The position numbers and the translations under genes were made by a program. A model generated the notes under the pieces. The model was given only the letters and a program-made list of their open reading frames with translations, did not search any database and was not told the DNA's origin. A DNA stretch of 64,000 nucleotides from Obrimoposthia wandeli. Lineage: Eukaryota. The stretch is taken from the NCBI GenBank assembly GCA_977020255.1, contig CDROCS010001239.1, positions 248,001 to 312,000 on the forward strand, given 5' to 3'. Below are positions 1 to 64,000 of the stretch, one piece after another; the stretch's first letter is position 1, and each line of letters begins with the position of its first letter.

Positions 1-237
1 AATCTAGTTTCAAAAATATTTATTGGCATCATGGTGGAGGAGGGGAAAGCGGGTTAACCAAAACAGAAGTTTGCAAGTTGAAGGGTATAAAATTTATTGA
101 AGGATTTGATGCAAATTGGTGTGAAAGATTGAAAAAAGAAGATGTAATAATAATTGATGATTTGTATGAGGAGGCTAACAAGGAATTCTAAGGGAGTAAC
201 TGTTTATAAACAAATAGAGAACAATTATAAAAAATAA
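1..237 (+). pseudogene. Packaging ATPase fragment with internal deletion
   Basis: Matches copy-3 ATPase (57352-58001) but jumps from GCTAACAAGGAAT to AATTCTAAGGGAG, losing about 310 bp. Confidence 0.85.
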
Positions 238-416
238 ATTCGCAATGCCTTTTACAAAGTTGATAGTAAAACGTAAAGTAAAATCTAAGAAATCAAAAAA
301 AAGAATCATTAAGAAAAAAGAAGTGAAAAAATTAATCAAATCTGTAGTTAAAAATAAAAAAAAATTTAAATGGCTTCGAATATAAACAATATTTAAATTG
401 AACCTTTTTTATTAAA

Positions 417-745
417 ATGAAGAAAATACAAAGAAGCATACCCTATTTTAAAGCTTTAGTCAAAGCCTCTTCTAATAAGAGAATGATTATTCTTAAAGCA
501 TTTCCATCCTTTGTTGTAGATGATTTATTGGAAGTTTTATATAATATAGTTTTGGGTCGAGTAAAAGTTAGAAATCGGAAAAATATATTAAAGAAATATA
601 GAAAAACTCTTCTAGATATTGCTAATGTAAAAAGTAAAAAAGGAAACGAAATATTATTCTTAAACAGAATGGTGGTTTCATAGGGGCTGTTATTCCAGTT
701 GTTGCTTCAATTATCAGTAGTATTATAGCTGCGACACGTTCATAA
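417..745 (+). pseudogene. Small conserved Maverick virion protein upstream of integrase (frameshifted)
   Basis: ORF 417-683 continues after a frameshift in an A-run as KRNIILKQNGGFIGAVIPVVASIISSIIAATRS*. The GG-F motif plus amphipathic tail resembles an adenain-type maturation site. Confidence 0.65.
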
Positions 746-831
746 ACAATTATTTATAAAATCAGCTAAAGATATGGGTGCTAGCCCTTCTTTACCTAAA
801 CTTAAATTTTCTTTCTATTCAAATTGTTGTA

Positions 832-1855
832 ATGGAGAAGATATGGTTCAATCCAAAAGATCCAATTGGCTACACAGGAGTTTCAAAATTAGAAAAAAGA
901 ACAAAACAAAATTACAAGAAAACGCAGAAATAGCTGAGCGACCAGTTAGCCTACAGTCTGAACAAGCCGATGAGAAGAAGGTTTCCAACTAGAGCTTACA
1001 AAACCAGCGGTCCTAATAATTTATGGCAAATGGATTTGATGGAGATGATCCCATATTCTTCCATTAATAAGGGATATCGATATATTTTAACATGTATTGA
1101 TGTATTTAGCAGGTTTGCTTGTGCAATTCCAGTTAAAGCAAAGTCTTCAATAGCTATGCTTGAAGCCATTAAAGAAATATTAAAAGAGGACATTCCACAA
1201 AATGTGCTAACTGATTTAGGAAAAGAATTTTATAATAAGCAAGTTCAATCATTATTTAAACAAAATAATATAAATCATTACTCTGTGTTTTCACAATACA
1301 AAGCAGCAGTAGTAGAAAGATTTAATCGATTTTGATCGAATTAAAAAGTATTTCACAAAAGAAGGAAATAAAAAATTGATCCAAGTTTTACCTAAAATAA
1401 TACATGCATATAATCACTCTGAACATAGAGGTATCAAGGGAATGAGACCTGTTGATGTTACTAATAAAAACTCTATGGACATTTGGATGAACAGGAATAA
1501 AAAAGATAAAATTAAAAAAGCTAAATATAAGAAAAGCGAATATGTTCGAATTTCGAAAATTAGCTCTACTCCATTTATTAAAAACTTTGATCAGAATTGG
1601 AGCGATGAAATATTTTGTATAAGTAAAATTGATCAAAAGAGTAATCCAATAATGTATACTATTAAAGATGCTGACAATAATATCGTTCACGGTAAATTTT
1701 ACGAGCAAGAACTACAAGTAATATCAAATAAACCTAGCGTTTTCCGTATTCAAAAAATATTAAAATCTAAGGGTACAGGTAAACATAAACAATACTTTGT
1801 TAAATGGCATGGTTATTCAGACCCAACTTGGATATCAGCATCTAATATAATATGA
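832..1855 (+). pseudogene. Retroviral-like (rve) integrase with C-terminal chromodomain
   Basis: Motifs WQMDL, LTCIDVFSRFA, TDLGKEF, VVERFNR, YFVKWHGY. In-frame TAG at 931 and a small frameshifting deletion near 1330. Confidence 0.92.
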
Positions 1856-2835
1856 ATTCTATGTATATGGTTTAACCAAGTAACGGATGTCCGAAGACTC
1901 AACCAGATAATGACGCTAGTAGCTTTATTATCGATTGGGAAAATTCTACAAATCTCCAAGGAGAATGGGAAGCGGCTTTAACAGAATTTTCTTTTTATTA
2001 TTCTCCAATTACTATCAAAAAAAACTCACATATTTCGTTTACAAAAGAAGTTGATCATGAAAAAACAACTGAAGTTGTGATCGGGTTTGATAGTAAAGGA
2101 CAATTCTATTACAATTGTATAGATAAAGAAGTGAAAGTAATATTTGAAAATAACAAAGTCAGATTTAAAAATCGATTAAAATTTTTTCAAGTTATTAAAA
2201 TTAATTTTGAATCTAAAAAAGAAGCTCTTCAATTCAGTTTTGATAGTGAACAAACAGTAGCTCGTAATAAACGGGATATTATCTCATCTAATTCGGTTAG
2301 AAATGTTCCTGGTAGAGTAGCAAAAGTGTTGTTACTTGAAACGAGAACAAAGACTGTAGTGGAACTGAAAACGTTTTCAAAAGATTATAAAATAGATAGT
2401 GAAGTGAATTTCTGTAAATTAATACAGAAGGAATGTAGTGAATATTTGGATAAATGTGAAACATTAAATGGTAAATTAACGTTTACAGTAAAGAGCAATA
2501 TAAAACGAGTTTCATTTGATGATAAACTCGCTAAAAACCTGGGTTTAAACAGAAATATCTTTGAAACCCATACAATAAAAACCATAAAAGCTAAAAATAA
2601 GGCAAAACTTTTAAATGCTGTTAATCATTTATATATTGATACTAATTTAATAGGGACACTGTCGGTATGTGTATAGATCAACCAATGTATCTTCCAGTTT
2701 CTCTCTTTTCTATAAACAATATTGAAGTAAATATTAGAGATGATTCCGGACAACTAATAGATTTCACGTACGGGGCCAAGACAAGTTTAACAATACATTT
2801 AAGAAAACAAAATGGCGAATCCAGCAATAATTGAA
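1852..2835 (+). pseudogene. Minor capsid (penton-like) protein
   Basis: N-terminus MNSMYMV*PSNG...F...L.GEWEAALTEF and C-terminus LYI.TNLI...Y.P...NIEVNIRDD.GQLIDF typical of Maverick minor capsid; stop and deletion present. Confidence 0.75.
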
Positions 2836-3190
2836 GCTTATAGTCAAAGCCAACAAGGTGGAGAATTACCATATTTTGTTGGTAAACAATATGGATCTGG
2901 CTGGCTTAGAACATTAGGTAGATTTGCCTTTTCTCTTTTTAAAGAGACTCGGGCGATTTATATCAAAATTAGGAAAGGATTACCTTTCATCTAATGACAA
3001 TAAACTAATACCAACTTTTAAGAAGCATGCACTTGATGAACTTGATAATGTTTTACCTGAAGTTGCTAATTTAATTAGAAAACATAAATCAAATAAAAGC
3101 CAAGGAGGTAGTGGATTTAAAAGTAAAAAGAAGCTAAAAATTAATATAAACAAACGTAAGAAAGTTGAAGGAACAATATTTGCAAAATGA
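2812..3190 (+). pseudogene. Basic core-like protein between penton and MCP (frameshifted)
   Basis: QQGGELPYFVG.QYGSGW.RTLGRFAF joins via frameshift to a Lys-rich ORF with QGGSG; position and GG motifs fit a Maverick core protein. Confidence 0.6.
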
Positions 3191-4416
3191 GTTGCGCCAA
3201 AACTGAATTATGTAATTTTGATAAACCGCTTCCACTAGTAGTTGTAGATAATGCTTCCTTTGAAGAAATATTCCTAGTTAACTCAGTTTCAGGAACCACT
3301 TTAACCGATTTAGAATTTAATATTAATGGTTCCAATAGCGAGTATTTAGATTTGAATGATACTTTGCTTTATGTTCAAATAAATGTATTAAATCGGGATG
3401 GTACTAATTTAGATGAAAATGCCGATGTAACACCTGTAAATTATCTCTTTAATTCTTTATTTAATGATGCCATTGTTACTCTTAATAATGTAAAAATTGA
3501 AGGTGGAAATTCTTCCTATGCTCATAAAGCTTTGATTGAAAGTCTTTTGAATTATAGTACTGATACTCAAAATACTAATTTGGAAACCATTGGTTATGAT
3601 AAAACTGTTGCAACTCGCAAAGAATGGATTGCAGGTTCTAAAGCTTACGAAATGTGTGGGTCTTTGAGATTGAATTTCTTTGAACAACCGAAATATTTAA
3701 TTCCCGGTGTTAATGTACATCTTCGTTTGAAACGTAATAAATGGAATTTTTCTTTGATAAGCACGGACATTCTAAAACCTAGACTTGATATTTTGGATGC
3801 AAAATTGTATGTTCGAAGAGTTAAAATCGAGCAATCAGTTTTAATGGCACATAATATAGGAATGGAAAAAAACAATGCTTGTTATCCTATTAGAGAAACT
3901 AAACTTATATCTTATTCTTTAGGTACGGGTACACAAGCTTTTAATAAGGATCAAATTTTTGGTGATGTAAGATTACCGAAATTCATTTTAATTTCTTTTC
4001 AAAAAACTGCAAAGTTTCTAGGAAATTATACGACAGATGCAACTCAATTTGACAATCTTAATGTTGGTTCAGTGACACTTTCAAGAAATACTGATTATTG
4101 TGAAACATATAAAACAGATTTCGAAGGTAACGCTTATGCTTTGGCTTATACCCAATCTATTATTCGAAATTTGGGTCAACTAGATAAAAATATAAACAAT
4201 GATATTTCTTTCACTGACTTTAAAAACAGCTGCCCGTTCTTCACATTTGTTTTGGCACCAGACTTTGATATAAACCAATGCCAACTACCAAAGGATGGAA
4301 ATTTACGACTAGAAATTAAGTTCAATGCAGCTTTAACAAATCCTACTACGGTGTTTATTTACGGAGTATTTGATTCGGAAATACAAATCAATAAAAACAG
4401 AACTGTCATATTATAG
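3187..4416 (+). CDS. Major capsid protein (double jelly-roll), intact 409-aa ORF
   Basis: LEFNING...YLDL..T.LYV, LIPGVNV.LRL.RN, LP..I.I.F, LRLE.KF..AL...V..YG.F motifs; canonical position. Confidence 0.88.
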   Translation: MSCAKTELCNFDKPLPLVVVDNASFEEIFLVNSVSGTTLTDLEFNINGSNSEYLDLNDTLLYVQINVLNRDGTNLDENADVTPVNYLFNSLFNDAIVTLNNVKIEGGNSSYAHKALIESLLNYSTDTQNTNLETIGYDKTVATRKEWIAGSKAYEMCGSLRLNFFEQPKYLIPGVNVHLRLKRNKWNFSLISTDILKPRLDILDAKLYVRRVKIEQSVLMAHNIGMEKNNACYPIRETKLISYSLGTGTQAFNKDQIFGDVRLPKFILISFQKTAKFLGNYTTDATQFDNLNVGSVTLSRNTDYCETYKTDFEGNAYALAYTQSIIRNLGQLDKNINNDISFTDFKNSCPFFTFVLAPDFDINQCQLPKDGNLRLEIKFNAALTNPTTVFIYGVFDSEIQINKNRTVIL

Positions 4417-4417
4417 A

Positions 4418-4815
4418 ATGGAGTAAGACATATTTTAAATTTATATTTATTAATTTTTATTTAGTTCAAAACAAGTAAAAGAATCAGCAGAGAATGTCTT
4501 GGGTGATAAATTCAATGGAGTTTATCCTATTGATATGATTTCAATTTTTCAATCTCGAGGTTACATTATCAATACTCATACTTCGAATTTACCAGGAGAA
4601 CATTGATAGCTATTTATGTTAGAGAGTGGACAATACATGTATTTGATCCACTTGCAATGTATTATCCACACAAACTTGTTTCGACTATTCAAAAAGGACG
4701 AAGAAGAGTATTTTACAACAAGATACAATATCAGGATCCTGCGACGAGAAACTGTGGACATTTATGTATTTTATGGTTATCGTTGCAAAACGATTAGTGT
4801 GTTATAAAAATAAAA
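4418..4815 (+). pseudogene. Adenain-like (Ulp1-family) cysteine protease
   Basis: NT..S.LPGEH(W>stop), VFDPL and Q...TRNCGHLC catalytic motifs across frames. Confidence 0.8.
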
Positions 4816-5073
4816 ATTTTAAATGTTTTATTTTGAATTATTTTTTAAATCTCTAAAAATTTAAGGGTAAAATAATAAAAGACATAAGACAATTTGTTTT
4901 AATACATTTATTAATCACAACATCACAATGAGATATGTCAGCAAAGATAAGGCATAATAAATAAGGTCCATCCTAAAAAAGTATTGAAATAACAAATAAG
5001 TTAGAGTCTAGGTGTCATAGGGATCTAAAATTTTAAAAAACTAAACTAAAAAAATCAAAAAAATGAAAACTGT

Positions 5074-6890
5074 TTAAATTCTGAAGTGTCCATAAGCCAG
5101 GCTAGCGTTCCTTTCTACCCAAAAGCGCTTGTCGTCATTACTACTCAACACGATTTTGGTTGATTTATGGGAATACAGTTGATGGGCTCTTGAAATAAAT
5201 CTAGTTTGCTCAACGCTTCCAATACACCCAGTATCATAAACTTTCCGGTAGGCCTCATGTGTAAGATTGTTTCTTCCCACACCCTTTGCTCTCATTGAAC
5301 ATGTATTATTAGATGCATGTAAACTGTAGCATTTAGGGCGTAGGAAAATACAATCATCATACGAAACCTGTCCCTCGCTTTCATCCTTAAATTTCCCGAT
5401 AATGTCCTTTAAACTCATAGAGTGTAGAGGATGGTTAGCGGGATATTTATGGGTATCTAGTAAGTTGTCCCTAAACATTGCTGGTAATAATTGATTATTT
5501 AAACTAACATTCCTACATTCTAAAAAGAAAGAGTCAGTGTCCCCAGCTGCGATTTTAATCTCACAATTAAATTCTTGTCGGTATTTCTCCAATTCTATGT
5601 ATTGAAGCTCATACATTCTGAGTTTAGAAATGTCTAAAACCGTTTGACCTATATAACTCGGTCGATCGAGACAAATACTCTGTTTTCCTAATAACACTGC
5701 TACCAAGTCATCTGCAATTGTAAAACTACGCTTGAAGTTGTACTTGCTAGTATATGTAATTAGTTTACGCTCATCATTGCAAAACCGTAGACAAATACGT
5801 TTCCGCAAATCCTCTGGGATTTCAGTTGTATTTTCTAAATCTGCGAAAGTTTTCGCAAATTTATACGGAAAAATTCCCTTATCGTTAACCGAAGCTGGGA
5901 ACACTGACTGTGTAATTGCCCATGCATTTAAAGATGCCGTTAAATTTTTTAAAGACCCGCTCAAAAACTGCAGAGAATCTATGAATCTTAAACTTCAGAA
6001 TTCAGTATATGCAGTTAAAGATAAATATTTCTCTGAAGTTTGAGGTATACATGAAATTTCCCAAGAGCTTAATGTACCCAACGCGTATTTAAGTATATGA
6101 TGCAAATCATATCCTTTGAGGTTATGAAACACGATGGGAATGCGTGGTTTTTTAGGGAGACGACGGCCAAGGTTACAAAGGTTGCACGCCGCTCCCAAGT
6201 ATCGCCCCGTAACATGATCGTGATCTCTGACTAACTTAGACTGGGTTCCACACAAATAACATAATCTACAAGAATTAAAATTAACCCAGTCTATGCCTGT
6301 CATGATCATTGCTTGATGAGCATTGAGATCATACCACGGTTTGACAATTGTTGTTCCTAATTCCTCTAATTTTAACATAAAATCTAAAATACAATTTGGA
6401 CCGGAAAATTTATGATACTGGGTAATATTGGGGCCTAAGAATAGTAGTCCTGTCGAAGCGGTAGGTGAATACTCTCATACTGGTCGTGCAATGCTAAAAT
6501 TGACTCAAAATCTGCATACACCCTGAATTCCACGGGTATGCATTTTGCCCAATCCCTGAATTTTAAATCCTTATCCTTAGGCATGCTATATAGCGTATTG
6601 TCATCAGGATTCAGTGAACATAATGTCAGATGTTTGCTGTAAGAGAGCTCGGATCGGAACCCATGCAAACATCTATGACACCACTTACACCTTATCCTAA
6701 CCGGTAAGGCTCCATTATCTAAATTTAGAAGACGATCTAAACTGGGAATTGCAGCATAATGGAATTTATTATTCTGTTCGAGCAAAATTAAGTTGACCTG
6801 AGTCCCCTCATTTTTGCTCCTATAAATTACATCTACAAAAGGATTTTTAAAAATTTCTTCGTCTGTTACATTAACTGGGATATCAGTATT
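5074..6890 (-). pseudogene. Protein-primed DNA polymerase B, fragmented and internally deleted
   Basis: VYADFES, RDHDH.TG.Y.G.ACN.CNL, FHNLKGYD.H, GDTDSF, GKFKDE, LRPKCY, DDKR motifs over ORFs 6435-6785, 5995-6378 and 5074-5964; lacks the segment present at 63670-64000. Confidence 0.92.
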
Positions 6891-6900
6891 ATATTTGTTT

Positions 6901-6935
<35 letters not shown>

Positions 6936-6993
6936 TCAAACATTTATTAATGTGAATGCAATCAATTTCTCAAAGGCCCCATAGGGGCCTCTT

Positions 6994-7524
6994 CTACTTT
7001 ACGTAGGTCCGGGTCTCAATATGCTGCTGGTCCTCGGTAGCAGTAACAGTAGCTGCTTGGGGTCTCGGTTTCGTCATTGGAACTTTGAGTAGGTCCGCGT
7101 ACTTTTTAAGTACTATTACGTCATCGCCGGGTACAGTTTTGGGCCCCTCGGCAGTCTCGATTGTAGCGGGGCCACCTTTTCGGCCATTACCCGTAAGCGA
7201 CCGCAGGTCGGTTTTCGGGTACGATTTCTCCTCCTGTCCATGTCGAGATTTCGAACTCTGACCACCACTATTCAAATCTCCCAACAAATCTGTTCGATTG
7301 TTGATAAAAGGTCTCTTTTCGGCATACGAATTTGCTGCTTCCTCTAGACTAATGTTGTTCTTTGCTATTACAAATTTGTCGATAATACCAGACAGTATCT
7401 TTGCGCACTCCTCGTTGACATCATAGTTTCGCAGTAACCCAAAAATATCGTCTTGGGCCCCCTGCAGGAGGTTATAATTACTCCCGTTGTTTACCTGCGC
7501 TTCATTTTTTCTCTTCCTGACCAT
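6994..7524 (-). CDS. Maverick accessory ORF, unknown function
   Basis: 176-aa ATG-initiated ORF inside the element; no motif recognised. Confidence 0.5.
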   Translation of the reverse strand: MVRKRKNEAQVNNGSNYNLLQGAQDDIFGLLRNYDVNEECAKILSGIIDKFVIAKNNISLEEAANSYAEKRPFINNRTDLLGDLNSGGQSSKSRHGQEEKSYPKTDLRSLTGNGRKGGPATIETAEGPKTVPGDDVIVLKKYADLLKVPMTKPRPQAATVTATEDQQHIETRTYVK

Positions 7525-7641
7525 GTCGAAGTTTTCAGATTTTATTATTTTTATTCAGATATTTATAAACAAATTTTTTTTTTTTATTTTTTGTTTGTTG
7601 GATCATTGATAAAAGGCTCATTTTCGGCACACGAAATTGCT

Positions 7642-7845
7642 GTTGTTTGTTGGTTGTTGGTTGTTGGTTGGTGTTTGGTGGTTGGTGGTTGTTGGTTGTT
7701 GGTTGTTGGTTGTTGATTGTTGGTTGTTGGTTGTTGGTTGTTGGTTGTTGGTTGTTGGTTGTTGGTTGTTGATTGTTGGTTGTTGGTTGTTGGTTGTTGG
7801 TTGTTGGTTGTTGGTTGTTGGTTGTTGTTGTTTGTTGTTTGTTGT
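7642..7845. repeat. (GGTTGTT)n heptamer microsatellite
   Basis: Over 20 near-perfect GTTGGTT units visible directly. Confidence 0.95.
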
Positions 7846-7874
7846 TTTTTTTTTATTTTTTTTATTTTTTTATT

Positions 7875-8147
7875 TTATTTTACGTAGTTCCAGGCCTCAA
7901 TCTTCTCCAGCTCCTCGGCTGACAACTTATCCAGGATCCCAGTTGTATGACTCGAGAATTTAGCCCACGAGGCCGCTGTATGTTCGATGGTTTTCAGGGT
8001 TAGTCGGATCTTGATATCCTTGATTTCCTTTGCTTTAAAACCAGCATTTGCAAAGATCCGGTTATTGATTTCAGGCCAGAAGCCGAGGGTCCCGATCCTT
8101 AGCGCGTAGAGTTGCACGAGTTTTTCTGGGTGGCGGGTCTTTAGCAT
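7875..8147 (-). CDS. Maverick accessory ORF, unknown function
   Basis: 90-aa ORF whose ATG overlaps the stop of the predicted spliced gene upstream. Confidence 0.45.
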   Translation of the reverse strand: MLKTRHPEKLVQLYALRIGTLGFWPEINNRIFANAGFKAKEIKDIKIRLTLKTIEHTAASWAKFSSHTTGILDKLSAEELEKIEAWNYVK

Positions 8148-8825
8148 TTCAACGAGGTACTTTCGATGGTACTTCCTGAATAAAAAATAAAAAATATATA
8201 ATAAAAATAAAATATATAATTTAAAAATAATAATAAAAAATACCTAATGAAGGCAATCCAAGTTGAGCTGGAATGAAGTCCTCTTCATTGACGAAATCCA
8301 TCCAGCTGTCGTCCGACATCTCGACGAAATCGGATTCCTCGATGGTCTCCAACCATGAGTTATCGCTCCACTGCTCTATCTCGAAATCTGACTGGGATAT
8401 GTCATTCATCCACTCATTGTTAGACATTTGAGTGGATAGGTCAGAATCAGGAGCCGGGAGACCAATCGCAGGACCGTAAAAGGGTTGATCGACTGCAACT
8501 GGAATTGGAGGTGGAGCGACCTGTGAATCGCGCACCAATTGCATGATATCCCTCTTCTTGTTGTTGGCCGTGAAACACGATAGATGAGCTCGATGTTCAC
8601 TGAAGAAGTCTCGAAACTCCTTCTCCTCCATTGTTATGCAGAAGGGGCAGACAAAGAAGTGAAGCCCGCGAGACTTTGTCCGGTAGTATGCAGACATTGT
8701 CTCCATGCAGGTCTCTCCTCCATGTGGAGCCGAAGCACCACAATACGCAGGGAATAGGTTACAAGTAATCTGAAATAATAAATATTAATAAGGAAATAAT
8801 AAAAATAAATTCTTACCATAGGCAT
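8141..8825 (-). CDS. Predicted 3-exon accessory gene (Cys/His N-terminus, acidic C-terminus)
   Basis: Exons 8825-8817, 8769-8244, 8175-8141. Introns 8770-8816 (47 nt, GTAAGA..TTTCAG) and 8176-8243 (68 nt). The first intron joins MPM in frame to ORF 8221-8706. Confidence 0.6.
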
Positions 8826-9026
8826 TATTTCAAATTGTCGGGGATTTAAATGAAGAAAGTGTTTGCTTATATACTAAAATTTATGCACACATGCTCTTTT
8901 CCTATTGGATTAAAAAATTGAGAAGGTTTGTTTATCTGTTAAATGGTCGAAAAAAAATATTTTTTTATTCCTCCAATCAAAAGATTTAATTGTAATTGAA
9001 TGAAAATTATGAATTAGAAGAATTGT

Positions 9027-9515
9027 TTATCTACATGTCAAGTAATAATAAGAAAGACTTAAACATTTTTTATATGCGCAATGGTCACCATGATTACGAT
9101 ATGGACAGCAAATATTTAGTGGAATTTTTAATAGATGATCACGTGAAATATTTAAAGTATTCAACCTCAATTTAGGAAAATATTTTTTTAAAGTCATATA
9201 TTTTTTGCTATCCATGTCATCTAAAACATAAAAAAATCCATTTTCAATTTCAAAATTAAATTTAATAGTATCGAAAATACATATTTCACAAAAAGCCTTA
9301 TGTCCTTCTTTCCATTTTAATAAATGGAAATATTTAGTTAGATATAAATTAGTGAATTTTTTCTTATAATCTAAACTTTTAAATGGGATATCTATATGAA
9401 ATATGAAATGCAAAGGATGAAAAACGTCGCATACATCCACAATACATAATTCTTTTATAATATAATCCCCATTTTTGTTAATGAAAGCCTCAAAATCTAT
9501 GATATATTCCTGCAT
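9027..9515 (-). CDS. Conserved Maverick accessory protein, DnaQ/DEDD-like fold
   Basis: IIDFEAF...IKEL, N.YLT..FH.L.W..G and C-terminal C..H..CA pattern recalled from invertebrate Maverick accessory genes. Confidence 0.55.
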   Translation of the reverse strand: MQEYIIDFEAFINKNGDYIIKELCIVDVCDVFHPLHFIFHIDIPFKSLDYKKKFTNLYLTKYFHLLKWKEGHKAFCEICIFDTIKFNFEIENGFFYVLDDMDSKKYMTLKKYFPKLRLNTLNISRDHLLKIPLNICCPYRNHGDHCAYKKCLSLSYYYLTCR

Positions 9516-9637
9516 AATTATCTAAATTTGTAGCAAATCCCGTTGTTTATAACGAAGTACTTTCATGTTAAGATTGGAATATTTTGTCAATTCTCCTATG
9601 TAACATAATCAATAAAGACAAAATAATAATCAAAAAT

Positions 9638-9901
9638 TTATTTTTTTGTAGAAGGACCCTCTTCCGGTTTAATCTGGAGGATTCTCTTTCTTGCTGCTCG
9701 TCGAACATTCTCCATCTCTTCTCTTCTTTTTTCATCCACCTTCCTTTTTTCCAATTCGATCTTCTTATTCCACTCCACGATTCGACGGCGTTCTGCTAGC
9801 CTCCTATCCTGTATCTCCACCCGATGATTCCACTCCGTCGCGACAGCAGTATACAAATTTTGATTGAGGACCCTCTTTCTTAAGTCCCCTTTTATTCTCA
9901 T
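9638..9901 (-). CDS. Basic coiled-coil accessory ORF
   Basis: 87-aa Arg/Lys/Glu-rich ORF ending in an NLS-like PSTKK; start uncertain. Confidence 0.35.
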   Translation of the reverse strand: MRIKGDLRKRVLNQNLYTAVATEWNHRVEIQDRRLAERRRIVEWNKKIELEKRKVDEKRREEMENVRRAARKRILQIKPEEGPSTKK

Positions 9902-10153
9902 TTATTCTGATGTTTGCTTCAATCTTCGTCACCAGACTCTTCATTTTAATGAATTCCATTTTTTTAATTGTGAAAAGGTTAATAAATTTGAACCTATATA
10001 TATAAATTAAAGATATTTTTTAATCCAATTAAATGATATATTTTTATTTATCAAATGAGTGTTTAATAAATCTATAACTTATCATTGCAAATAAACTTAA
10101 AGATAGTATTTCTACATTTAAAAAAATAAGTATTAAGAAGAAAACATATGAAA

Positions 10154-12015
10154 CTAATGTTTATAAATTATATTTTTAAACATCTTTACGAAGTCATCAT
10201 TGGGATCATTCGGGTCGTAATCCCTCCGACTAAGTATTATAGGAGAAAGCGGTACTGGTTCCTTCTTCTTTGGCCGGCCCGGTTTCTTTTTCGGCTTCAC
10301 CGGTTGCTTTGTAGCAATTGTCCTTCCCTCAGGTTTTGGCAATAGTTGCTGCAACTTTTTGGGAGGAGGTGCAGCCGATGTTGATGGTTCCGACGTAGAA
10401 GTCCTCTTCCTCTTCCGTGGAGCTTTCTTCTGTTTCTCCTCCTTCTCACGCTGAAGCTGGCGTGAGACGGCATCCTGTTGCCCACGCGAATCTGGAAGCA
10501 TTGCCGGTGAATCCAGTTCCGCCAGGAATTCAACCAATCCAGCGTCATCCCAGGCCCTCTTCAAGTTCTGGCTGGTTGTTGGACGAGGAGAAGCAGTCTC
10601 CTGCATGCGTCGTTGACTTGAGGGCGGACTTATCTCGATCGGCGAGACTGCGATCCTCTCATATAGGATTGGTCCGTCTTCCACTGGAGATTGGAGAATC
10701 TCCTGCTGACCAATCACCGTCTCAGAATAAGGACCAATTGAGGTTTTACATTTTATCGAGCGTCTTGTCTTCTTCACCTCTGCCCTCTTCGTCCGTTTCC
10801 GCGAGAAAGGAGTAACTTCTCCCCAAGTCTCCTCAAATATTTGGACGGGTTCCTGCAAAATATTAATAAAATTTAAACATATAAATAATTTACCTCAATG
10901 ATGGGCAGGTTAGCCTGTTTCACCAACTTGGCCTTCTTCCGCGTGAGGGTTTTGACCCGATGGCGTTGCGGTTTCTTAACTGCCGCTTGCTTCCTATCCA
11001 CCGGTTGAATAGACGTCGCGTCTTCGTGAATGTTCTCCATCTATGTGAATTATTAAATTTAATATCTAAATAATTTACCTTAAAATTATCTGGAGACGCT
11101 AGGTATCGGAGCTGACTCCTGGGCAGCTCCTGGCTGCATTGACTCGCCAAGTATTGCGGTTCAATTAGCCTCTCCACCATGGTCACTGACGGTGCCAAAT
11201 CCAGTTGAAGTTTCTGAAAATGAAATTTAAAAACATTTAAAATAAATGATGTCTAACCTCATTCGTTGCTTTTATTCTCCTAACAGGAGATTTCGGCCTT
11301 TTGAATGGTTCAGGCATTGTATTATCTGCTTTCGGAGTAGCAGAGGGAGTGAGACCATCCCAATCGTCGGTGAACAGGTGCCACTCGTCCTCGTCCAATT
11401 CTGCTACCATTGACTCGTTGGCTCCTGGGGCTCCGATACTTGACTGTATCCATTCGTCGATGAATGTAGTCAAGTCCTCCTCCCAATCCGAAGGTACATC
11501 ATCAGTAAACAGCTCCTCGTCTGAGTCTGGTGCGAGGACTTTCTCCGGTTGAGACAACGGGATCAATTTCCAGGGGCATTTGATTGCCGCCTCAAAATTG
11601 TCGAAGAGATTGGATCTCCCTGCTGCTACTGCTGAAGTTGCCGGACGATTGGGTTTTGTGTTTTGTCTGGAGTACAGTCTTCCCAATTCTCAATCGAATC
11701 CTGACTAGTCAGATCGATATATTGGGATCTCTGTACCCCACCTCTCACGTCCATTGGTTCTTCTCTTGAAGTTGAGCTGGCCAATGAGGCTTCCAACAGG
11801 TTCGCTCTTGCTGCTGCTTCTCCTTCGCTCACCACCGATGACTCTTGACTATCTAAGTTAATGTAATGCGACGGTGGTAGCGTTCGCTGCTGCACTGGAG
11901 AGAGATCCCCATAGAGTTGAACCTCCGTCTCTTCGTCTAGGTCAACGTTGTTGTAGAATGGCATTGCTGATTTATGAAAAATAATGAACGGAGGTGTCTT
12001 TATATACACAAACAT
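10154..12015 (-). CDS. Predicted multi-exon, disordered acidic/basic accessory protein (IE/oncoprotein-like by composition only)
   Basis: Introns 11214-11257 (44 nt), 11041-11078 (38 nt) and 10853-10893 (41 nt) each join neighbouring ORFs in frame. The link to ORF 11626-12015 needs a frameshift. Confidence 0.6.
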
Positions 12016-12241
12016 CTTACTAACCCTCTTTTATTGTCCAATGAGAGCCTCTTATTCAAATAATTTTTGTAATGTTTTTTTGTGCCTGTAGATTAAAATT
12101 AAGCCCGCCCCGAAGGGGCAGGTGGTGTGTGTTAGGGTATGAAGTGATATAAAGTGATACTGTAGCGCATGTTTTGTAGTTATTTTCGTGAGAATAGAGC
12201 CCGCCCGAAAGGGCGGGCGGAGGGTGGAGTGTTTCGGTGGT

Positions 12242-12452
12242 NNNNNNNNNNNNNNNNNNNNNNNNNNNNNNNNNNNNNNNNNNNNNNNNNNNNNNNNNNN
12301 NNNNNNNNNNNNNNNNNNNNNNNNNNNNNNNNNNNNNNNNNNNNNNNNNNNNNNNNNNNNNNNNNNNNNNNNNNNNNNNNNNNNNNNNNNNNNNNNNNNN
12401 NNNNNNNNNNNNNNNNNNNNNNNNNNNNNNNNNNNNNNNNNNNNNNNNNNNN
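12242..12452. other. Assembly gap
   Basis: Run of N. Confidence 1.
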
Positions 12453-12487
12453 GTACATCGCAGGACTAGTCTGTGATCAATGTCGGT

Positions 12488-12634
12488 CCCCCCTTGTTCT
12501 TTAAAACCGTGCATGTGTGTGAAGTGAAATTTCACTCCACACACCTACACGAAATTTCACTCCACACACATGCACGGTTTTAAAGGACAAGGGGGGAGGG
12601 GGTGTGTGGATTAGACCGGACACATCCACCTACT
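12488..12634 (-). repeat. Maverick right terminal inverted repeat
   Basis: Reverse complement matches 48913-49030 and 55003-55110; AGTAG-type terminus. Confidence 0.88.
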
Positions 12635-12871
12635 ATTGCAATGTGTTGTCGCAGAATCACCAGCACAGGTACAGAGGAAAGACTATCATTTTCTAATTTA
12701 TGGCTTCGCAGGCGTTCACCCACCATAAAGTGAGGCATACGAACAAGACGTAATCAGGATGGATCCTTAGTTAGGCCAAAACTGTAAACAACTATTGAGG
12801 ACTACAAAAACTATTTGTAACAAAATTCCAAAGTACATTCGTTAATTTAAAAAATTATTTGGTGGACTTCC

Positions 12872-13339
12872 TCAATAACTTTCAATTTTCAACATAGGTA
12901 TCTTTATTCCAATTTCATCCTTCTTGTAACCATAAAGTCGAATTGTTACAGTACATTGATTCTTTTTCGGAAATGCATCAACATCTATTTCTCTTTTATA
13001 GCCATCTAGAAATGCTGCATCAGCTCCTCGGATATAAAATTCGTTCTTATTGAATATAAAATTTGGAACCATTTTTTCAATTTTCTGTTTGAGATATTTA
13101 AAATCTAATTTTTGAATATTTGATAGATAATAACTAAACTTTCTTCTTTCAATTATTACAGGATTTACTAAAGCAATCAGTTGAGCCTTTGTCAAGAATC
13201 TGACTTTGTATTTGAAATATTGTTTCACTTCTTCATACATTTCCTTATCCGAATCCTCAAACATTTCCAAATCTCCATCATCACTCAGTGTTTGTTGGCT
13301 GTCTCTCATTAGTAATAAATGTATTTGATATAAATGCAT
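12872..13339 (-). pseudogene. Homologue of Maverick left-arm ORF (55814-56209)
   Basis: Shared DK.MYEEVKQY.KYKVRFL.KAQLIALVNPV...FPKK.Q.TVTIRLYGYKKDE. Confidence 0.85.
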
Positions 13340-13667
13340 TTATAATGATTTGTTCTTCAATGGCACATCCTGTTATAATAATTTGTAACAAAGTTATAAA
13401 TTTAATTATTTAATATAACTAAATCATTGAATTTGATCTTGCAAAAATTCATTAAAAAAATCTGGAACGAATTCCACACTCTTTATCAAACTAAATATAA
13501 TTAGAAATTCGATTTTATTCCTCGAAGATGTTTTGAAAATCTTCTCTCAAACTTTCTTGTTTTTATCAGTCATAGAAGCAGCCATATCTAGTATATAAAT
13601 CTATAACAACTAAAATATTTTTGAAATTTTCTGAATTATTAGACTAAATGGGCATTATTGCAATGTC

Positions 13668-14080
13668 TCAAGACCATGTATGATCTTTTTCATAAACTTG
13701 AAATTTTAGATATTTTTTAGGTTTTTTATATTGATGATGTAATTTATTTGCAAATTGCATTTGTTCAGAAGTATGTTCTTGTAATTTTACTTTTTCTTCA
13801 TTAATATTTTCTTTATTCATTTGTTCTATAATTTTTTGATTGGCCTGAGTTTTAGCTTGTCGAATCAATTCTGCTCCAATCATAAGCGGAGGAAGTCGAA
13901 CCGAAGGTTTTAGTGACTTTGTCATGCCTAAACCAAAGGCGATATTTCCTTTGAAAATTAATTTTAAAAAAGCTTTTTCTACTTTTTCTCTCTTAAAAGG
14001 ATCAGAAATATCATTTAGATCATGAATTAAATGTACATCGGCAACTTGTCTATCTCTTATATTTTCATTTCTATAAGCTT
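13668..14080 (-). pseudogene. Truncated PLA2-like (PLA2X-type) Maverick/adintovirus protein
   Basis: AY...IRDRQVAD..L....KAFLKLIFKGNIAFGLG resembles the C-terminal half of the adintovirus PLA2-like domain; the HD catalytic part is missing. Confidence 0.45.
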
Positions 14081-14109
14081 AAGTTTATAGGATAATAAGT
14101 ATTATTCAA

Positions 14110-15045
14110 TTGAATTTGAATTAACTTTATACAATTCGTTGTTGTTACTGGAGAAGTAGCTGTATTAGTTGTTGATGAAGATTAAAGTTTTTTTTCACTG
14201 AAGAAATTTCTTTATTCGTAAATTCAATTAGAATATATCTAGGTATGTATGCAAGATTTGCAAGCTTAACTGAAAATTTTGAACTAACGCCTATGTCAAG
14301 TGTTATACGAATTCTATTTAGATAATCTACATGAATAGGTTTGTTAGAAATCAGTCTATTAGAAGCTTTATCGCAGCTCTAGGGTTTAGAGTCCATTCAG
14401 GAATATGAAGTTCATTAGTTGAAAGTTTAAGTTTTGCTTCAGTACCGGCGGCTCCAAAATAAAATAGATTATTGTCAACTTGTCTATTACAAATGAGTTC
14501 TATAAAAACATTGTGAATTATTCGATTATAATTTTGGAGAAATCAAACAAGAAGTTAGAGTTCAAAAATTTCTTCAAATTTATCTTTATCATTATATAAA
14601 TATTTTCTTATTAAAAAACTTGTATTTGTATTTGCTGTATCATCTTTCTTTACATCTGGAATCCATTCAGTCATTTCTCCGTATTCTTTTTTATAGTATT
14701 CATCTACAAGAATAAAATTTAGCATGAAATAATAAATTCCTGGATTAAGAACATTTTCAACTTCTGTTGATCCGATTTTAAGTCTCATTTTTGAAAAAAG
14801 ATTTGGAAAGAAATTATTATTTTTAGTTCAAATTTATAATAAAGTCTAGCATTACAAACGTCTAAAGGATCAAAAGTTTAAAGACATTGAAAAACTATGT
14901 ATCCAGATTTATTAAGATTTGAAATAGATCCTGATGTTGGTGAAATTCTCAGAATATCATTTTTCTTTATATCGTGTGAAAAGTATTCATTGTGATGAAG
15001 ATTTATTTTTGACTTATCGGAAATTGAAACACTCGCGTTTTCCAT
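14110..15045 (-). pseudogene. Second, divergent Maverick major capsid protein remnant
   Basis: ISPTSGSISNLNKSG.I, FEKMRLKIG...VENV.NPG, LH.PEWTLNP, YIPRYILI.F; not alignable at DNA level with 3187-4416. Confidence 0.55.
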
Positions 15046-15059
15046 CTTTTAAAAACAAA

Positions 15060-16400
15060 TTTAACTAAAGGAATGCATAGGATTTAGTCCATCTCTTCTA
15101 AAGATTTTAGACGAAAGAACTCAAACACATCAGCTAAAGGATAAATGTATACTTTCATGTAATAAAGCATATACTCTAGGAGATTTTGACAATTACCTTC
15201 CAAAATTATCGAACCTCATTATAGTCTTGAAGGCTTACACCCTCAAATTCAGTTTTGGGTGGAATTTTTGTTGTATTTTCTAAATTTGCAAAGGCTTTTG
15301 CAAATTTATAAGGGAAAGTCCCCTTGTCAATAACCGAAGCTAAGAACACTGACTGTGTAATTAGTCATCTATTTAATGAGGCAGTTAGATTTTTTAAAGA
15401 CTCACTCAAAAACGGCGGAGCATCTGTAAATTTTAAACTGCAAAATTCAGTATATGCAGTTAAAGATAAATATTTATCTGAAGTTAAGGTATACCAGAAA
15501 TTTCCCAAGAGCTTAATTTACCCAATGCATATTTAAATATATGATGCAAATCACACTTTTGAGGTTATGAAACATGATGGGAATACGTGGATATTTAGGG
15601 AGTCGACGACCAAGGTTATAAAGGTTGCACGTCGTTCCCAAATATCGCTCCGTAATTTGATAATGATCTCTACGTACACTGGATACCACATAAATAACAA
15701 ATTATAATAGAATTAAAACGCAATCTATGCCAGTCATGATCATTGCTTGATGAACATTAAGATCATACCACGGTTTGACAACTACAGTTCCTAATTCCTA
15801 TAATTATAACATAAAATCTAAAATACAGTTTGAATCAGAAAATTCATGATACTGAGTTATATTGGGGCCTAAGAATAGTAGTCTTGCTGAAACCGGTAGG
15901 TGAATACTCTCATACTGGTCGTGCAATGCTAAAATTGACTCAAAATGAGCATACACACTAAATTCAACGAGTGTGCTTTATCCTTATTGCATTTTGTTCT
16001 CGGAATTCATTGTACATTATTTCAGGTGTTTGTTGTAAGAGAGCTGAGATCTTAACCCAAGTAAAAATATATGACACCACTTACACCAGTAAGGCTTCAT
16101 TATCAAAATTTAAAAAACAGTCTAAATTGGAAATTGCAGCATAGGGGAATTTATTGTTATGATCGAGCAAACTTACGTTGACTGGAGTCCGCTCACTTTT
16201 GCTCCTATATGTTACATCTACGAAAGGACATTCTTAATTTTTTCCTATGTTGCATTAATTGGGACAACGGTATTATATTTGAATACATTAATTCTCAAGT
16301 TATTCATGTCTTCAAATCTGGACATCGCATTTAATTCATTTAAAAATAGGTATATTTACTGATTTTATTCGATTTTCAGTAACTTAATTAAGAACAATAG
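15060..16400 (-). pseudogene. pPolB fragment related to copy 1
   Basis: Clear DNA similarity to 5850-6890 (about 80% by eye); many stops. Confidence 0.88.
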
Positions 16401-18568
16401 TACTATTCGTTCTTCGATAGTTGCCCTAATATATACATGTACATTTTATTGCCAAAATTTGATTTTCTGCAACTATACAATATACCACTATGATTTACGT
16501 ATATGCACCAAAACAGATGAAAAAAATCGAATAAACTGAACATTTGCAAATCCAAAATCATTAAAAAATGAATTCAAGAATAAAATAATTTTATTAAAAA
16601 TACACATTTGTAAATTAACTTGAATTTAAAATTCCTTTTATAAAATTTATTTATGATCAAAATATTGGACATTATTAGTTTTATTTTAATAAAATTTGTT
16701 TTAAAACTGTTGATTTTGTTAATTAAATAATTCTAAATATGTTATTTAAATGTTTTGATTTGAAAGTGTTATGAAAAGTATAAATTAATTTCACGAAATT
16801 ATCGAATTAATGAAGAATCACTTTGTACTACTCACGCCTTCTGAAAATCGTTTTATTAATTTGAAAGGGTTCATAGATATTTCTGTATTTATGTCTAAAT
16901 GAAAGCTAAGGAGATTGGGGTTGTTTTAGTTACATCTCAGTAATAGACTTATCGTTCTTATTTTTAACCAGTATTTAAATGTATAAAACCTCTTTTAATT
17001 GTTGGTCCCATATTTTATTTTTATTGTAATTTCACTAAAAAAGTAATTTATTAAAATTAATTGATTAATTTTAATATTTGAAGCTTCCTATTTAAAATGT
17101 TTTCCTAAAAATACTATTTAGTCTAGTTTAACTTTATTTTAGTTCAATTCAAGACTAATTAAATTAAGGTTTTTATTGTTATGCTTTAATAAAATTATCG
17201 TTGGGAATTCTGAATAACGAATTTTTAATGATTTTACCCATATTGACATGAAAAGTGTTCACTTTTAATGACCCATTAATGCTTTAAAAAAAACTTGTCT
17301 GTAACCTAATTTTAAGATATTATTAGATGTCAATTCCTTTAAATTTCACATATTATGGTAAATTTGACATTTTTCGTTAATTGCATTTTGATTTAAATTT
17401 GTCCAAAATTTGACGTCAAATAAATATATATCAATACAAATTTTGTAATCAAATTACTTACAGTTACAATTGAAATCCTTTGTAATTGAATATAATATAA
17501 GAAGGTGCATTATAAACTTGAAATTTACCATTATAATTAAGCTTGTGTGAAATTGTGACAATTAATGCTAGTTTATCGAATTACATTTTTGAATTACATT
17601 TTGGAATTGAAATAAGGAATAAAATGTTGAATTTAAAATTTGTATGTTGTCAATTGGAAGCATTTTAAAAAACAAAGTTGTGAATTTAATACAAACCGTT
17701 AATAAACTTCAACGATAATTTTTTTTTTAATTTCGAAAAGATCATATGAGGCCTATTTCAATATTAATTTATATTATTCACTAACAAATATTGTCAAAAA
17801 TTGGATTTTTTCATAGTACATTTAGCTACTGTAATTTACAAATTTTAATATTTTTATATAAGAAGAAAAAGCAACTTGCGTCTATTTCCTCAATTATTGA
17901 GTGATCGACATTATAATAGGAAAGAAGAGGGAACAGATTGGAATAATTGAGTGAATTAATCTGAATAACATAAATTGACCGTGAAATATGGGTTAGAATT
18001 AATCTGAATTAACCTAGCAGTGATATAATGGGAATTACTCTAGTAAATTTGAATAACTTGGAAGAACCAAAAAGATTGGAAATAATTGAAAAAGTTCAAA
18101 GTAAACAAGGGATATTAATAAATTAGTGAATTCATAAATTGTAAAGTGGTATGTTTATTGGTTCAACACCTAGTCTAATTAGAATGTGATAATTGTGTTA
18201 GTAATAAATATAATTTTCAAAATACTTTTGGGAGTTAAATGCTGGTATCGACTATCCCTAATATAGTACAGATTTAGAGTAATTAATAAAAAGAAAACAT
18301 AAAGCAGTGTCATACAAACAATCTCTATTGATGATTCAACGGTCCTACATAAAGTAGAAGCGCTGAAAAACGCCCGAAGTAACTATGACCGGATAAAAAT
18401 GAATCACTGATCAATCATTGAAAAATCCAGGAGGGCTTCAACAACAAAGAGATGAAGGAGATAACAAAAATTAATATGGAGATTGCCAGTAGTGTTGAGA
18501 AATTAAAACTTGCAGTAGAGAATAAAATAAATAATCATAATTTTCAGAATAAAAATGCTGAAAAATAT

Positions 18569-19558
18569 TGTTACAAATACTTTCAATAAATTTCGTTTTC
18601 AAGAAGACTCCAAATTGTTTGAACTATATGTTTTATTTTCTCGATCAACTCTTCAATAGAACTTTCAATAAAATTCGTTTTCAAATATTGGGAAAGTTTT
18701 TTGTAGATATTTTTCCACTTGGATTGTTTTAACAATTTTCACCACAAAAACATAATGATCAAAAATTGTCAATGAACAGTAATAGTCTTTTATTCAATAA
18801 AAATTTTGTCTTCACAAACGTGTGACACAATTCTAAAATACATTCCTTAAATAGTCAGTAAATCCCAGGCACACACAACAGCTGTCCAGCCAAAACTATC
18901 CTGTAGACATAGCTGCACACATAAACATGCACCAAAATAGTACCTAAAATCAATATGTATGTGTGCAGTAGGAGAGGAAAATGGGAAAAATTGCACACAC
19001 ACGTACACAAAAGTTAAATTAATTTCACATACACACAACCAGAGACCAAAAAAGAAGAGATGGTGGCGATAAACTACTGATCTCCCAGCAGAGATACAAT
19101 CTCGCCCATGTCCTCCGACAGCTCCTCCACACAGCCAGGTCATTGCCAGATGAAAGGGAGAGAGAGAGGGAAAACCTGCGACAGATACAACATAATTTCC
19201 GGTCGAGAACCGGCTACAAAGGGAAGACCAATCCGTAGAACATGGCGGCTGGCCAAGAGCGGGGAGCAGAGGATGGCTGCGAGGAAAGGACAACGGCCTG
19301 GATGAGGTTGGCCGAATCAAAAAATGGACAAAGACAACAGTTGGCTGCTGATAACTGCGCTGGGTGGAGGAAATCTATGTGATGAAATCACCTTATAGTT
19401 CAAGCCGCCTTCCTGACGAGCCCGAAAAGGCGAAACGTGGTTTTCACCACGTTGGAAGCTGACTAGGAAAATACCTCCCTGATTGTGGGCATTTCAGTAA
19501 TTTTGAAAATGTCAATTTAAAGTGACTCTAATTTATTTAATTATTCTTAAACCCAACA
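18569..19558 (+). mobile_element. LTR-like unit H1 with hammerhead ribozyme
   Basis: TGTTAC...CCCAACA flanked by ATAT/ATAT; 3' end homologous to H3 and H4. Confidence 0.7.
19407..19459 (+). ncRNA. Type I hammerhead ribozyme (slightly decayed)
   Basis: GCCTTC CTGACGA GCC-cgaaaa-GGC GAAAC GTGG-ttttca-CCAC GTT GGAAGC; one stem I mismatch and a GUU triplet. Confidence 0.8.
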
Positions 19559-20282
19559 ATATTATTCAGAAGAAAAAGGTTAAAGAAGTAAGAAAATACA
19601 TCCCATTTCTGATATTCAGAATAGCAATGTATTTTACAAAGGTAATAACGTATCAGATGAACACGAAAGCGTTGGTCTGTGAAGAAATCCTTAGTATTTG
19701 TCGGGGAACAAAAGCTAGCCGTGGATTCAAAGTCCAAGAAACATATCAAAAACAACTCCCAAACACAAAATTCAGTATGAAGATGTTGGGGTTTCTATAT
19801 GAAACTACTTTTGGAGTTTAGATGTAGATCCTCTGATGGAGGCTCCCAACGTGAGTTCTATAGAAGTAGGGCTTGCAGTTGTTTGTGGCCTACTTAAGTT
19901 GTGCTTACCTGTCTCAATGTCTAATCTGAAGGTTTGTTTTTGTTTGTTATTGTGGAGATGTGTGAAGAGCTGTGTATCCAGCACTGGAAATATTCCCTTA
20001 GTGTGGTGTAACGTATGGAGTATCTGGTAACTGCTTGGGCTCAAAGGTGTTAGAAACAACGTTGTTTAACTTGTAGGAAAACTTTATTATTGAAACACAC
20101 TAATTTACGTTTCTAAAAATGACAACAACTAAATCTAACTTCGCTTCACTAACCCTCACACAAATGGGGATGTCTTACGTATCGATTTTATAAATTCTTT
20201 AGTCGAACGTTTACTTCTTCTTATGATTTTATCGTACAATGTGGCGATTTTAAAGTCAAATTATTTTACTGATTCTCTTACC

Positions 20283-20525
20283 AGGATTCAAAATTATTTT
20301 ATTGAGATTCATACTTCTTATTTTTACTCAATCCTTTTACTATGATTCAAATTTATCTTATTGAGATTCAAACTTCTTATTTTTTACTCAATCTTTTTAC
20401 TAGGATTCAAAATTATTTTATTGAGATTCAAACTTCTTATTTTTACTCAATCCTTTTACTAGGATTCAAAATTATTTTATTGAGATTCAAACTTCTTATT
20501 TTTACTCAATCCTTTTAGTAGGATT
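20283..20525. repeat. ~61-bp tandem repeat, about 4 copies
   Basis: AGGATTCAAAATTATTTTATTGAGATTCAAACTTCTTATTTTTACTCAATCCTTTTACT repeated. Confidence 0.92.
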
Positions 20526-20616
20526 ATCTTTAATATATAATACTAGAGTCAGATTATCTTAAATTTCTCACCTTCCTTTTCTGACTTTAAAGTATCCTCT
20601 CGTCGGTTCTTCCTTC

Positions 20617-22261
20617 TGTTAGGTTTAGGTTTTTGAAATAAATTAAATAATTAATTGATTTTATAGTGAAATAGAAATCCTTGAAAGCAAGGTTAGAATT
20701 AAATAAATTTAATATCAAAATTAAAATTGATGAGATTTAAAATTATAATAAAATATTTAAGGATGAACCACGATCGAGGTCGTTAGTGTGATGCGTAAGT
20801 ATTTATAAAAGTTTAGGGCCCCAAGAATCTTAATGACAAAAAGTGAGTCAATTAACGAAGAGTATAGAATCGAATTATTGTAAAAGTGCAGCTGCTCGAC
20901 TGACGAAGAAAATTGCTCTAGAATCCTGCGAGAAATCCGTGAACCAATTACCAGCTGACAGCCGTCTCAACAATCTCGAGGTCAAAAATGCTAAACTAGA
21001 CGATAAAATAGCAATTGTTTCTTCCCAGATATCCCACATAACTAAGGAACAACTTTCAAATTTGATTGTCAAAATGTAGACTCAAAATACAATTGAATAT
21101 CAAATGGAATTACTGCAGAAAATCTAGTCAAAAGTAATTGCATTCACAGTGGGTTATTTAATACCTTTAAAGAAGAAGAATGGCTCAGAGTTTATCGCAA
21201 GGATGAGAATTTAAAACTTACTGAGAACTGAGATATTAAAACGAGAAACTGCAGCTGAGAACTGGAGATAGTTCCAGCTGGGTGTAAGCCAAGAAAAGTT
21301 GAGAACTGTTCAAGATTGACCGATCTGGATCGGTTATACAGAGACAATTAACTGATTCCAAGTACGCTGACAGGGAAATTGAGACTGAGCTGAATTTCGG
21401 GAGTAGTGCAAGATTTCGGCTGGAACGCGGGATCATAGCGTTGAGCGATCACTGATCGATGCACGAGAGTGATCGGCTGGCGCGGATCAGGAAATGATTG
21501 GACTAGGATCGCGACGTGGACGTTGAGAGTTCGGCTGGCGCGGAAAAGAAGTGCGATTGGCGCGGATGGCAGAGTTGTCTAGTTTCAGATGACTATTAAT
21601 TTTTAAAGTAATTTCTGAAGTGAACTGCGTTTTCAACATTGATTAGAAAAGTTTTTCCGCTGTTGGTGAACTGCGTTTTCTTCTTCTTCTGACAATTGAC
21701 TTAATTTTGAAGTGAACTTTTTCATACATTTGAGGCTAAAAAGTAAATTTTGAAGCTCTTGAAAGTCTGAGTTTTCATACATTGAAAATAAGTAAATTTT
21801 TCCTGAAGTGAACTGCGTTTTCATTTCATTGACTAGTAATTTCCAAGTTGAAATACTTATATCAATTTAACTGTGTCACAATTAGAGTAAAGACTCTAGC
21901 GACCGACTAACCTATATTAAAACTACACACGATTCGTGGTTCATCCCCACTTGTGTTTACAGAAGTCTTAATATTTTACTGTAACTTTTTAAAATACGTA
22001 CGTAATTTTCAACGTATTGCTTTCAAGTGATTAGTCTAGTGTTTAACAATAAACAATTTCTACAACTAGAAAGCATTTTCTAAACCCTTCAGATTAAGAG
22101 ACATCTAAATCAAACACCTTTTACTAGATAAGATTTATCTTGAGATTCAGGCAACTATAACATTAAGTAGACTCAATCCATTCTTAGTAGGACCTCTTTA
22201 ATATAGAACTCACGTAGGTCCACATTATCTATAAATTTCACCTACTAGAAGTACCCCAACA
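20617..22261 (+). mobile_element. LTR-like unit D nested in A
   Basis: TGTTAGG...CCCCAACA flanked by CTTC/CTTC. Confidence 0.75.
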
Positions 22262-23399
22262 CTTCCACTTATTTTCCTTGAACAATGCTACCTCGGAAAG
22301 CAAAGCTATCCGGAACGACTTGTATTCTGTTTTCTCTTGCTTTCTCAAGTCCCTGCTTTATTTGTGCTTCTTTATCGCTTATAATGCTTTCACCAGACGC
22401 GATGTTTCCTAAAAAATAATTAAACTGCACTTAGTTTAAGTGCACCTACCTCTAAACGTGATGAATTCCCAAGCGAGTCTGCGGATTTCCTTGCTTGGGC
22501 GTTGTCTCGGCTGTCTGCCAACAGTCAATTCCCAGCGTGCTGTGGCTTCTGCTAATTGATTTTAGCTCCCTTGGATTCTTGCTTCTGCTAATTGATTTTA
22601 GCTCACTTTCTTCTATTAATTGAGTTGGGCTTCTGCTAATTGATTTTAGCTCACTGGGATTCTTGCTTCTGCTATATTTTCTCTTTTTTGCCTTCTATAA
22701 TTTTTGCACTTTTGGGCCCTAAACATTTTCTTATATACAGCACATTAAACACTTGACCTCCTCAAGGTTCTAAAATACTTTTCATTTTATTATTTTAATT
22801 TTTAAATTCTATTTTAAAATTTTATTCTAATTTTCAAGGATTTATTTCACTAGTTAATAAATAATTATTTTCCTAATATTATTAATTACCTAATCCTAAA
22901 AGAGACAAAATTATGGAAATCTATGTCGCACATTGCCACCGTACCAGGGCACCGGTTGGGTCAAACTCAATCCGGGGAGAAAGTATGAATTCTCGCGAGG
23001 AACAACTTTGACGATCAAAGGGAGTATAAGAAGTACCCTGCATTCCTCATATATGAGACCTACGTGGAGGCCTACTTTATTTACTTAACAATGGAAAGGT
23101 GATTGTTGCCACACAAAAAAGATTGTTAGCGAGCAACTGAAATGTGTACGAGAAAGTCCTGAGTGTCAGCAATGGTTATCAAAAGATAATTTCTAAATAA
23201 GGAAGAAAACCTACGAGTGTGACCTTTTATTCAAGAAAGATCATGTCCACTACTACGAAAGTCTGAAAACTACAGCACAACCTGTAGAATAAGTACTCCG
23301 GAAGTTGGGTATAAAGCCACCTTGTTTCAGGTTCTTGCACTACTATCGGCACCCATAACTTCAGAGAATATAGATCCTACTAAAAAATATCATAAAACG

Positions 23400-24290
23400 C
23401 ACAATCTTCGAGAGGAATAGGAGTGAGTCTGACAGGGTTGCCAAGCGTACTCAGAGTAACACTCCTCCTTTTAACTAGTATTCTCAGCATTGGAGAGGGT
23501 TAGGGTGCTGTTGTCATTGTTGACATCCTCAATGTGATGAGAGATAAGACCGTGGAACCCATGATCGTGATCAACTGCATCTAACGTAGATTTGTGGAGA
23601 AACAGTTTGCATTAAAGCATGAAAATGATAAAGACAAACATTACAAACCCGGAAATGCAGGAGCTGTCGTCAAGGACCATGATCTTGCCAAATTTTATTG
23701 TGCAAATCCCAAAAATAATCAATCAATCATATTATGATCGAGAATCTAGATATTCACAGTACGCCGAAAGGAAAAAACATACTTGGTTTCTTTGGAACTA
23801 AGATGTCAGAACCTATACTAACAGATTGGAGTACATTACCTAATGACCTATTTCAGAGAGGAGAAAGTGCCTTTAAGTGTGATATCGTTACTGCAAAGAT
23901 GGTAAGTTTCACTCTCAGGAAAGCTTCTGCCCCATGGCCTGATGGGATAACATACTCTGATATCAGAAAACAAAACCCAAATCGCAATGAAATAATGTCA
24001 TTGTTTAACAAGATATTGGAAGCCAGAACCATGCCTACTGCATGGAGAACCTTCAGGACTAAGTTTATTCCAAAAGCAAGAAAAGATTCTCACAGCGACA
24101 TTTCTGTGTAGAGAGTTGCCTTTACAAAGTACTGGGAAGTGTAAATACTTCTGATCTACAAAAGAAAAGCTTCTACATGCATCCCAAAACAGCGTCAGCA
24201 GGTTATAGCACAACGCAATAATCAATTTCGTCATATCCTTAACACAACAATAGATTAGGGCCGTCAAGTTATCCGGAACATAGACTCTAC
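23400..24290 (+). pseudogene. Non-LTR retrotransposon (R2/NeSL-like) RT remnant
   Basis: SAPWPDGITY (cf. SAPGPDGI.Y), LFNKIL....P.AW...T.FIPK in ORF 23734-24111. Confidence 0.7.
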
Positions 24291-24292
24291 AG

Positions 24293-24696
24293 CAAGGTTT
24301 CATAAAAAATTAACACCCCTGTTTTCACTGGGTTAAACACTTCGATGGCTGCACACGTGTGCCACAAATAAATGTTTGACATGGAATAAAAACAGAGTAT
24401 AGACTTCTAGATACATATGTGACAATTGTGTGACAATGCAGAAATCCGTTTACGACTTTCTGAAATTGCTCCAGATTTCACTACACTTGTTGGCAAACGC
24501 CAAGCGCAAGGGTCACACTAACATTTTTTAAATATAGTTTTCTCATTGATTATCTTTTTGAATGTTTCCATGACAGAATAGTATAATTGAAAACAATACG
24601 TATACGATGTAATCTTTTTGTCCATAGTAGAGGGGGGCCACAGCAATTTGCTGCAAACTAAAGGGGGCCGTGGTGAAAAAAGGTTGAGAAACCCTG
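24293..24696. mobile_element. hAT-type MITE
   Basis: Imperfect TIR CAAGGTTTC / GAAACCCTG with 8-bp TSD CTCTACAG (24285-92 and 24697-704). Confidence 0.8.
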
Positions 24697-27114
24697 CTCT
24701 ACAGCATATCTCAACAAACCTTCAGATACTACAAGAAGTATCTTCGTATATTTATACCATTTTATAAGTTAAAAATAATAAATTTACAATGAATCTTGGT
24801 TTAATCTTGGTTTAATCTTTACTTAATGTATCTGGTAAAAAAGAAAATCAGTAATTGAAAAGGATTAAAATTATTGTTTTAAATTTTGTTATAATTCAAA
24901 TTATCTGTTGATTTAAGTTATTTCAAAAAATTTAATTAGGTTAAATATAATTTAAAATTTGAACATAAAATAATTTTTTTTAACAGGTATGATAATTGGA
25001 AATAAATAAATGTAAAATAAAATTGAATCTCAAATTAACTTAGGTTAGATTTATTAGATTAAATATGTATAGATTACATTCACAATTGAAGAAAAGAAAT
25101 TATTTCAAATTATGTTACGTTTGAAATTTTGACTTTATAAGCATTCAAACATAAATAATTTAATAGTTTAGTTCAAAATATTTCAGTTTTACGGGTATTT
25201 AGTAATAATTTTTAAAAAGTGATATTATATTAAATTTTTTAACGTTATGAAATGTTATAATTATATTATTCAGAGGAGTCTAGTTGTGATTATTGTTTAG
25301 TTTGATCAAAAATTGTATGGTCAATTTGCTTTCAATAAATAGCATATATATAAAATTTACAATAAAAAAGAGAAAATTTTAAATTGATAAATTGTAAAAT
25401 ATATACACAGAAAATCTGTATCACTTTAACTAATTATTGAGTTTAAAGAGTATAGATGTATTCAAGTAACTATTTGCAAACGTTTGAATATCATTGCAAT
25501 TGTTTAAAATTTAATTATTGAAAACGATCTTTTTATATTTATTATAAATTGTCTTAAAACTTATTTTTAGTGAGTCTTCAGCTGTTTCTTCATCCTTTCA
25601 AAATATATGATGAACGAAATTATAAATGAAATATTCACAAATATTATATTTTTCTACTTCGTCATTTAAATTAAAAATTAATATAATTTTATAATGATGA
25701 TTTTAGAGTAAGTGAGCAATAAAAATTATAATTTTCTAACAAAATATATTAACTTCCAAAATATTTTGACATTCAAAATACAAATATTTCTTATCAGATA
25801 TTTAGCTTGGTCCCAAATTAAATGTATTATTTCCGTTTCTATTTAACAGACAGTCTTGCAGTATTAATTTTTATTACTTTAGACAGTTGCATTTTATTTT
25901 TGGGAAAGAATGACAGAATCTTTTATATGACTTTTTAATCAAAGTTAATCATATGTATCTAAAATGTTTTCTTAAATTTAAATCATTAATATTTATTATA
26001 AAAAAGTTTCCAAAAAATATCTCATTATTAATTTTAACATAAGTTTTATATTAAATATAATACATATTAGATATTCAGTGTTTAAAAATATCGTATTTTT
26101 TACTAATATCTATCAACTATATAACTACAAATTTGCTTATTAAATAAATTCATAATCTAATTTCATCTTGCGACATTTTGAAATTTCCACATGCGTGAAG
26201 TATTCCAAAAATGAATTACACAAATTTCAAAGATGCAATTCTTAATGTTAGTGAGGAACTGAAATCAAAGTAATCTTAGATTTTATTTATTTAAATTGAA
26301 ATAGATTAAAAATAAAAAACACTGTTGAACCCAAAGAAGATATTTTGTTTTTATGTCCTGGATCAATAAAAATTCTTGAAAAGTATTATGTTTGAACTAT
26401 GATTTAATTCAACTCAGTAAGCAGAAGAATTTTTCAGAAATCCATGAAGCCAGCGTGTATATAGCTAATAATGTTAAAGTAATGCGTTTTCTGATCAGTA
26501 ATCTAAACCAATGCCTTTCAGGACATTGATCAATCTTTAACAAGGCTCTATCAAATTTACAAAAGTAATTTCGATATCATACAGGTTCTTGAAAGTGAAT
26601 TGGCAAACATATCTAAAGTAAAGGTGGGTGATGAAGTCAACTGAAGAAACTTTCTTTAAAGTTTTAATATTTATACTATATTAACATTAAATATTTTGAA
26701 AGGAAAAAACTTTAAACATTTTGTAGCATCTCAAACTGCTAAATTATTTTTTTTTCTATAATTGAAATATGTTATTTCGCCTCTGACGAGAAATTGTAAA
26801 CTGGTCGGACAATTGCTCTCTGGCCACACTGGATTCATCCACTGCGTATTAAGGAGTTAAATTGGAACTTTAGTATTAAGTTAATATCGAAGTTACAATG
26901 GCTCTATGATAGGGCTTTCCAAGCTACGGATCATAAGCTAGTCCTCAAAAATATAATTTTACTTTTCATTATAATATGACATATTATGAGACTATTTCAG
27001 CTGCTCACATCGCAATACGCCACACTATGTCTTGTTTTTCTGAATTGCAGCTGGAAACCTCATTTTGACGTATCTGATCAATGAGAATGATGCTACCGAG
27101 ACTGATGAGTTATT

Positions 27115-27710
27115 ACAAACTGGTTTGGCCGCTTATATTGTATTCAGGGAGGTTTTCATTTACATAGGCTTAGGGCGCCAACCCTTATTGGCCATACGGG
27201 TCATTCGTCCGTCTAAATCTACGTCACTGTAGTCTGGCATATTGAAAGTTTCTTCGGATAGATTTGTTTGTACACATTCCCTAGAGATGGTTGATTTTAG
27301 AGTGCTAGAGCTTTCTTTTGATCATGTACTTCTTGCCATCCCCCGGAATCGTTGACGTATAGCGCTTCTTGTCTTGAGCTACTTCCAGCAGATAATATAT
27401 AACTCAGTCAACGCACTGCCGCTTGTCGGAACCAATAACGAACAATCATATACCCCAAGGTCAAGCCCAAGACAAGAAGCGCTATACGTCAACGATTCCG
27501 GGGGATGGCAAGAAGTTCTAGCACTCAAAAATCAACCATCTCTAGGGAATGCGTACAAACAAATCCTGTTCGAAGAAACTTTCAATATGCCAGACTACAG
27601 TGACGTAGATTTAGACGAACGAATGACCCGTATGGCCAATAAGGGTTGGCGCCCTATGACTATGTAAATGAAAACCTCCCTGAATACAATATAAGCGGCC
27701 AAAACAATTT
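27115..27710. repeat. Long palindrome (about 250-bp inverted arms, about 85-bp spacer)
   Basis: 27120-27378 is the reverse complement of 27462-27710, with few substitutions and one ~22-bp indel. Confidence 0.93.
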
Positions 27711-28172
27711 GCCTATTGGATCAATGGAGAGGACTGGAAGTGGAGTGTCGTAGACATCTGCCGACATTATTTTATGCATTTAATTATAAAATCTCTTCTA
27801 CAACAAAAAAATTATTCTCACAAAATTTCCTTTTCTGATTATTTTACACCAAATGTTCTTTCATTTTTGTTGCACGTCTGTATATTCAATTAGTAGATGA
27901 GTTAGATAATGGACGGTTAGAGTCACATTGAGGTAATCACTAAAATGTATATGGCTTCATTTGACTAATTTTAATATAAAAAATATAACTCTAATTAACT
28001 TTTACTTGGAAAATTAATTGTAAAATTAAAAAATAATTGTGTATCCTAACATAAAATGAAATAATCTTGTATTTTTCCGAATTATTTAAATAATCATTTT
28101 CAAAACTTCTACATAAACCCCATCAAGTAGCGCTATATCACATTCAGTTAGAGAGGGGGTATTTATGGATAC

Positions 28173-29610
28173 TGTTGGGGTTTCTAATGTAAAATGTTAG
28201 ATCCTCGTACGGAGGTTCCCAATATGAGTTCTGAAGCGATAGGGGTTAAAGATGAATGTGGTCTACATATTCTTACTTTACTTAGTTCTAGTCTCAAATA
28301 TTTTTTTAAATTTTGTCTTTGATGCTTGGTGTAAGGAGTTATGTTCAGAATAACTACACAGGAACCTTAAAACTAATGTGGTGTAGTGTATGGTAGTGTT
28401 AATTAGGCTGGTTTAAATTTTGATTTAAAAGGGTCAGGTTAAAACAGAGACCGAAATATACAGACCAGAGCCGGAACCAAGCGACACTAACGATGTTCCT
28501 CCGGTAATACCAGGGCTTAACAATCCGCTGAATACATCGGAAATCAAAGCACTGTCACGTGATAAGCACTCGGGTAGCCTATAGATTAGTGGGTCTGACT
28601 GTCTATGGTGCTTCACTCAATGACAAAATTCGTTTCCTTATCTAAATTACTATTTATTCTTATACACAACAAACTAATCAGATGCGACGTGACTAGTCTC
28701 GACACGTAGTAGGGTGACTCTAAAAATTACTTTGTCTTTTATAATATTTTGTCGAACGACTAACTTTTTTTACAATTACTTAAACACGACTTTTATCAAT
28801 ACTCTAAATATTTATCAAAAAAGTATTCTTTACTTTCTTTACGATTATACACAATTTATCAAACAAGTACTCTTTACTTTCTTTACGATTAGGACAATTT
28901 ATCAAACAAGTACACTTTACTTTCTTTACGATTAGGACAATTTATCAAACAAGTACACTTTACTTTCTTTACGATTAGGACAATTTATCAAACAAGTACA
29001 CTTTACTTTCTTTACGATTATACACAATTTCTCAAATATAATTTCTATAACTTTTCCTCACCAATTAAATCATTGTTACTATTCCTCTGCTTGAACTAAT
29101 AACAATCATCTAATTCCTGATCCTCCTTTGTAGCTGTTCATCTTTTGTCGATTTCTTGAAATTGATATCAATAGTCCTTTTCCTGATCCTCCTTTGCCGC
29201 TATTCCTCTTTTGTCTATTCTCGTCGTACTATTGTGTATGGTAAACAAAATCCAAAGCTTATTTATAGTTCTCACTTCTGGAATGCCGGATGTAGCCTTG
29301 CAGCCGATGTGATATCGATGCTGATCGATGATTTACCTGTTGTACTTTTGCTGTAAATTATCTAATTTCAGCTATTCTGAATTCAATGGAAATTATGTAT
29401 TTTCTGAGTTCTGATCTTCTATGGCCGTTTTTTCCACACTTTTCATGTATTTTATACTCATCTCTTACGACCTCTTCAAGGTCTCATTTATTTAATATAA
29501 CATATTTTAACATATTTTTATTTAATTTCCTAAATTAACTTTGACTTTCTAATGTAAAATTTATTTTTATAAATACACATTTTATTTTTTACAATTTTTA
29601 TAATCTAACA
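28173..29610 (-). mobile_element. LTR-like unit B
   Basis: + strand TGTTGGGG...AATCTAACA flanked by ATAC/ATAC. Confidence 0.78.
28790..29025. repeat. ~41-bp tandem repeat, about 5 copies
   Basis: ACAATTTATCAAACAAGTACACTTTACTTTCTTTACGATTAGG-type units. Confidence 0.92.
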
Positions 29611-30915
29611 ATACCTCGATGCCCCTACTAAATAATTATTAACACATGTTGTGTCTAAGAGAAACACATTCATGAAATACATGAAACCATACTTCCCAAT
29701 TGATATGAATCGATATAAATGACTCATAGAAAGACTCTTGTACTGTTCGCGTTGTCTTTCAAAATTGTAATATCCGCTGCCTTTTATTGACTGTATCGAA
29801 TAGGTTTTGTGAAAATAGCGTTATGGAGAGAAATTGAGTATTGATTATCCGTGGATTGTGAGATGGTATAAAGATGAGAACAGAAACAGTATCTTAGAGT
29901 TTGCTTCTCTCAAATAAGCTATCGTTTGACTGGATCGGATAAGGTTTTTTTGGAAAAGAGTTTATCAGACGGTTTTCACGGAGAAAGTTATGAATGTGGT
30001 TCTGGTACTGTTCAATAAAACCTTTAAGTGACAGCTTCATGGAAGTCTGCTCTTGTTTTCTTCCTCTGTATTCTTTATATGCGTAACATTTACTCATTGT
30101 AGTCTCAATATTTCAGTAATCAGGTGATGGAAGTCGCCCTCAAACGTTGTATCTTGTAACTATAATAGAGTGATAATAATTAGCAAATCGTTATTGGTTG
30201 CATCTAAGTTTTCTGTTAGATAAAGTTGATAAATTTCTTATGTTAAGCAATATCCATTAGCGGGATATCATGATGTAGGATTTGATTAGCAATATCGGTA
30301 TGCATTTAAATGTAATAGCTATACAACACATAAATAGCATGTCATTTGTTGTTGAGTAGGATGTATTGGTGTCATGTCATGATGTGGAATGTAATTCACC
30401 ATGTGTGTATAAGTTTTTCTGTAGATAATTGTGTATAATTGATATAATGTTACATTGTATTATTTCACCATCTAAAAATTCTACTCAACACATTTTAAAA
30501 ATCAAATCTGTATTATGTACAAAGAGAAAGGTAACGAGAGAGAAAGAGAGATACATTGATTAAATCAGATCCGGAATCTATAAGCCACTGCTTTTTGTAT
30601 AGCCATTTGTACTTGTCGGTATTGCTGAGTTCCATCTAGCTGGATATCTTGAAGAGCTGGTTGATGAATTGTATTATTTTCTGTTGAATACGCTAACTTA
30701 CCCGAATCATACATTTTGGAATAATTTGCATGCGCCACCAGGTACACACTACAGTTCATCAAGCCGAAGCCTTAAATTTGCAATCAGACTACTTCAAAAT
30801 CAACAGTAAATGATATACTTAAAACAGTGATATATTATCATATTTACTACTAATTGGTCCTACAATTTTTTGAAAACTAACGTTGTTTTTGAACTCAATA
30901 ATAAAATAAAACTAT

Positions 30916-31532
30916 TTGGGGATTTCTATTAAAACTTAAAATCCTCGAATGGAAGTTCCCAACGTGAGTTTTGTAGCGGTAGGGCTTACATATGAATGTG
31001 GCCTAACTGTTCTAATATCTGAAGATTTTTCTTAGTCTCTGAAGGTTAGTTGTGCTGTGTGAAGAGTCTGTGTCCAAGATAACGTGACGGTCCTTAAAAC
31101 TATTGTTGTATTATGTAGGCCGGTTAAGCCGAATTTTATTTTAAAAATGCTCTGGCAAAATCAATTTCAAAAAATATGCAAAATAAGCCAGTCAATCAGT
31201 GTCGACGATAACCCTCTGACTGTATCTGGGCTTAAGTTAGTATCCCACGTGGTTAGCTCATGGCTGGTCTATAGGTTAGTGGATTCAAGATTTCGTGAGG
31301 CTGGTTATTGTCAAAACACAATTCGTGATATAACTCTAAAATACTACTTTTATTATACACAATATTTTTTGCGTTTTATCTACACTTTTTTTATATACTC
31401 ATTCATATTCATTTTATAAAACATATTTTTAACTTTACTATTTTATTAAATCTTCGAATATTTTGAAAGTTAAGCAAATAAGCAAAAATAAGCAAATATT
31501 TTATTTCAATTTAGATTTTTCTTAATCTAACA
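30916..31532 (-). mobile_element. LTR-like unit C (short)
   Basis: TTGGGG...AATCTAACA flanked by CTAT/CTAT; shares the terminal module with A, B and D. Confidence 0.7.
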
Positions 31533-32589
31533 CTATAGGGATAAGAGAGTTATCTGAATAGATTGATTATAAATAAGACACTAATAAAAAACTGGATTAT
31601 TGAAGTTGATTGAGAAGATATATTTATTCTCCAAATTAGTACGTTGAGTGAAGTCTGATCAGCTTGATCTTTGCCATATGACCCTATTCACATGAAACCT
31701 TATTGATTTTCTGCTATCGATTATTAGTTTCATAACTTCATCAATATAATTCAAAGCAATGAAAGCATAGGTTTATATTTCTGCTATCTTGATAATCATG
31801 TTAACATATTTGCAAAGGATCAGCAAAACGATGAAAAAAATTAATTTGACCAAGTATATTAGAATAGGTTTTAGATATTACACGTTTAGCTTTTACAATA
31901 TCAATAGCAGTGGATAAAGACATTGATTGGTTCAAAACTAGCTAAGACAAGCTCAACTGAAGTTGAAACTCCATGACCGATAATTAAAACCTTCCCTCCA
32001 TTTTTGATTTTTCTTTTATTATTTGTTCAATTATTATAACTCATATAGGTTTCCCTAGTTCAGCTTTCAAATCAATATCTGTAGTTTTCAAAACTTCATC
32101 ATTAGGTTTAACTTTACTACGTTGAATAATAAAAGTAAAACATTTTTCAATCCATATTTATGGTTTGCATCTTTATAATTACCAATATAAAGAATCTAAA
32201 ATTTCACTCATCGGTGTATGTTTTTAATTCTTTTAAACTCTTTCATCTGTTCTTGAAAAGTTACATCCACCTTTTCCTGGTGCCACGATCCTTACATTTG
32301 GATGTACACTGTCCCCGTCCTCAAACGGCACTGTGAAGCATCCCTCCGCCAGACTTCGTCTATAGGCCTCCGCCAATGCTGGCTGAGGTAGTTTCTCGGA
32401 TCGTGCCTGTCATCCTCTAAAAACCTCCACATATTTTCCCTCAATTCGTTCCTTAAAACGTTCTCTGCGATTTAACTTTACTCTTACCATGTACTTCATC
32501 ATTTTACTATAACATCTATATAACATCATCTTACTACGTATTACAGTGGAAGAATTAACCACTGCTAACAAAATCAAATACTATGAACC

Positions 32590-33200
32590 CTTTTACTTTT
32601 TCATAACATAAATCCATAAATCGATACCAATTTTCTTTCTTTTCCTTTAGGTACTCTGGTCCTTCCCACCAAATTGTCTCATCAATCAATAGCTGTACAT
32701 CGACTCCCCGCGATAGTATATCTGCTGGATTTAGCTTCGTGGGCACATACATCCATAGCTTTATATCGGTATCTTGGATCATCCCACTCGGTTGGCTACA
32801 AAGGGGTTTAGTCTCTTCCCGGCTGGCGTATCCACCATAATACGTTCTTGCTGTCCGACCAAAATGTTGTTTTTACCTCCATTAAATTTAAGGCTTCTCA
32901 TATCGTTTGTGCTAACTTCACTCCAATCAGTGCAGCTATCAGCTCTAATCTGGGTACACTTTTTATTCTCACTGGGGCAACTCTACTATTAACTGCCATC
33001 AATCGCATCGCCTGTGTCTTCATTGCGCATGTATGCCATTACACCATACGCGGTTGTCAAGGCATCCACAAATACGTGTATTTCTTGCTGTTTCTCACTC
33101 GTTACCATCCACCTCGGAATCTTGATCTCTTTCAATCGCTTACAATCCGCTATCCATTGTACTATTCTCTTGAGTGCCGGGAATAAAACCAACGCGTAAA
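32590..33200 (-). pseudogene. BEL/Pao LTR retrotransposon RNase H region
   Basis: IPRW...IHVFVDA...AYG..AY.R and W.YVPTKLNPADILSRG...WWEGPEYL. Confidence 0.88.
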
Positions 33201-34402
33201 TTATTTAATTTAAATCCTTTATCAATTAGGGTATATTATAACGTTATTAATCAATTCTGCATTCATACCCAACAAATTGTTTCGGGATATCTGTCTACTA
33301 AAATTATTAATCTGTTATTTTCTACGACACATACCTTCAAAGCTGTTACTTTGCTCATTACTCAATGTTTTCATTCACATTTCTGTTTTCTGCATTATGT
33401 CTATTAAAGCATTCTTTTTCATCATGTTCAACATTCATTGACCCTTAAATAAAAATGTAAGGAATAAAGATATTAGAAAATATTTGATAAACTCATATCC
33501 GATAGGTTAGTGCTGTTTGTTTTAATTAATTAAGGAAGCCATAACAAACCTGGTTTTGAATGCGTGTGTAGGTTTAGAGTGTATTGAAAACGAAAGTAAT
33601 ACGATTTAAATGATATTCTCTCTGTGTCAGCTACATTTTTGGAAGGTGAAGCGTTTACATTCAACATCTATATTTTATCAATTAACCAATCATAATACGC
33701 TTATAAACTTTCAAGTGATTTAGATTTTTATTTATTTATAAACTAAGTATTATATAATTTTCTAAATTTAATTAAAGATAACTATCTACTTTTAAATATA
33801 AGTATTTTATAATTACCAAAAGTAACTTAGAAAGTGTTTTTCGTAAGTAGTGCATCTTTCCCTAAATAATATATTTTGAAAGCAAATGTTCTATGTTCTC
33901 TAATAACATGTGATCTAACCATCATCTCAATATTATCTCATAGTAATTTTTAGATTTCTATGAAACTTGATCCTCGACCGGAGTGAGTTATTTAGCGATA
34001 TTGGTTACAAGTGGACGTGGCCAACCTATTTCTAATTTACTGAAGTTTCGTCTTACTTTTACGGCTTCTTAATTTTCGAATCTTGTGCGCTTTTTTAAGA
34101 CTTTTGTTTCTTTTATATACATATAATTATAACCTTCTAAATTTACAATTTGCGAAACTGGCGATTTTGTATATTTAGCCGTCGCTTTATATATAAAACA
34201 GCCTCCAATCACATCACGCCTGGAATTGCTAGTGGCAGGCGAAAGAGTGATGTGATCGAAGGGCTTTAACATGAGATAAAAAGGGACAAAGTTGTCCAAA
34301 GATCAACTATAAAAACACCACACGCACAAAGAGGTTGCGTAAGACACAGATGTGCTTGCATCATATTTACAAAGCACACACAACAAAGTAACAGCACCGG
34401 GA

Positions 34403-35971
34403 TCAAGTCACTGCTTCATACGTCATATTTTGGAATGCGGAAATCCAATCTGCAATGTCCTCTTGTGATGAAAGGATGTCTCTTGCCGGATTTTGATCTG
34501 TAGTAATAAACTGGATGCTTAAGCATTTTGTGGTAACGAGGATCTGGATGGCTACGATGATCCACCATTCATCCATGCTGCTGGGAATGCGTTTTGTCCT
34601 TGCTGTCCAGACAAGTCCCTGGTTATCGCATAAGATTTTGCCTCCTTCCAAGGCCCTCCAGCATGCCCACAGTAACGCCTTCCCTTCCTGAATATAAATA
34701 TTAGCCATGGGTAGTTTAAGTGCCGTGATTATGGTTCGCTGAGGTCTCAAGCTCACTACTGCCATCGATTCTTGTCTGGCATCTGTAGCCCACAGCTCTG
34801 GTTCTTTAAACTTATCCCACTTCCAAGTTTTTGCTTGGGCTTTTAGGAGTTTGTAGCAATTTTGTCTGAGCCTTGGGATCATGTAATTTATAGCATATGG
34901 CCAGTGCAAAACGTGCGCCATGTAATTTGCGAAACCCAAACCTTGTTGGGAGAAATCATCTTTGGATATAATTTCATCCAATGTTTCCCATTTATCCTTA
35001 GATATACTAATTTCCTGTTTATTTAAGTCAATGTCCATACTACAGTAAGTGACTCTATGTGCCGGGATTAATTGCGATTTTTCCCAATTTATCTGGACAT
35101 TCCATTTCTGCATGTATGGCGTGAGATGTTCCCACATCGGGCTTTCTTTATCAGCGATATCGTCAATGTGAACGTGTGTCAGCGGAATGTTCCATCGCTT
35201 TTGAAATCTCTTCATGATATAGGACAGGGTCCACTGCAGAATGGCGGGACTTTGCCTCAGCCCCATTGGCCACCTTGTGAACAGGAAATACTGGTCTCGA
35301 TGCCAGACGTTTGTAAGATGACGTGAACGAATGTCAAGAGGAATCTGGTAAAAGGCTACTGTAAGGTCGATCCTTGCTGCTTTTAAACCTCTGGGCAACA
35401 GTTTTAATTTTTCTCCGAGATTTGGTATCCGCATGTGTAAATTTGGTAGTGAGCTCGTTAGGTGAGCAAAGTCTACAATCAAGCGTCTCAAGTTTGAGTT
35501 CTGTTTAGGTACGAGTCTGATTTGTGAACAGAAAGGACCTTTCTTTGATTTTTCCTCGATTCCTCTGGCGAAGAGGGCATCGACGCATGCATCTATGTGC
35601 TTTTGTTCCTCTGTGTCATAGATTTGTCGCTTGGGCTGCCTTGACGATCTTATTTTGGCAAACGGTGAATATCCTGTAGCAGCCAACGTGCACACCCGTG
35701 CGTCAAGGTCGACGCTGTCCTCGTCATCAACCGGAACTGTGAAGGTTCCCAAAGGGAGACTGAGCTCATAGGCTTCACGCGGCCCCGGCTGATGCGATTT
35801 CTGAGGTGCCACTTTCTTCTGTGCGTGGAAATTTAACCAGCCACTAGAGTCATTGATGATGGCTCTGATCGTTGCTTGTGAGTCGGTGTCACTGATAGGC
35901 GATGTTTGAGCGAAAATTGGTTTTGAGGCAATTGTTGATGTTGAGCGAAAAACTCTTCTACTGTAATTGCG
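34403..35971 (-). CDS. Reverse transcriptase-RNase H with hepadnavirus-like motifs (HEART-like); YxDD reads HIDD
   Basis: RLIVDF, PNL...LLP.G....DLTVAFYQIPL, PMGLRQSP, HIDD, QINWEKS...P, WATDA, IYIQE, CDNQ, NPA. The frame is open from 35971 without an ATG. Confidence 0.8.
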   Translation of the reverse strand, partial: RNYSRRVFRSTSTIASKPIFAQTSPISDTDSQATIRAIINDSSGWLNFHAQKKVAPQKSHQPGPREAYELSLPLGTFTVPVDDEDSVDLDARVCTLAATGYSPFAKIRSSRQPKRQIYDTEEQKHIDACVDALFARGIEEKSKKGPFCSQIRLVPKQNSNLRRLIVDFAHLTSSLPNLHMRIPNLGEKLKLLPRGLKAARIDLTVAFYQIPLDIRSRHLTNVWHRDQYFLFTRWPMGLRQSPAILQWTLSYIMKRFQKRWNIPLTHVHIDDIADKESPMWEHLTPYMQKWNVQINWEKSQLIPAHRVTYCSMDIDLNKQEISISKDKWETLDEIISKDDFSQQGLGFANYMAHVLHWPYAINYMIPRLRQNCYKLLKAQAKTWKWDKFKEPELWATDARQESMAVVSLRPQRTIITALKLPMANIYIQEGKALLWACWRALEGGKILCDNQGLVWTARTKRIPSSMDEWWIIVAIQILVTTKCLSIQFITTDQNPARDILSSQEDIADWISAFQNMTYEAVT

Positions 35972-35997
35972 CTAATTTGTGGCAGAGGAACGTTATA

Positions 35998-36176
35998 CAG
36001 TAATTATTCACCTGTAAGGGTATTCATTAAAACATGTTTTTGAGAGAGACCGACACCGAATCACTTATAGATGAATCACTTATAGATGTCACCGGGCACC
36101 CTTATAGGTGAAGCGTGGAATTTTCGGTGACCGGACACCTTTATAGGTGGGACCCCTTATAGGTGAATAATTACTG
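35998..36176. mobile_element. Tc1/mariner(pogo)-type MITE
   Basis: TIRs CAGTAATTATTCACCT(G/A)TAAGGG, flanked by TA/TA. Confidence 0.85.
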
Positions 36177-36242
36177 TACACGTCCGCAGACATTATTGTG
36201 ATTAGCATGTAATCACGCCACCATTTTAGATAGGTGGGGTCA

Positions 36243-36752
36243 CTATGGGAGGCCAGCTCCTCTAGCAATCGTCGTGCGTCCACGGCCTCTGCGCGAGTTG
36301 AAACCTCGACCCGGAAACCTCCCTCGCCCCCGCGCAGGGAAGGTACGTCGGGATTCATAGCGGCAGATTTCCTCTGGGGAAATATCATTAATTTTTGCCA
36401 GCTTGGATATTTTGGCTTCGGTGGTGGTCCATCCCACTCTTGTGGCGGTGTATAACATTCCCAGCCTGTTGGCGATTTGAAGCTGAGCTTCTTGCAATTC
36501 TCCATTTGCAATTTTGGAACTGAGATCGTAAAGGCACTCGGCCTCGTGCAAAGATCGTTTGTCCTTGTCGCCCAACACTCGGAGGGTATCTGTTTTGATG
36601 TCTGGTAAGAGCATCTGTAGCTTGGTGGGCGGTTCCTCATAGTCAGGGTATGTCGCAGCAGTAGCAGGAGGATTCTGACTCTGACATTGAACATCCATTT
36701 GTCGTAAGAGGTATAATATCTCTGCCAAAGCAGGGTCTTGTTGTTGGGCCAT
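36243..36752 (-). CDS. Core/gag-like protein with Arg-Gly-rich C-terminal tail
   Basis: 169 aa, helical body with RLGMLYTATRVGW (resembles the DIRS-type ORF1 motif), tail RGRGRFPGRGFNSRRGRGR; directly upstream of the RT. Confidence 0.65.
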   Translation of the reverse strand: MAQQQDPALAEILYLLRQMDVQCQSQNPPATAATYPDYEEPPTKLQMLLPDIKTDTLRVLGDKDKRSLHEAECLYDLSSKIANGELQEAQLQIANRLGMLYTATRVGWTTTEAKISKLAKINDISPEEICRYESRRTFPARGRGRFPGRGFNSRRGRGRTTIARGAGLP

Positions 36753-37599
36753 GAGACTAAAAGTCTGTCCACCACCTGCAAGATGTCCTCTATCGTCCGA
36801 TTTGCTTCGCGTAAAGTAGCCAGCCTTTTCCGTGCTTTCGTCCGATTCCAGGTCGACTGATGCAGGGCTGTTGGTACTTATTTATTTCACAACACACCCC
36901 TTTAATTTGTTTACAACATATATATATATATATATTTAACCTTTACTATCTAAAGTTAACTTCCCACTATAAATATATGTATTATTTATTTTTATTTAAT
37001 TCTCCTTAATCTAACAGTAACATTATTTTTTATTTCATAAAATTTGTTTTTTCTTAAATTTTCCAACAAAGAAATCGTCATTTTCTTCTTAATTATCAGT
37101 GTATTACTAATTTAAAAAATTATCAATTAAAGTGGGTTGTTTATAGTTTAGAGAAAATATGTAAGAAAATATATTTTGTAACATTAATTCAATGGTGTAT
37201 TGATAATTCAAATTTCTCAATCCCAATATCATTACTTTACCACTGAAAAATATTTTTACTGAGCGGTGTAAACTTCAAATAGTTGAGTGCTGGGAAAATT
37301 TTTGCTTCAAACATGCATTCTTTCATTTTTTGTTTCCGTCAATTTTATAGAGATTTATTGATTTTCCGATATTGCCTAAACTGCGATTGATAATTAAATA
37401 AAAACTAACTTGAAGGACAAATAACAACTGTAAAATCATCAAACCTTTACACCTATTAACTCGGCTTACATTCATTGAATATTAAATGGGAAATATCATT
37501 TTCTATTCTTCCAATGTAATTTTATATTTACGAGTTTTATCAAACTAAAATAGTTTTTTTGTAATTTTTATATATGTATGCCGGAAAGTGGTTGAGTTG

Positions 37600-38990
37600 C
37601 TATTGGTCTATAACCCACGTAAAATCCCCTGTCGGCAAAAATTAACATCACCAACAGCATCCACACGGTGTTCGTTGACAAATGTCATGCCACTCCTGAT
37701 TCCCCCGCAAAAGAGATGGTACATCTCGGTATCCTGCACCAACACAACCGTAGATTTAGTAGCGCCAGCAGTTATGTCAGGCCGTAGCAGCGACTTGAAA
37801 GCCGATGCAAATGTAAGTCCTGGGAGAGAAATAAATAAGGAAAAATTTAACTAAATATAAAGAAAAATTTACTTAGTTAAAATTAATACCTGAAGAAATT
37901 ACTTTAAAGAGAATAATAATAAATATTTCATATCAAGAAGAAGTTGAGCCACTCCAATCCATCATCAGAGATCGCCTTTTTCTGGAAAACCGTGATTATA
38001 CGTTAAGCTTGAGATACACCAATATGTAGTCCCAAAGTGGCTGACACCCAGTCTTGATTCAAGCGCGCTGTGCAACCAAGTGGGCAGTAGGTTTGATGTT
38101 ATTATTCCAAATCGGCGAGAAGCTTGTAATTGCTCGAAGAGAAGTCTCTGAGATTGCCATTATATATGGGAAGAGACCCCTGCATTTTGCCAGATGAGGA
38201 GAAAATATTGCTGATGTTATTGGAGTTAAAGGCACATTCTCAACGAGTTTCTCCAGACTGTTGTTGAGAAATTGTAGTGAGTCGATGAATCTCATAGACT
38301 ATCGATATACACCATCAGAGACATGAATTTATCACTGGATTGCGAAATCAAAGTGCAGTCCCAATGCAAAAACCGGCTCAAGGCATGTTTCATGATATTA
38401 TGCATATCGTAGCCCCACAGTTGTGGAAAATAACTGGGAGACTACGACTCAACCGCCTACTGAGGTTACACTTGAAATGATCCACACCGAGAAACTCCCC
38501 CGTCATATGATCATGGTCACGTACCATTTTCGCGACTCGCTTCTTACACAAATAGCAGACTATAGCTGAGTTGAAGCTAACAATATATGCTGGCATAAGT
38601 GGGCGCATAACTTCGGCGGCATGGTTCCGATACCAAGGGAGCACGATCTCCTTCACCAGCTGCTCCAGTTTCTTCAAAATCTCGACAACACAAGACTCAT
38701 CAGTAAAAGTAGAGTACTCGTGCTAGAAAATGTAGGAATCCGCTAAGTCAGGAGAGAACAGCATACCCGCCATAATTGGAAGGTGAATTTGATGGTGAAT
38801 CCTGTGCGGTGGTAGTACTGCTTCGAAGTCGGCGTAGACAGCAAACGAAGGATAAATTGTCTAGCTGAAGTCTGTGAATTCACAGTACTTGTCTATAGGC
38901 ATCTGGTACAGAGTTGTATGCTCTGTATTCGAAGTGCAGAGGGGCGCATGCTTATTGAACGCCTCCACTCGTCGGAATGTGTGTATAAGT
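37600..38990 (-). pseudogene. pPolB remnant of a different, GC-richer Maverick family
   Basis: FAVYADFEA, RDHDHMTG...CNL, LPVIFHN, RFIDSLQFL..SLEKLV, G.FPY, EMY.LF..GIRSG. Confidence 0.85.
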
Positions 38991-39282
38991 TAAGCTGTTT
39001 TACTTTCTATAGGACATTCTTTCCTAGGAGCTAAAGGCAGATCATCTAATTTATTATGGAGGTGATTTGAGATACTTATATCTACTTCCAACAAATATGC
39101 ATAGCTACTACATATAAAGTCTACAGATGTGAGCTCAGAGATAATAGTTGCTAATAAACCATTTGAATATAGCCACTTTTATATATGTGCCTAGTTAATC
39201 TGGCCTAGAGCTAAGTCGGAGAAGTCTGCACTTTCTGATCAATTATGTGTCCACATTTTGTATTACTGATTTGTCCAAGTTA

Positions 39283-39990
39283 ATTGTTACGCTTCAATTG
39301 CCTAATACCGTGATTCCCTTTCCAGGTTTCCACTTATCTTTTGCAATATTTAATATATGTTTAAGAGTCTTTTTTAAGAATTGCATGAGATTTATCATAT
39401 CAAGTAAATTTAAAATTACATTTTATAAAATATGCCATAATTGTTGAAGATGTTCTAAAAGCCTTTCAGAAAATAATTCCGGCGATGTATAAATTCTGAG
39501 ATATTTTTACATACTTAAATTTGTTTTTAATGCATAAAGCATATCGTTGTCAATATGTCATTTGAAAAATAATTAGTTTTTTAAAGATATATTCTATATG
39601 CTATTAAAACTTAAATTAATTTGATTGGTTGAAATTTTAGAAATATATATTTATAACTTGATATTTTAAATTTGATGCTTTAAAACTTCTAGTTCTAACT
39701 TTTAAATTTTTATTTCTAAATCTCGATCTTCTTCTGTAGTTTTAAGATAATCGGTTTGCATTCTTTGAGCTTGTGCTTTCAAATCCACAGTAAAAGTAAA
39801 GTTAGAATAAAACTGTTTTGTTTAAAATCATACGGGCTACTATTCTATATATATATTAAAAAAGACAATATTAAACCAACGTGTATTATTATATACAATT
39901 CAAAAAATATATAACCATCTTGAAGGGAATCGGCGTTTGACTTGCGCTCAGAGGACCTGTCCTCAAAGATTACGAAGTCTGGTTTGAAGT
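39283..39990. repeat. Duplicated block; second copy at about 41347-41892 plus 43028-43200
   Basis: Direct high similarity; the second copy is split by H2. Confidence 0.85.
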
Positions 39991-40794
39991 TCAGTGTACA
40001 CCTTTCTTGCTTTTTACCTTGATGGTAGCTGTACATAGTTGGGAGAGCGGGTCGTGTTTCGGCTCCAAATCAGCTCAGTTCTGAGTACGTGGAATTCAGC
40101 GATAACGCTGTTTTGAGGTGTAAGTTAGTTCGGGACGGTGTGTTGATTAGCAGCAGTCGTGATTTGGTTGTCTGCGGATTTGTGGAGGCCAATTTTGGCG
40201 AGTGTAAGAAGTGACTACATTCCACTAGTTGCGGTCTGCTGAGTCTCACTTCCTATTGACAGTTGCAATGCTCCGAGAGTTCGATTCGGAAAGATGAAAA
40301 TAGGTGGGACTCATAGAGTGGAGCAAACCGAAGCGACGATAACCGGTAGGGCTTGGTCCGCTTCGGTTCACTCTAATCTGATACCGCGCCGAATTTAGAA
40401 TCACAATAAAAAGTTGGTCGATTTGTATTGACATTTATATCAATTGTCTGATGGCAACATAATTGGCCAATTAATTGAGCTATCTTCCTCTCTTCTGTGT
40501 TTTGATTTGGATTGCGGGGCTTGATGGAGCTTCCTGTGATTAGGATATAAGCAGTGGAATGTTTGCATAATTGCGGACTACATTTGACTGATATTGGAGC
40601 ATTATTTAAAAAGTTAATTCATCTCGATCATTCTAAATTAAAATGTACGATATTCAGTTTTATAGTTCTATTTCTTTTAGTTTTAATTTTTTCAAATATT
40701 TAATCATAAAATGATATAATCCTACAATCTACAGTAATTATTTTAGAAATATAAACTGTAAATAAAATTAAGCAGATTATATTTAAAACGTTAA

Positions 40795-41125
40795 AATCTT
40801 TCATCTCTTCTTGAAAAGTTACATCCACCTTTTCCTGGGGCCACGATCCTTGTTTGGATGCACGCTGTCCCCGTCCTCAAACGGCACTGTGAAGCATCCC
40901 TCCGCCAGACTTCGTCTATAGGCCTCCGCCAATGCTGGCTGAAGTAGTTTCTCGGATCGTGCCTGTCATCCTCTAAAAACCTCCACATATTTTCCCTCAA
41001 TTCGTGCGATTTAACTTTACTCTTACCATGTACTTCATCATTTTACTATAACATCATCTTACTACGTATTACAGTGGAAGAATTAACCACTGCTAACAAA
41101 ATCAAATACTATGAACCCTTTTACT
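40795..41125. repeat. Duplicated block matching about 32240-32620
   Basis: Near-identical GC-richer segment with small indels. Confidence 0.88.
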
Positions 41126-41892
41126 TTTAATTTACTTATCGTTTTCAGCTTATACGTCAAGGCTAATATTTGAAAATTGTGGGCCATGAAACGACGGCAA
41201 GGGGCGGGCAATAAAAATAGCAAAAAAGGCCCAACCTCCAGCAGCGACTTGTCCATGACAAAGCAGTGGAATGTTTGCATAATTGCGGACTACATTTGAC
41301 TGATATTGGAGCATTATTTAAAAAGTTAATTCATCTCAATCATCATATTACGCTTCAATTGCCTAATAACGTGATTCCCTTTCCAGGTTTCCACTTATCT
41401 TTTGCAATATTAAATATATGTTTAAGAGTCTTTTTTAAGAATTGCATGAGATTTATCATATCTCCTCTAACTCAAGTAAATTTAAAATTACATTTTTATA
41501 AAATATGCCATAATTGTTGAAGATGTCCAAAAAGCCTTTCAGAAAATAATTCCGGTGATGTATAAATTCTGAGATATTTTTACATACATAAATTTGTTTT
41601 TAAAGCATATCGTTGTCAATATGTCTTTTGAAAAATAATTAGTTTTTTAAAGATATTTTCTATATGCTATTAAAATATTTAAATTAATTTGATTGGTTGA
41701 AATTTTAGAAATATATAAATTTGATACTTTAAAACTTCTGGTTCTAACTTTTTAATTTTTATTTCTAAATCTTCATCTTCATCTGTAGTTTTAAGATAAT
41801 CGGTTTGTATTCTTTGAGCTTGTGCTTTCAAATCCTCAGTAAAAGTAAAGTTAGAATAAAACTGTTTTGTTTAAAATCATACGGGCTACTAT

Positions 41893-43027
41893 TGATCAGT
41901 ATTCAAAATGATATTTAGTTTCTGGTAATTGGGAAACCCATAAATAAATAGTGATAATATATTTTTCCAATAACAAGCAGGCAAAATTGTGTTTCAAAAT
42001 AATTGTGTCCCTACTACAAGTATTTCTACATATATACAGATTATGAACTGTTCCTGCAGCTAGACACACACAGGTAGAAAGATGATCAAGAGACTGTGTA
42101 TGAACACCACGATAAGGACACAGGTAAAATATAAGACAGTACATCAGCAGAATGTGTCTGACAAATAGAACGCCGATGGCAGCAGGGAAATCGAATGCAT
42201 ACTGTCTTATCATTATTCTTGACGGAGAAGGCTGTATTGCATGTTGTAGGTCATAATCAGATGCCAGCGCCATATCGCACTCTTTTCCATACTGGCCAAA
42301 TTGTCACACGCTTGCTCGGGGCTGCAGTTATATATCTGTGGTTGTGATAAATTGCTGAGTAGCGACACCGTACATAACAGCGCACAAGCATCCATCTGGA
42401 TCTGCAACACATTGATTGATTCCACATCCGTGGTCCTGATCTTGGAGAGCTCTATAATCATCTGCCTAATATCTTGTAGTTCGCCCTGGCCCGTCTCTTG
42501 CTGGAGAGCGCAGATGGTGTCCTTGTTTTGCTTCAGCTGCTTCTGTCAGATTCGAACAGTGACAGCGTTTTTGAGAGAAGAGAGAGGAGATGAACGAGAG
42601 GGAGAGAGAGAGAGATCTGGAAATTCCCGGCTCTGCACACATACACTGATGTGCAGCCGGGAATTTTCGCCGCCTGTTTGCATCTGGAGACAGCTTGCAT
42701 TCGGGGAAGGTAGTCCGGGAAGGCGTGGAAGATGGGTGGGTCTGCACAACCTGGGCGACTGTGTGCAGGTAAGTGCCCTTTATTTTTTATCTTTTATCTC
42801 TGACTTCGCGGGCATTTTGCCCACCGCGAAGCCAGAGATAAATCTGCCGTCCCCCTGACGAGCCCGGCAGGGCGAAACCGGTTAAGCCGGTCGGGGACTG
42901 AATCAACAAAACCAAATGCCAAAGTGCATCCCCATAATCACTTTAATCGCCCTCTAATTAAGGGAAACAATCAATTAACTCTCCCACAAAACAATCACAA
43001 TTAATTCAAAATTTCTCATTCCCAACA
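41893..43027 (+). mobile_element. LTR-like unit H2 with hammerhead ribozyme
   Basis: TGATCAG...CCCAACA flanked by CTAT/CTAT; the paralogous empty site near 39837 has a single CTAT. Confidence 0.85.
42849..42898 (+). ncRNA. Type I hammerhead ribozyme (perfect consensus)
   Basis: GTCCCC CTGACGA GCCC-ggca-GGGC GAAAC CGG-ttaag-CCG GTC GGGGAC; predicted cleavage after 42892. Confidence 0.95.
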
Positions 43028-43707
43028 CTATTCTATATATATATTGAAAAAGACAATATTAAACCAAAGTGTATTATTATATACAATACAAAAAATATAT
43101 ACACATCTTGAAGGGAATCAGCGTTTGACTTGCGCTCAGAAGACCTGTCCTCAAAGATTACGAAGTCTGGTTTGAAGTTCAGTGTACACTTTTCTTGTTT
43201 TTTCCTTGATTTGATACTACGTTCATTTTGGAGAAGAATACCCGAAGCCCGAGACCTTATTGGTTGTGCTCGTGGCCGAAGTTGACCAGTTACATACGTT
43301 GTGTCAAAGTAATCGAGGAGTGGAGCCGCTTATTCTGGGACTGAGTCTCTAAGGTGACTCATACCTCCAGTGAAATGATCTCTAGGATAAAAGGCAAGTG
43401 CATCTATTTTACCACAAAATAAACGAAAGTCATTATCAGTTGACTATAGCTGACTATATCTACTATTTCTATTTGGAGATTGATTAATTGGTCTGACAAC
43501 AAATGGGTGTAGGTCATTTATTTTTGTACTATTGGATTATCCGGTTACCATTTTCAATTTTTGTAATTTTTTATTTGTTAAACATAAACACTTCTAAAAG
43601 CATAAACATCCATCCTATATATACTCTGGCGGCCATAACTCTACAAGCAGCTTCAGAATCCACTCGAGCGGGTCTTCATTGCAATAATGAGGTGTTGAGC
43701 CAAACTA

Positions 43708-44035
43708 GATAAACAGTAAACATGACACAATGATAATAGAACTAAACCTTATTTTTGACATTGACATCTGCATCGTTATCCACCAGATATTTAACAATAT
43801 CATTGTTTTTGTTATATACTGCTACATATAGAGGTGTTTCACATTTCTAGATAAACGATAAACACGACACTATGAGAATAGAACCAAACCTTATTTTTGA
43901 CATTGAAATTGACATCTGCTCAATTTTCCACCAGATATTTAACAATATCATTGTTTTCGTTATTAACTGCTACATGTAGAGGTGTATCGCCGTTCTAGAT
44001 AAACGGTAAACACGACACAATGAGAATAGAATCAA
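43708..44035. repeat. ~145-bp tandem repeat, 2+ copies
   Basis: AGATAAAC...ACACAATGA.AATAGAA unit repeated. Confidence 0.85.
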
Positions 44036-46974
44036 ACACGAGCCGCCAAAACCACAGCAGCAGCCTCAACAACAACGGCAGTCCTCAGTGCCGCCACTAC
44101 CGCATGGCGCGTCTACTGAGGCCCTAGCAACCACTTATCCGTTGTCAGGGCTCTGGTGCCACACGTGCGCCATCTGGTGGAGGCCAGCGAGTACCGCTGC
44201 AGAAATCCGGTGGTTCCCCTTATCAGGATACACCACTCCGATGCGTACGTGACAATGTTCTCTAATCTGGGAAAAGTTTGATTTTAAATTGCCTTATTTT
44301 TCAATTTTATAAATATTTAGTTTCTGTTTAAAAATCAACTATTAAACTGAGTACATACTATGCATTTACCGTCTTAATTTTAATGACCGCGACTTTTAAA
44401 TATTGAAATCATATTAGGACCGTTAACTGCCCAGAATGTATTCAATTAAGCACTGGCTAAATTATATTCTATGCAAAGTGGAGGCAAAATTGATATCAAA
44501 TATTTAATTGTAAAATTTAGTTTTATATTAAAATAGAAATTGTCTATACCAGTTTGTGCTACGGTGTCAATTTTTTAAAAGAATCACTGGAGATTCCCCG
44601 AGCATTTAAATCAGTTGTGGGCAGGACACGGTTACCCTGCTGGCCGGGTGTTGCCACCGAGATTCTGCAGCTCTCAAGTGTTTCATGTGCAATCCATATC
44701 CCCCCACATTTCTGAACATGTGTTTGGACAATAAAATAAGAAAACTCTAATTTCAATAAATTTATGTTTGGGAAATGTTTGACGGCAAATGGAGGCAAAA
44801 CCACGGGGCACTGCATCCAGTAACATAAGTTAACATTCACAGGCACCTGATTTGTTCATATGTATTCACAAATCTAAACATTTCAACGCCAATTATGAAT
44901 TATGCAATAAAGCGTAAAGAAATCTTTGAATGTCACATGGGAATTTAATATAAATATGTAGGTGGAGGAAAGGAAACAAAGGGCAAAAGAACGAAAAGAT
45001 TTATTGATTAAGCAACATAGCAGATATAGACGCATGACCGGGAGATTAGTTTGAGCAAAATGTTAAGAAAAATCTGGAAGCTACAAAGAGAAATTATGTT
45101 GTTTCTGGATATGAAAGAAATTCTCGAATAGTACAGTCAATTGATGTATACATTATGGATATGACTTTGCTCTTCAGTTGATCAGTTTGGACACGTGAAC
45201 GATTTGAATGGTTAACTTCTCAAGGTGAAGGTTTTTTTGCACCTGCATTATACTCTGAAGTTGAAACTTTTCACGAGAAAGTTAACCTACTTTCACGGAA
45301 AATGAAAGAAACAAAGATTGGGTCTTCCAATAAGTATGAATCTATAAAAGCTGCACTTGAGCTTGAATTTGCATAATGTTTTAGAGATTTTCCGATTCTC
45401 GCCGGCCTGTTTGACATATTTATGTCTCCTTTCAATACCGTTTGGGAAAAAAGCTGTAAGTGCACTTCAGTTGGAGCTGAAAGAGTGGCAGTGTGACTCG
45501 TACCTGCAGGGTGATGAGTTTCGGCAATCAGAATGCATAATGCCAGGAAGTTTTATACCGCTCCCCGTATGTTTGCGAGCAGTCATATTTGATAATGAAT
45601 TTAAACAAGTTGAAGTTCCGCTCTTATTTAAGTGGAGTGCACTTACAGTCGCTGATGAGAATTGCGGCCGGACTTTGAAGAGCTGGCCAACAATTTCATT
45701 CGAGCACAGTTCCCTCACTTGGGGGTTCATTGAGAATATGAACAAGTAAATAATCAATTCAGCATCAAATCAATAAAGGAAAATCTCAAAAATTATCTCA
45801 TTAAATGATGTCTGAAATGAAGCAAGAATTTAGTGAAGAACGGTTTTGTGTTATCGAGCCAGCATTGTGAAAGTTGTTTCACGAGAAGCCATAACCAAAC
45901 ATAACCAAAAATATGTGGGGCATCTCCTCAAAAGGACACCAAAAGGATTTTGTTCCCATTGAAATCGCACTCGTGATAGATTTTCACATAATTTTGAATG
46001 TGACCTTTCATTTTAAGATTTTGTCTCCTCGAGGGACAGCAAATTCCGTAAGATATTTGCATGTTTTAAGTGAACATGGAAGGAATTCAAGTATATATAT
46101 TAGTTTTCCCAAGGTTTCCTTCATGCAAGTCCCGAAGTGAATGAAGAGTGGCAGAAAGGACAGCTGTAAATCTCACCTCAGTCAGCATAGGTTCACTCGC
46201 TTATTGGCAGGTCCTCTTGCGTCTGTGAGGATGGGTAGAGACTAGATTGAAGGGTATCCTGGGTTGATGATCCCGGATGCGAGCTTCAAAACAACTTATC
46301 TGGCAGTTGTGTGTACTATCTCTAGATCTGACACACACACCGGTGTCAGGCATCACACCCCAGTCGTAAACGAGTCCCGAAGTGCAGAAGGGAAAAACTG
46401 GGTGAAAGTAAATTGACGATCTGCCAGCCTTCTTCACTGTGATAGTACGAAGTATAACCTTCATGTTAAGCATTCACTAGGGAAAGGTTATGGATGTGGA
46501 CAGGGACATTATGTTTAAATATGTATTGATAAAGAATGTTTAGGTTTCATTGGACAATTTGCTATGGTAAAACTGTCGTTTTGTGCTATTTGAAAAGTTT
46601 CATGCAGTGAACTTCTAAATTGAGGTCCCCACATGACCTTGCAGTTCAGGACACAGGCAGCAGCACAACAGAAGATCCTCTGTTGCCAACACAAGTCGGT
46701 CTTCTGTTGCCGACAACAGCATTCTCTGCTCATCCTCGCTCTCCTCATGTCACTCTCTGTGGCAACACGCCCACTCACATAAAAGAAGCGCCAGTGTGTG
46801 AGGGCGCACTTTTGTCGGTGTTGCCCGACCGAGGTCCCGGAATTGACCCCCGGCCACGGAAAGAAGTGGAAGAGTAAGAGAACCTGAGAGCGCATAAATC
46901 GGTAAATGTCCACTAAATTTGGTTATGTTTGTGTTTAACTATTAAGGTTTTTCTCGGAAAACAAAATAGAGTTG

Positions 46975-47724
46975 TAGGGGGTTCCCATAAGTGATTGTGA
47001 CACAAATCTGTCAGACTCATCGAATTGGAAATACCGAGGGACAAATTAAAATATGTTAATTTCAACTATCAATTAAATGTATCATCGTGGTATTTCATAA
47101 ACCTTGTTTCATCCATTCTTCTATGGCGATCAATAAAGAAAATATTCCATGAAGAGTACAAAAGCATTTCATTTCTTTCATTGAAGAAAATATTCAGAAA
47201 ATGAGATTTAGCTTCAAGTCGTACTGTCGACCCTCGTTAATGCGTCGTCGTAGATTCTCATAAATTCAACGCATTTAAAACTTTACATTATACATGAAAA
47301 ACAATTATATACATATATTTTTTAACTCAAGTACGTATATTAAAAATTATCCAGGATTAACAAAGTCTGTTTCAATGCTGCAGCTGTCATTTAACCATTG
47401 AAGTGATGTAAGCTTCTTCCATGTTGGACTTGTCTTACCATCATTGATACTATAGTCTCATAGTTCCACGAATTCCGCTAAATTGTCTCACTACACAGGT
47501 AGAGAAGTGCAGATCAGATGGAGCGAGTCCCAAGGTCTTTAATCTCCATTACCCTGCAGAAAATGGGGATTAGAAATACTGACGCTATCAGTGTTTTGAC
47601 CCATTAACCAGGGTGACCCTCTACATATTTCTCTATATTGTCCATCTTTATTGTGTGAAATAAAAAGTCTATAGAAATATTATGGATGAAAAGTAATGCC
47701 ATACTGACTTATGGGACACCTGTA
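46975..47724 (-). mobile_element. Decayed Tc1/mariner element
   Basis: Imperfect TIR (GTCCCATAAGT / ACTTATGGGACACCTG-TA); internal LAPSD mariner-like motif. Confidence 0.4.
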
Positions 47725-48565
47725 TAAAGAATCGTTAATTAATTTGAATACGTTGGTTGAAGGAAAGGTTACTATGATCTTTCTTCGTGTTTTGCCGTGG
47801 GTTAAATCCGCGACCTTTGACAAACATTGTCTGACCTCGTGATTATCTCATTTCATTCATATTAAATAAACCTAACGACACAATTTGTATAGACCTGAAC
47901 TAATTCTGTATGTGTCTTCTTTATGTGTCTGCTGAATTTTCCTTCCTTTTTACTGTTTACACCAATATTCTTATAATGTACCTTTATGTATTGTGAAGGT
48001 TTGTGCTACACGTTTTATTGGATAAAAGTGATTTCAATGAGAAATATATTTTTGTGAACAAATTTATATATTAGTTTAACGGTAATCAAACATCGTCCCT
48101 ATAAGATAATTTATATTTAAATGTTGCGAAAACTAATGGTTTAATGGTCGTAAATATCTAACAAAATTTTAAAATATTTGGACTTTTGTGAGAGAATACA
48201 TTTTTTGATTATATGTAGAATCCTGAACTCGATTATGGCATTGGTCGGCAGTCAATGAAGCTTCATTAAATGGTCACTTGTATTATCACGTTTCTTTAAT
48301 ATAAAATATTCTAAAATATTTTTATAAGATTAATCCTTTTATATAGTTTGACTAACCTGATTATGTATATGAAGAAATTGAACCAATCCTTACTTTTAGA
48401 AATTACGTAGATTATTTGATTGCTCTTTTTTAGATGAAGAACTATGGAATATTTCAATACGACTTAATGGATTTTTATGTTGATGGAAAATACAACCTCT
48501 TTAGACTTTGAGTAAAGCTCATATGGTATTTTATATTTTAATACATATATCGAAATTAATTTTGT

Positions 48566-48880
48566 TTAATGAGTCCCCTCTTTTTTGCTCCTATAAATTA
48601 CGTCTACAAACGGATTTTTAAAAAATTCTTCATCTGTTACATTAACTTGGATATCAGTATTATATTTGAATACATTAATACTCAAGTTATTAAGGTGTTC
48701 AAATCTTGATATCGCAGTTAATTTAACAGGTAAATATATTCCATGATACTGCAATTCATTTAAAAATAGGATATATTTACTGACATGCTCTCTATGCTCA
48801 GTAATTACATCGGTTTTGGGGATGGCCAACACGCAATACAGAAAGCAAAGGTTATCTTTAACAATGGAACGTGAAAGTTG
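48566..48880 (-). pseudogene. pPolB N-terminal fragment
   Basis: DNLCFLYCVLA...SKY...LN...GI..PV.L..I..FE..N..SINVF; homologous to 6800-6890 and 16150-16360. Confidence 0.8.
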
Positions 48881-48912
48881 AAGAGATCTAGGTGAAGGAA
48901 TGTATGAACTCC

Positions 48913-50730
48913 AGTAAGTGGATGTGTTCGGTCTAATCCACACCCCCTCCCCCCGGGGGGCTACAACTGTCATTTAAAACCATGCATATGTGTGGAGTGA
49001 AATTTCGTGCATGTGTGTGAAGTGAAATTTTCTGACATATTTAATTCTAAGGGAGTAACTGTTTATAAACAAATAGAGAACAATCATAAAAGATAAATTT
49101 ATAATGCCTTTTAAGAAGTTGATAGTAAAACGTAAAGCAAAGCTTAAGAAATAAAAAAAAATCATTAAGAAAAAAGAAGTGAAAAAATTATTTAAATCTG
49201 TAGTTAGAAATAAAAAAAAACTTAAATGGGTTCGAATATAAACAATATTTAAATTGAACCTTTTTTATTAAAATGAAGAAAATACAAAGAAGCATACGCT
49301 ATTTTAAAGCTTTAGTCAAAGCCTCTTCTCATAAGAGAATGATTATTCTTAAAGCATTTTCATCTTTTGTTGTAGATGAGTTATTGGAAGTTTTGTATAA
49401 TATAGTTTTGGGTCGAGTAAAAGTTGGAAATCGGAAAAATAAAGAAAAACTCTTCTAGATATTGCTAATGTAAAAGTAAAAAAGGAAACGAAATATTATT
49501 CTTAAACATAATGGTGGTTTCATAGGGGCTGTTATTCCAGTTGTTGCTTCAATTATCAGTAGTATTATAGCTGCGACACGTTCATAAACAATTATTTATA
49601 AAATCAGTTAAAGATATGGGTTCTAACCCTTCTTTACCTAAATTTAAATTATCTTTCTATTCAAATTGTTGTAATGGAGAAGATATGGTTCAATCCAAAT
49701 GATCCAATTGGCTACACCGGAGTTTCAAAATTAGCAAAAAGAACAAAACAAAAATACAAGAAAACGCAGAAATGGTTGAGCAACCTGTTAGCCTAAAGTC
49801 TGAACAAGCCGATAAGAGGAAGGTTTCCAACTAGAGCTTACAAAACCAGCGGTCCTAATAATTTATGGCACATGGATTTGATGGAGATGATCCCATATTC
49901 TTCCATTAATAAGGGATATCGATTTATTTTAACATGTATTGATGTATTTAGCAGGTTTGCTCGTGCAATTCCCGTTATAGCAAAGTCTTCAAAAGCTATG
50001 CTTGAAGCCATTAAAGAAATATTAAAATATGACATTCCACAAAATGTGCAAACTGATTTAAGAAAAGAATTTTATAATAAACAAGTTAAATCATTATTTA
50101 AACAAAATAATATAAATCACTACTCTGTGTTTTCACAATACAAAGCAGCAGTAGTAAAAATATTTAATCGTACTTTAAGAGATCGAATAAAAAGGTATTT
50201 CACAAAAGAAGGAAATAAAAAATGGATCCAAGTTTTACCTAATATAATACATGCATATAATCACTCGGAACATAGAGGTCTCAAGGTAATGAGACCTGTT
50301 GATGTTACTAATAAAAATTCTATGGATATTTGGATGAACAGGAATAAAAAAGAAAATATTAAAAAAGCTAAATATAAGAATAACGAATATGTCCGAATTT
50401 CGAAAATTAGCTCTACTCCATTTATTAAAAACTTTGATCAGAATTGGAGCGATGAAATATTTTGTATAAATAAAATTGATCAAAAGAGTAATCCAATAAT
50501 GTATACTATTATAGATGCTGACAATAATATCGTTCACGGTAAATTTTACGAGCAAGAACTACAATTAATATCAAATAAACCTAGCGTTTTCCGTATTCAA
50601 AATATATTAAAATCTAAGGGTGCCGGTAAACATAAACAATAATATGTTAAATGGCATGGTTATTCAGACCCAACTTGGATATCAGCATCTAATATAATAT
50701 GAAGTCTATGTATATGGTGTTACCTAGTAA
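48913..50730 (+). mobile_element. Maverick copy 2: left terminus fused directly to the integrase block
   Basis: Terminus 48913-49036, then 49037-50730 nearly identical to 57942-59635. Confidence 0.9.
49674..50702 (+). pseudogene. Integrase-chromodomain pseudogene
   Basis: Same lesions as copy 3: early TAA, VERFN changed to VKIFN (catalytic Glu lost), TAA before the chromodomain. Confidence 0.9.
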
Positions 50731-50815
50731 ATTTTAAAGGGAAGTAATCTGTATATGATTTAGCTAAAGCCGGATTTTATAAACATTATGATGATTCAAC
50801 CAATAAAGTAAAATG

Positions 50816-52204
50816 TGTTGGGTTATTAATTAAAAATAATTAATTTTTGTCAATTTAAATTGACATTTAATATTTATCTAAAATGCTCACAATTAGGGAG
50901 GTTTTCAAGTTCAGCCTCCGACGGGGTGGTCCCGTTTCACCCTGCCGGGCTCGTCAGGGAGGCGGCGGGGAAATATTGATTGCGGAGACCTTTCCGCCCA
51001 GTCTACTGTCCCGAGGATTGCCTTAGGATGCATTGACAATTCCCGGTTGCACGCGTGTGGGCGTGTAGAGCCAAGAATTACCAGTATCAGCGGCAACAAC
51101 CACATCAGTTGTCTCCCACTCTCCTGCTGACACACCTCATCGCATCCGGTCAATGTGTCTCCATCTCCCTTAATGCTCCTTGTGCTGCTGTCGACGCGAT
51201 ATCTCTCTCCAAACTCTCTAACACATGCCGATTAACTAACGGACAGCAATATGTGAGTGTGTGAAAATTTTACTCTCTCCATTGCCGAAGATACCCTTTG
51301 GAATTTGTCTCGCGTGTGTGTATGAGGCCATCTAATCCTCTCTGACGATATTGTTCATGTCGAAATGCAGCTAATGTGCTATCTCCTTTGATGTTCCATT
51401 TCGACAATCACGAGTGCATCCTGAAATCTCAGATTTTTCCACCTGCCAAGAATGTGATCAGACGGCAAACATCCCCGGCTGCACATGTATGTGTGCAGAG
51501 CCGGGATTCCAACACCATCATCATCGTCTATCTTGTTTGTGTGTGCTGTCTTCCACAGCATGCCTCTCTGCCTATCGCCATTTGCCATCAGTCACTCCCT
51601 GTCCTCATCTGTCTGTGGCAACGGTGGCTGCTGCATGGTTTGGCAGCAGTGATCTACCTACAGCGATTATGGACCAGTTTCCTACTTACCACGACGTGCC
51701 ATATATTTGTGTACTGGTGAGATCGCGGTTGCCTCCCTGTTATCATTATCTGATCAGCGACCATCTCTACCTTCAAGTCGACAATATATGTGGCCAATTT
51801 CCCCTCTCTTTTCTCTCGCAATCTATATTGCTACCTGGATATGTACCCGTAACTGACTTCCCTACCAATCGATCTATTTGTATGTCTGCCTATCTTTCCT
51901 CTATATATAACTGCCGATTTTATGCAGTAAAAATAAACGTTGTCATTGTTGATCGAATTTGAATCAGTTTAAAATAAATGAATATACACAAAAATTGAAC
52001 TACGAAATTTTAAGAAATCTTATTTCCCTATTAACAATTCAATAAAACGTAAGTCGTGAAAAATACTGTTGCTTCAAATCAATCCATTGATTTAACAATT
52101 TTGTCTTTAAAAGAAAATTTAAACAATATTTGGAATTTGAAATTTGAACGATATTTTGAATTAAACATTTGGAGTTTGTGTCAAATTAACGGAAGAAACT
52201 AACA
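50816..52204 (-). mobile_element. LTR-like unit H3 with hammerhead ribozyme
   Basis: Minus-strand TGTTAG...CCCAACA flanked by AATG/AATG; removal restores the BIR frame. Confidence 0.88.
50914..50963 (-). ncRNA. Type I hammerhead ribozyme
   Basis: GCCTCC CTGACGA GCCC-ggca-GGGT GAAAC GGG-accac-CCC GTC GGAGGC on the minus strand. Confidence 0.92.
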
Positions 52205-52904
52205 AATGTATATACTGTCAAGGTGCAATATCCGAATGGGAATGGTATCTTAAACCAATGAAGCAACATATGAAATTTTTCCTACATATCCATTTCTTTT
52301 AAAGTTTAATGTTTCAAATGTACCAATAATTGAAACTAGTAATAAGAAAATTGATTTTGATACATCACCATTGATTGGAAAAGTATATGTATCCGATATT
52401 GATATAAAATTACCTGATATATGCTATTCAAATAGTTTAGGACCCTATAATGATGCTAATGTTATTAAAAATATCGAAACAGATTGTATTATTGAATATT
52501 CTTTAACTATACAGAAATTTGATATGTTGATGGATACAAACCAAATCAGATATTTGAAAAGGTTTTTCACAAAAGATGGAATAAAATCGGTTTTAAAATA
52601 TAAAATGTTGCAATATGGAGAATACAAATCACTATTTGAAATGATTTGTGTTTTATCTTATTTAGAAATGAAACCTGAAAAACAATAAATAAATATACTT
52701 TCATACATTTTAAAGGAACCCGAATGTGTAGTATGTTTAAATAATCATATTGAAGTAGTATTTCTCCCTTGTGGGCATGTAAATACATGTATATCATGTT
52801 CTAGAATGTTACATTCATGTCCAGTATGCAGATGTCTGATCGAACGGAGAGTAAGAAATGTAAAATTTCATGGTATAAACAATTGAAATTTATGATTTAT
52901 ATAA

Positions 52905-53183
52905 ATGGATAAAAATTATAAATTAGTTGATGATGCAGTCGAGGAAATTATAAACGGAACAATAAATGGAGTTCAATACTTTTCTAGTTTTGATGGACTT
53001 TCTCGTGATAATGTAAAGGAAATTGTTCGCTCAACTGTATATAGAGATTTCAAACGGAATAAGGATTTTGAAAAATTCATTCAAATTAATCGTACAAACA
53101 TGATGTATATATCCTTTTCTGTGTCAAATTTTAATTCTCTGTTGTATATATTAATAAAACGTATATGTTATATATGGATTTGA
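52905..53183 (+). CDS. Small ORF downstream of IAP, unknown function
   Basis: 92-aa ATG ORF, co-oriented and closely spaced; no motif recognised. Confidence 0.35.
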   Translation: MDKNYKLVDDAVEEIINGTINGVQYFSSFDGLSRDNVKEIVRSTVYRDFKRNKDFEKFIQINRTNMMYISFSVSNFNSLLYILIKRICYIWI

Positions 53184-53223
53184 AGGATATCAAAAGATCA
53201 AAATACTATGATATTGTATTAAC

Positions 53224-53466
53224 TGAAAATATTTCGATAATTATAGAAGGGACATGATCCGAATTGTTATGATTGGGATATCTTGTTTCTGAAAATATTT
53301 CGATAATTATAGAAGGGACATGATCCGAATTGTTATGATTGGGATATCTTGTTTCTGAAAATATTTCGATAATTATAGAAGGGACATGATCCGAATTGTT
53401 ATGATTGGGATATCTTGTTTCTGAAAATATTTCGATAATTATAGAAGGGACATGATCCGAATTGTT
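53224..53466. repeat. 66-bp tandem repeat, about 3.7 copies
   Basis: Exact units; open on the minus strand as NNSDHVPSIIIEIFSETRYPNH. Confidence 0.95.
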
Positions 53467-53523
53467 AATTAATAATTTGTCTATTTTTGTTGTGTACATT
53501 TGCTGCTAATCTGCAGTTTTATA

Positions 53524-54321
53524 TGTTGCAATGGGCAACGAATGTCAAATGTCAGCAAGAGAGGGAGCAATACCAAATCCGATTTTTCACACACTGCACA
53601 CACAGTCACAGTATAAGGACAGGGAAAATGTGGAACAATATCGAGATCGGCACAAGTGGGCCCATTCTACAGGAAGCGATTGATAAAGTGCATATTTACA
53701 CGACAGTGGGCAGAGGGGGAAACAAATCTGGGTAGTGGTTGTGTCGCTTACAAAGGCCGGCTTGTATGGTAGTCCCATCTGTAGAAAAGGTAATCCAGGG
53801 AGATGCATCAATCCTGACAAAGTAGCGGGACACATGATCAGTTTCGATCACACACACTGCTTCTAGCATCACTGAGACTTGCTGCTCTCGGAGGAGCCCA
53901 TTATCAGGACTGGGGCACTCCTCTCCGCACATACAGTCACAGTAGACGATCCCGACACACCACGACACAGCTGATTTTCTTCGACCAAGAAGATTGTCAT
54001 CCGTAGCTTGTCGATTAGGATGACGGGGAATACGGGGAAGGATGGTGGAGAAGGATGGTGGAGGAGCTGGACCAGACCTGTCGCTGGCCGAGAAAGGGAA
54101 GACCGCCGCCGCATCCGCTGTTATTGCTGGGCGAAAAAAACATTGTGTTTAATCTTGTTATCAAGCCGCCTTCCTGATGAGCCTGGCAAGGCGAAACGGG
54201 ACCACCCCGTCGGAGGCTGAATTTGAAAACCTCCCAAATTGTTGGCATTTTTGATAAGTATTAAATGTCAATTTAAATTGACTTTAAAAATTAATTATTT
54301 ATTTTAATTAATTTCCCAACA
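53524..54321 (+). mobile_element. LTR-like unit H4 with hammerhead ribozyme
   Basis: TGTTGC...CCCAACA flanked by TATA/TATA. Confidence 0.78.
54168..54217 (+). ncRNA. Type I hammerhead ribozyme
   Basis: GCCTTC CTGATGA GCC-tggcaa-GGC GAAAC GGG-accac-CCC GTC GGAGGC; predicted cleavage after 54211. Confidence 0.93.
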
Positions 54322-54358
54322 TATATAAACAATCGTTTCTTTTGATTTATTATTATTG

Positions 54359-54900
54359 ATGATGATAAAACTTAAAAATAACGCGGTTTACCAAATAGGA
54401 GGACCTAGTGGGAGTAGGAAAACACATTTTGTAACTAAATTACTTCAAAATAAAAGCATGTTTAATCAAAATTTTGGTAGAATATACTGGCATTACGGAG
54501 GTGTAGGTGAATCTGGTCTAACACGAACATAATTAGGTAAATTGAAGGGTACTCATTTTATTAATGGTTTTGATAATAAATGGTCTGAGAGGTTAAATTC
54601 AGGAGATGTTATTATTAATTGATGACTTGTATGATGAAGTAAATAAAGAGTCGGGTTTTAATAACTTGTTTACCAAAATAGCTAGATATAGAAATGTAAT
54701 AATCTAGTATTATTTAAAAATCCACGAGATCAAACGGTTATCGACTTTGTTGCCCGTCAAGCATTCCCTTGTAATGAGCAATATTTGATACGGATACTTG
54801 TTTTTAGATTTTACACAGGAATGTCCAAATGATTTACGCGTGAGAACCGATATTTTCAATAAGGATTTTGTATATAAACAAAAGAAAAGCATATCTACCT
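54359..54900 (+). pseudogene. Divergent Maverick packaging ATPase remnant
   Basis: NNAVYQIGGPSGSRKTHFV (decayed Walker A), IYWHYGG, DDLY, LFTKIARYRNV, YLFLDFTQ.CP.DLR.RTDIF. Confidence 0.85.
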
Positions 54901-55813
54901 GTTAATCATGTCATAGTGGAGTTGGACATAAATGGAGATCGGGTGATAAATTACACGCTAATGATAATAAGTTGATGCTAAAGAAGAATGCCCATATTAA
55001 ACAGTAGGCGGATGTGTCCGGTCTAATCCACACCCCTTCCCCCGGGGGGCTACCACTGTCCTTTAAACTGTGCATGTGTGTCAAGTGAAATTTTGTGTAT
55101 GTGTGTAGGGAAACAATTTTTGAAAAAGCATCGAATAGGAAGGAAGGTGAGGGGTTCACCCCCACATGTTTTTAAAATATTACTTTGAAATTTACCATGA
55201 ATCTCAAAAGTCGTTAGAGAAGACCACGGGAAAAATAAAATCTATAAAATTTAGAGGAGAAAAAACAAAATACGAGTCAAAATTATTTTTCAAAACATTT
55301 ATTAAACATAAAACAACATATTGGCTTCACTCAAAGTCCAAAGAGGCTGCATTTTCCCGTCATCAGCAAAATATTCATTGAAACGTATTGAGATATTCCA
55401 TAGTTCTTTATCTAGAATTGGAGCAATCAAATATCCTAGATCATCTTTAAAAGCCATATACATAATCAGCAATGTAAAATCCCCAAATATTTTTCAATTG
55501 ATCAAAATCAGATGTTGTTAAAATTTCGATGAGATATTTATTCTCCACTTTTGATATTTTCACAGGATTCATAACTCGTATATTTTGATGCCTCTTTAAT
55601 ATATTACATAGTTTTCCTTTTGAAATTCTTTCTGGATAATAAAAATTTGCTACACATCTCTTATCCATTCTAAAATAAGGAAACTGATTAAAAAACAATG
55701 TTTATAAAAAATACACATAAGATACATATAAGATACAAATATTTAAAAAATAAAACTGATTATTAAATGAAAGAAACATAGTAAAACCGATTACAATTTA
55801 TTACACGCAAAAG

Positions 55814-56209
55814 TTAAAACATAGAAATATGAGCACGTTCAATTTTCCACATAGGCAACTTTGTTCCCATTTCATCTTTCTTGTAACCATAAAGTCGAAT
55901 TGTTACAGTCCATTGCTTCTTTTTCGGAAACGCATCAATATCAACATATCTTCCATAGTCATCTAGAAATGCTTCATCGGATCCTCGGATATAAAATTCG
56001 TTCTTATTGAAAAAAAAATTCGGAACTGCCTTTTCAATTTTCTGTTTAAGATATTGAAAATCTGGTTTTTGAATATTTGATAGATAGTAGCTGAACTTTC
56101 TTCTTTCAATTGTCACAGGATTTACTAAAGCAATCAGTTGAGCCTTCTTCAAGAATCTGACTTTGTATTTTAAATATTGTTTCACTTCTTCATACATATC
56201 CTTATCCAA
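55814..56209 (-). CDS. Maverick left-arm ORF, unknown function
   Basis: Conserved with 12872-13339. Confidence 0.6.
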   Translation of the reverse strand: MDKDMYEEVKQYLKYKVRFLKKAQLIALVNPVTIERRKFSYYLSNIQKPDFQYLKQKIEKAVPNFFFNKNEFYIRGSDEAFLDDYGRYVDIDAFPKKKQWTVTIRLYGYKKDEMGTKLPMWKIERAHISMF

Positions 56210-56517
56210 TTCTTCAATATTTCCGAATCTTCGTCACCGCTTAATACCCGTTGGCTATCCTCCATCGTTGATAATTGTCTTTTATATGAATGCATTTACT
56301 GTGATTTGTCCTCCAATAGCGCATTCTTTTATACTAATTTCTAACAAAAACATGAATCTCATTGATTAACTAATTCATTAGCTTTGAATTGAATTTGATT
56401 GGACTAAATATATCATCCAATTATAATAGGTTTGCAAGATAATTACAAGAAACGTGCAATAAAAAAGCAGGTTAAGACATATATAAAGAATATTTTACAG
56501 AATACAATTTTAGTCTA

Positions 56518-57029
56518 ATGAAACTCGTAAATATAAATCATAAAGGTAGAACAGAAGATGATGTTTCGTACTTACCATTCAATGAATGGAAGCCGAGACA
56601 ATATGTAGAAAAGTTTGACAATTTCACAGTTGTTATTTTTCCTACAGGTTATTTTTTTTATTTTCATATTGAATTCTTTTAGGAAATTGTCGTGTTATGG
56701 GATGCAAAATACCAATGCTTGGGTTCAATTTGCCATTTGGAATTCGAATCACTGCAATACAATCAATCACGATTTCGGCTAATCTAGGCAAACAGATACA
56801 TCTTTTTAAAACTGCAGAGAAAATGAAAGAAAAATGCATGTTTGAACCAGAAATTTTTCCTGCTCTCAGTTATTTGAAGTTTAAACCGCTATGTGTAAAT
56901 ATATTTTCCAGTGGTAAAGTTATGATATTGGGATTGAAAAATTTTGATTATCCAGACATTGTTGATTTGATTTTAGAAAATATATCTTATTACATCTTGT
57001 TATCTTTTTCTATAAACAAACCCGTTTAA
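56518..57029 (+). CDS. TATA-binding-protein-like protein, 2 exons (158 aa)
   Basis: Exons 56518-56647 and 56683-57029; 35-nt GT-AG intron. Repeat 1 has VVIFPTGNCRVMGCK; repeat 2 has FEPEIFPALSY...VNIFSSGKVMILG. Confidence 0.82.
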
Positions 57030-57071
57030 ACTTATTGTTTCAAATGAATAATACTATAAATAAACAATGAA

Positions 57072-57314
57072 GTGGAACGTCTTGCCGACGAAATATTTTC
57101 TGGAAAAATAAGGGGTAAAGAAATTTTATCAGAATTAAAAAATAATGATATAACAAGAGATAACAATGAAATATTGGTTACATCACACGTTATTCGAGAA
57201 TTTAGAAATCGTACACAAATAAATAAAATTATAGCCAAATATTCATTAATTAATTTTTGTATTTCATCTACAATAGCTCTAACATTGTACATTTCAATAA
57301 GGACACTTCTATGA
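57072..57314 (+). CDS. Small ORF upstream of ATPase
   Basis: 80-aa ORF with hydrophobic C-terminus; tight gene packing. Confidence 0.4.
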   Translation: MERLADEIFSGKIRGKEILSELKNNDITRDNNEILVTSHVIREFRNRTQINKIIAKYSLINFCISSTIALTLYISIRTLL

Positions 57315-57351
57315 TAATATAAACAATATTAAAAAAATTAAAGAGTATATG

Positions 57352-58001
57352 CAATGGAGCTAAATAATAATGCTGTATTTCAAATAGTTGGTCCCAGTGG
57401 AAGTGGAAAGACACATTTCGTATGTAAATTGTTGCAAAATGAATCTCTTTTCAAATGTAGTTTCTAAAATATTTATTGGCATTATGGTGGAGGAGGGGAA
57501 AGCGGATTAACCAAAACAGAAGTTTGCAGGTTGAAGGGAATACAATTTATTGAAGGATTTGATGCAAATTGGTGTGAAAGATTGAAAAAAGAAGATGTAA
57601 TAATATTTTATGATTTGTATCAGGAAGCTAACAAGGAATCGGACTTTAATAATTTATTTACAAAGATTGCAAGACATCGTGAAGTAACAGTTATATTTAT
57701 CACTCAAAATCTTTTTCACCAAGGAGGTCACCATAGAACAAGAAATCTTGATGTACATTATTTAGTTTTGTTTAAAAATCCTAGAGATCAAAAAGTTGTA
57801 GATTTTGTGGCCAGACAGGCATTTCCCCAAAATAAGAACTTTCTAGTTAATTCATTCCACGATGCTGCTAAACAAGCACATGGGTATATATTTATTGACT
57901 TTACACAAGCTTGCCCAGATGATTTACGTGTTTTAACCGATATATTTAATTCTAAGGGAGTAACTGTTTATAAACAAATAGAGAACAATCATAAAAGATA
58001 A
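57352..58001 (+). pseudogene. FtsK/A32-like packaging ATPase
   Basis: Walker A GPSGSGKT, FTKIARH, ITQNLF, RTRNL...Y.VLFKNPRD; one in-frame TAA near 57465. Confidence 0.92.
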
Positions 58002-58578
58002 ATTTATAATGCCTTTTAAGAAGTTGATAGTAAAACGTAAAGCAAAGCTTAAGAAATAAAAAAAAATCATTAAGAAAAAAGAAGTGAAAAAATTATTTAA
58101 ATCTGTAGTTAGAAATAAAAAAAAACTTAAATGGGTTCGAATATAAACAATATTTAAATTGAACCTTTTTTATTAAAATGAAGAAAATACAAAGAAGCAT
58201 ACGCTATTTTAAAGCTTTAGTCAAAGCCTCTTCTCATAAGAGAATGATTATTCTTAAAGCATTTTCATCTTTTGTTGTAGATGAGTTATTGGAAGTTTTG
58301 TATAATATAGTTTTGGGTCGAGTAAAAGTTGGAAATCGGAAAAATAAAGAAAAACTCTTCTAGATATTGCTAATGTAAAAGTAAAAAAGGAAACGAAATA
58401 TTATTCTTAAACATAATGGTGGTTTCATAGGGGCTGTTATTCCAGTTGTTGCTTCAATTATCAGTAGTATTATAGCTGCGACACGTTCATAAACAATTAT
58501 TTATAAAATCAGTTAAAGATATGGGTTCTAACCCTTCTTTACCTAAATTTAAATTATCTTTCTATTCAAATTGTTGTA

Positions 58579-59607
58579 ATGGAGAAGATATGGTTCAATC
58601 CAAATGATCCAATTGGCTACACCGGAGTTTCAAAATTAGCAAAAAGAACAAAACAAAAATACAAGAAAACGCAGAAATGGTTGAGCAACCTGTTAGCCTA
58701 AAGTCTGAACAAGCCGATAAGAGGAAGGTTTCCAACTAGAGCTTACAAAACCAGCGGTCCTAATAATTTATGGCACATGGATTTGATGGAGATGATCCCA
58801 TATTCTTCCATTAATAAGGGATATCGATTTATTTTAACATGTATTGATGTATTTAGCAGGTTTGCTCGTGCAATTCCCGTTATAGCAAAGTCTTCAAAAG
58901 CTATGCTTGAAGCCATTAAAGAAATATTAAAATATGACATTCCACAAAATGTGCAAACTGATTTAAGAAAAGAATTTTATAATAAACAAGTTAAATCATT
59001 ATTTAAACAAAATAATATAAATCACTACTCTGTGTTTTCACAATACAAAGCAGCAGTAGTAAAAATATTTAATCGTACTTTAAGAGATCGAATAAAAAGG
59101 TATTTCACAAAAGAAGGAAATAAAAAATGGATCCAAGTTTTACCTAATATAATACATGCATATAATCACTCGGAACATAGAGGTCTCAAGGTAATGAGAC
59201 CTGTTGATGTTACTAATAAAAATTCTATGGATATTTGGATGAACAGGAATAAAAAAGAAAATATTAAAAAAGCTAAATATAAGAATAACGAATATGTCCG
59301 AATTTCGAAAATTAGCTCTACTCCATTTATTAAAAACTTTGATCAGAATTGGAGCGATGAAATATTTTGTATAAGTAAAATTGATCAAAAGAGTAATCCA
59401 ATAATGTATACTATTATAGATGCTGACAATAATATCGTTCACGGTAAATTTTACGAGCAAGAACTACAATTAATATCAAATAAACCTAGCGTTTTCCGTA
59501 TTCAAAATATATTAAAATCTAAGGGTGCCGGTAAACATAAACAATAATATGTTAAATGGCATGGTTATTCAGACCCAACTTGGATATCAGCATCTAATAT
59601 AATATGA
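58579..59607 (+). pseudogene. Integrase-chromodomain pseudogene
   Basis: Homologous to 832-1855; stops present and catalytic Glu lost. Confidence 0.9.
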
Positions 59608-60625
59608 AGTCTATGTATATGGTGTTACCTAGTAACGGATACCCGAAGATTCAACCAGATAATGACGCTAGTAGCTTTATTATCGATTGGGAAAATCCTA
59701 TAAATCTCCAAGGAGAATGAGAAGCGGCTTTAACAGAATTTTCTTTTTATTATTCTCCAATTACTATTAGAAAAAAATCACATATTTCGTTTCCAAAAAC
59801 AACTGAAGTTCTGATCGGGTTTGATATTAAAGGACAATTCTATTACAATTGTATAGATAAAGAAGAGAAAGTAATATTTGAAAATAACAAAGTCAGATTT
59901 CAAAATCGATTAAAATATCTTCAAGTTATTAAAATTAACTTTGAATCTAAAAAAGAAGCTCTTTAAATCAGTTTTGATAGTGAACAAACCGTAGCTCGTA
60001 ATAAACGGGATATTGTCTCATCTAAATCGGTTAGAAATGTTCCTGGTAGAGTAGCAAAAGTGTTGTTACTTGAAACGTGACCAAAGACTGTAGTGGAACT
60101 GAAAAGGTTTTCAAAAGATTAAAAAATAGATAGTGAAGTGGATTTATGTAAATTAATACAGAAGGAATGTAGTGAATATTTCGATAAATGTGTAACATTA
60201 AATGGTAAATTAACGTTTACGGTAAAGAGCAACATAAAATGGGTTTCATTTGATGATAAACTCGCTAAAAATCTCGGTTTAAACAGAAATACCTTTGAAA
60301 CTCATACAATAAAAATCATAAAAGCTAAAAATAAGGCTAAACGTTTTAATGATTTTAATCATTTCTATATTTATACTAATTTAATATAACCAACGATTGT
60401 AGGAGGACAACGAGTTCCACTTTTGAGAACAATATGGATATCTCAAAATGAAACTAAAGATGGGGACGTTGTCGGTATGCGTATAGATCAACCAATGTAT
60501 CTTCCAGTTGCTCTCCTTTCTATAAACAATATTGAAGTAAATATTAGAGATGATTCTGGATAACTAATAGATTTCACATACGGGGCCAAGACAAGTTTAA
60601 CAATACATTTAAGAAAACAAAATAG
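59604..60625 (+). pseudogene. Minor capsid (penton-like) protein
   Basis: Homologous to 1852-2835; retains the VGGQRVPLLR segment deleted in copy 1. Confidence 0.75.
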
Positions 60626-60995
60626 CGAATCCGGCAATAATTGAAGCTTATAGTCAAAGCCAACAAGGTGGAGAATTACCATATTTTGTTGGTAAACAAT
60701 ATGGATCTGGCTGGCTTAGAACATTATGTAGATTTTCCTTTCCTCTTTTAAAGAGACTCGGGCGGTTTATACCAAAATTAGGAAAGGATTACTTTTCATC
60801 TAATGACAATAAACTAATACCAACTTTTAAGAATCATGCACTTGATGAACTTGATAATGTTTTACCTGAAGTTGCTAATTTGATTAGAAAACGTAAATCA
60901 AATAAAAGCAAAGAAGGTAGGGGATTTAAACGTAAAAATAAGCATAAAAGTCATATAAACAAACGTAAGAAAGTTGAGGGAACAAAATTTGCAAA

Positions 60996-62225
60996 ATGAG
61001 TTGCGCCAAAACAGACTTGTGTATTTTTTATAAACTGCTTCCACAAGTAGTTGTAGATAATGCTTCCTTTGAAGAAATATTTCTAGTTAACTCAGTTTCA
61101 GGAACCACTTTAACCGATTTAGAATTTAATATTAATGGTTCCAATAGCGACTATTTAGATTTGAGTGATACTTTGCTTTATGTTCAAATAAAAGTATTAA
61201 ATTAGGATGGTACTAATTTAGATGAAAATGCCGATGTAACACCTGTAAATTATCTCTTTAATTATTTATTTAATGATGCCATTGTTACTCTTAATAATGT
61301 CAAAATTGAAGGTGGAAATTCTTCCTATGCTCATAAAGCTTTGATTGAAAGTCTATTGAATTATAGTACTGATACTCAAAATACTAAATTGGCAACCATT
61401 GGTTATAATAAAACGGTTGCAACTCGCAAAAAATGGATTGCAGGTTCTAAAGCTTACGAAATGTGTGGGTCTTTGAGATTGAATTTCTTTGTACAACCGT
61501 AATATTTAGTTCCCGGTGTTAATGTACATCTTCGTTTGAAACGTAATAAATTGAATTTTTCTTTGATAAGCACAGACGTTTTAAAACCTAGACTTGATAT
61601 TTTGGATGCAAAATTGTATGTCCGAAGAGTTAAAACCGAGCAATCAGTTTTAATGGCACATAATATAGGAATGGAAAAAAACAATGCTTGTTATCCTATT
61701 AGAGAAACTAAACTTATATCCTATTCTTTAGGTACGGGTACACAAGCTTTTAATAAGGATAAAATTTTTGATGATGTAAGATTACCGAAATTCATTTTAA
61801 TTTCTTTTCAAAAAACTTAAATGTTTCTAGGAAATTATACGACAGATGCAACTCAATTTGACAATCTTAATGTAGGTTCAGTGACACTTTCAAGAAATAC
61901 TGATTATTGCGAAACATATCAAACAGATTTCGAAGGTAACGCTTATGCTTTGGCTAATACGCAATCTATTATTCGGAATTTGGGCCAACTAGATAAAAAT
62001 ATAAACAATGGTATTTCTTTCACTGAGTTTAAAAGCAGCTGCCCGTTCTTCAAATTTGTTTTGGCCCCAGACTTTGATATAAACCAATGCCAACTACCAA
62101 AGGATGGAAATTTACGACTAGAAATTAAGTTCAATGCAGCTTTAACACATCCTACTACGGTGCTTATTTACGGAGTATTTAATTCGGAAATACAAATCAA
62201 TAAAAACAGAACTGTCATATTATAG
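60996..62225 (+). pseudogene. Major capsid protein, multiple stops/frameshift
   Basis: Colinear with 3187-4416. Confidence 0.9.
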
Positions 62226-62226
62226 A

Positions 62227-62640
62227 ATGAAGTAAGTCATTTTTTAAAATTTATATTTATTCATTTTTATTTAGTTCAGTACAAGTACAAGAATCAGCAG
62301 AAAAGGTCTTGGGTGATAAATTCAATGGAGTTTATCGTATTGATATGATTCCATTTTTTCAACCTGGAGTTTACATTATCAATAATCATACTTCGAATTT
62401 AACAGGAGAACATTAGATAGCTATTTATGTTAGAAAGTGGACAATACATGTATTCGATCCACTTGCTACGTATTATCCACACAAACTGGTATTGACTGTA
62501 CAAAAAGGACGAAGTAGAGTATTTTACAACAAAGGATTCAATATCAGGATCCTACGACTAGAAACTGTGGACATTTATGTATTTTATGGTTATCGTTGCA
62601 AAACAATTAGTGTGTTATAAAAATAAAAAATTTAAATGTT
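62227..62640 (+). pseudogene. Adenain-like protease remnant
   Basis: Colinear with 4418-4815. Confidence 0.8.
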
Positions 62641-62929
62641 TTATTTTGAATTATTTTTTTAAATCTCTAATACGCATACGATTAATGTGTTATAATAATA
62701 AATATTTTTTAAAAACATGTTTTATTTTGATTTTTTTAAAACCCAACAAAATTAAAATATAAGGGTAAAATTATAAAAGACAGAAGACGAATTTTTTTTA
62801 ATACATTTATTAAACACAATATCACAACGAGATCTGTCAGCAAAGATATGGCCCAACCTAAAAAGTATTGAAATAACAAAAGTTAGAGTCAAGGTGCCAT
62901 AGGGATCTAAAATTTTAAAAAAAAATGAA

Positions 62930-64000
62930 AACCGTTTAAATTCAAAAGTGTCCATAAGCCAAGCTAGCATTATTTTTACCCAAAAGCGCTTGTCGTTATT
63001 ACTATTCAAAGCGTTTTATATTGATTTATGGGAATACAGTTGATGGGCTCTTGAAATAAATCTAGTTTGTTCAACGCTTTCAATACACCCAGTATCACAA
63101 ACTTTCCGGTAGGCCTCATGTGTAAAATTGTTTCTTCCCACACGCTTTGCTCTCATTAAACATGTATTATTAGATGCATGTAAACTGTAGCATTTAGGGC
63201 GTAGGAAAATACAATCATCATATGAAACCTGTCCCTCGCTTTCATCCTTAAATTTCCCGATAATATCCTTTAAACTCATAGAGTGTAGAGGATGGTTAAC
63301 GGAATATTTATGGGTATCAAGTAAGTTGTCCCTAAACATTGCCAGTAATAATTGATTATCTAAACTAACATTTTTACATTCTAAAAAGAAAGAGTCAGTG
63401 TCCCCAGCTGTGATTTTGATCTCAAAATTGAATTCTTGTCTATATTTCTCCAATTCTATGTATTGAAGCTCGTACATTCTGAGTTTAGAAATGTCTAAAA
63501 CCGTTTGACCTATATAACTCGGTCGATCGAGACAAATACTCTGTTTTCCTAATAACACTGCTACCAAGTCATATGCAATTGTAAAACTACGCTTGAAGTT
63601 GTACTTGCTAGTATATGTTATTATTTTAAGCTCATTATTGCAAAACCGTAGACAAATACGTTTCCGCAAGTCCTCTACAGTTTTTCCAAAGAGAACCTTT
63701 TAACTTGTAAAAATTCCGATCGAATTTTCTAGTGGGGCCAAATTACGTTTTCTAGAATTCTTCTCAATATAGTCTTTAAACACAAAGTTTTGACTGAAGC
63801 TTATAGCACGATGAATTCGAGTAACTTTTGCTCCCAACTTTTAGTAGAATTGAAGAAGCCGCCAATGCACCATATAATTTAACTTATCTTCATGTGTTAA
63901 CAATAATTTCTTAACCTTTGAATTAGGTGGGAATTGATGAACAGGCGCTAATGGAAGATCATCTAATTTATCATGGTCATTGGAAGGGATTTTTAAGTCA
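62930..64000 (-). pseudogene. pPolB C-terminal part
   Basis: GDTDSF, GKFKDE, LRPKCY, DKR; colinear with 5074-5810 plus extra upstream sequence. Confidence 0.92.

Follow-up and report, generated by a model that had tools for sequence, protein, structure and literature searches.

Antisense type I hammerhead motifs at the U3 edge of LTRs in an envelope-bearing Ty3/Gypsy retrotransposon family of Obrimoposthia wandeli

In the literature searched, genomic hammerheads were described from Penelope-like elements and non-coding retrozymes, with the proposed job of excising and circularising the transposition RNA; none was reported in an autonomous LTR element. Plant LTR retrozymes (PMC4918200) are non-coding elements with a hammerhead in both LTRs, a 4-bp target-site duplication (TSD) and a Gypsy-type primer binding site (PBS); their hammerheads are type III, lie on the PBS-bearing strand and yield circles of 600–1000 nt. 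Penelope-like elements, Terminons and animal non-LTR retrozymes (PMC4209133; PMC7229834; 10.64898/2026.07.22.740005) are animal retroelements with a type I hammerhead in a terminal repeat. Flatworm GAG-ENV-POL errantiviruses (Smed_errantivirus_1-6, HSV/gB-type env, Platyhelminthes_C1a; PMC13524379) and planarian Burro (PMC6431247) have a Ty3/Gypsy pol and a class III fusion env between gag and protease; ribozymes, hammerheads, exonucleases and antisense are not mentioned in the main text of the errantivirus paper. The bdelloid Gypsy elements Vesta and Juno (PMC5408684) carry an extra 3′ ORF for a DEDD 3′-5′ exonuclease, in a paper that does not mention hammerheads.

The family described here shares these features in part. 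Unlike plant retrozymes, it is coding (gag-env-pol-exonuclease), it has a type I motif in antisense orientation, and its abundant non-autonomous derivative is hammerhead-free. It has true LTRs, integrase-type ends and a PBS, and neither the GIY-YIG/Penelope RT nor the tandem 170–400 nt units of the Penelope, Terminon and non-LTR retrozyme group. Relative to the Smed errantiviruses and Burro it adds a 3′ exonuclease and the antisense hammerhead, at half the size of Burro. The exonuclease is DEDDh and ISG20/ISG20L2/SDN1-like and stands alongside env, whereas the bdelloid ORF3 is DEDDy. Thousands of hammerheads are found in protein-coding, env-bearing Gypsy LTRs, on the wrong strand for circularising the transposition RNA, so another function is needed.

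Four units were analysed in a 64,000-nt stretch of O. wandeli DNA (the window). H1 (18569..19558, 990 nt, TSD ATAT), H2 (41893..43027, 1135 nt, TSD CTAT) and H4 (53524..54321, 798 nt, TSD TATA) have their coding sense on the minus strand, and H3 (50816..52204, 1389 nt, TSD AATG, or CATT on the hammerhead strand) on the plus strand. The coordinates, TG...CCCAACA ends and 4-bp TSDs given for them in an initial annotation were all exact, and an empty paralogous site with a single CTAT at 39840..39843 matched the TSD of H2. All four are solo LTRs, as that annotation had offered among its readings, and belong to a Ty3/Gypsy retrotransposon family that codes for proteins, env among them: related LTRs were found in pairs around gag-env-pol. 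LTR pairs 89–91% identical to H4 flank these genes in C5403 and C1747, the hammerhead-end type of H2 brackets them in C152, C5745 and C8, and copies 97–98% identical to H3 directly adjoin a PBS at L057, L058, L060 and L062. Family LTRs share the 3′ 150 nt of H1; no gene-flanking pair was found for its LTR body.

The source family is abundant, recently inserted and retrovirus-like. Full-length members measure 13.5–15 kb and encode, in order, gag, a class III fusion env, pol and the DEDDh exonuclease, between paired LTRs that are 0–1.9% diverged and have TG...CA ends; in all 12 elements for which both ends could be resolved, the TSD matched. In one copy, Pfam positions gave the order PR-RT-RNase H-IN, with Monjiviricetes_fusion matches between gag and protease, and the gag-env-pol order was maintained in 16 elements. 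The closest pol homologs were Gypsy-type pol (35–56%), and the env motifs, compared by eye, resembled six Smed errantivirus rows. Neither the exonuclease alignment nor pol, used as queries against viral_contigs, returned relatives with DNA context, an env-region protein search gave 0 matches among proteins of 886–2820 aa, and the N-terminal 180 aa of the exonuclease had no usable match in Atlas.

The PBS, TGGTGAGCYCGA, follows the 5′ LTR at a distance of 1–3 nt, had 2,141 matches in the genome (control, 9) and is tRNA-like, continuing in two copies through the T-arm and CCA. The primer tRNA may be Trp-like; two sequence patterns used for the host primer tRNA gene matched only a bacterial-looking tRNA cluster or the two extended PBS copies. 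The plus-strand primer junction is conserved as ...AGGAT/TG, purine-rich in end type B and pyrimidine-rich in type A, with no clean purine tract. Within the exonuclease ORF, a 12-nt stretch complementary to the PPT/U3 junction was rejected as chance: it occurred in 6 of 17 elements, codes for IPNNPQ and is not conserved.

Each unit carries a motif fitting a type I hammerhead, with CUGANGA, GAAA and NUH core elements, three helices and helix I open. Cleavage is predicted after 42892 (GUC) in H2 (42849..42898, plus strand), after 50920 on the minus strand (GUC) in H3 (50914..50963, minus strand) and after 54211 (GUC) in H4 (54168..54217, plus strand). The H1 motif (19407..19459, plus strand, predicted cut after 19453) is probably impaired, with a GUU triplet, mismatched positions in both stem I and stem II and a poor predicted fold. 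Rfam hammerhead models, which the initial annotation had named as a check, gave 0 matches at the gathering score, and only H2 had a weak match (Hammerhead_HH9, 19.1 bits, E 5.7). The stem covariation which that annotation had described was upheld in an alignment of 17 rows, related rather than independent and hand-picked to span subtypes: 98% of stem cells were paired (slid controls, 28–54%), 7 of 15 pairs were altered on both sides with compensatory changes in all three stems, and the covariation score was attained by 0 of 500 shuffles. On the hammerhead strand of end type A, G-U pairs numbered 37 and A-C 8. This asymmetry and the compensatory changes point to selection on the RNA fold of that strand. 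Stem I probabilities in ViennaRNA were weak in several subtypes (0.2–0.6). The motif is judged very likely to cleave itself.

The GCC/GGCA/UGA flanks of the motif were nearly invariant across family hammerheads, without covariation. This module, GGCA at stem II and its loop and UGA-N-GCC in loop 1, recurred in 7 of 7 phage-like metagenomic type III hammerheads (L133–L139), found with a search pattern that itself contained GCC and, from loop 2, GCA, and did not include UGA. These are circular permutations of the type I form in a prokaryotic context; the pattern scan yielded no retroelement, and tblastn found no retroelement genes near them. From this recurrence and the near-invariance, the flanks probably form a tertiary contact between helix I and helix II. 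The shared module may include a loop contact of 3 bp, GCC:GGC; such pseudoknots have been shown in general (PMC3088659).

A 25-nt pattern of the hammerhead core had 6,356 matches genome-wide and 0 in the reversed control, so the matches are not due to chance; 5,472 of them retained GTC plus stem I′. Hammerhead-bearing LTRs were dispersed in the genome rather than arranged as tandem short repeats. In alignments of 16 LTRs with otherwise unrelated bodies, the hammerhead was the sole block common to nearly all, with up to 15 of 15 others aligned at the hammerhead bin and at most 4 beyond. The LTR bodies were GC-rich. A conserved TATA or poly(A) position was sought in the aligned family LTRs and none was found, nor did an antisense promoter emerge. 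In H1 to H4 the distance between the end of stem I and the terminus is 99, 129, 98 and 104 nt, as first reported. The claim that this distance is fixed held within an LTR end type and failed across the family, where the cut lies mostly 101–116, 134–146 or 175–196 nt from the end. The distance had also been counted from a 3′ end, which in coding orientation is the 5′ (U3) end; the hammerhead sits about 100–190 nt inside the U3 edge.

The motif was antisense to the genes and the PBS in 20 of 20 gene-bearing copies examined, made up of 18 of 18 gene-bearing stretches (19 stretches examined) and 2 of 2 further copies. Copies C387 and C6013 (rearranged or tandem) and C2837 (Maverick-interrupted) were left out of the count; C555 had no match to the strict motif, and C35 had an LTR pair 13.7 kb apart with no genes between. 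Among 30 loci ascertained by their PBS, 24 carried the motif further downstream, on the strand opposite that of the PBS, and 0 had a strict hammerhead on the PBS strand. The antisense placement had been missed in the initial annotation. Because the motif lies opposite the PBS and all genes, it is unable to process genomic RNA in the manner of retrozyme hammerheads. The term 'ribozyme-processed' in the initial annotation is therefore wrong for the genomic RNA, and the spread of a hammerhead-less derivative, described next, also speaks against it.

Copies without the hammerhead were also found. A young 5.1-kb derivative lacks the hammerhead, PR, RT, RNase H and exonuclease; its LTRs are 99–99.9% identical, its marker had 705 matches in the genome, and its PBS and plus-strand primer junction are those of the full-length family. 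Since this pol-less derivative multiplies without it, the hammerhead is dispensable in cis for copying. A full-length copy (C6a) has a matched TSD and no motif in either LTR, so autonomous copies are able to insert without it as well. Lineages that code for pol mostly retain the hammerhead, an association of pol loss with hammerhead loss that is drawn from one derivative lineage. Rfam searches of four loci with hammerhead-less LTRs detected no other ribozyme family.

The reading preferred here, given about an even chance (roughly 0.5), is that transcripts running antisense or reading in are severed by the U3-edge hammerhead at the border of the LTR. Transcription of the antisense strand would start in the GC-rich LTR body, firing divergently, or enter from host DNA further downstream, and the RNA would be cut about 100–190 nt before leaving the LTR. 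At the 3′ LTR, antisense RNA that continues into exonuclease-pol-env-gag would be uncapped (5′-OH) and severed from its start, so that the element would be silenced less through dsRNA/piRNA; in solo LTRs and at the 5′ LTR, this cleavage would shorten transcripts running out into the host DNA. The hammerhead would then be an accessory fitness device and not a step in reverse transcription. Env-carrying gypsy elements are piRNA targets across insects (PMC13172572). The 5′-OH of a ribozyme's downstream product is described as preventing degradation and keeping the product stable (PMC6938672); the antisense RNA might therefore persist and pair with sense RNA, and the proposed action is to uncap and sever, not to destroy. 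A downstream CCUCC 'switch' that would lock the 3′ product looked plausible in the window copies, did no better than shuffles in 14 subtype representatives, and was discarded.

Alternatively, the hammerhead could fix the 3′ terminus of a short antisense RNA, capped and made from the LTR, that acts in trans, for copy-number control, as a decoy or as a short antisense mRNA. After a type I cut almost all of the motif stays with the 5′ product, and several LTR bodies have stop-free frames of 150–200 codons on the hammerhead strand. This is nonetheless considered unlikely: upstream of the motif, subtypes are unrelated beyond about 50–150 nt and have no common ORF, and Pfam gave 0 LTR-body matches among 72 ORFs.

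The motif could also be inert as RNA: a passenger acquired in a single event, with a Penelope/retrozyme or a phage-like donor, and retained because it is linked to the integrase attachment end or has a role at the DNA level. It adjoins the conserved terminus, some lineages have lost it without obvious cost, and of 56 loci found with an LTR-body search only 41 had an intact core, with several matches stopping short of the LTR end. However, the terminal 100–190 nt are unlike among end types A, B, C and D and the motif is retained all the same, and the changes in its three stems and the G-U asymmetry argue for selection on an RNA fold. A passenger is accordingly rather improbable.

A circular product has a still smaller share. 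Each full element is bounded by two hammerheads in the same orientation, cuts at which could free a unit-length antisense RNA; helix I would re-form and ligation give a circle that acts as an antigenome or as an intermediate like those of retrozymes. Efficient ligation is described for type I hammerheads that have tertiary contacts, which circularise non-LTR retrozymes (PMC7229834), and the want of a clean purine tract at the plus-strand primer site would suit such a route. Against it, the coding strand and not the antisense strand bears the tRNA-like PBS, the derivative with the same primer sites multiplies ribozyme-free, and known ribozyme circles measure 170–1000 nt, compared with 13 kb here.

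The initial annotation's other readings, non-autonomous mini-elements of 0.8–1.4 kb or an animal LTR retrozyme with hammerhead-cut and circularised genomic RNA, are very improbable. The 4-bp TSD, TG...CA ends and LTR hammerhead are as in plant retrozymes (PMC4918200), but the units are single LTRs without a PBS or PPT of their own, related LTRs flank gag-env-pol in pairs in much longer protein-coding members, the hammerhead runs antisense to the strand that carries the PBS, and the sole abundant non-autonomous derivative found spreads without a hammerhead from the same priming sites. Ordinary Penelope pseudo-LTRs, whose sign was to be GIY-YIG/RT ORFs beside the copies, can practically be dismissed despite the typical type I topology (PMC4209133), given that such domains were found in 0 of 72 ORFs at the first 30 pattern loci (6 matched the family RNase_T), that ends are precise with 4-bp TSDs and a PBS, and that stem III is stable, not minimal.

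The preferred reading, antisense severing at the U3 edge, can tentatively be taken further, in a form that is more doubtful than not. An autonomous enveloped LTR retrotransposon might use an antisense hammerhead as a counter-defence against backward-reading transcripts, cutting them shortly ahead of the genes, piRNA-cluster precursors included if a copy inserts into a cluster. It would work alongside the ISG20-like exonuclease that the element has captured, and flatworm gag-env-pol errantiviruses may have such a device too. If antisense severing is true, it would be a ribozyme-based means for a transposon to blunt small-RNA silencing, and this genome, with its motif-bearing LTR subtypes and a young lineage without the motif, holds a built-in comparison.

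The four hammerhead-bearing units of the window (H1, 18569-19558; H2, 41893-43027; H3, 50816-52204; H4, 53524-54321) occupied the positions proposed in the initial annotation, and all four started with TG, ended with CCCAACA on the hammerhead strand and were flanked by target-site duplications (TSDs) of 4 bp. The type I hammerhead that it described was present in each, with stem I ending 99, 129, 98 and 104 nt before the terminus (H1-H4). The motif comprised helix I (6 bp), helix II (4 bp, GGCA loop) and helix III (5 bp), and matched no Rfam hammerhead model at the gathering score; the H1 ribozyme is probably impaired (GUU triplet, mismatched stems). A single CTAT was present at the empty paralogous site of H2, inside the window. 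The unit bodies were mutually unrelated except for the last ~150 nt and one short H2/H3 block. The H3-H4 region was duplicated with the same flanks ~62 kb downstream (G000:C1239:360812-364317), as was H1 on contig C1346.

H3 and H4 were located among Maverick/Polinton-like pieces (window 1-6900, 15260-16340, 48400-50730, 52254-55000 and 57454-63700; integrase by Pfam), in which polB, ATPase, capsid and RING ORFs were named by eye. A 522-aa RT ORF on the minus strand (34403-36881; RVT_1, E 6e-10), with two overlapping upstream ORFs, gave weak PDB matches to Ty3, caulimovirus and foamy RTs and no integrase match; it may be hepadnavirus-like or DIRS-like. The window also held a near-perfect 47-bp hairpin (12487-12597; miRNA matches spurious) as well as a foldback of 600 nt whose arms measure 146 nt (27116-27711). 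Elsewhere, a bacterial-looking Ser-Pro-Arg tRNA cluster (L110:1262-1523, contig C1622) is possibly contaminant or transferred DNA.

A 25-nt hammerhead core pattern gave 6,356 genome matches (reversed control, 0), 5,472 of which additionally retained GTC plus the beginning of stem I'. A pattern for the site where the tRNA primer binds (the PBS) gave 2,141 (control, 9). Each unit was used as a query against the 1.35-Gb host genome, which returned paired matches ~13 kb apart. Such pairs, together with same-strand pairs chosen from the core-pattern list, supplied 19 stretches (not an unbiased sample): 16 full-length (gag, env, pol), 2 internally deleted and 1 gene-less. Between one pair of H3-type LTRs (L067:5083-9669, contig C6013), the hammerhead strand carried long ORFs that may represent a host glycogen-debranching enzyme gene.

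In one copy Pfam placed Monjiviricetes_fusion between gag and protease, followed by PR, RT, RNase H and integrase; a separate 3' RNase_T exonuclease ORF was identified in three copies. Its nearest PDB matches were ISG20L2, ISG20 and SDN1, DEDDh motifs were visible in an alignment of four copies, and the N-terminal 180 aa matched no family. The exonuclease (e.g., L023:1364-2488, L071:1483-2619) was far more variable than gag/pol (36-68% aa between subfamilies). TSDs matched in 12/12 elements with both ends resolved. Paired LTRs differed by only 0-1.9% substitutions (17 elements), which indicates recent insertion, and stops or frameshifts were present in all 17. Pol was 86-98% identical in nucleotides between elements with unrelated LTR bodies, and the copies therefore form one family with many LTR subtypes. 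An in-frame env stop recurred at the same place in C1401, C2565, C555, C152 and C5745, with differing LTR subtypes, and may be a common lesion or a read-through site. H1-H4 are solo LTRs, adjoined by neither PBS nor internal sequence. Bodies resembling H3 or H4, and the end type of H2, occurred next to a PBS or bracketing genes; the H1 body was not, at the loci examined.

Genes and PBS lay opposite the hammerhead strand in 18/18 gene-bearing stretches (strict motif unmatched in C555) and in 2/2 further elements. The PBS is tRNA-derived, extending in loci L131 and L132 to 26 nt that copy T-arm, acceptor strand and CCA. Because of this strand relation, the terminus initially annotated as a 3' end is the U3 start in the coding sense and the hammerhead is antisense; the predicted cut falls 100-190 nt inside the LTR edge, varying with end type. 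Judged by its strand, the motif cannot cut genomic RNA or mRNA. The earlier proposal survives as to solo LTRs of a Gypsy-like family and fails as to ribozyme processing of genomic RNA. The plus-strand primer site before the 3' LTR (e.g., L171, L175, L182) was not a clean purine tract (commonest type, CCCCCATAGGAT), and a short inverted repeat (TCTGA/TCAGA) lay ahead of it.

When 16 LTRs were aligned, the hammerhead bin matched up to 15/15 others and bins further in at most 4. The stem covariation claimed initially was borne out among 17 chosen representatives, with 7/15 pairs altered on both sides and spanning all three helices; the score was reached by 0/500 shuffles, which gives no probability since the rows were chosen and related. 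Type A ends showed a wobble asymmetry in favour of the hammerhead strand (G-U 37 vs A-C 8), which was weak in types B (5, 0) and C (5, 3). Flanking GCC, loop GGCA and UGA were near-invariant in 67 distinct copies selected by core pattern. In seven type III hammerheads of prokaryotes the same letters serve as loop 1/loop 2, suggesting that a tertiary contact has been retained; pseudoknot contacts are described in PMC3088659. At one chimeric LTR end (L241:1229-1460, contig C51), two hammerheads that belong to different subtypes were separated by 169 nt, an arrangement from which a small retrozyme-like unit might arise.

Thirty loci chosen by PBS alone comprised 24 with the motif within 1.5 kb, 1 with a part-deleted motif further out, 3 hammerhead-less LTRs and 2 that were not LTR junctions. 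Thirty junction-pattern loci yielded 21 true LTR ends (16 strict, 5 decayed motifs). One full-length copy with matched TSD lacked the motif in both LTRs. In subtype E (705 marker matches genome-wide) the motif was absent from 10/10 loci, and 3/3 pairs examined (L234-L236; C232:189900-196200, C433:66600-72800, C646:746400-752600) were a young, non-autonomous 5.1-kb element with gag, env start and integrase tail, without PR/RT/RNase H/exonuclease, with LTRs 99-99.9% identical and the primer sites of the hammerhead-bearing family. The hammerhead is dispensable in cis.

Since copying proceeds without the motif and the motif is antisense, the preferred reading is that of an accessory device acting on antisense RNA. 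At a probability of about one half, it would sever divergent or read-in antisense transcripts at the edge of U3; RNA entering the genes after the cut would then be uncapped and detached from its start. Against severing stand the autonomous copy that inserted without the motif and the downstream 5'-OH ribozyme product, called stable in PMC6938672. That the motif instead defines a short antisense RNA is unlikely, that it is a passenger slightly more so, and a unit-length antisense circle is improbable. An animal LTR retrozyme is very improbable: the plant retrozymes described in PMC4918200 are non-coding, with type III LTR hammerheads on the PBS strand, whereas here a type I motif lies on the opposite strand of a coding family. 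Animal type I motifs have been assigned to Penelope-like elements or non-LTR retrozymes (PMC4209133, PMC7229834 and 10.64898/2026.07.22.740005), and the initial annotation would have yielded to Penelope had copies with variable ends or TSDs sat beside GIY-YIG/RT ORFs; that refutation fails, and Penelope is negligible, because among 72 ORFs of at least 110 aa from the first 30 core-pattern loci six matched RNase_T and none contained a GIY-YIG or an RT domain.

The gag-env-pol order is known in nematode, bryozoan and flatworm errantiviruses (PMC13524379) and in Burro (PMC6431247), and rotifer LTR elements likewise carry DEDD exonuclease ORFs (PMC5408684), here DEDDh. By eye, env motifs were common to six Schmidtea errantivirus rows and the family of H1-H4, a resemblance that may point to a flatworm-like host. 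The literature searched (few subscription papers, without Repbase) yielded no hammerhead in an autonomous LTR retrotransposon and no antisense one. The element backbone is of a known kind; what appears to be new is the conserved hammerhead that its LTR carries in antisense orientation.

What the first reader, a model, noticed from the sequence alone, without database searches (positions are those of the whole stretch)
33947..37016. Hepadnavirus-like RT cassette of viral-genome size inside LTR-type termini, with no integrase or recombinase
Seen: a 2.85-kb cassette (core/gag-like ORF, then RT-RNase H) lies between two end segments that align with non-coding units B and C, with a GTAA/GTAA 4-bp duplication. 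Established: the motifs RLIVDF, PNL..LLP.G..DL..AFY.IPL, PMG...SP, .IN.EK...P, ATDA, I..QE and NPA parallel avihepadnavirus P (RLVVDF, PNL..ILP.G..LDLSQAFYHLPL, PMGVGLSP, RINFDK..P, ATDAT, IHVQE, NPAD) better than Gypsy or typical DIRS motifs. The closest described non-viral group is the insect HEART retroelements. The ORF1 motif and GY.PF..ALFARGI look DIRS-like. Inference: either a hepadna/DIRS-intermediate retroelement that borrows a Gypsy-type integrase in trans through TG...CA ends, or a hepadna-like genome captured inside an LTR.
Basis: partly seen in the sequence, partly recalled or inferred. Interest (0 to 1): 0.9.

Follow-up and report, generated by a model that had tools for sequence, protein, structure and literature searches.

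The report
Hepadnavirus-like retroelement inside an LTR-type unit
A 2.8-kb, almost intact copy of a hepatitis-B-like (capsid-like gene plus reverse transcriptase) retroelement sits in an animal chromosome inside a short LTR-type repeat, adding a very divergent member to the little-known HEART / proto-nackednavirus group; the LTR-type ends most likely belong to the repeat, not to the element.

Summary
On the minus strand, 33947-37016 carries a capsid-like ORF1 and an RT-RNase H gene. There is no integrase, protease or recombinase. Two short arms flank the cassette, and other non-coding units in the window (B, C, D) share them. GTAA lies on both sides.

The RT-RNase H is hepadnavirus-like, not Gypsy or DIRS. 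Its best relatives among 1.84 billion proteins are unnamed 500-725-aa proteins, mostly on 2-4-kb contigs. One of those contigs is circular or tandem with a 3.4-kb unit. Sixteen of 71 clade members match Pfam's hepadnaviral polymerase C-terminal domain. None matches Ty3-type RNase H, integrase or the DIRS methyltransferase.

ORF1 is shared with three relatives. The polymerase-like frame seems to overlap all of ORF1. It is broken once by a nested foldback insertion.

Units B and C carry the same ends and their own 4-bp duplications. The ends and the GTAA are therefore those of a solo-LTR-type unit. I favour a hepadna-like element nested in that unit (about 0.5). Mobilisation of the whole unit by a borrowed integrase is the rival (about 0.3). 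It is a new, deep-branching member of the HEART / proto-nackednavirus kind.

The parts
33947..37016 (-). Whole unit 'E': two LTR-type arms plus the hepadna-like cassette.
   Evidence: Its bounds are set by alignment of both ends with units B, C and D and by the flanking GTAA.
33943..33946 (.). GTAA, left copy of the 4-bp target-site duplication.
   Evidence: Read directly. Units B (ATAC/ATAC) and C (CTAT/CTAT) have 4-bp duplications of their own.
37017..37020 (.). GTAA, right copy of the 4-bp target-site duplication.
   Evidence: Read directly.
33947..34111 (-). 3' arm in the sense of the genes. It is LTR-type and shared with units B, C and D.
   Evidence: 64-78% identity to 30917-31090, 28173-28345 and 19784-19960. 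GC is 0.35. No conserved RNA structure was found.
36901..37016 (-). 5' arm in the sense of the genes. It is AT-rich, LTR-type and ends in ...TAATCTAACA on the + strand.
   Evidence: The same 10-mer ends units B and C, and the preceding ~100 bp aligns. GC is 0.16 against 0.50 in the adjoining 5' leader, which is a sharp compositional boundary.
34112..36900 (-). Hepadna-like cassette of about 2.79 kb: leader, ORF1, polymerase-like gene, and a 3' noncoding part with a hairpin and a TATA-like motif.
   Evidence: This is the stretch between the two arm homologies. GC is 0.38-0.51 against 0.33-0.34 in the flanks.
36243..36752 (-). ORF1: 169 codons, ATG to stop, intact. It is all-alpha with an Arg/Gly-rich C-terminal tail, so capsid (core)-like by position and make-up.
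   Evidence: It is homologous to the ORF1 upstream of the polymerase gene in L001 (E 1.6e-9) and L003 (7.5e-9), and weakly in L007. It has no Pfam match. The model has pLDDT 52.8, so the fold test is inconclusive.
34403..36781 (-). Polymerase (P)-like gene, given as one part. It has an upstream portion that overlaps all of ORF1 in another frame, then the RT and RNase H. It is broken once by a nested foldback insertion of about 0.18 kb. I found no other stop or frameshift in its two parts.
   Evidence: A 522-codon open frame holds RT and RNase H. The +1 frame of ORF1 has 0 stops, which 0 of 5000 codon shuffles reproduce. The foldback has 25-bp inverted ends and TA flanks, and folds at -91 kcal/mol with z -5.9.
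34967..35710 (-). Reverse transcriptase domain (fingers, palm, thumb).
   Evidence: Pfam RVT_1 at E 5.3e-10. It aligns with P0001-P0020. The motif A Asp and motif C Asp-Asp are kept, and the H-x-D-D form is the majority in the clade at 45 of 71. Model pLDDT is about 90 here.
34433..34795 (-). RNase H domain.
   Evidence: It aligns with the part of P0009, P0016, P0020, P0021 and others that matches Pfam PF00336. The D, E, D, D columns are kept. The window protein itself does not reach PF00336.
34178..34262 (-). 3' noncoding hairpin (34202-34262) followed by a TATA-like motif (34178-34190).
   Evidence: The fold is -39.7 kcal/mol with z -4.7. The sequence was read. A relative, L002, has a TATA box in the same place, after the polymerase gene and before its terminal repeat.
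28173..29610 (-). Unit B: same ends (TGTTGGGG...TAATCTAACA on +), flanked by ATAC/ATAC, 1.44 kb, no cassette, holds a 43-bp tandem array.
30917..31532 (-). Unit C: the basic unit of about 0.6 kb with the same ends, flanked by CTAT/CTAT.
   Evidence: It aligns with B over nearly its whole length.
19784..19960 (-). Unit D: another copy of the arm that starts TGTTGGGGTTTCTA. Its far end is not defined.
32266..33192 (-). Neighbour: decayed BEL/Pao pol remains between units C and E (protease 32992-33192, start of an RT 32266-32397).
   Evidence: Pfam Peptidase_A17 at E 6.4e-8. tblastn of the RT fingers region at E 1.7e-4. The host is therefore an animal.

Best explanation
The cassette is an endogenous, nearly complete copy of a hepadnavirus-like retroelement of the HEART / proto-nackednavirus grade.

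What the cassette encodes. It has a small alpha-helical protein with an arginine-rich tail. By position and make-up I infer this to be the capsid and nucleic-acid-binding protein. It also has a polymerase-like protein with reverse transcriptase and RNase H, and no enzyme for integration. By analogy with its relatives, such an element is copied from an RNA made from its own promoter, inside particles built from ORF1. Entry into the chromosome is not self-encoded.

How this copy is placed. It lies inside a solo-LTR-type unit of a family that has at least three more copies nearby. The family-level TG...CA ends (in this copy only the CA end survives) and the GTAA duplication are those of that unit, made earlier by the integrase of the LTR element it came from. 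The cassette then entered the unit by non-homologous insertion, with loss or replacement of about 0.3 kb of the unit's interior.

Present state. This copy is no longer autonomous, because the polymerase-like gene is interrupted once by a nested foldback insertion.

Shown: the gene content, the affinity of the RT-RNase H, the homology of ORF1, the arms, the duplications and the insertion.
Inferred: the capsid role, the replication mode, and the order of events (unit first, cassette second).
For: Affinity of the RT-RNase H.
- An exhaustive HMMER search gives 2700 hits. Only one reaches E<=1e-30 (P0001, 34% identity). The next hits are 500-725-aa proteins.
- Eight of the 20 top hits scanned one by one, and 16 of 71 members of the clade that holds the window protein, match PF00336, the hepadnaviral polymerase C-terminal domain. 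None of the 71 matches RT_RNaseH, rve or Dam.
- Of 60 proteins outside the clade, 28-29 match RT_RNaseH, 13-14 match integrase domains, 6 match Dam, and none matches PF00336.
- An HMM built from PF00336-positive proteins scores the window protein at 255 bits. The Gypsy-type HMM gives 114 bits and the DIRS1-type HMM 119 bits.
- In bootstrap replicates the window protein falls on the PF00336 side against Gypsy-type in 299 of 300. With DIRS1-type proteins added the figure is 158 of 300, and it joins DIRS1-type in only 3 of 300.
- The column that is N in 67 of 67 outside proteins is T in the window protein and in 41 of 71 clade members. HEART sequences of Ixodes printed in the supplement of PMC12691608 also read HLT there.

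Architecture of relatives.
- ORF1 followed by a polymerase gene recurs on contigs of 2.5-3.8 kb.
- L005 repeats its own start at its end, giving a 3387-bp circular or tandem unit.
- ORF1 homology is shown.

The arms and duplications belong to a family of units that exist without the cassette.

Integrated relatives L004, L037 and L038 have no flanking repeats, so LTR-type arms are not a trait of the group.

The element has no terminal direct repeat.
Against: - The genes run in the same direction as a TATA-like stretch in the 5' arm, and the cassette sits exactly where units B and C are most variable. A composite unit that moves as a whole would show the same features.
- A simple nested insertion should leave the host unit otherwise whole, yet about 0.3 kb present in unit C is missing here.
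- No copy of the unit without the cassette and with closely matching arms is in the window, so the order of events is inferred.
- The window protein itself does not reach PF00336.
- The fold search ranks caulimovirid and foamy-virus polymerases above hepatitis B virus protein P, which is rank 14 at E 3.9e-18.
- No named hepadna-, nackedna- or HEART sequence could be placed in my tree.
- Support for the exact clades in the large tree is low.
Confidence: 0.5

Rival explanations
1. Composite mobile unit. The whole 3.07-kb unit moves as one piece. The cassette supplies the capsid-like protein and the reverse transcriptase. The two arms supply the promoter and the end sequences that an integrase of a resident Gypsy- or BEL-type element recognises in trans. 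Units B and C are then cargo-less or other-cargo members of the same family.
For: - A perfect 4-bp duplication lies flush with the arms.
- The same ends with their own 4-bp duplications occur in B and C.
- The genes are in sense with the 5' arm, and ORF1 starts about 150 nt after a sharp composition boundary.
- The interior of the family is variable exactly where the cassette lies: 0.1 kb in C, 0.9 kb in B and 2.8 kb here.
- Integrase-bearing elements exist in the same window.
- The mobilisation of HEART elements is described as unresolved (PMC12440569).
Against: - There is only one cassette copy in 64 kb and no second copy to compare.
- There are no terminal direct repeats. LTR-type reverse transcription, which makes the linear DNA an integrase acts on, needs them.
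- Integrated relatives elsewhere show no such arms.
- The interiors of B and C show no trace of the cassette.
- Isolated TG...CA units with 4-bp duplications are most simply solo LTRs.
Confidence: 0.3
2. Cassette captured into the LTR of an LTR retrotransposon and then copied as part of that LTR. This locus is the solo LTR left after recombination.
For: It rests on the same end and duplication evidence as above. LTR interiors are known to vary and to carry extra sequence, as the 43-bp array in unit B shows.
Against: It needs a retrotransposon with two 3-kb LTRs that each hold an RT gene, and none is seen. No internal region with matching LTRs exists in the window. Units C and E cannot be one element's pair, because each has its own, different duplication.
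Confidence: 0.08
3. A truncated DIRS/Ngaro-type (tyrosine-recombinase) retroelement, or a fragment of a Gypsy/BEL pol gene.
For: The best matches among solved structures are Ty3, cauliflower mosaic virus and foamy-virus RTs. This is because no hepadnaviral polymerase came back among the solved structures searched.
Against: - There is no recombinase, methyltransferase, protease or integrase.
- There are no split or inverted terminal repeats.
- The RNase H region aligns only with PF00336-type relatives.
- DIRS1-type RTs group without this protein in 295 of 300 replicates.
- The protein falls with Gypsy-type RTs in at most 1 of 300 replicates.
- The diagnostic N column of Ortervirales/DIRS-type RTs is T here.
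Confidence: 0.04

Closest known systems
HEART retroelements (hepadnavirus-like retroelements of arthropod genomes; Gong & Han 2018, cited in PMC12691608 and PMC12440569)
   Same: It is integrated in an invertebrate-type chromosome. Its RT is of the hepadnavirus side rather than the Ortervirales or DIRS side. It encodes no integrase. The HLT motif after the second RT block is seen both here and in the Ixodes HEART rows printed in the supplement of PMC12691608.
   Different: I could not place a HEART sequence in a tree or read the original paper. The HEART rows shown have a degenerate motif C, while this copy keeps Asp-Asp. The host genome here is about 31-33% G+C. I do not know whether HEART copies carry an ORF1, an overlapping polymerase frame or LTR-type arms.
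Proto-nackednaviruses (Pliego and Toolik viruses; rotifer-associated RMPV and RTPV; PMC11551314, PMC12691608)
   Same: A genome-sized unit of about 3 kb. A core-like ORF followed by a polymerase with RT and RNase H. No envelope gene and no integrase. A TATA-like motif lies after the polymerase gene. Relatives of the window protein sit on 2.5-3.8-kb contigs, one of them circular or tandem.
   Different: This copy is chromosomal, flanked by host repeats and broken by a nested insertion. No direct repeats (DR1/DR2), no terminal redundancy and no epsilon-like bulged hairpin could be shown. The terminal-protein domain could not be tested. Identity to the nearest protein in the library is only 34%.
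Endogenous hepadnaviral elements of vertebrates (for example eAHBV-FRY of birds, mentioned in PMC11551314 and PMC12691608)
   Same: A reverse-transcribing DNA-virus-like genome fixed in a chromosome without an integration enzyme of its own.
   Different: Those are clear members of Hepadnaviridae in vertebrates. This one branches far outside, is in an AT-rich invertebrate-type genome, and lies within an LTR-type unit that has a clean 4-bp duplication.
DIRS1 / Ngaro / PAT tyrosine-recombinase retroelements
   Same: A gag-like ORF1 followed by RT-RNase H, with no protease and no DDE integrase.
   Different: There is no tyrosine recombinase, no methyltransferase, and no split or inverted repeats, while a target duplication is present. 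The RT does not group with DIRS1-type RTs.
Solo LTRs of Gypsy or BEL/Pao retrotransposons (for the outer unit only)
   Same: TG...CA-type ends in the family, a 4-bp duplication, several independent copies, and a variable interior with tandem repeats.
   Different: No full-length element with these LTRs is in the window. This copy holds 2.8 kb of foreign coding sequence, and its TG end has decayed.

Membership tests
Hepadnavirus-like elements (Blubervirales-grade viruses and HEART retroelements) | The RT groups with hepadnavirus-type polymerases, apart from Ortervirales and DIRS. | tested here: met
   Pfam labels of the clade versus outside it. HMM scores of 255 versus 114 and 119 bits. Labelled bootstraps of 299/300 and 158/300. 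The diagnostic column. Caveat: labels come from Pfam matches of unnamed metagenomic proteins, and no named virus or HEART sequence was in the tree.
Hepadnavirus-like elements (Blubervirales-grade viruses and HEART retroelements) | The RNase H region matches the hepadnaviral polymerase C-terminal family (PF00336). | tested here: inconclusive
   The window protein gives no PF00336 match at E<=1. Its RNase H region aligns end to end with relatives that pass the curated cut-off, at 25-52 bits against 22.4.
Hepadnavirus-like elements (Blubervirales-grade viruses and HEART retroelements) | A terminal-protein domain with a priming tyrosine at the N-terminus of the polymerase. | tested here: inconclusive
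   The N-terminal parts of the relatives do not align with each other or with the window. The upstream part of the gene is open but has no detectable homologue. The model is disordered there.
Hepadnavirus-like elements (Blubervirales-grade viruses and HEART retroelements) | A core (capsid) protein of the hepatitis-B-core fold with a basic tail. | tested here: inconclusive
   The position, size, all-helical prediction and Arg-rich tail fit, and ORF1 is conserved in three relatives. There is no Pfam match. The model has pLDDT 52.8 and the fold search finds nothing below E=1.
Hepadnavirus-like elements (Blubervirales-grade viruses and HEART retroelements) | A compact genome of about 3 kb with overlapping reading frames and no integrase. 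| tested here: met
   The cassette is 2.79 kb. The polymerase frame is open across all of ORF1, p<2e-4 by codon shuffling. There is no integrase or recombinase.
Hepadnavirus-like elements (Blubervirales-grade viruses and HEART retroelements) | Direct repeats or terminal redundancy, and an epsilon-type bulged hairpin. | tested here: not met
   No direct repeat at the cassette or unit ends rises above shuffled controls. The one strong hairpin lies before, not after, the TATA-like motif. A relative (L002) does have an 87-bp terminal repeat with a TATA box and AATAAA.
Hepadnavirus-like elements (Blubervirales-grade viruses and HEART retroelements) | Episomal circular DNA (for the virus forms only). 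| tested here: not met
   This copy is chromosomal, between host repeats, and carries a nested insertion. It is therefore an endogenous copy or retroelement, not a virus genome.
DIRS / Ngaro / PAT retroelements | A tyrosine recombinase gene. | tested here: not met
   There is no such ORF or Pfam match in the unit or its flanks.
DIRS / Ngaro / PAT retroelements | Inverted terminal repeats with an internal complementary region, or split direct repeats, and no target duplication. | tested here: not met
   No such repeats were found, and a 4-bp duplication is present.
DIRS / Ngaro / PAT retroelements | The RT groups with DIRS RTs. | tested here: not met
   Five Dam-bearing DIRS1-type proteins group without the window protein in 295 of 300 replicates, and it joins them in 3 of 300. 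Ngaro and PAT could not be labelled.
LTR retrotransposons (Gypsy, BEL/Pao) | Two long terminal repeats, with protease and integrase. | tested here: not met
   There is no terminal direct repeat and no protease or integrase. The RNase H is not of RT_RNaseH type.
Solo LTR (outer unit only) | Family-wide TG...CA ends, a 4-6-bp duplication, and multiple independent copies. | tested here: met
   B has TG...CA with ATAC/ATAC. C has CTAT/CTAT. This copy has GTAA/GTAA with CA kept and TG decayed.
Solo LTR (outer unit only) | A full-length element bounded by two such units exists. | not testable with these tools
   There is none in the 64-kb window, and the rest of the genome is not available here.

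The most novel reading that the evidence does not exclude
The 3.07-kb unit is a working design rather than an accident. It would be a hepadnavirus-like retroelement that has no integration enzyme but carries LTR-type end sequences, so that the integrase of a resident LTR retrotransposon inserts it and makes 4-bp duplications. Units B and C would be members of the same hitch-hiking family. That would give a concrete answer to how HEART-type elements enter chromosomes, which PMC12440569 calls unresolved. It would also show an intermediate between LTR elements and hepadnavirus-like genomes.
Probability: 0.28. Interest if true: 0.85.

Novelty: new member of a known kind. Interest (0 to 1): 0.58.

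Why it matters
Hepadnaviruses are thought to descend from invertebrate retroelements, but few such elements are described, and how they enter chromosomes is said to be unresolved. This copy adds several things:
- a very divergent lineage, with at most 34% identity to anything in a 1.84-billion-protein library;
- both genes preserved;
- a polymerase frame that overlaps the whole capsid-like gene, which is a virus-like economy of coding;
- all catalytic residues in place.

It also shows that a large, unnamed set of environmental 2-4-kb contigs shares its two-gene plan and an H-x-D-D active-site motif. If the LTR-type ends prove to belong to the element, it would bear directly on the integration question. 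If not, it is a clean example of an endogenous hepadna-like element nested in an LTR.

Tried and rejected
- The word-index protein search with the RT-RNase H frame found nothing. With the ORF1 alignment it found only the L003 protein already known.
- Rfam and tRNA scans of the window found nothing.
- Solved structures gave no hepadnaviral polymerase match, so only Ty3, caulimovirus and retrovirus RTs came back.
- The fold search of the polymerase model against viral models does not discriminate between RT families.
- The ORF1 model was too poor for a fold test.
- The HEART paper is not held. The supplement identifiers of PMC12691608 do not match my hits.
- The metagenome scan gave only distant RTs of 22-31% identity (after a first alignment was too diverse). 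The viral-contig scan gave none.
- Cluster look-ups gave no useful names.
- The consensus RNA fold of the shared arm showed no structure.
- The N-terminal (terminal-protein) comparison gave nothing significant.
- The idea that E and C are the two LTRs of one BEL/Pao element, with the protease remnant between them, is rejected because each has its own, different 4-bp duplication.
- The idea that the H in H-x-D-D is a decay mutation is rejected because 45 of 71 relatives have it.
- Weak protein matches of the RT fingers region at 27.2-27.7 kb, 32.3 kb and 40.9 kb are generic RT similarity to other decayed elements, not further copies.

In one search my script printed the window protein's row of an HMM alignment with the insert columns dropped. 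This is a gapped, shortened form of the sequence as it stands, and no repair was involved. I did not reuse that string, later statistics were computed on the alignment matrix without building sequences, and nothing was deleted.

Full report
**1. What is there**

The region 33947-37016 carries its genes on the minus strand.
- ORF1 is 169 codons at 36243-36752. It runs from ATG to stop and ends in an Arg/Gly-rich tail.
- Downstream, a 522-codon open frame holds a reverse transcriptase (Pfam RVT_1, E 5.3e-10) and an RNase H.
- No ORF or Pfam match for protease, integrase, tyrosine recombinase or methyltransferase exists in the unit or in its 3' noncoding part.
- GTAA lies directly outside both ends.
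- The cassette is richer in G+C (0.38-0.51) than its flanks (0.33-0.34). There is a sharp drop to 0.16 in the right-hand arm.

**2. The ends**

The left ~165 bp aligns with the starts of three other non-coding units in the window, at 30917, 28173 and 19784. Two of these begin TGTTGGGGTTTCTA. The right end finishes with TAATCTAACA. The same 10-mer ends unit B (29601-29610) and unit C (31523-31532), and the preceding AT-rich ~100 bp also aligns.
- Unit B (28173-29610) is flanked by ATAC/ATAC.
- Unit C (30917-31532) is flanked by CTAT/CTAT.
- C aligns with B over almost its whole length, so the basic unit is about 0.6 kb. B has 0.9 kb of extra interior with a 43-bp tandem array.
- The unit studied here shares only the two arms, and 2.79 kb of cassette takes the place of the interior.
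- It has no terminal direct or inverted repeat above shuffled controls.
- The left terminus of this copy has decayed from TG.

**3. What the polymerase is related to**
- The word-index search found nothing.
- The exhaustive HMMER search of 1.84 billion representatives found 2700 proteins at E<=1e-3 but only one at E<=1e-30 (P0001, 34% identity). This is a lone, deep lineage.
- The next hits are 500-725-aa proteins with the RT in their second half.
- Of 20 scanned one by one, eight match Pfam PF00336, the C-terminal (RNase H) domain of hepadnaviral polymerases, above the curated cut-off. None matches Ty3-type RNase H or integrase.
- A neighbour-joining tree of the RT core (139 proteins) puts the window protein beside P0001 inside a 72-tip clade.
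- Pfam scans of the two sides of that tree are clear-cut. Inside, 16 of 71 match PF00336 and none matches RT_RNaseH, rve or Dam. Outside, 28-29 of 60 match RT_RNaseH, 13-14 match integrase domains, 6 match Dam and none matches PF00336.
- Bootstrap support for exact clades in the large tree is low.
- Labelled subsets behave well. The split of all Gypsy-type proteins against all PF00336-positive proteins plus the window protein appears in 299 of 300 replicates. With five Dam-bearing DIRS1-type proteins added it appears in 158 of 300. The window protein joins DIRS1-type in 3 of 300, and DIRS1-type groups without it in 295 of 300.
- Profile scores agree: 255 bits against the PF00336-positive set, and 114 and 119 bits against the Gypsy and DIRS1 sets.
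- A discrete character agrees too. The column that is N in 67 of 67 outside proteins is T here and in 41 of 71 clade members. The Ixodes HEART rows printed in the supplement of PMC12691608 read HLT at that place.
- The H in the H-x-D-D active-site motif is the majority state of the clade (45 of 71), not a defect. All RT and RNase H catalytic columns are kept.
- The structure model is good (mean pLDDT 79.9), but fold comparison cannot tell RT families apart. Caulimovirids lead and hepatitis B virus protein P is rank 14. No hepadnaviral polymerase came back from the solved-structure searches.

**4. What the relatives look like**
- The closest proteins sit on contigs of 2.2-3.8 kb with the same plan, an ORF1 of 155-295 codons followed by the polymerase gene.
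- L005 repeats its own start at its end, which gives a circular or tandem unit of 3387 bp. That is the size reported for proto-nackednaviruses (PMC12691608).
- L002 has an 87-bp perfect repeat on both sides of the genes. A TATA box lies about 35 bp before the second copy and AATAAA lies within the repeat, which is the layout of a terminally redundant transcript.
- Other relatives are integrated in longer contigs, among BEL/Pao and integrase debris or in plain sequence, without flanking repeats and without a recombinase gene.
- ORF1 of the window is homologous to the ORF1 of L001 (E 1.6e-9) and L003 (7.5e-9), and weakly to that of L007, whose polymerase is PF00336-positive. All have basic tails.
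- ORF1 is thus a conserved partner gene. Its capsid role is inferred, because neither Pfam nor a low-confidence model could test the fold.

**5. State of the genes**

ORF1 is intact. The polymerase-like gene is broken once, by a nested insertion of about 0.18 kb. The insertion has 25-bp inverted ends that start CAGT, and it has TA on both sides. That is the look of a Tc1/mariner-type miniature element. It folds at -91 kcal/mol with z -5.9. No second copy is in the window, so its mobile nature is an inference.

Upstream of it, the same absolute frame stays open across the whole of ORF1. None of 5000 codon shuffles of ORF1 reproduces this. The polymerase gene therefore probably began upstream and overlapped the capsid-like gene completely. 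I found no other stop or frameshift in either part.

**6. How it most likely came to be**

Three units with the same ends each have their own 4-bp duplication. That is the signature of integrase-made insertions, and isolated units of this kind are most simply solo LTRs. Integrated relatives of the cassette elsewhere have no such arms. The cassette has no terminal repeats that LTR-type replication would need.

I therefore favour a hepadna-like element that entered a pre-existing solo-LTR-type unit by non-homologous insertion (confidence about 0.5). The GTAA duplication and the ends would then be the unit's own.

Several points argue the other way:
- the genes are in sense with the 5' arm;
- the cassette sits where the family's interior is variable;
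- about 0.3 kb of the basic unit is missing.

A composite unit moved by a borrowed integrase therefore stays a live rival (about 0.3), and capture into the LTR of an active element is a minor one (about 0.08). A DIRS/Ngaro or Gypsy origin is disfavoured (about 0.04).

**7. Comparison and novelty**

The closest described groups are the HEART retroelements and the proto-nackednaviruses. By its RT, gene plan, size and lack of an integration enzyme, the cassette works like them.

Membership in the virus forms fails on the episomal state. It also fails on the missing direct repeats and epsilon-type hairpin. The terminal-protein and core-fold criteria could not be settled.

It is best filed as a new, deep-branching member of the hepadnavirus-like retroelement kind, in an AT-rich animal genome. 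BEL/Pao remains next to it show that the host is an animal.

**8. Limits**
- No named HEART, nackedna- or hepadnavirus sequence could be put into my trees. The labels rest on Pfam matches of unnamed environmental proteins.
- The trees are neighbour-joining on about 235 columns.
- The rest of the host genome was not available, so copy number, empty sites and the nature of units B, C and D remain open.

Noticed in passing
window 34403-36781 (minus strand): The frame +1 of ORF1 is open over its whole length, which 0 of 5000 codon shuffles reproduce. It is in the same absolute phase as the RT-RNase H frame. This suggests a polymerase gene that overprints the entire capsid-like gene. The nearest relatives (L001, L003, L005, L007) have the two genes in series or barely overlapping.
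   Followed up: partly
clade of 71 relatives (alignment A6): The RT active-site motif reads H-x-D-D in 45 of 71 members and Y-x-D-D in 24. A large, unnamed set of environmental 2-4-kb contigs shares this and the two-gene plan. No cluster carries an informative name.
   Followed up: partly
L002 5481-5567 and 7996-8082: An 87-bp perfect direct repeat lies around ORF1 plus the polymerase gene. A TATA box lies about 35 bp before the second copy and AATAAA lies inside the repeat, which is the layout of a DNA copy of a terminally redundant transcript. The same contig ends in a 454-bp perfect foldback (7441-7894 versus 8092-8545), which may be an assembly artefact.
   Followed up: partly
L005 311-373 and 3698-3760: The contig end repeats its own start (63 nt, 100%). 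This implies a circular or tandem unit of 3387 bp with ORF1 (295 aa) and a 725-aa polymerase.
   Followed up: partly
window 34202-34262: A strong hairpin (z -4.7) lies in the 3' noncoding part, directly before a TATA-like motif at 34178-34190. Its function is unknown.
   Followed up: partly
window 28764-29063: A tandem array with a 43-bp period (about 6 copies) lies inside unit B.
   Followed up: no
window 20222-20518 and about 20617-20715: 59/119-bp tandem repeats follow unit D. A short inverted piece resembling the right-hand arm (ending ...CCTAACA on the minus strand) suggests yet another, truncated unit.
   Followed up: partly
window 1-5815, 57454-63676 and 49043-50730: A block of about 5.8 kb is present at both ends of the window (89-95% identity), with a third partial copy. 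It holds an ORF with an integrase core match (49872-50642 and 58777-59547, rve E 4e-7).
   Followed up: partly
window 32233-32600 and 40791-41128: A 368-bp repeat (90% identity) has a stretch that translates like the start of an RT. With the Pao protease remnant at 32992-33192, it marks decayed BEL/Pao elements.
   Followed up: partly
window 27116-27261 and 27566-27711: An inverted repeat with 146-nt arms (95%) and 304 nt between them. The arms show weak protein-level similarity to the RT fingers region.
   Followed up: no
window 7589-7895: A long (TGGTTGT)n-type microsatellite.
   Followed up: no
window 12242-12452: A run of 211 N (gap or masked). It was left as it is.
   Followed up: no
window 38393-38677 (minus strand): A 95-codon ORF with a weak match to recombination endonuclease VII (E 2.4e-4, below the curated cut-off).
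   Followed up: no
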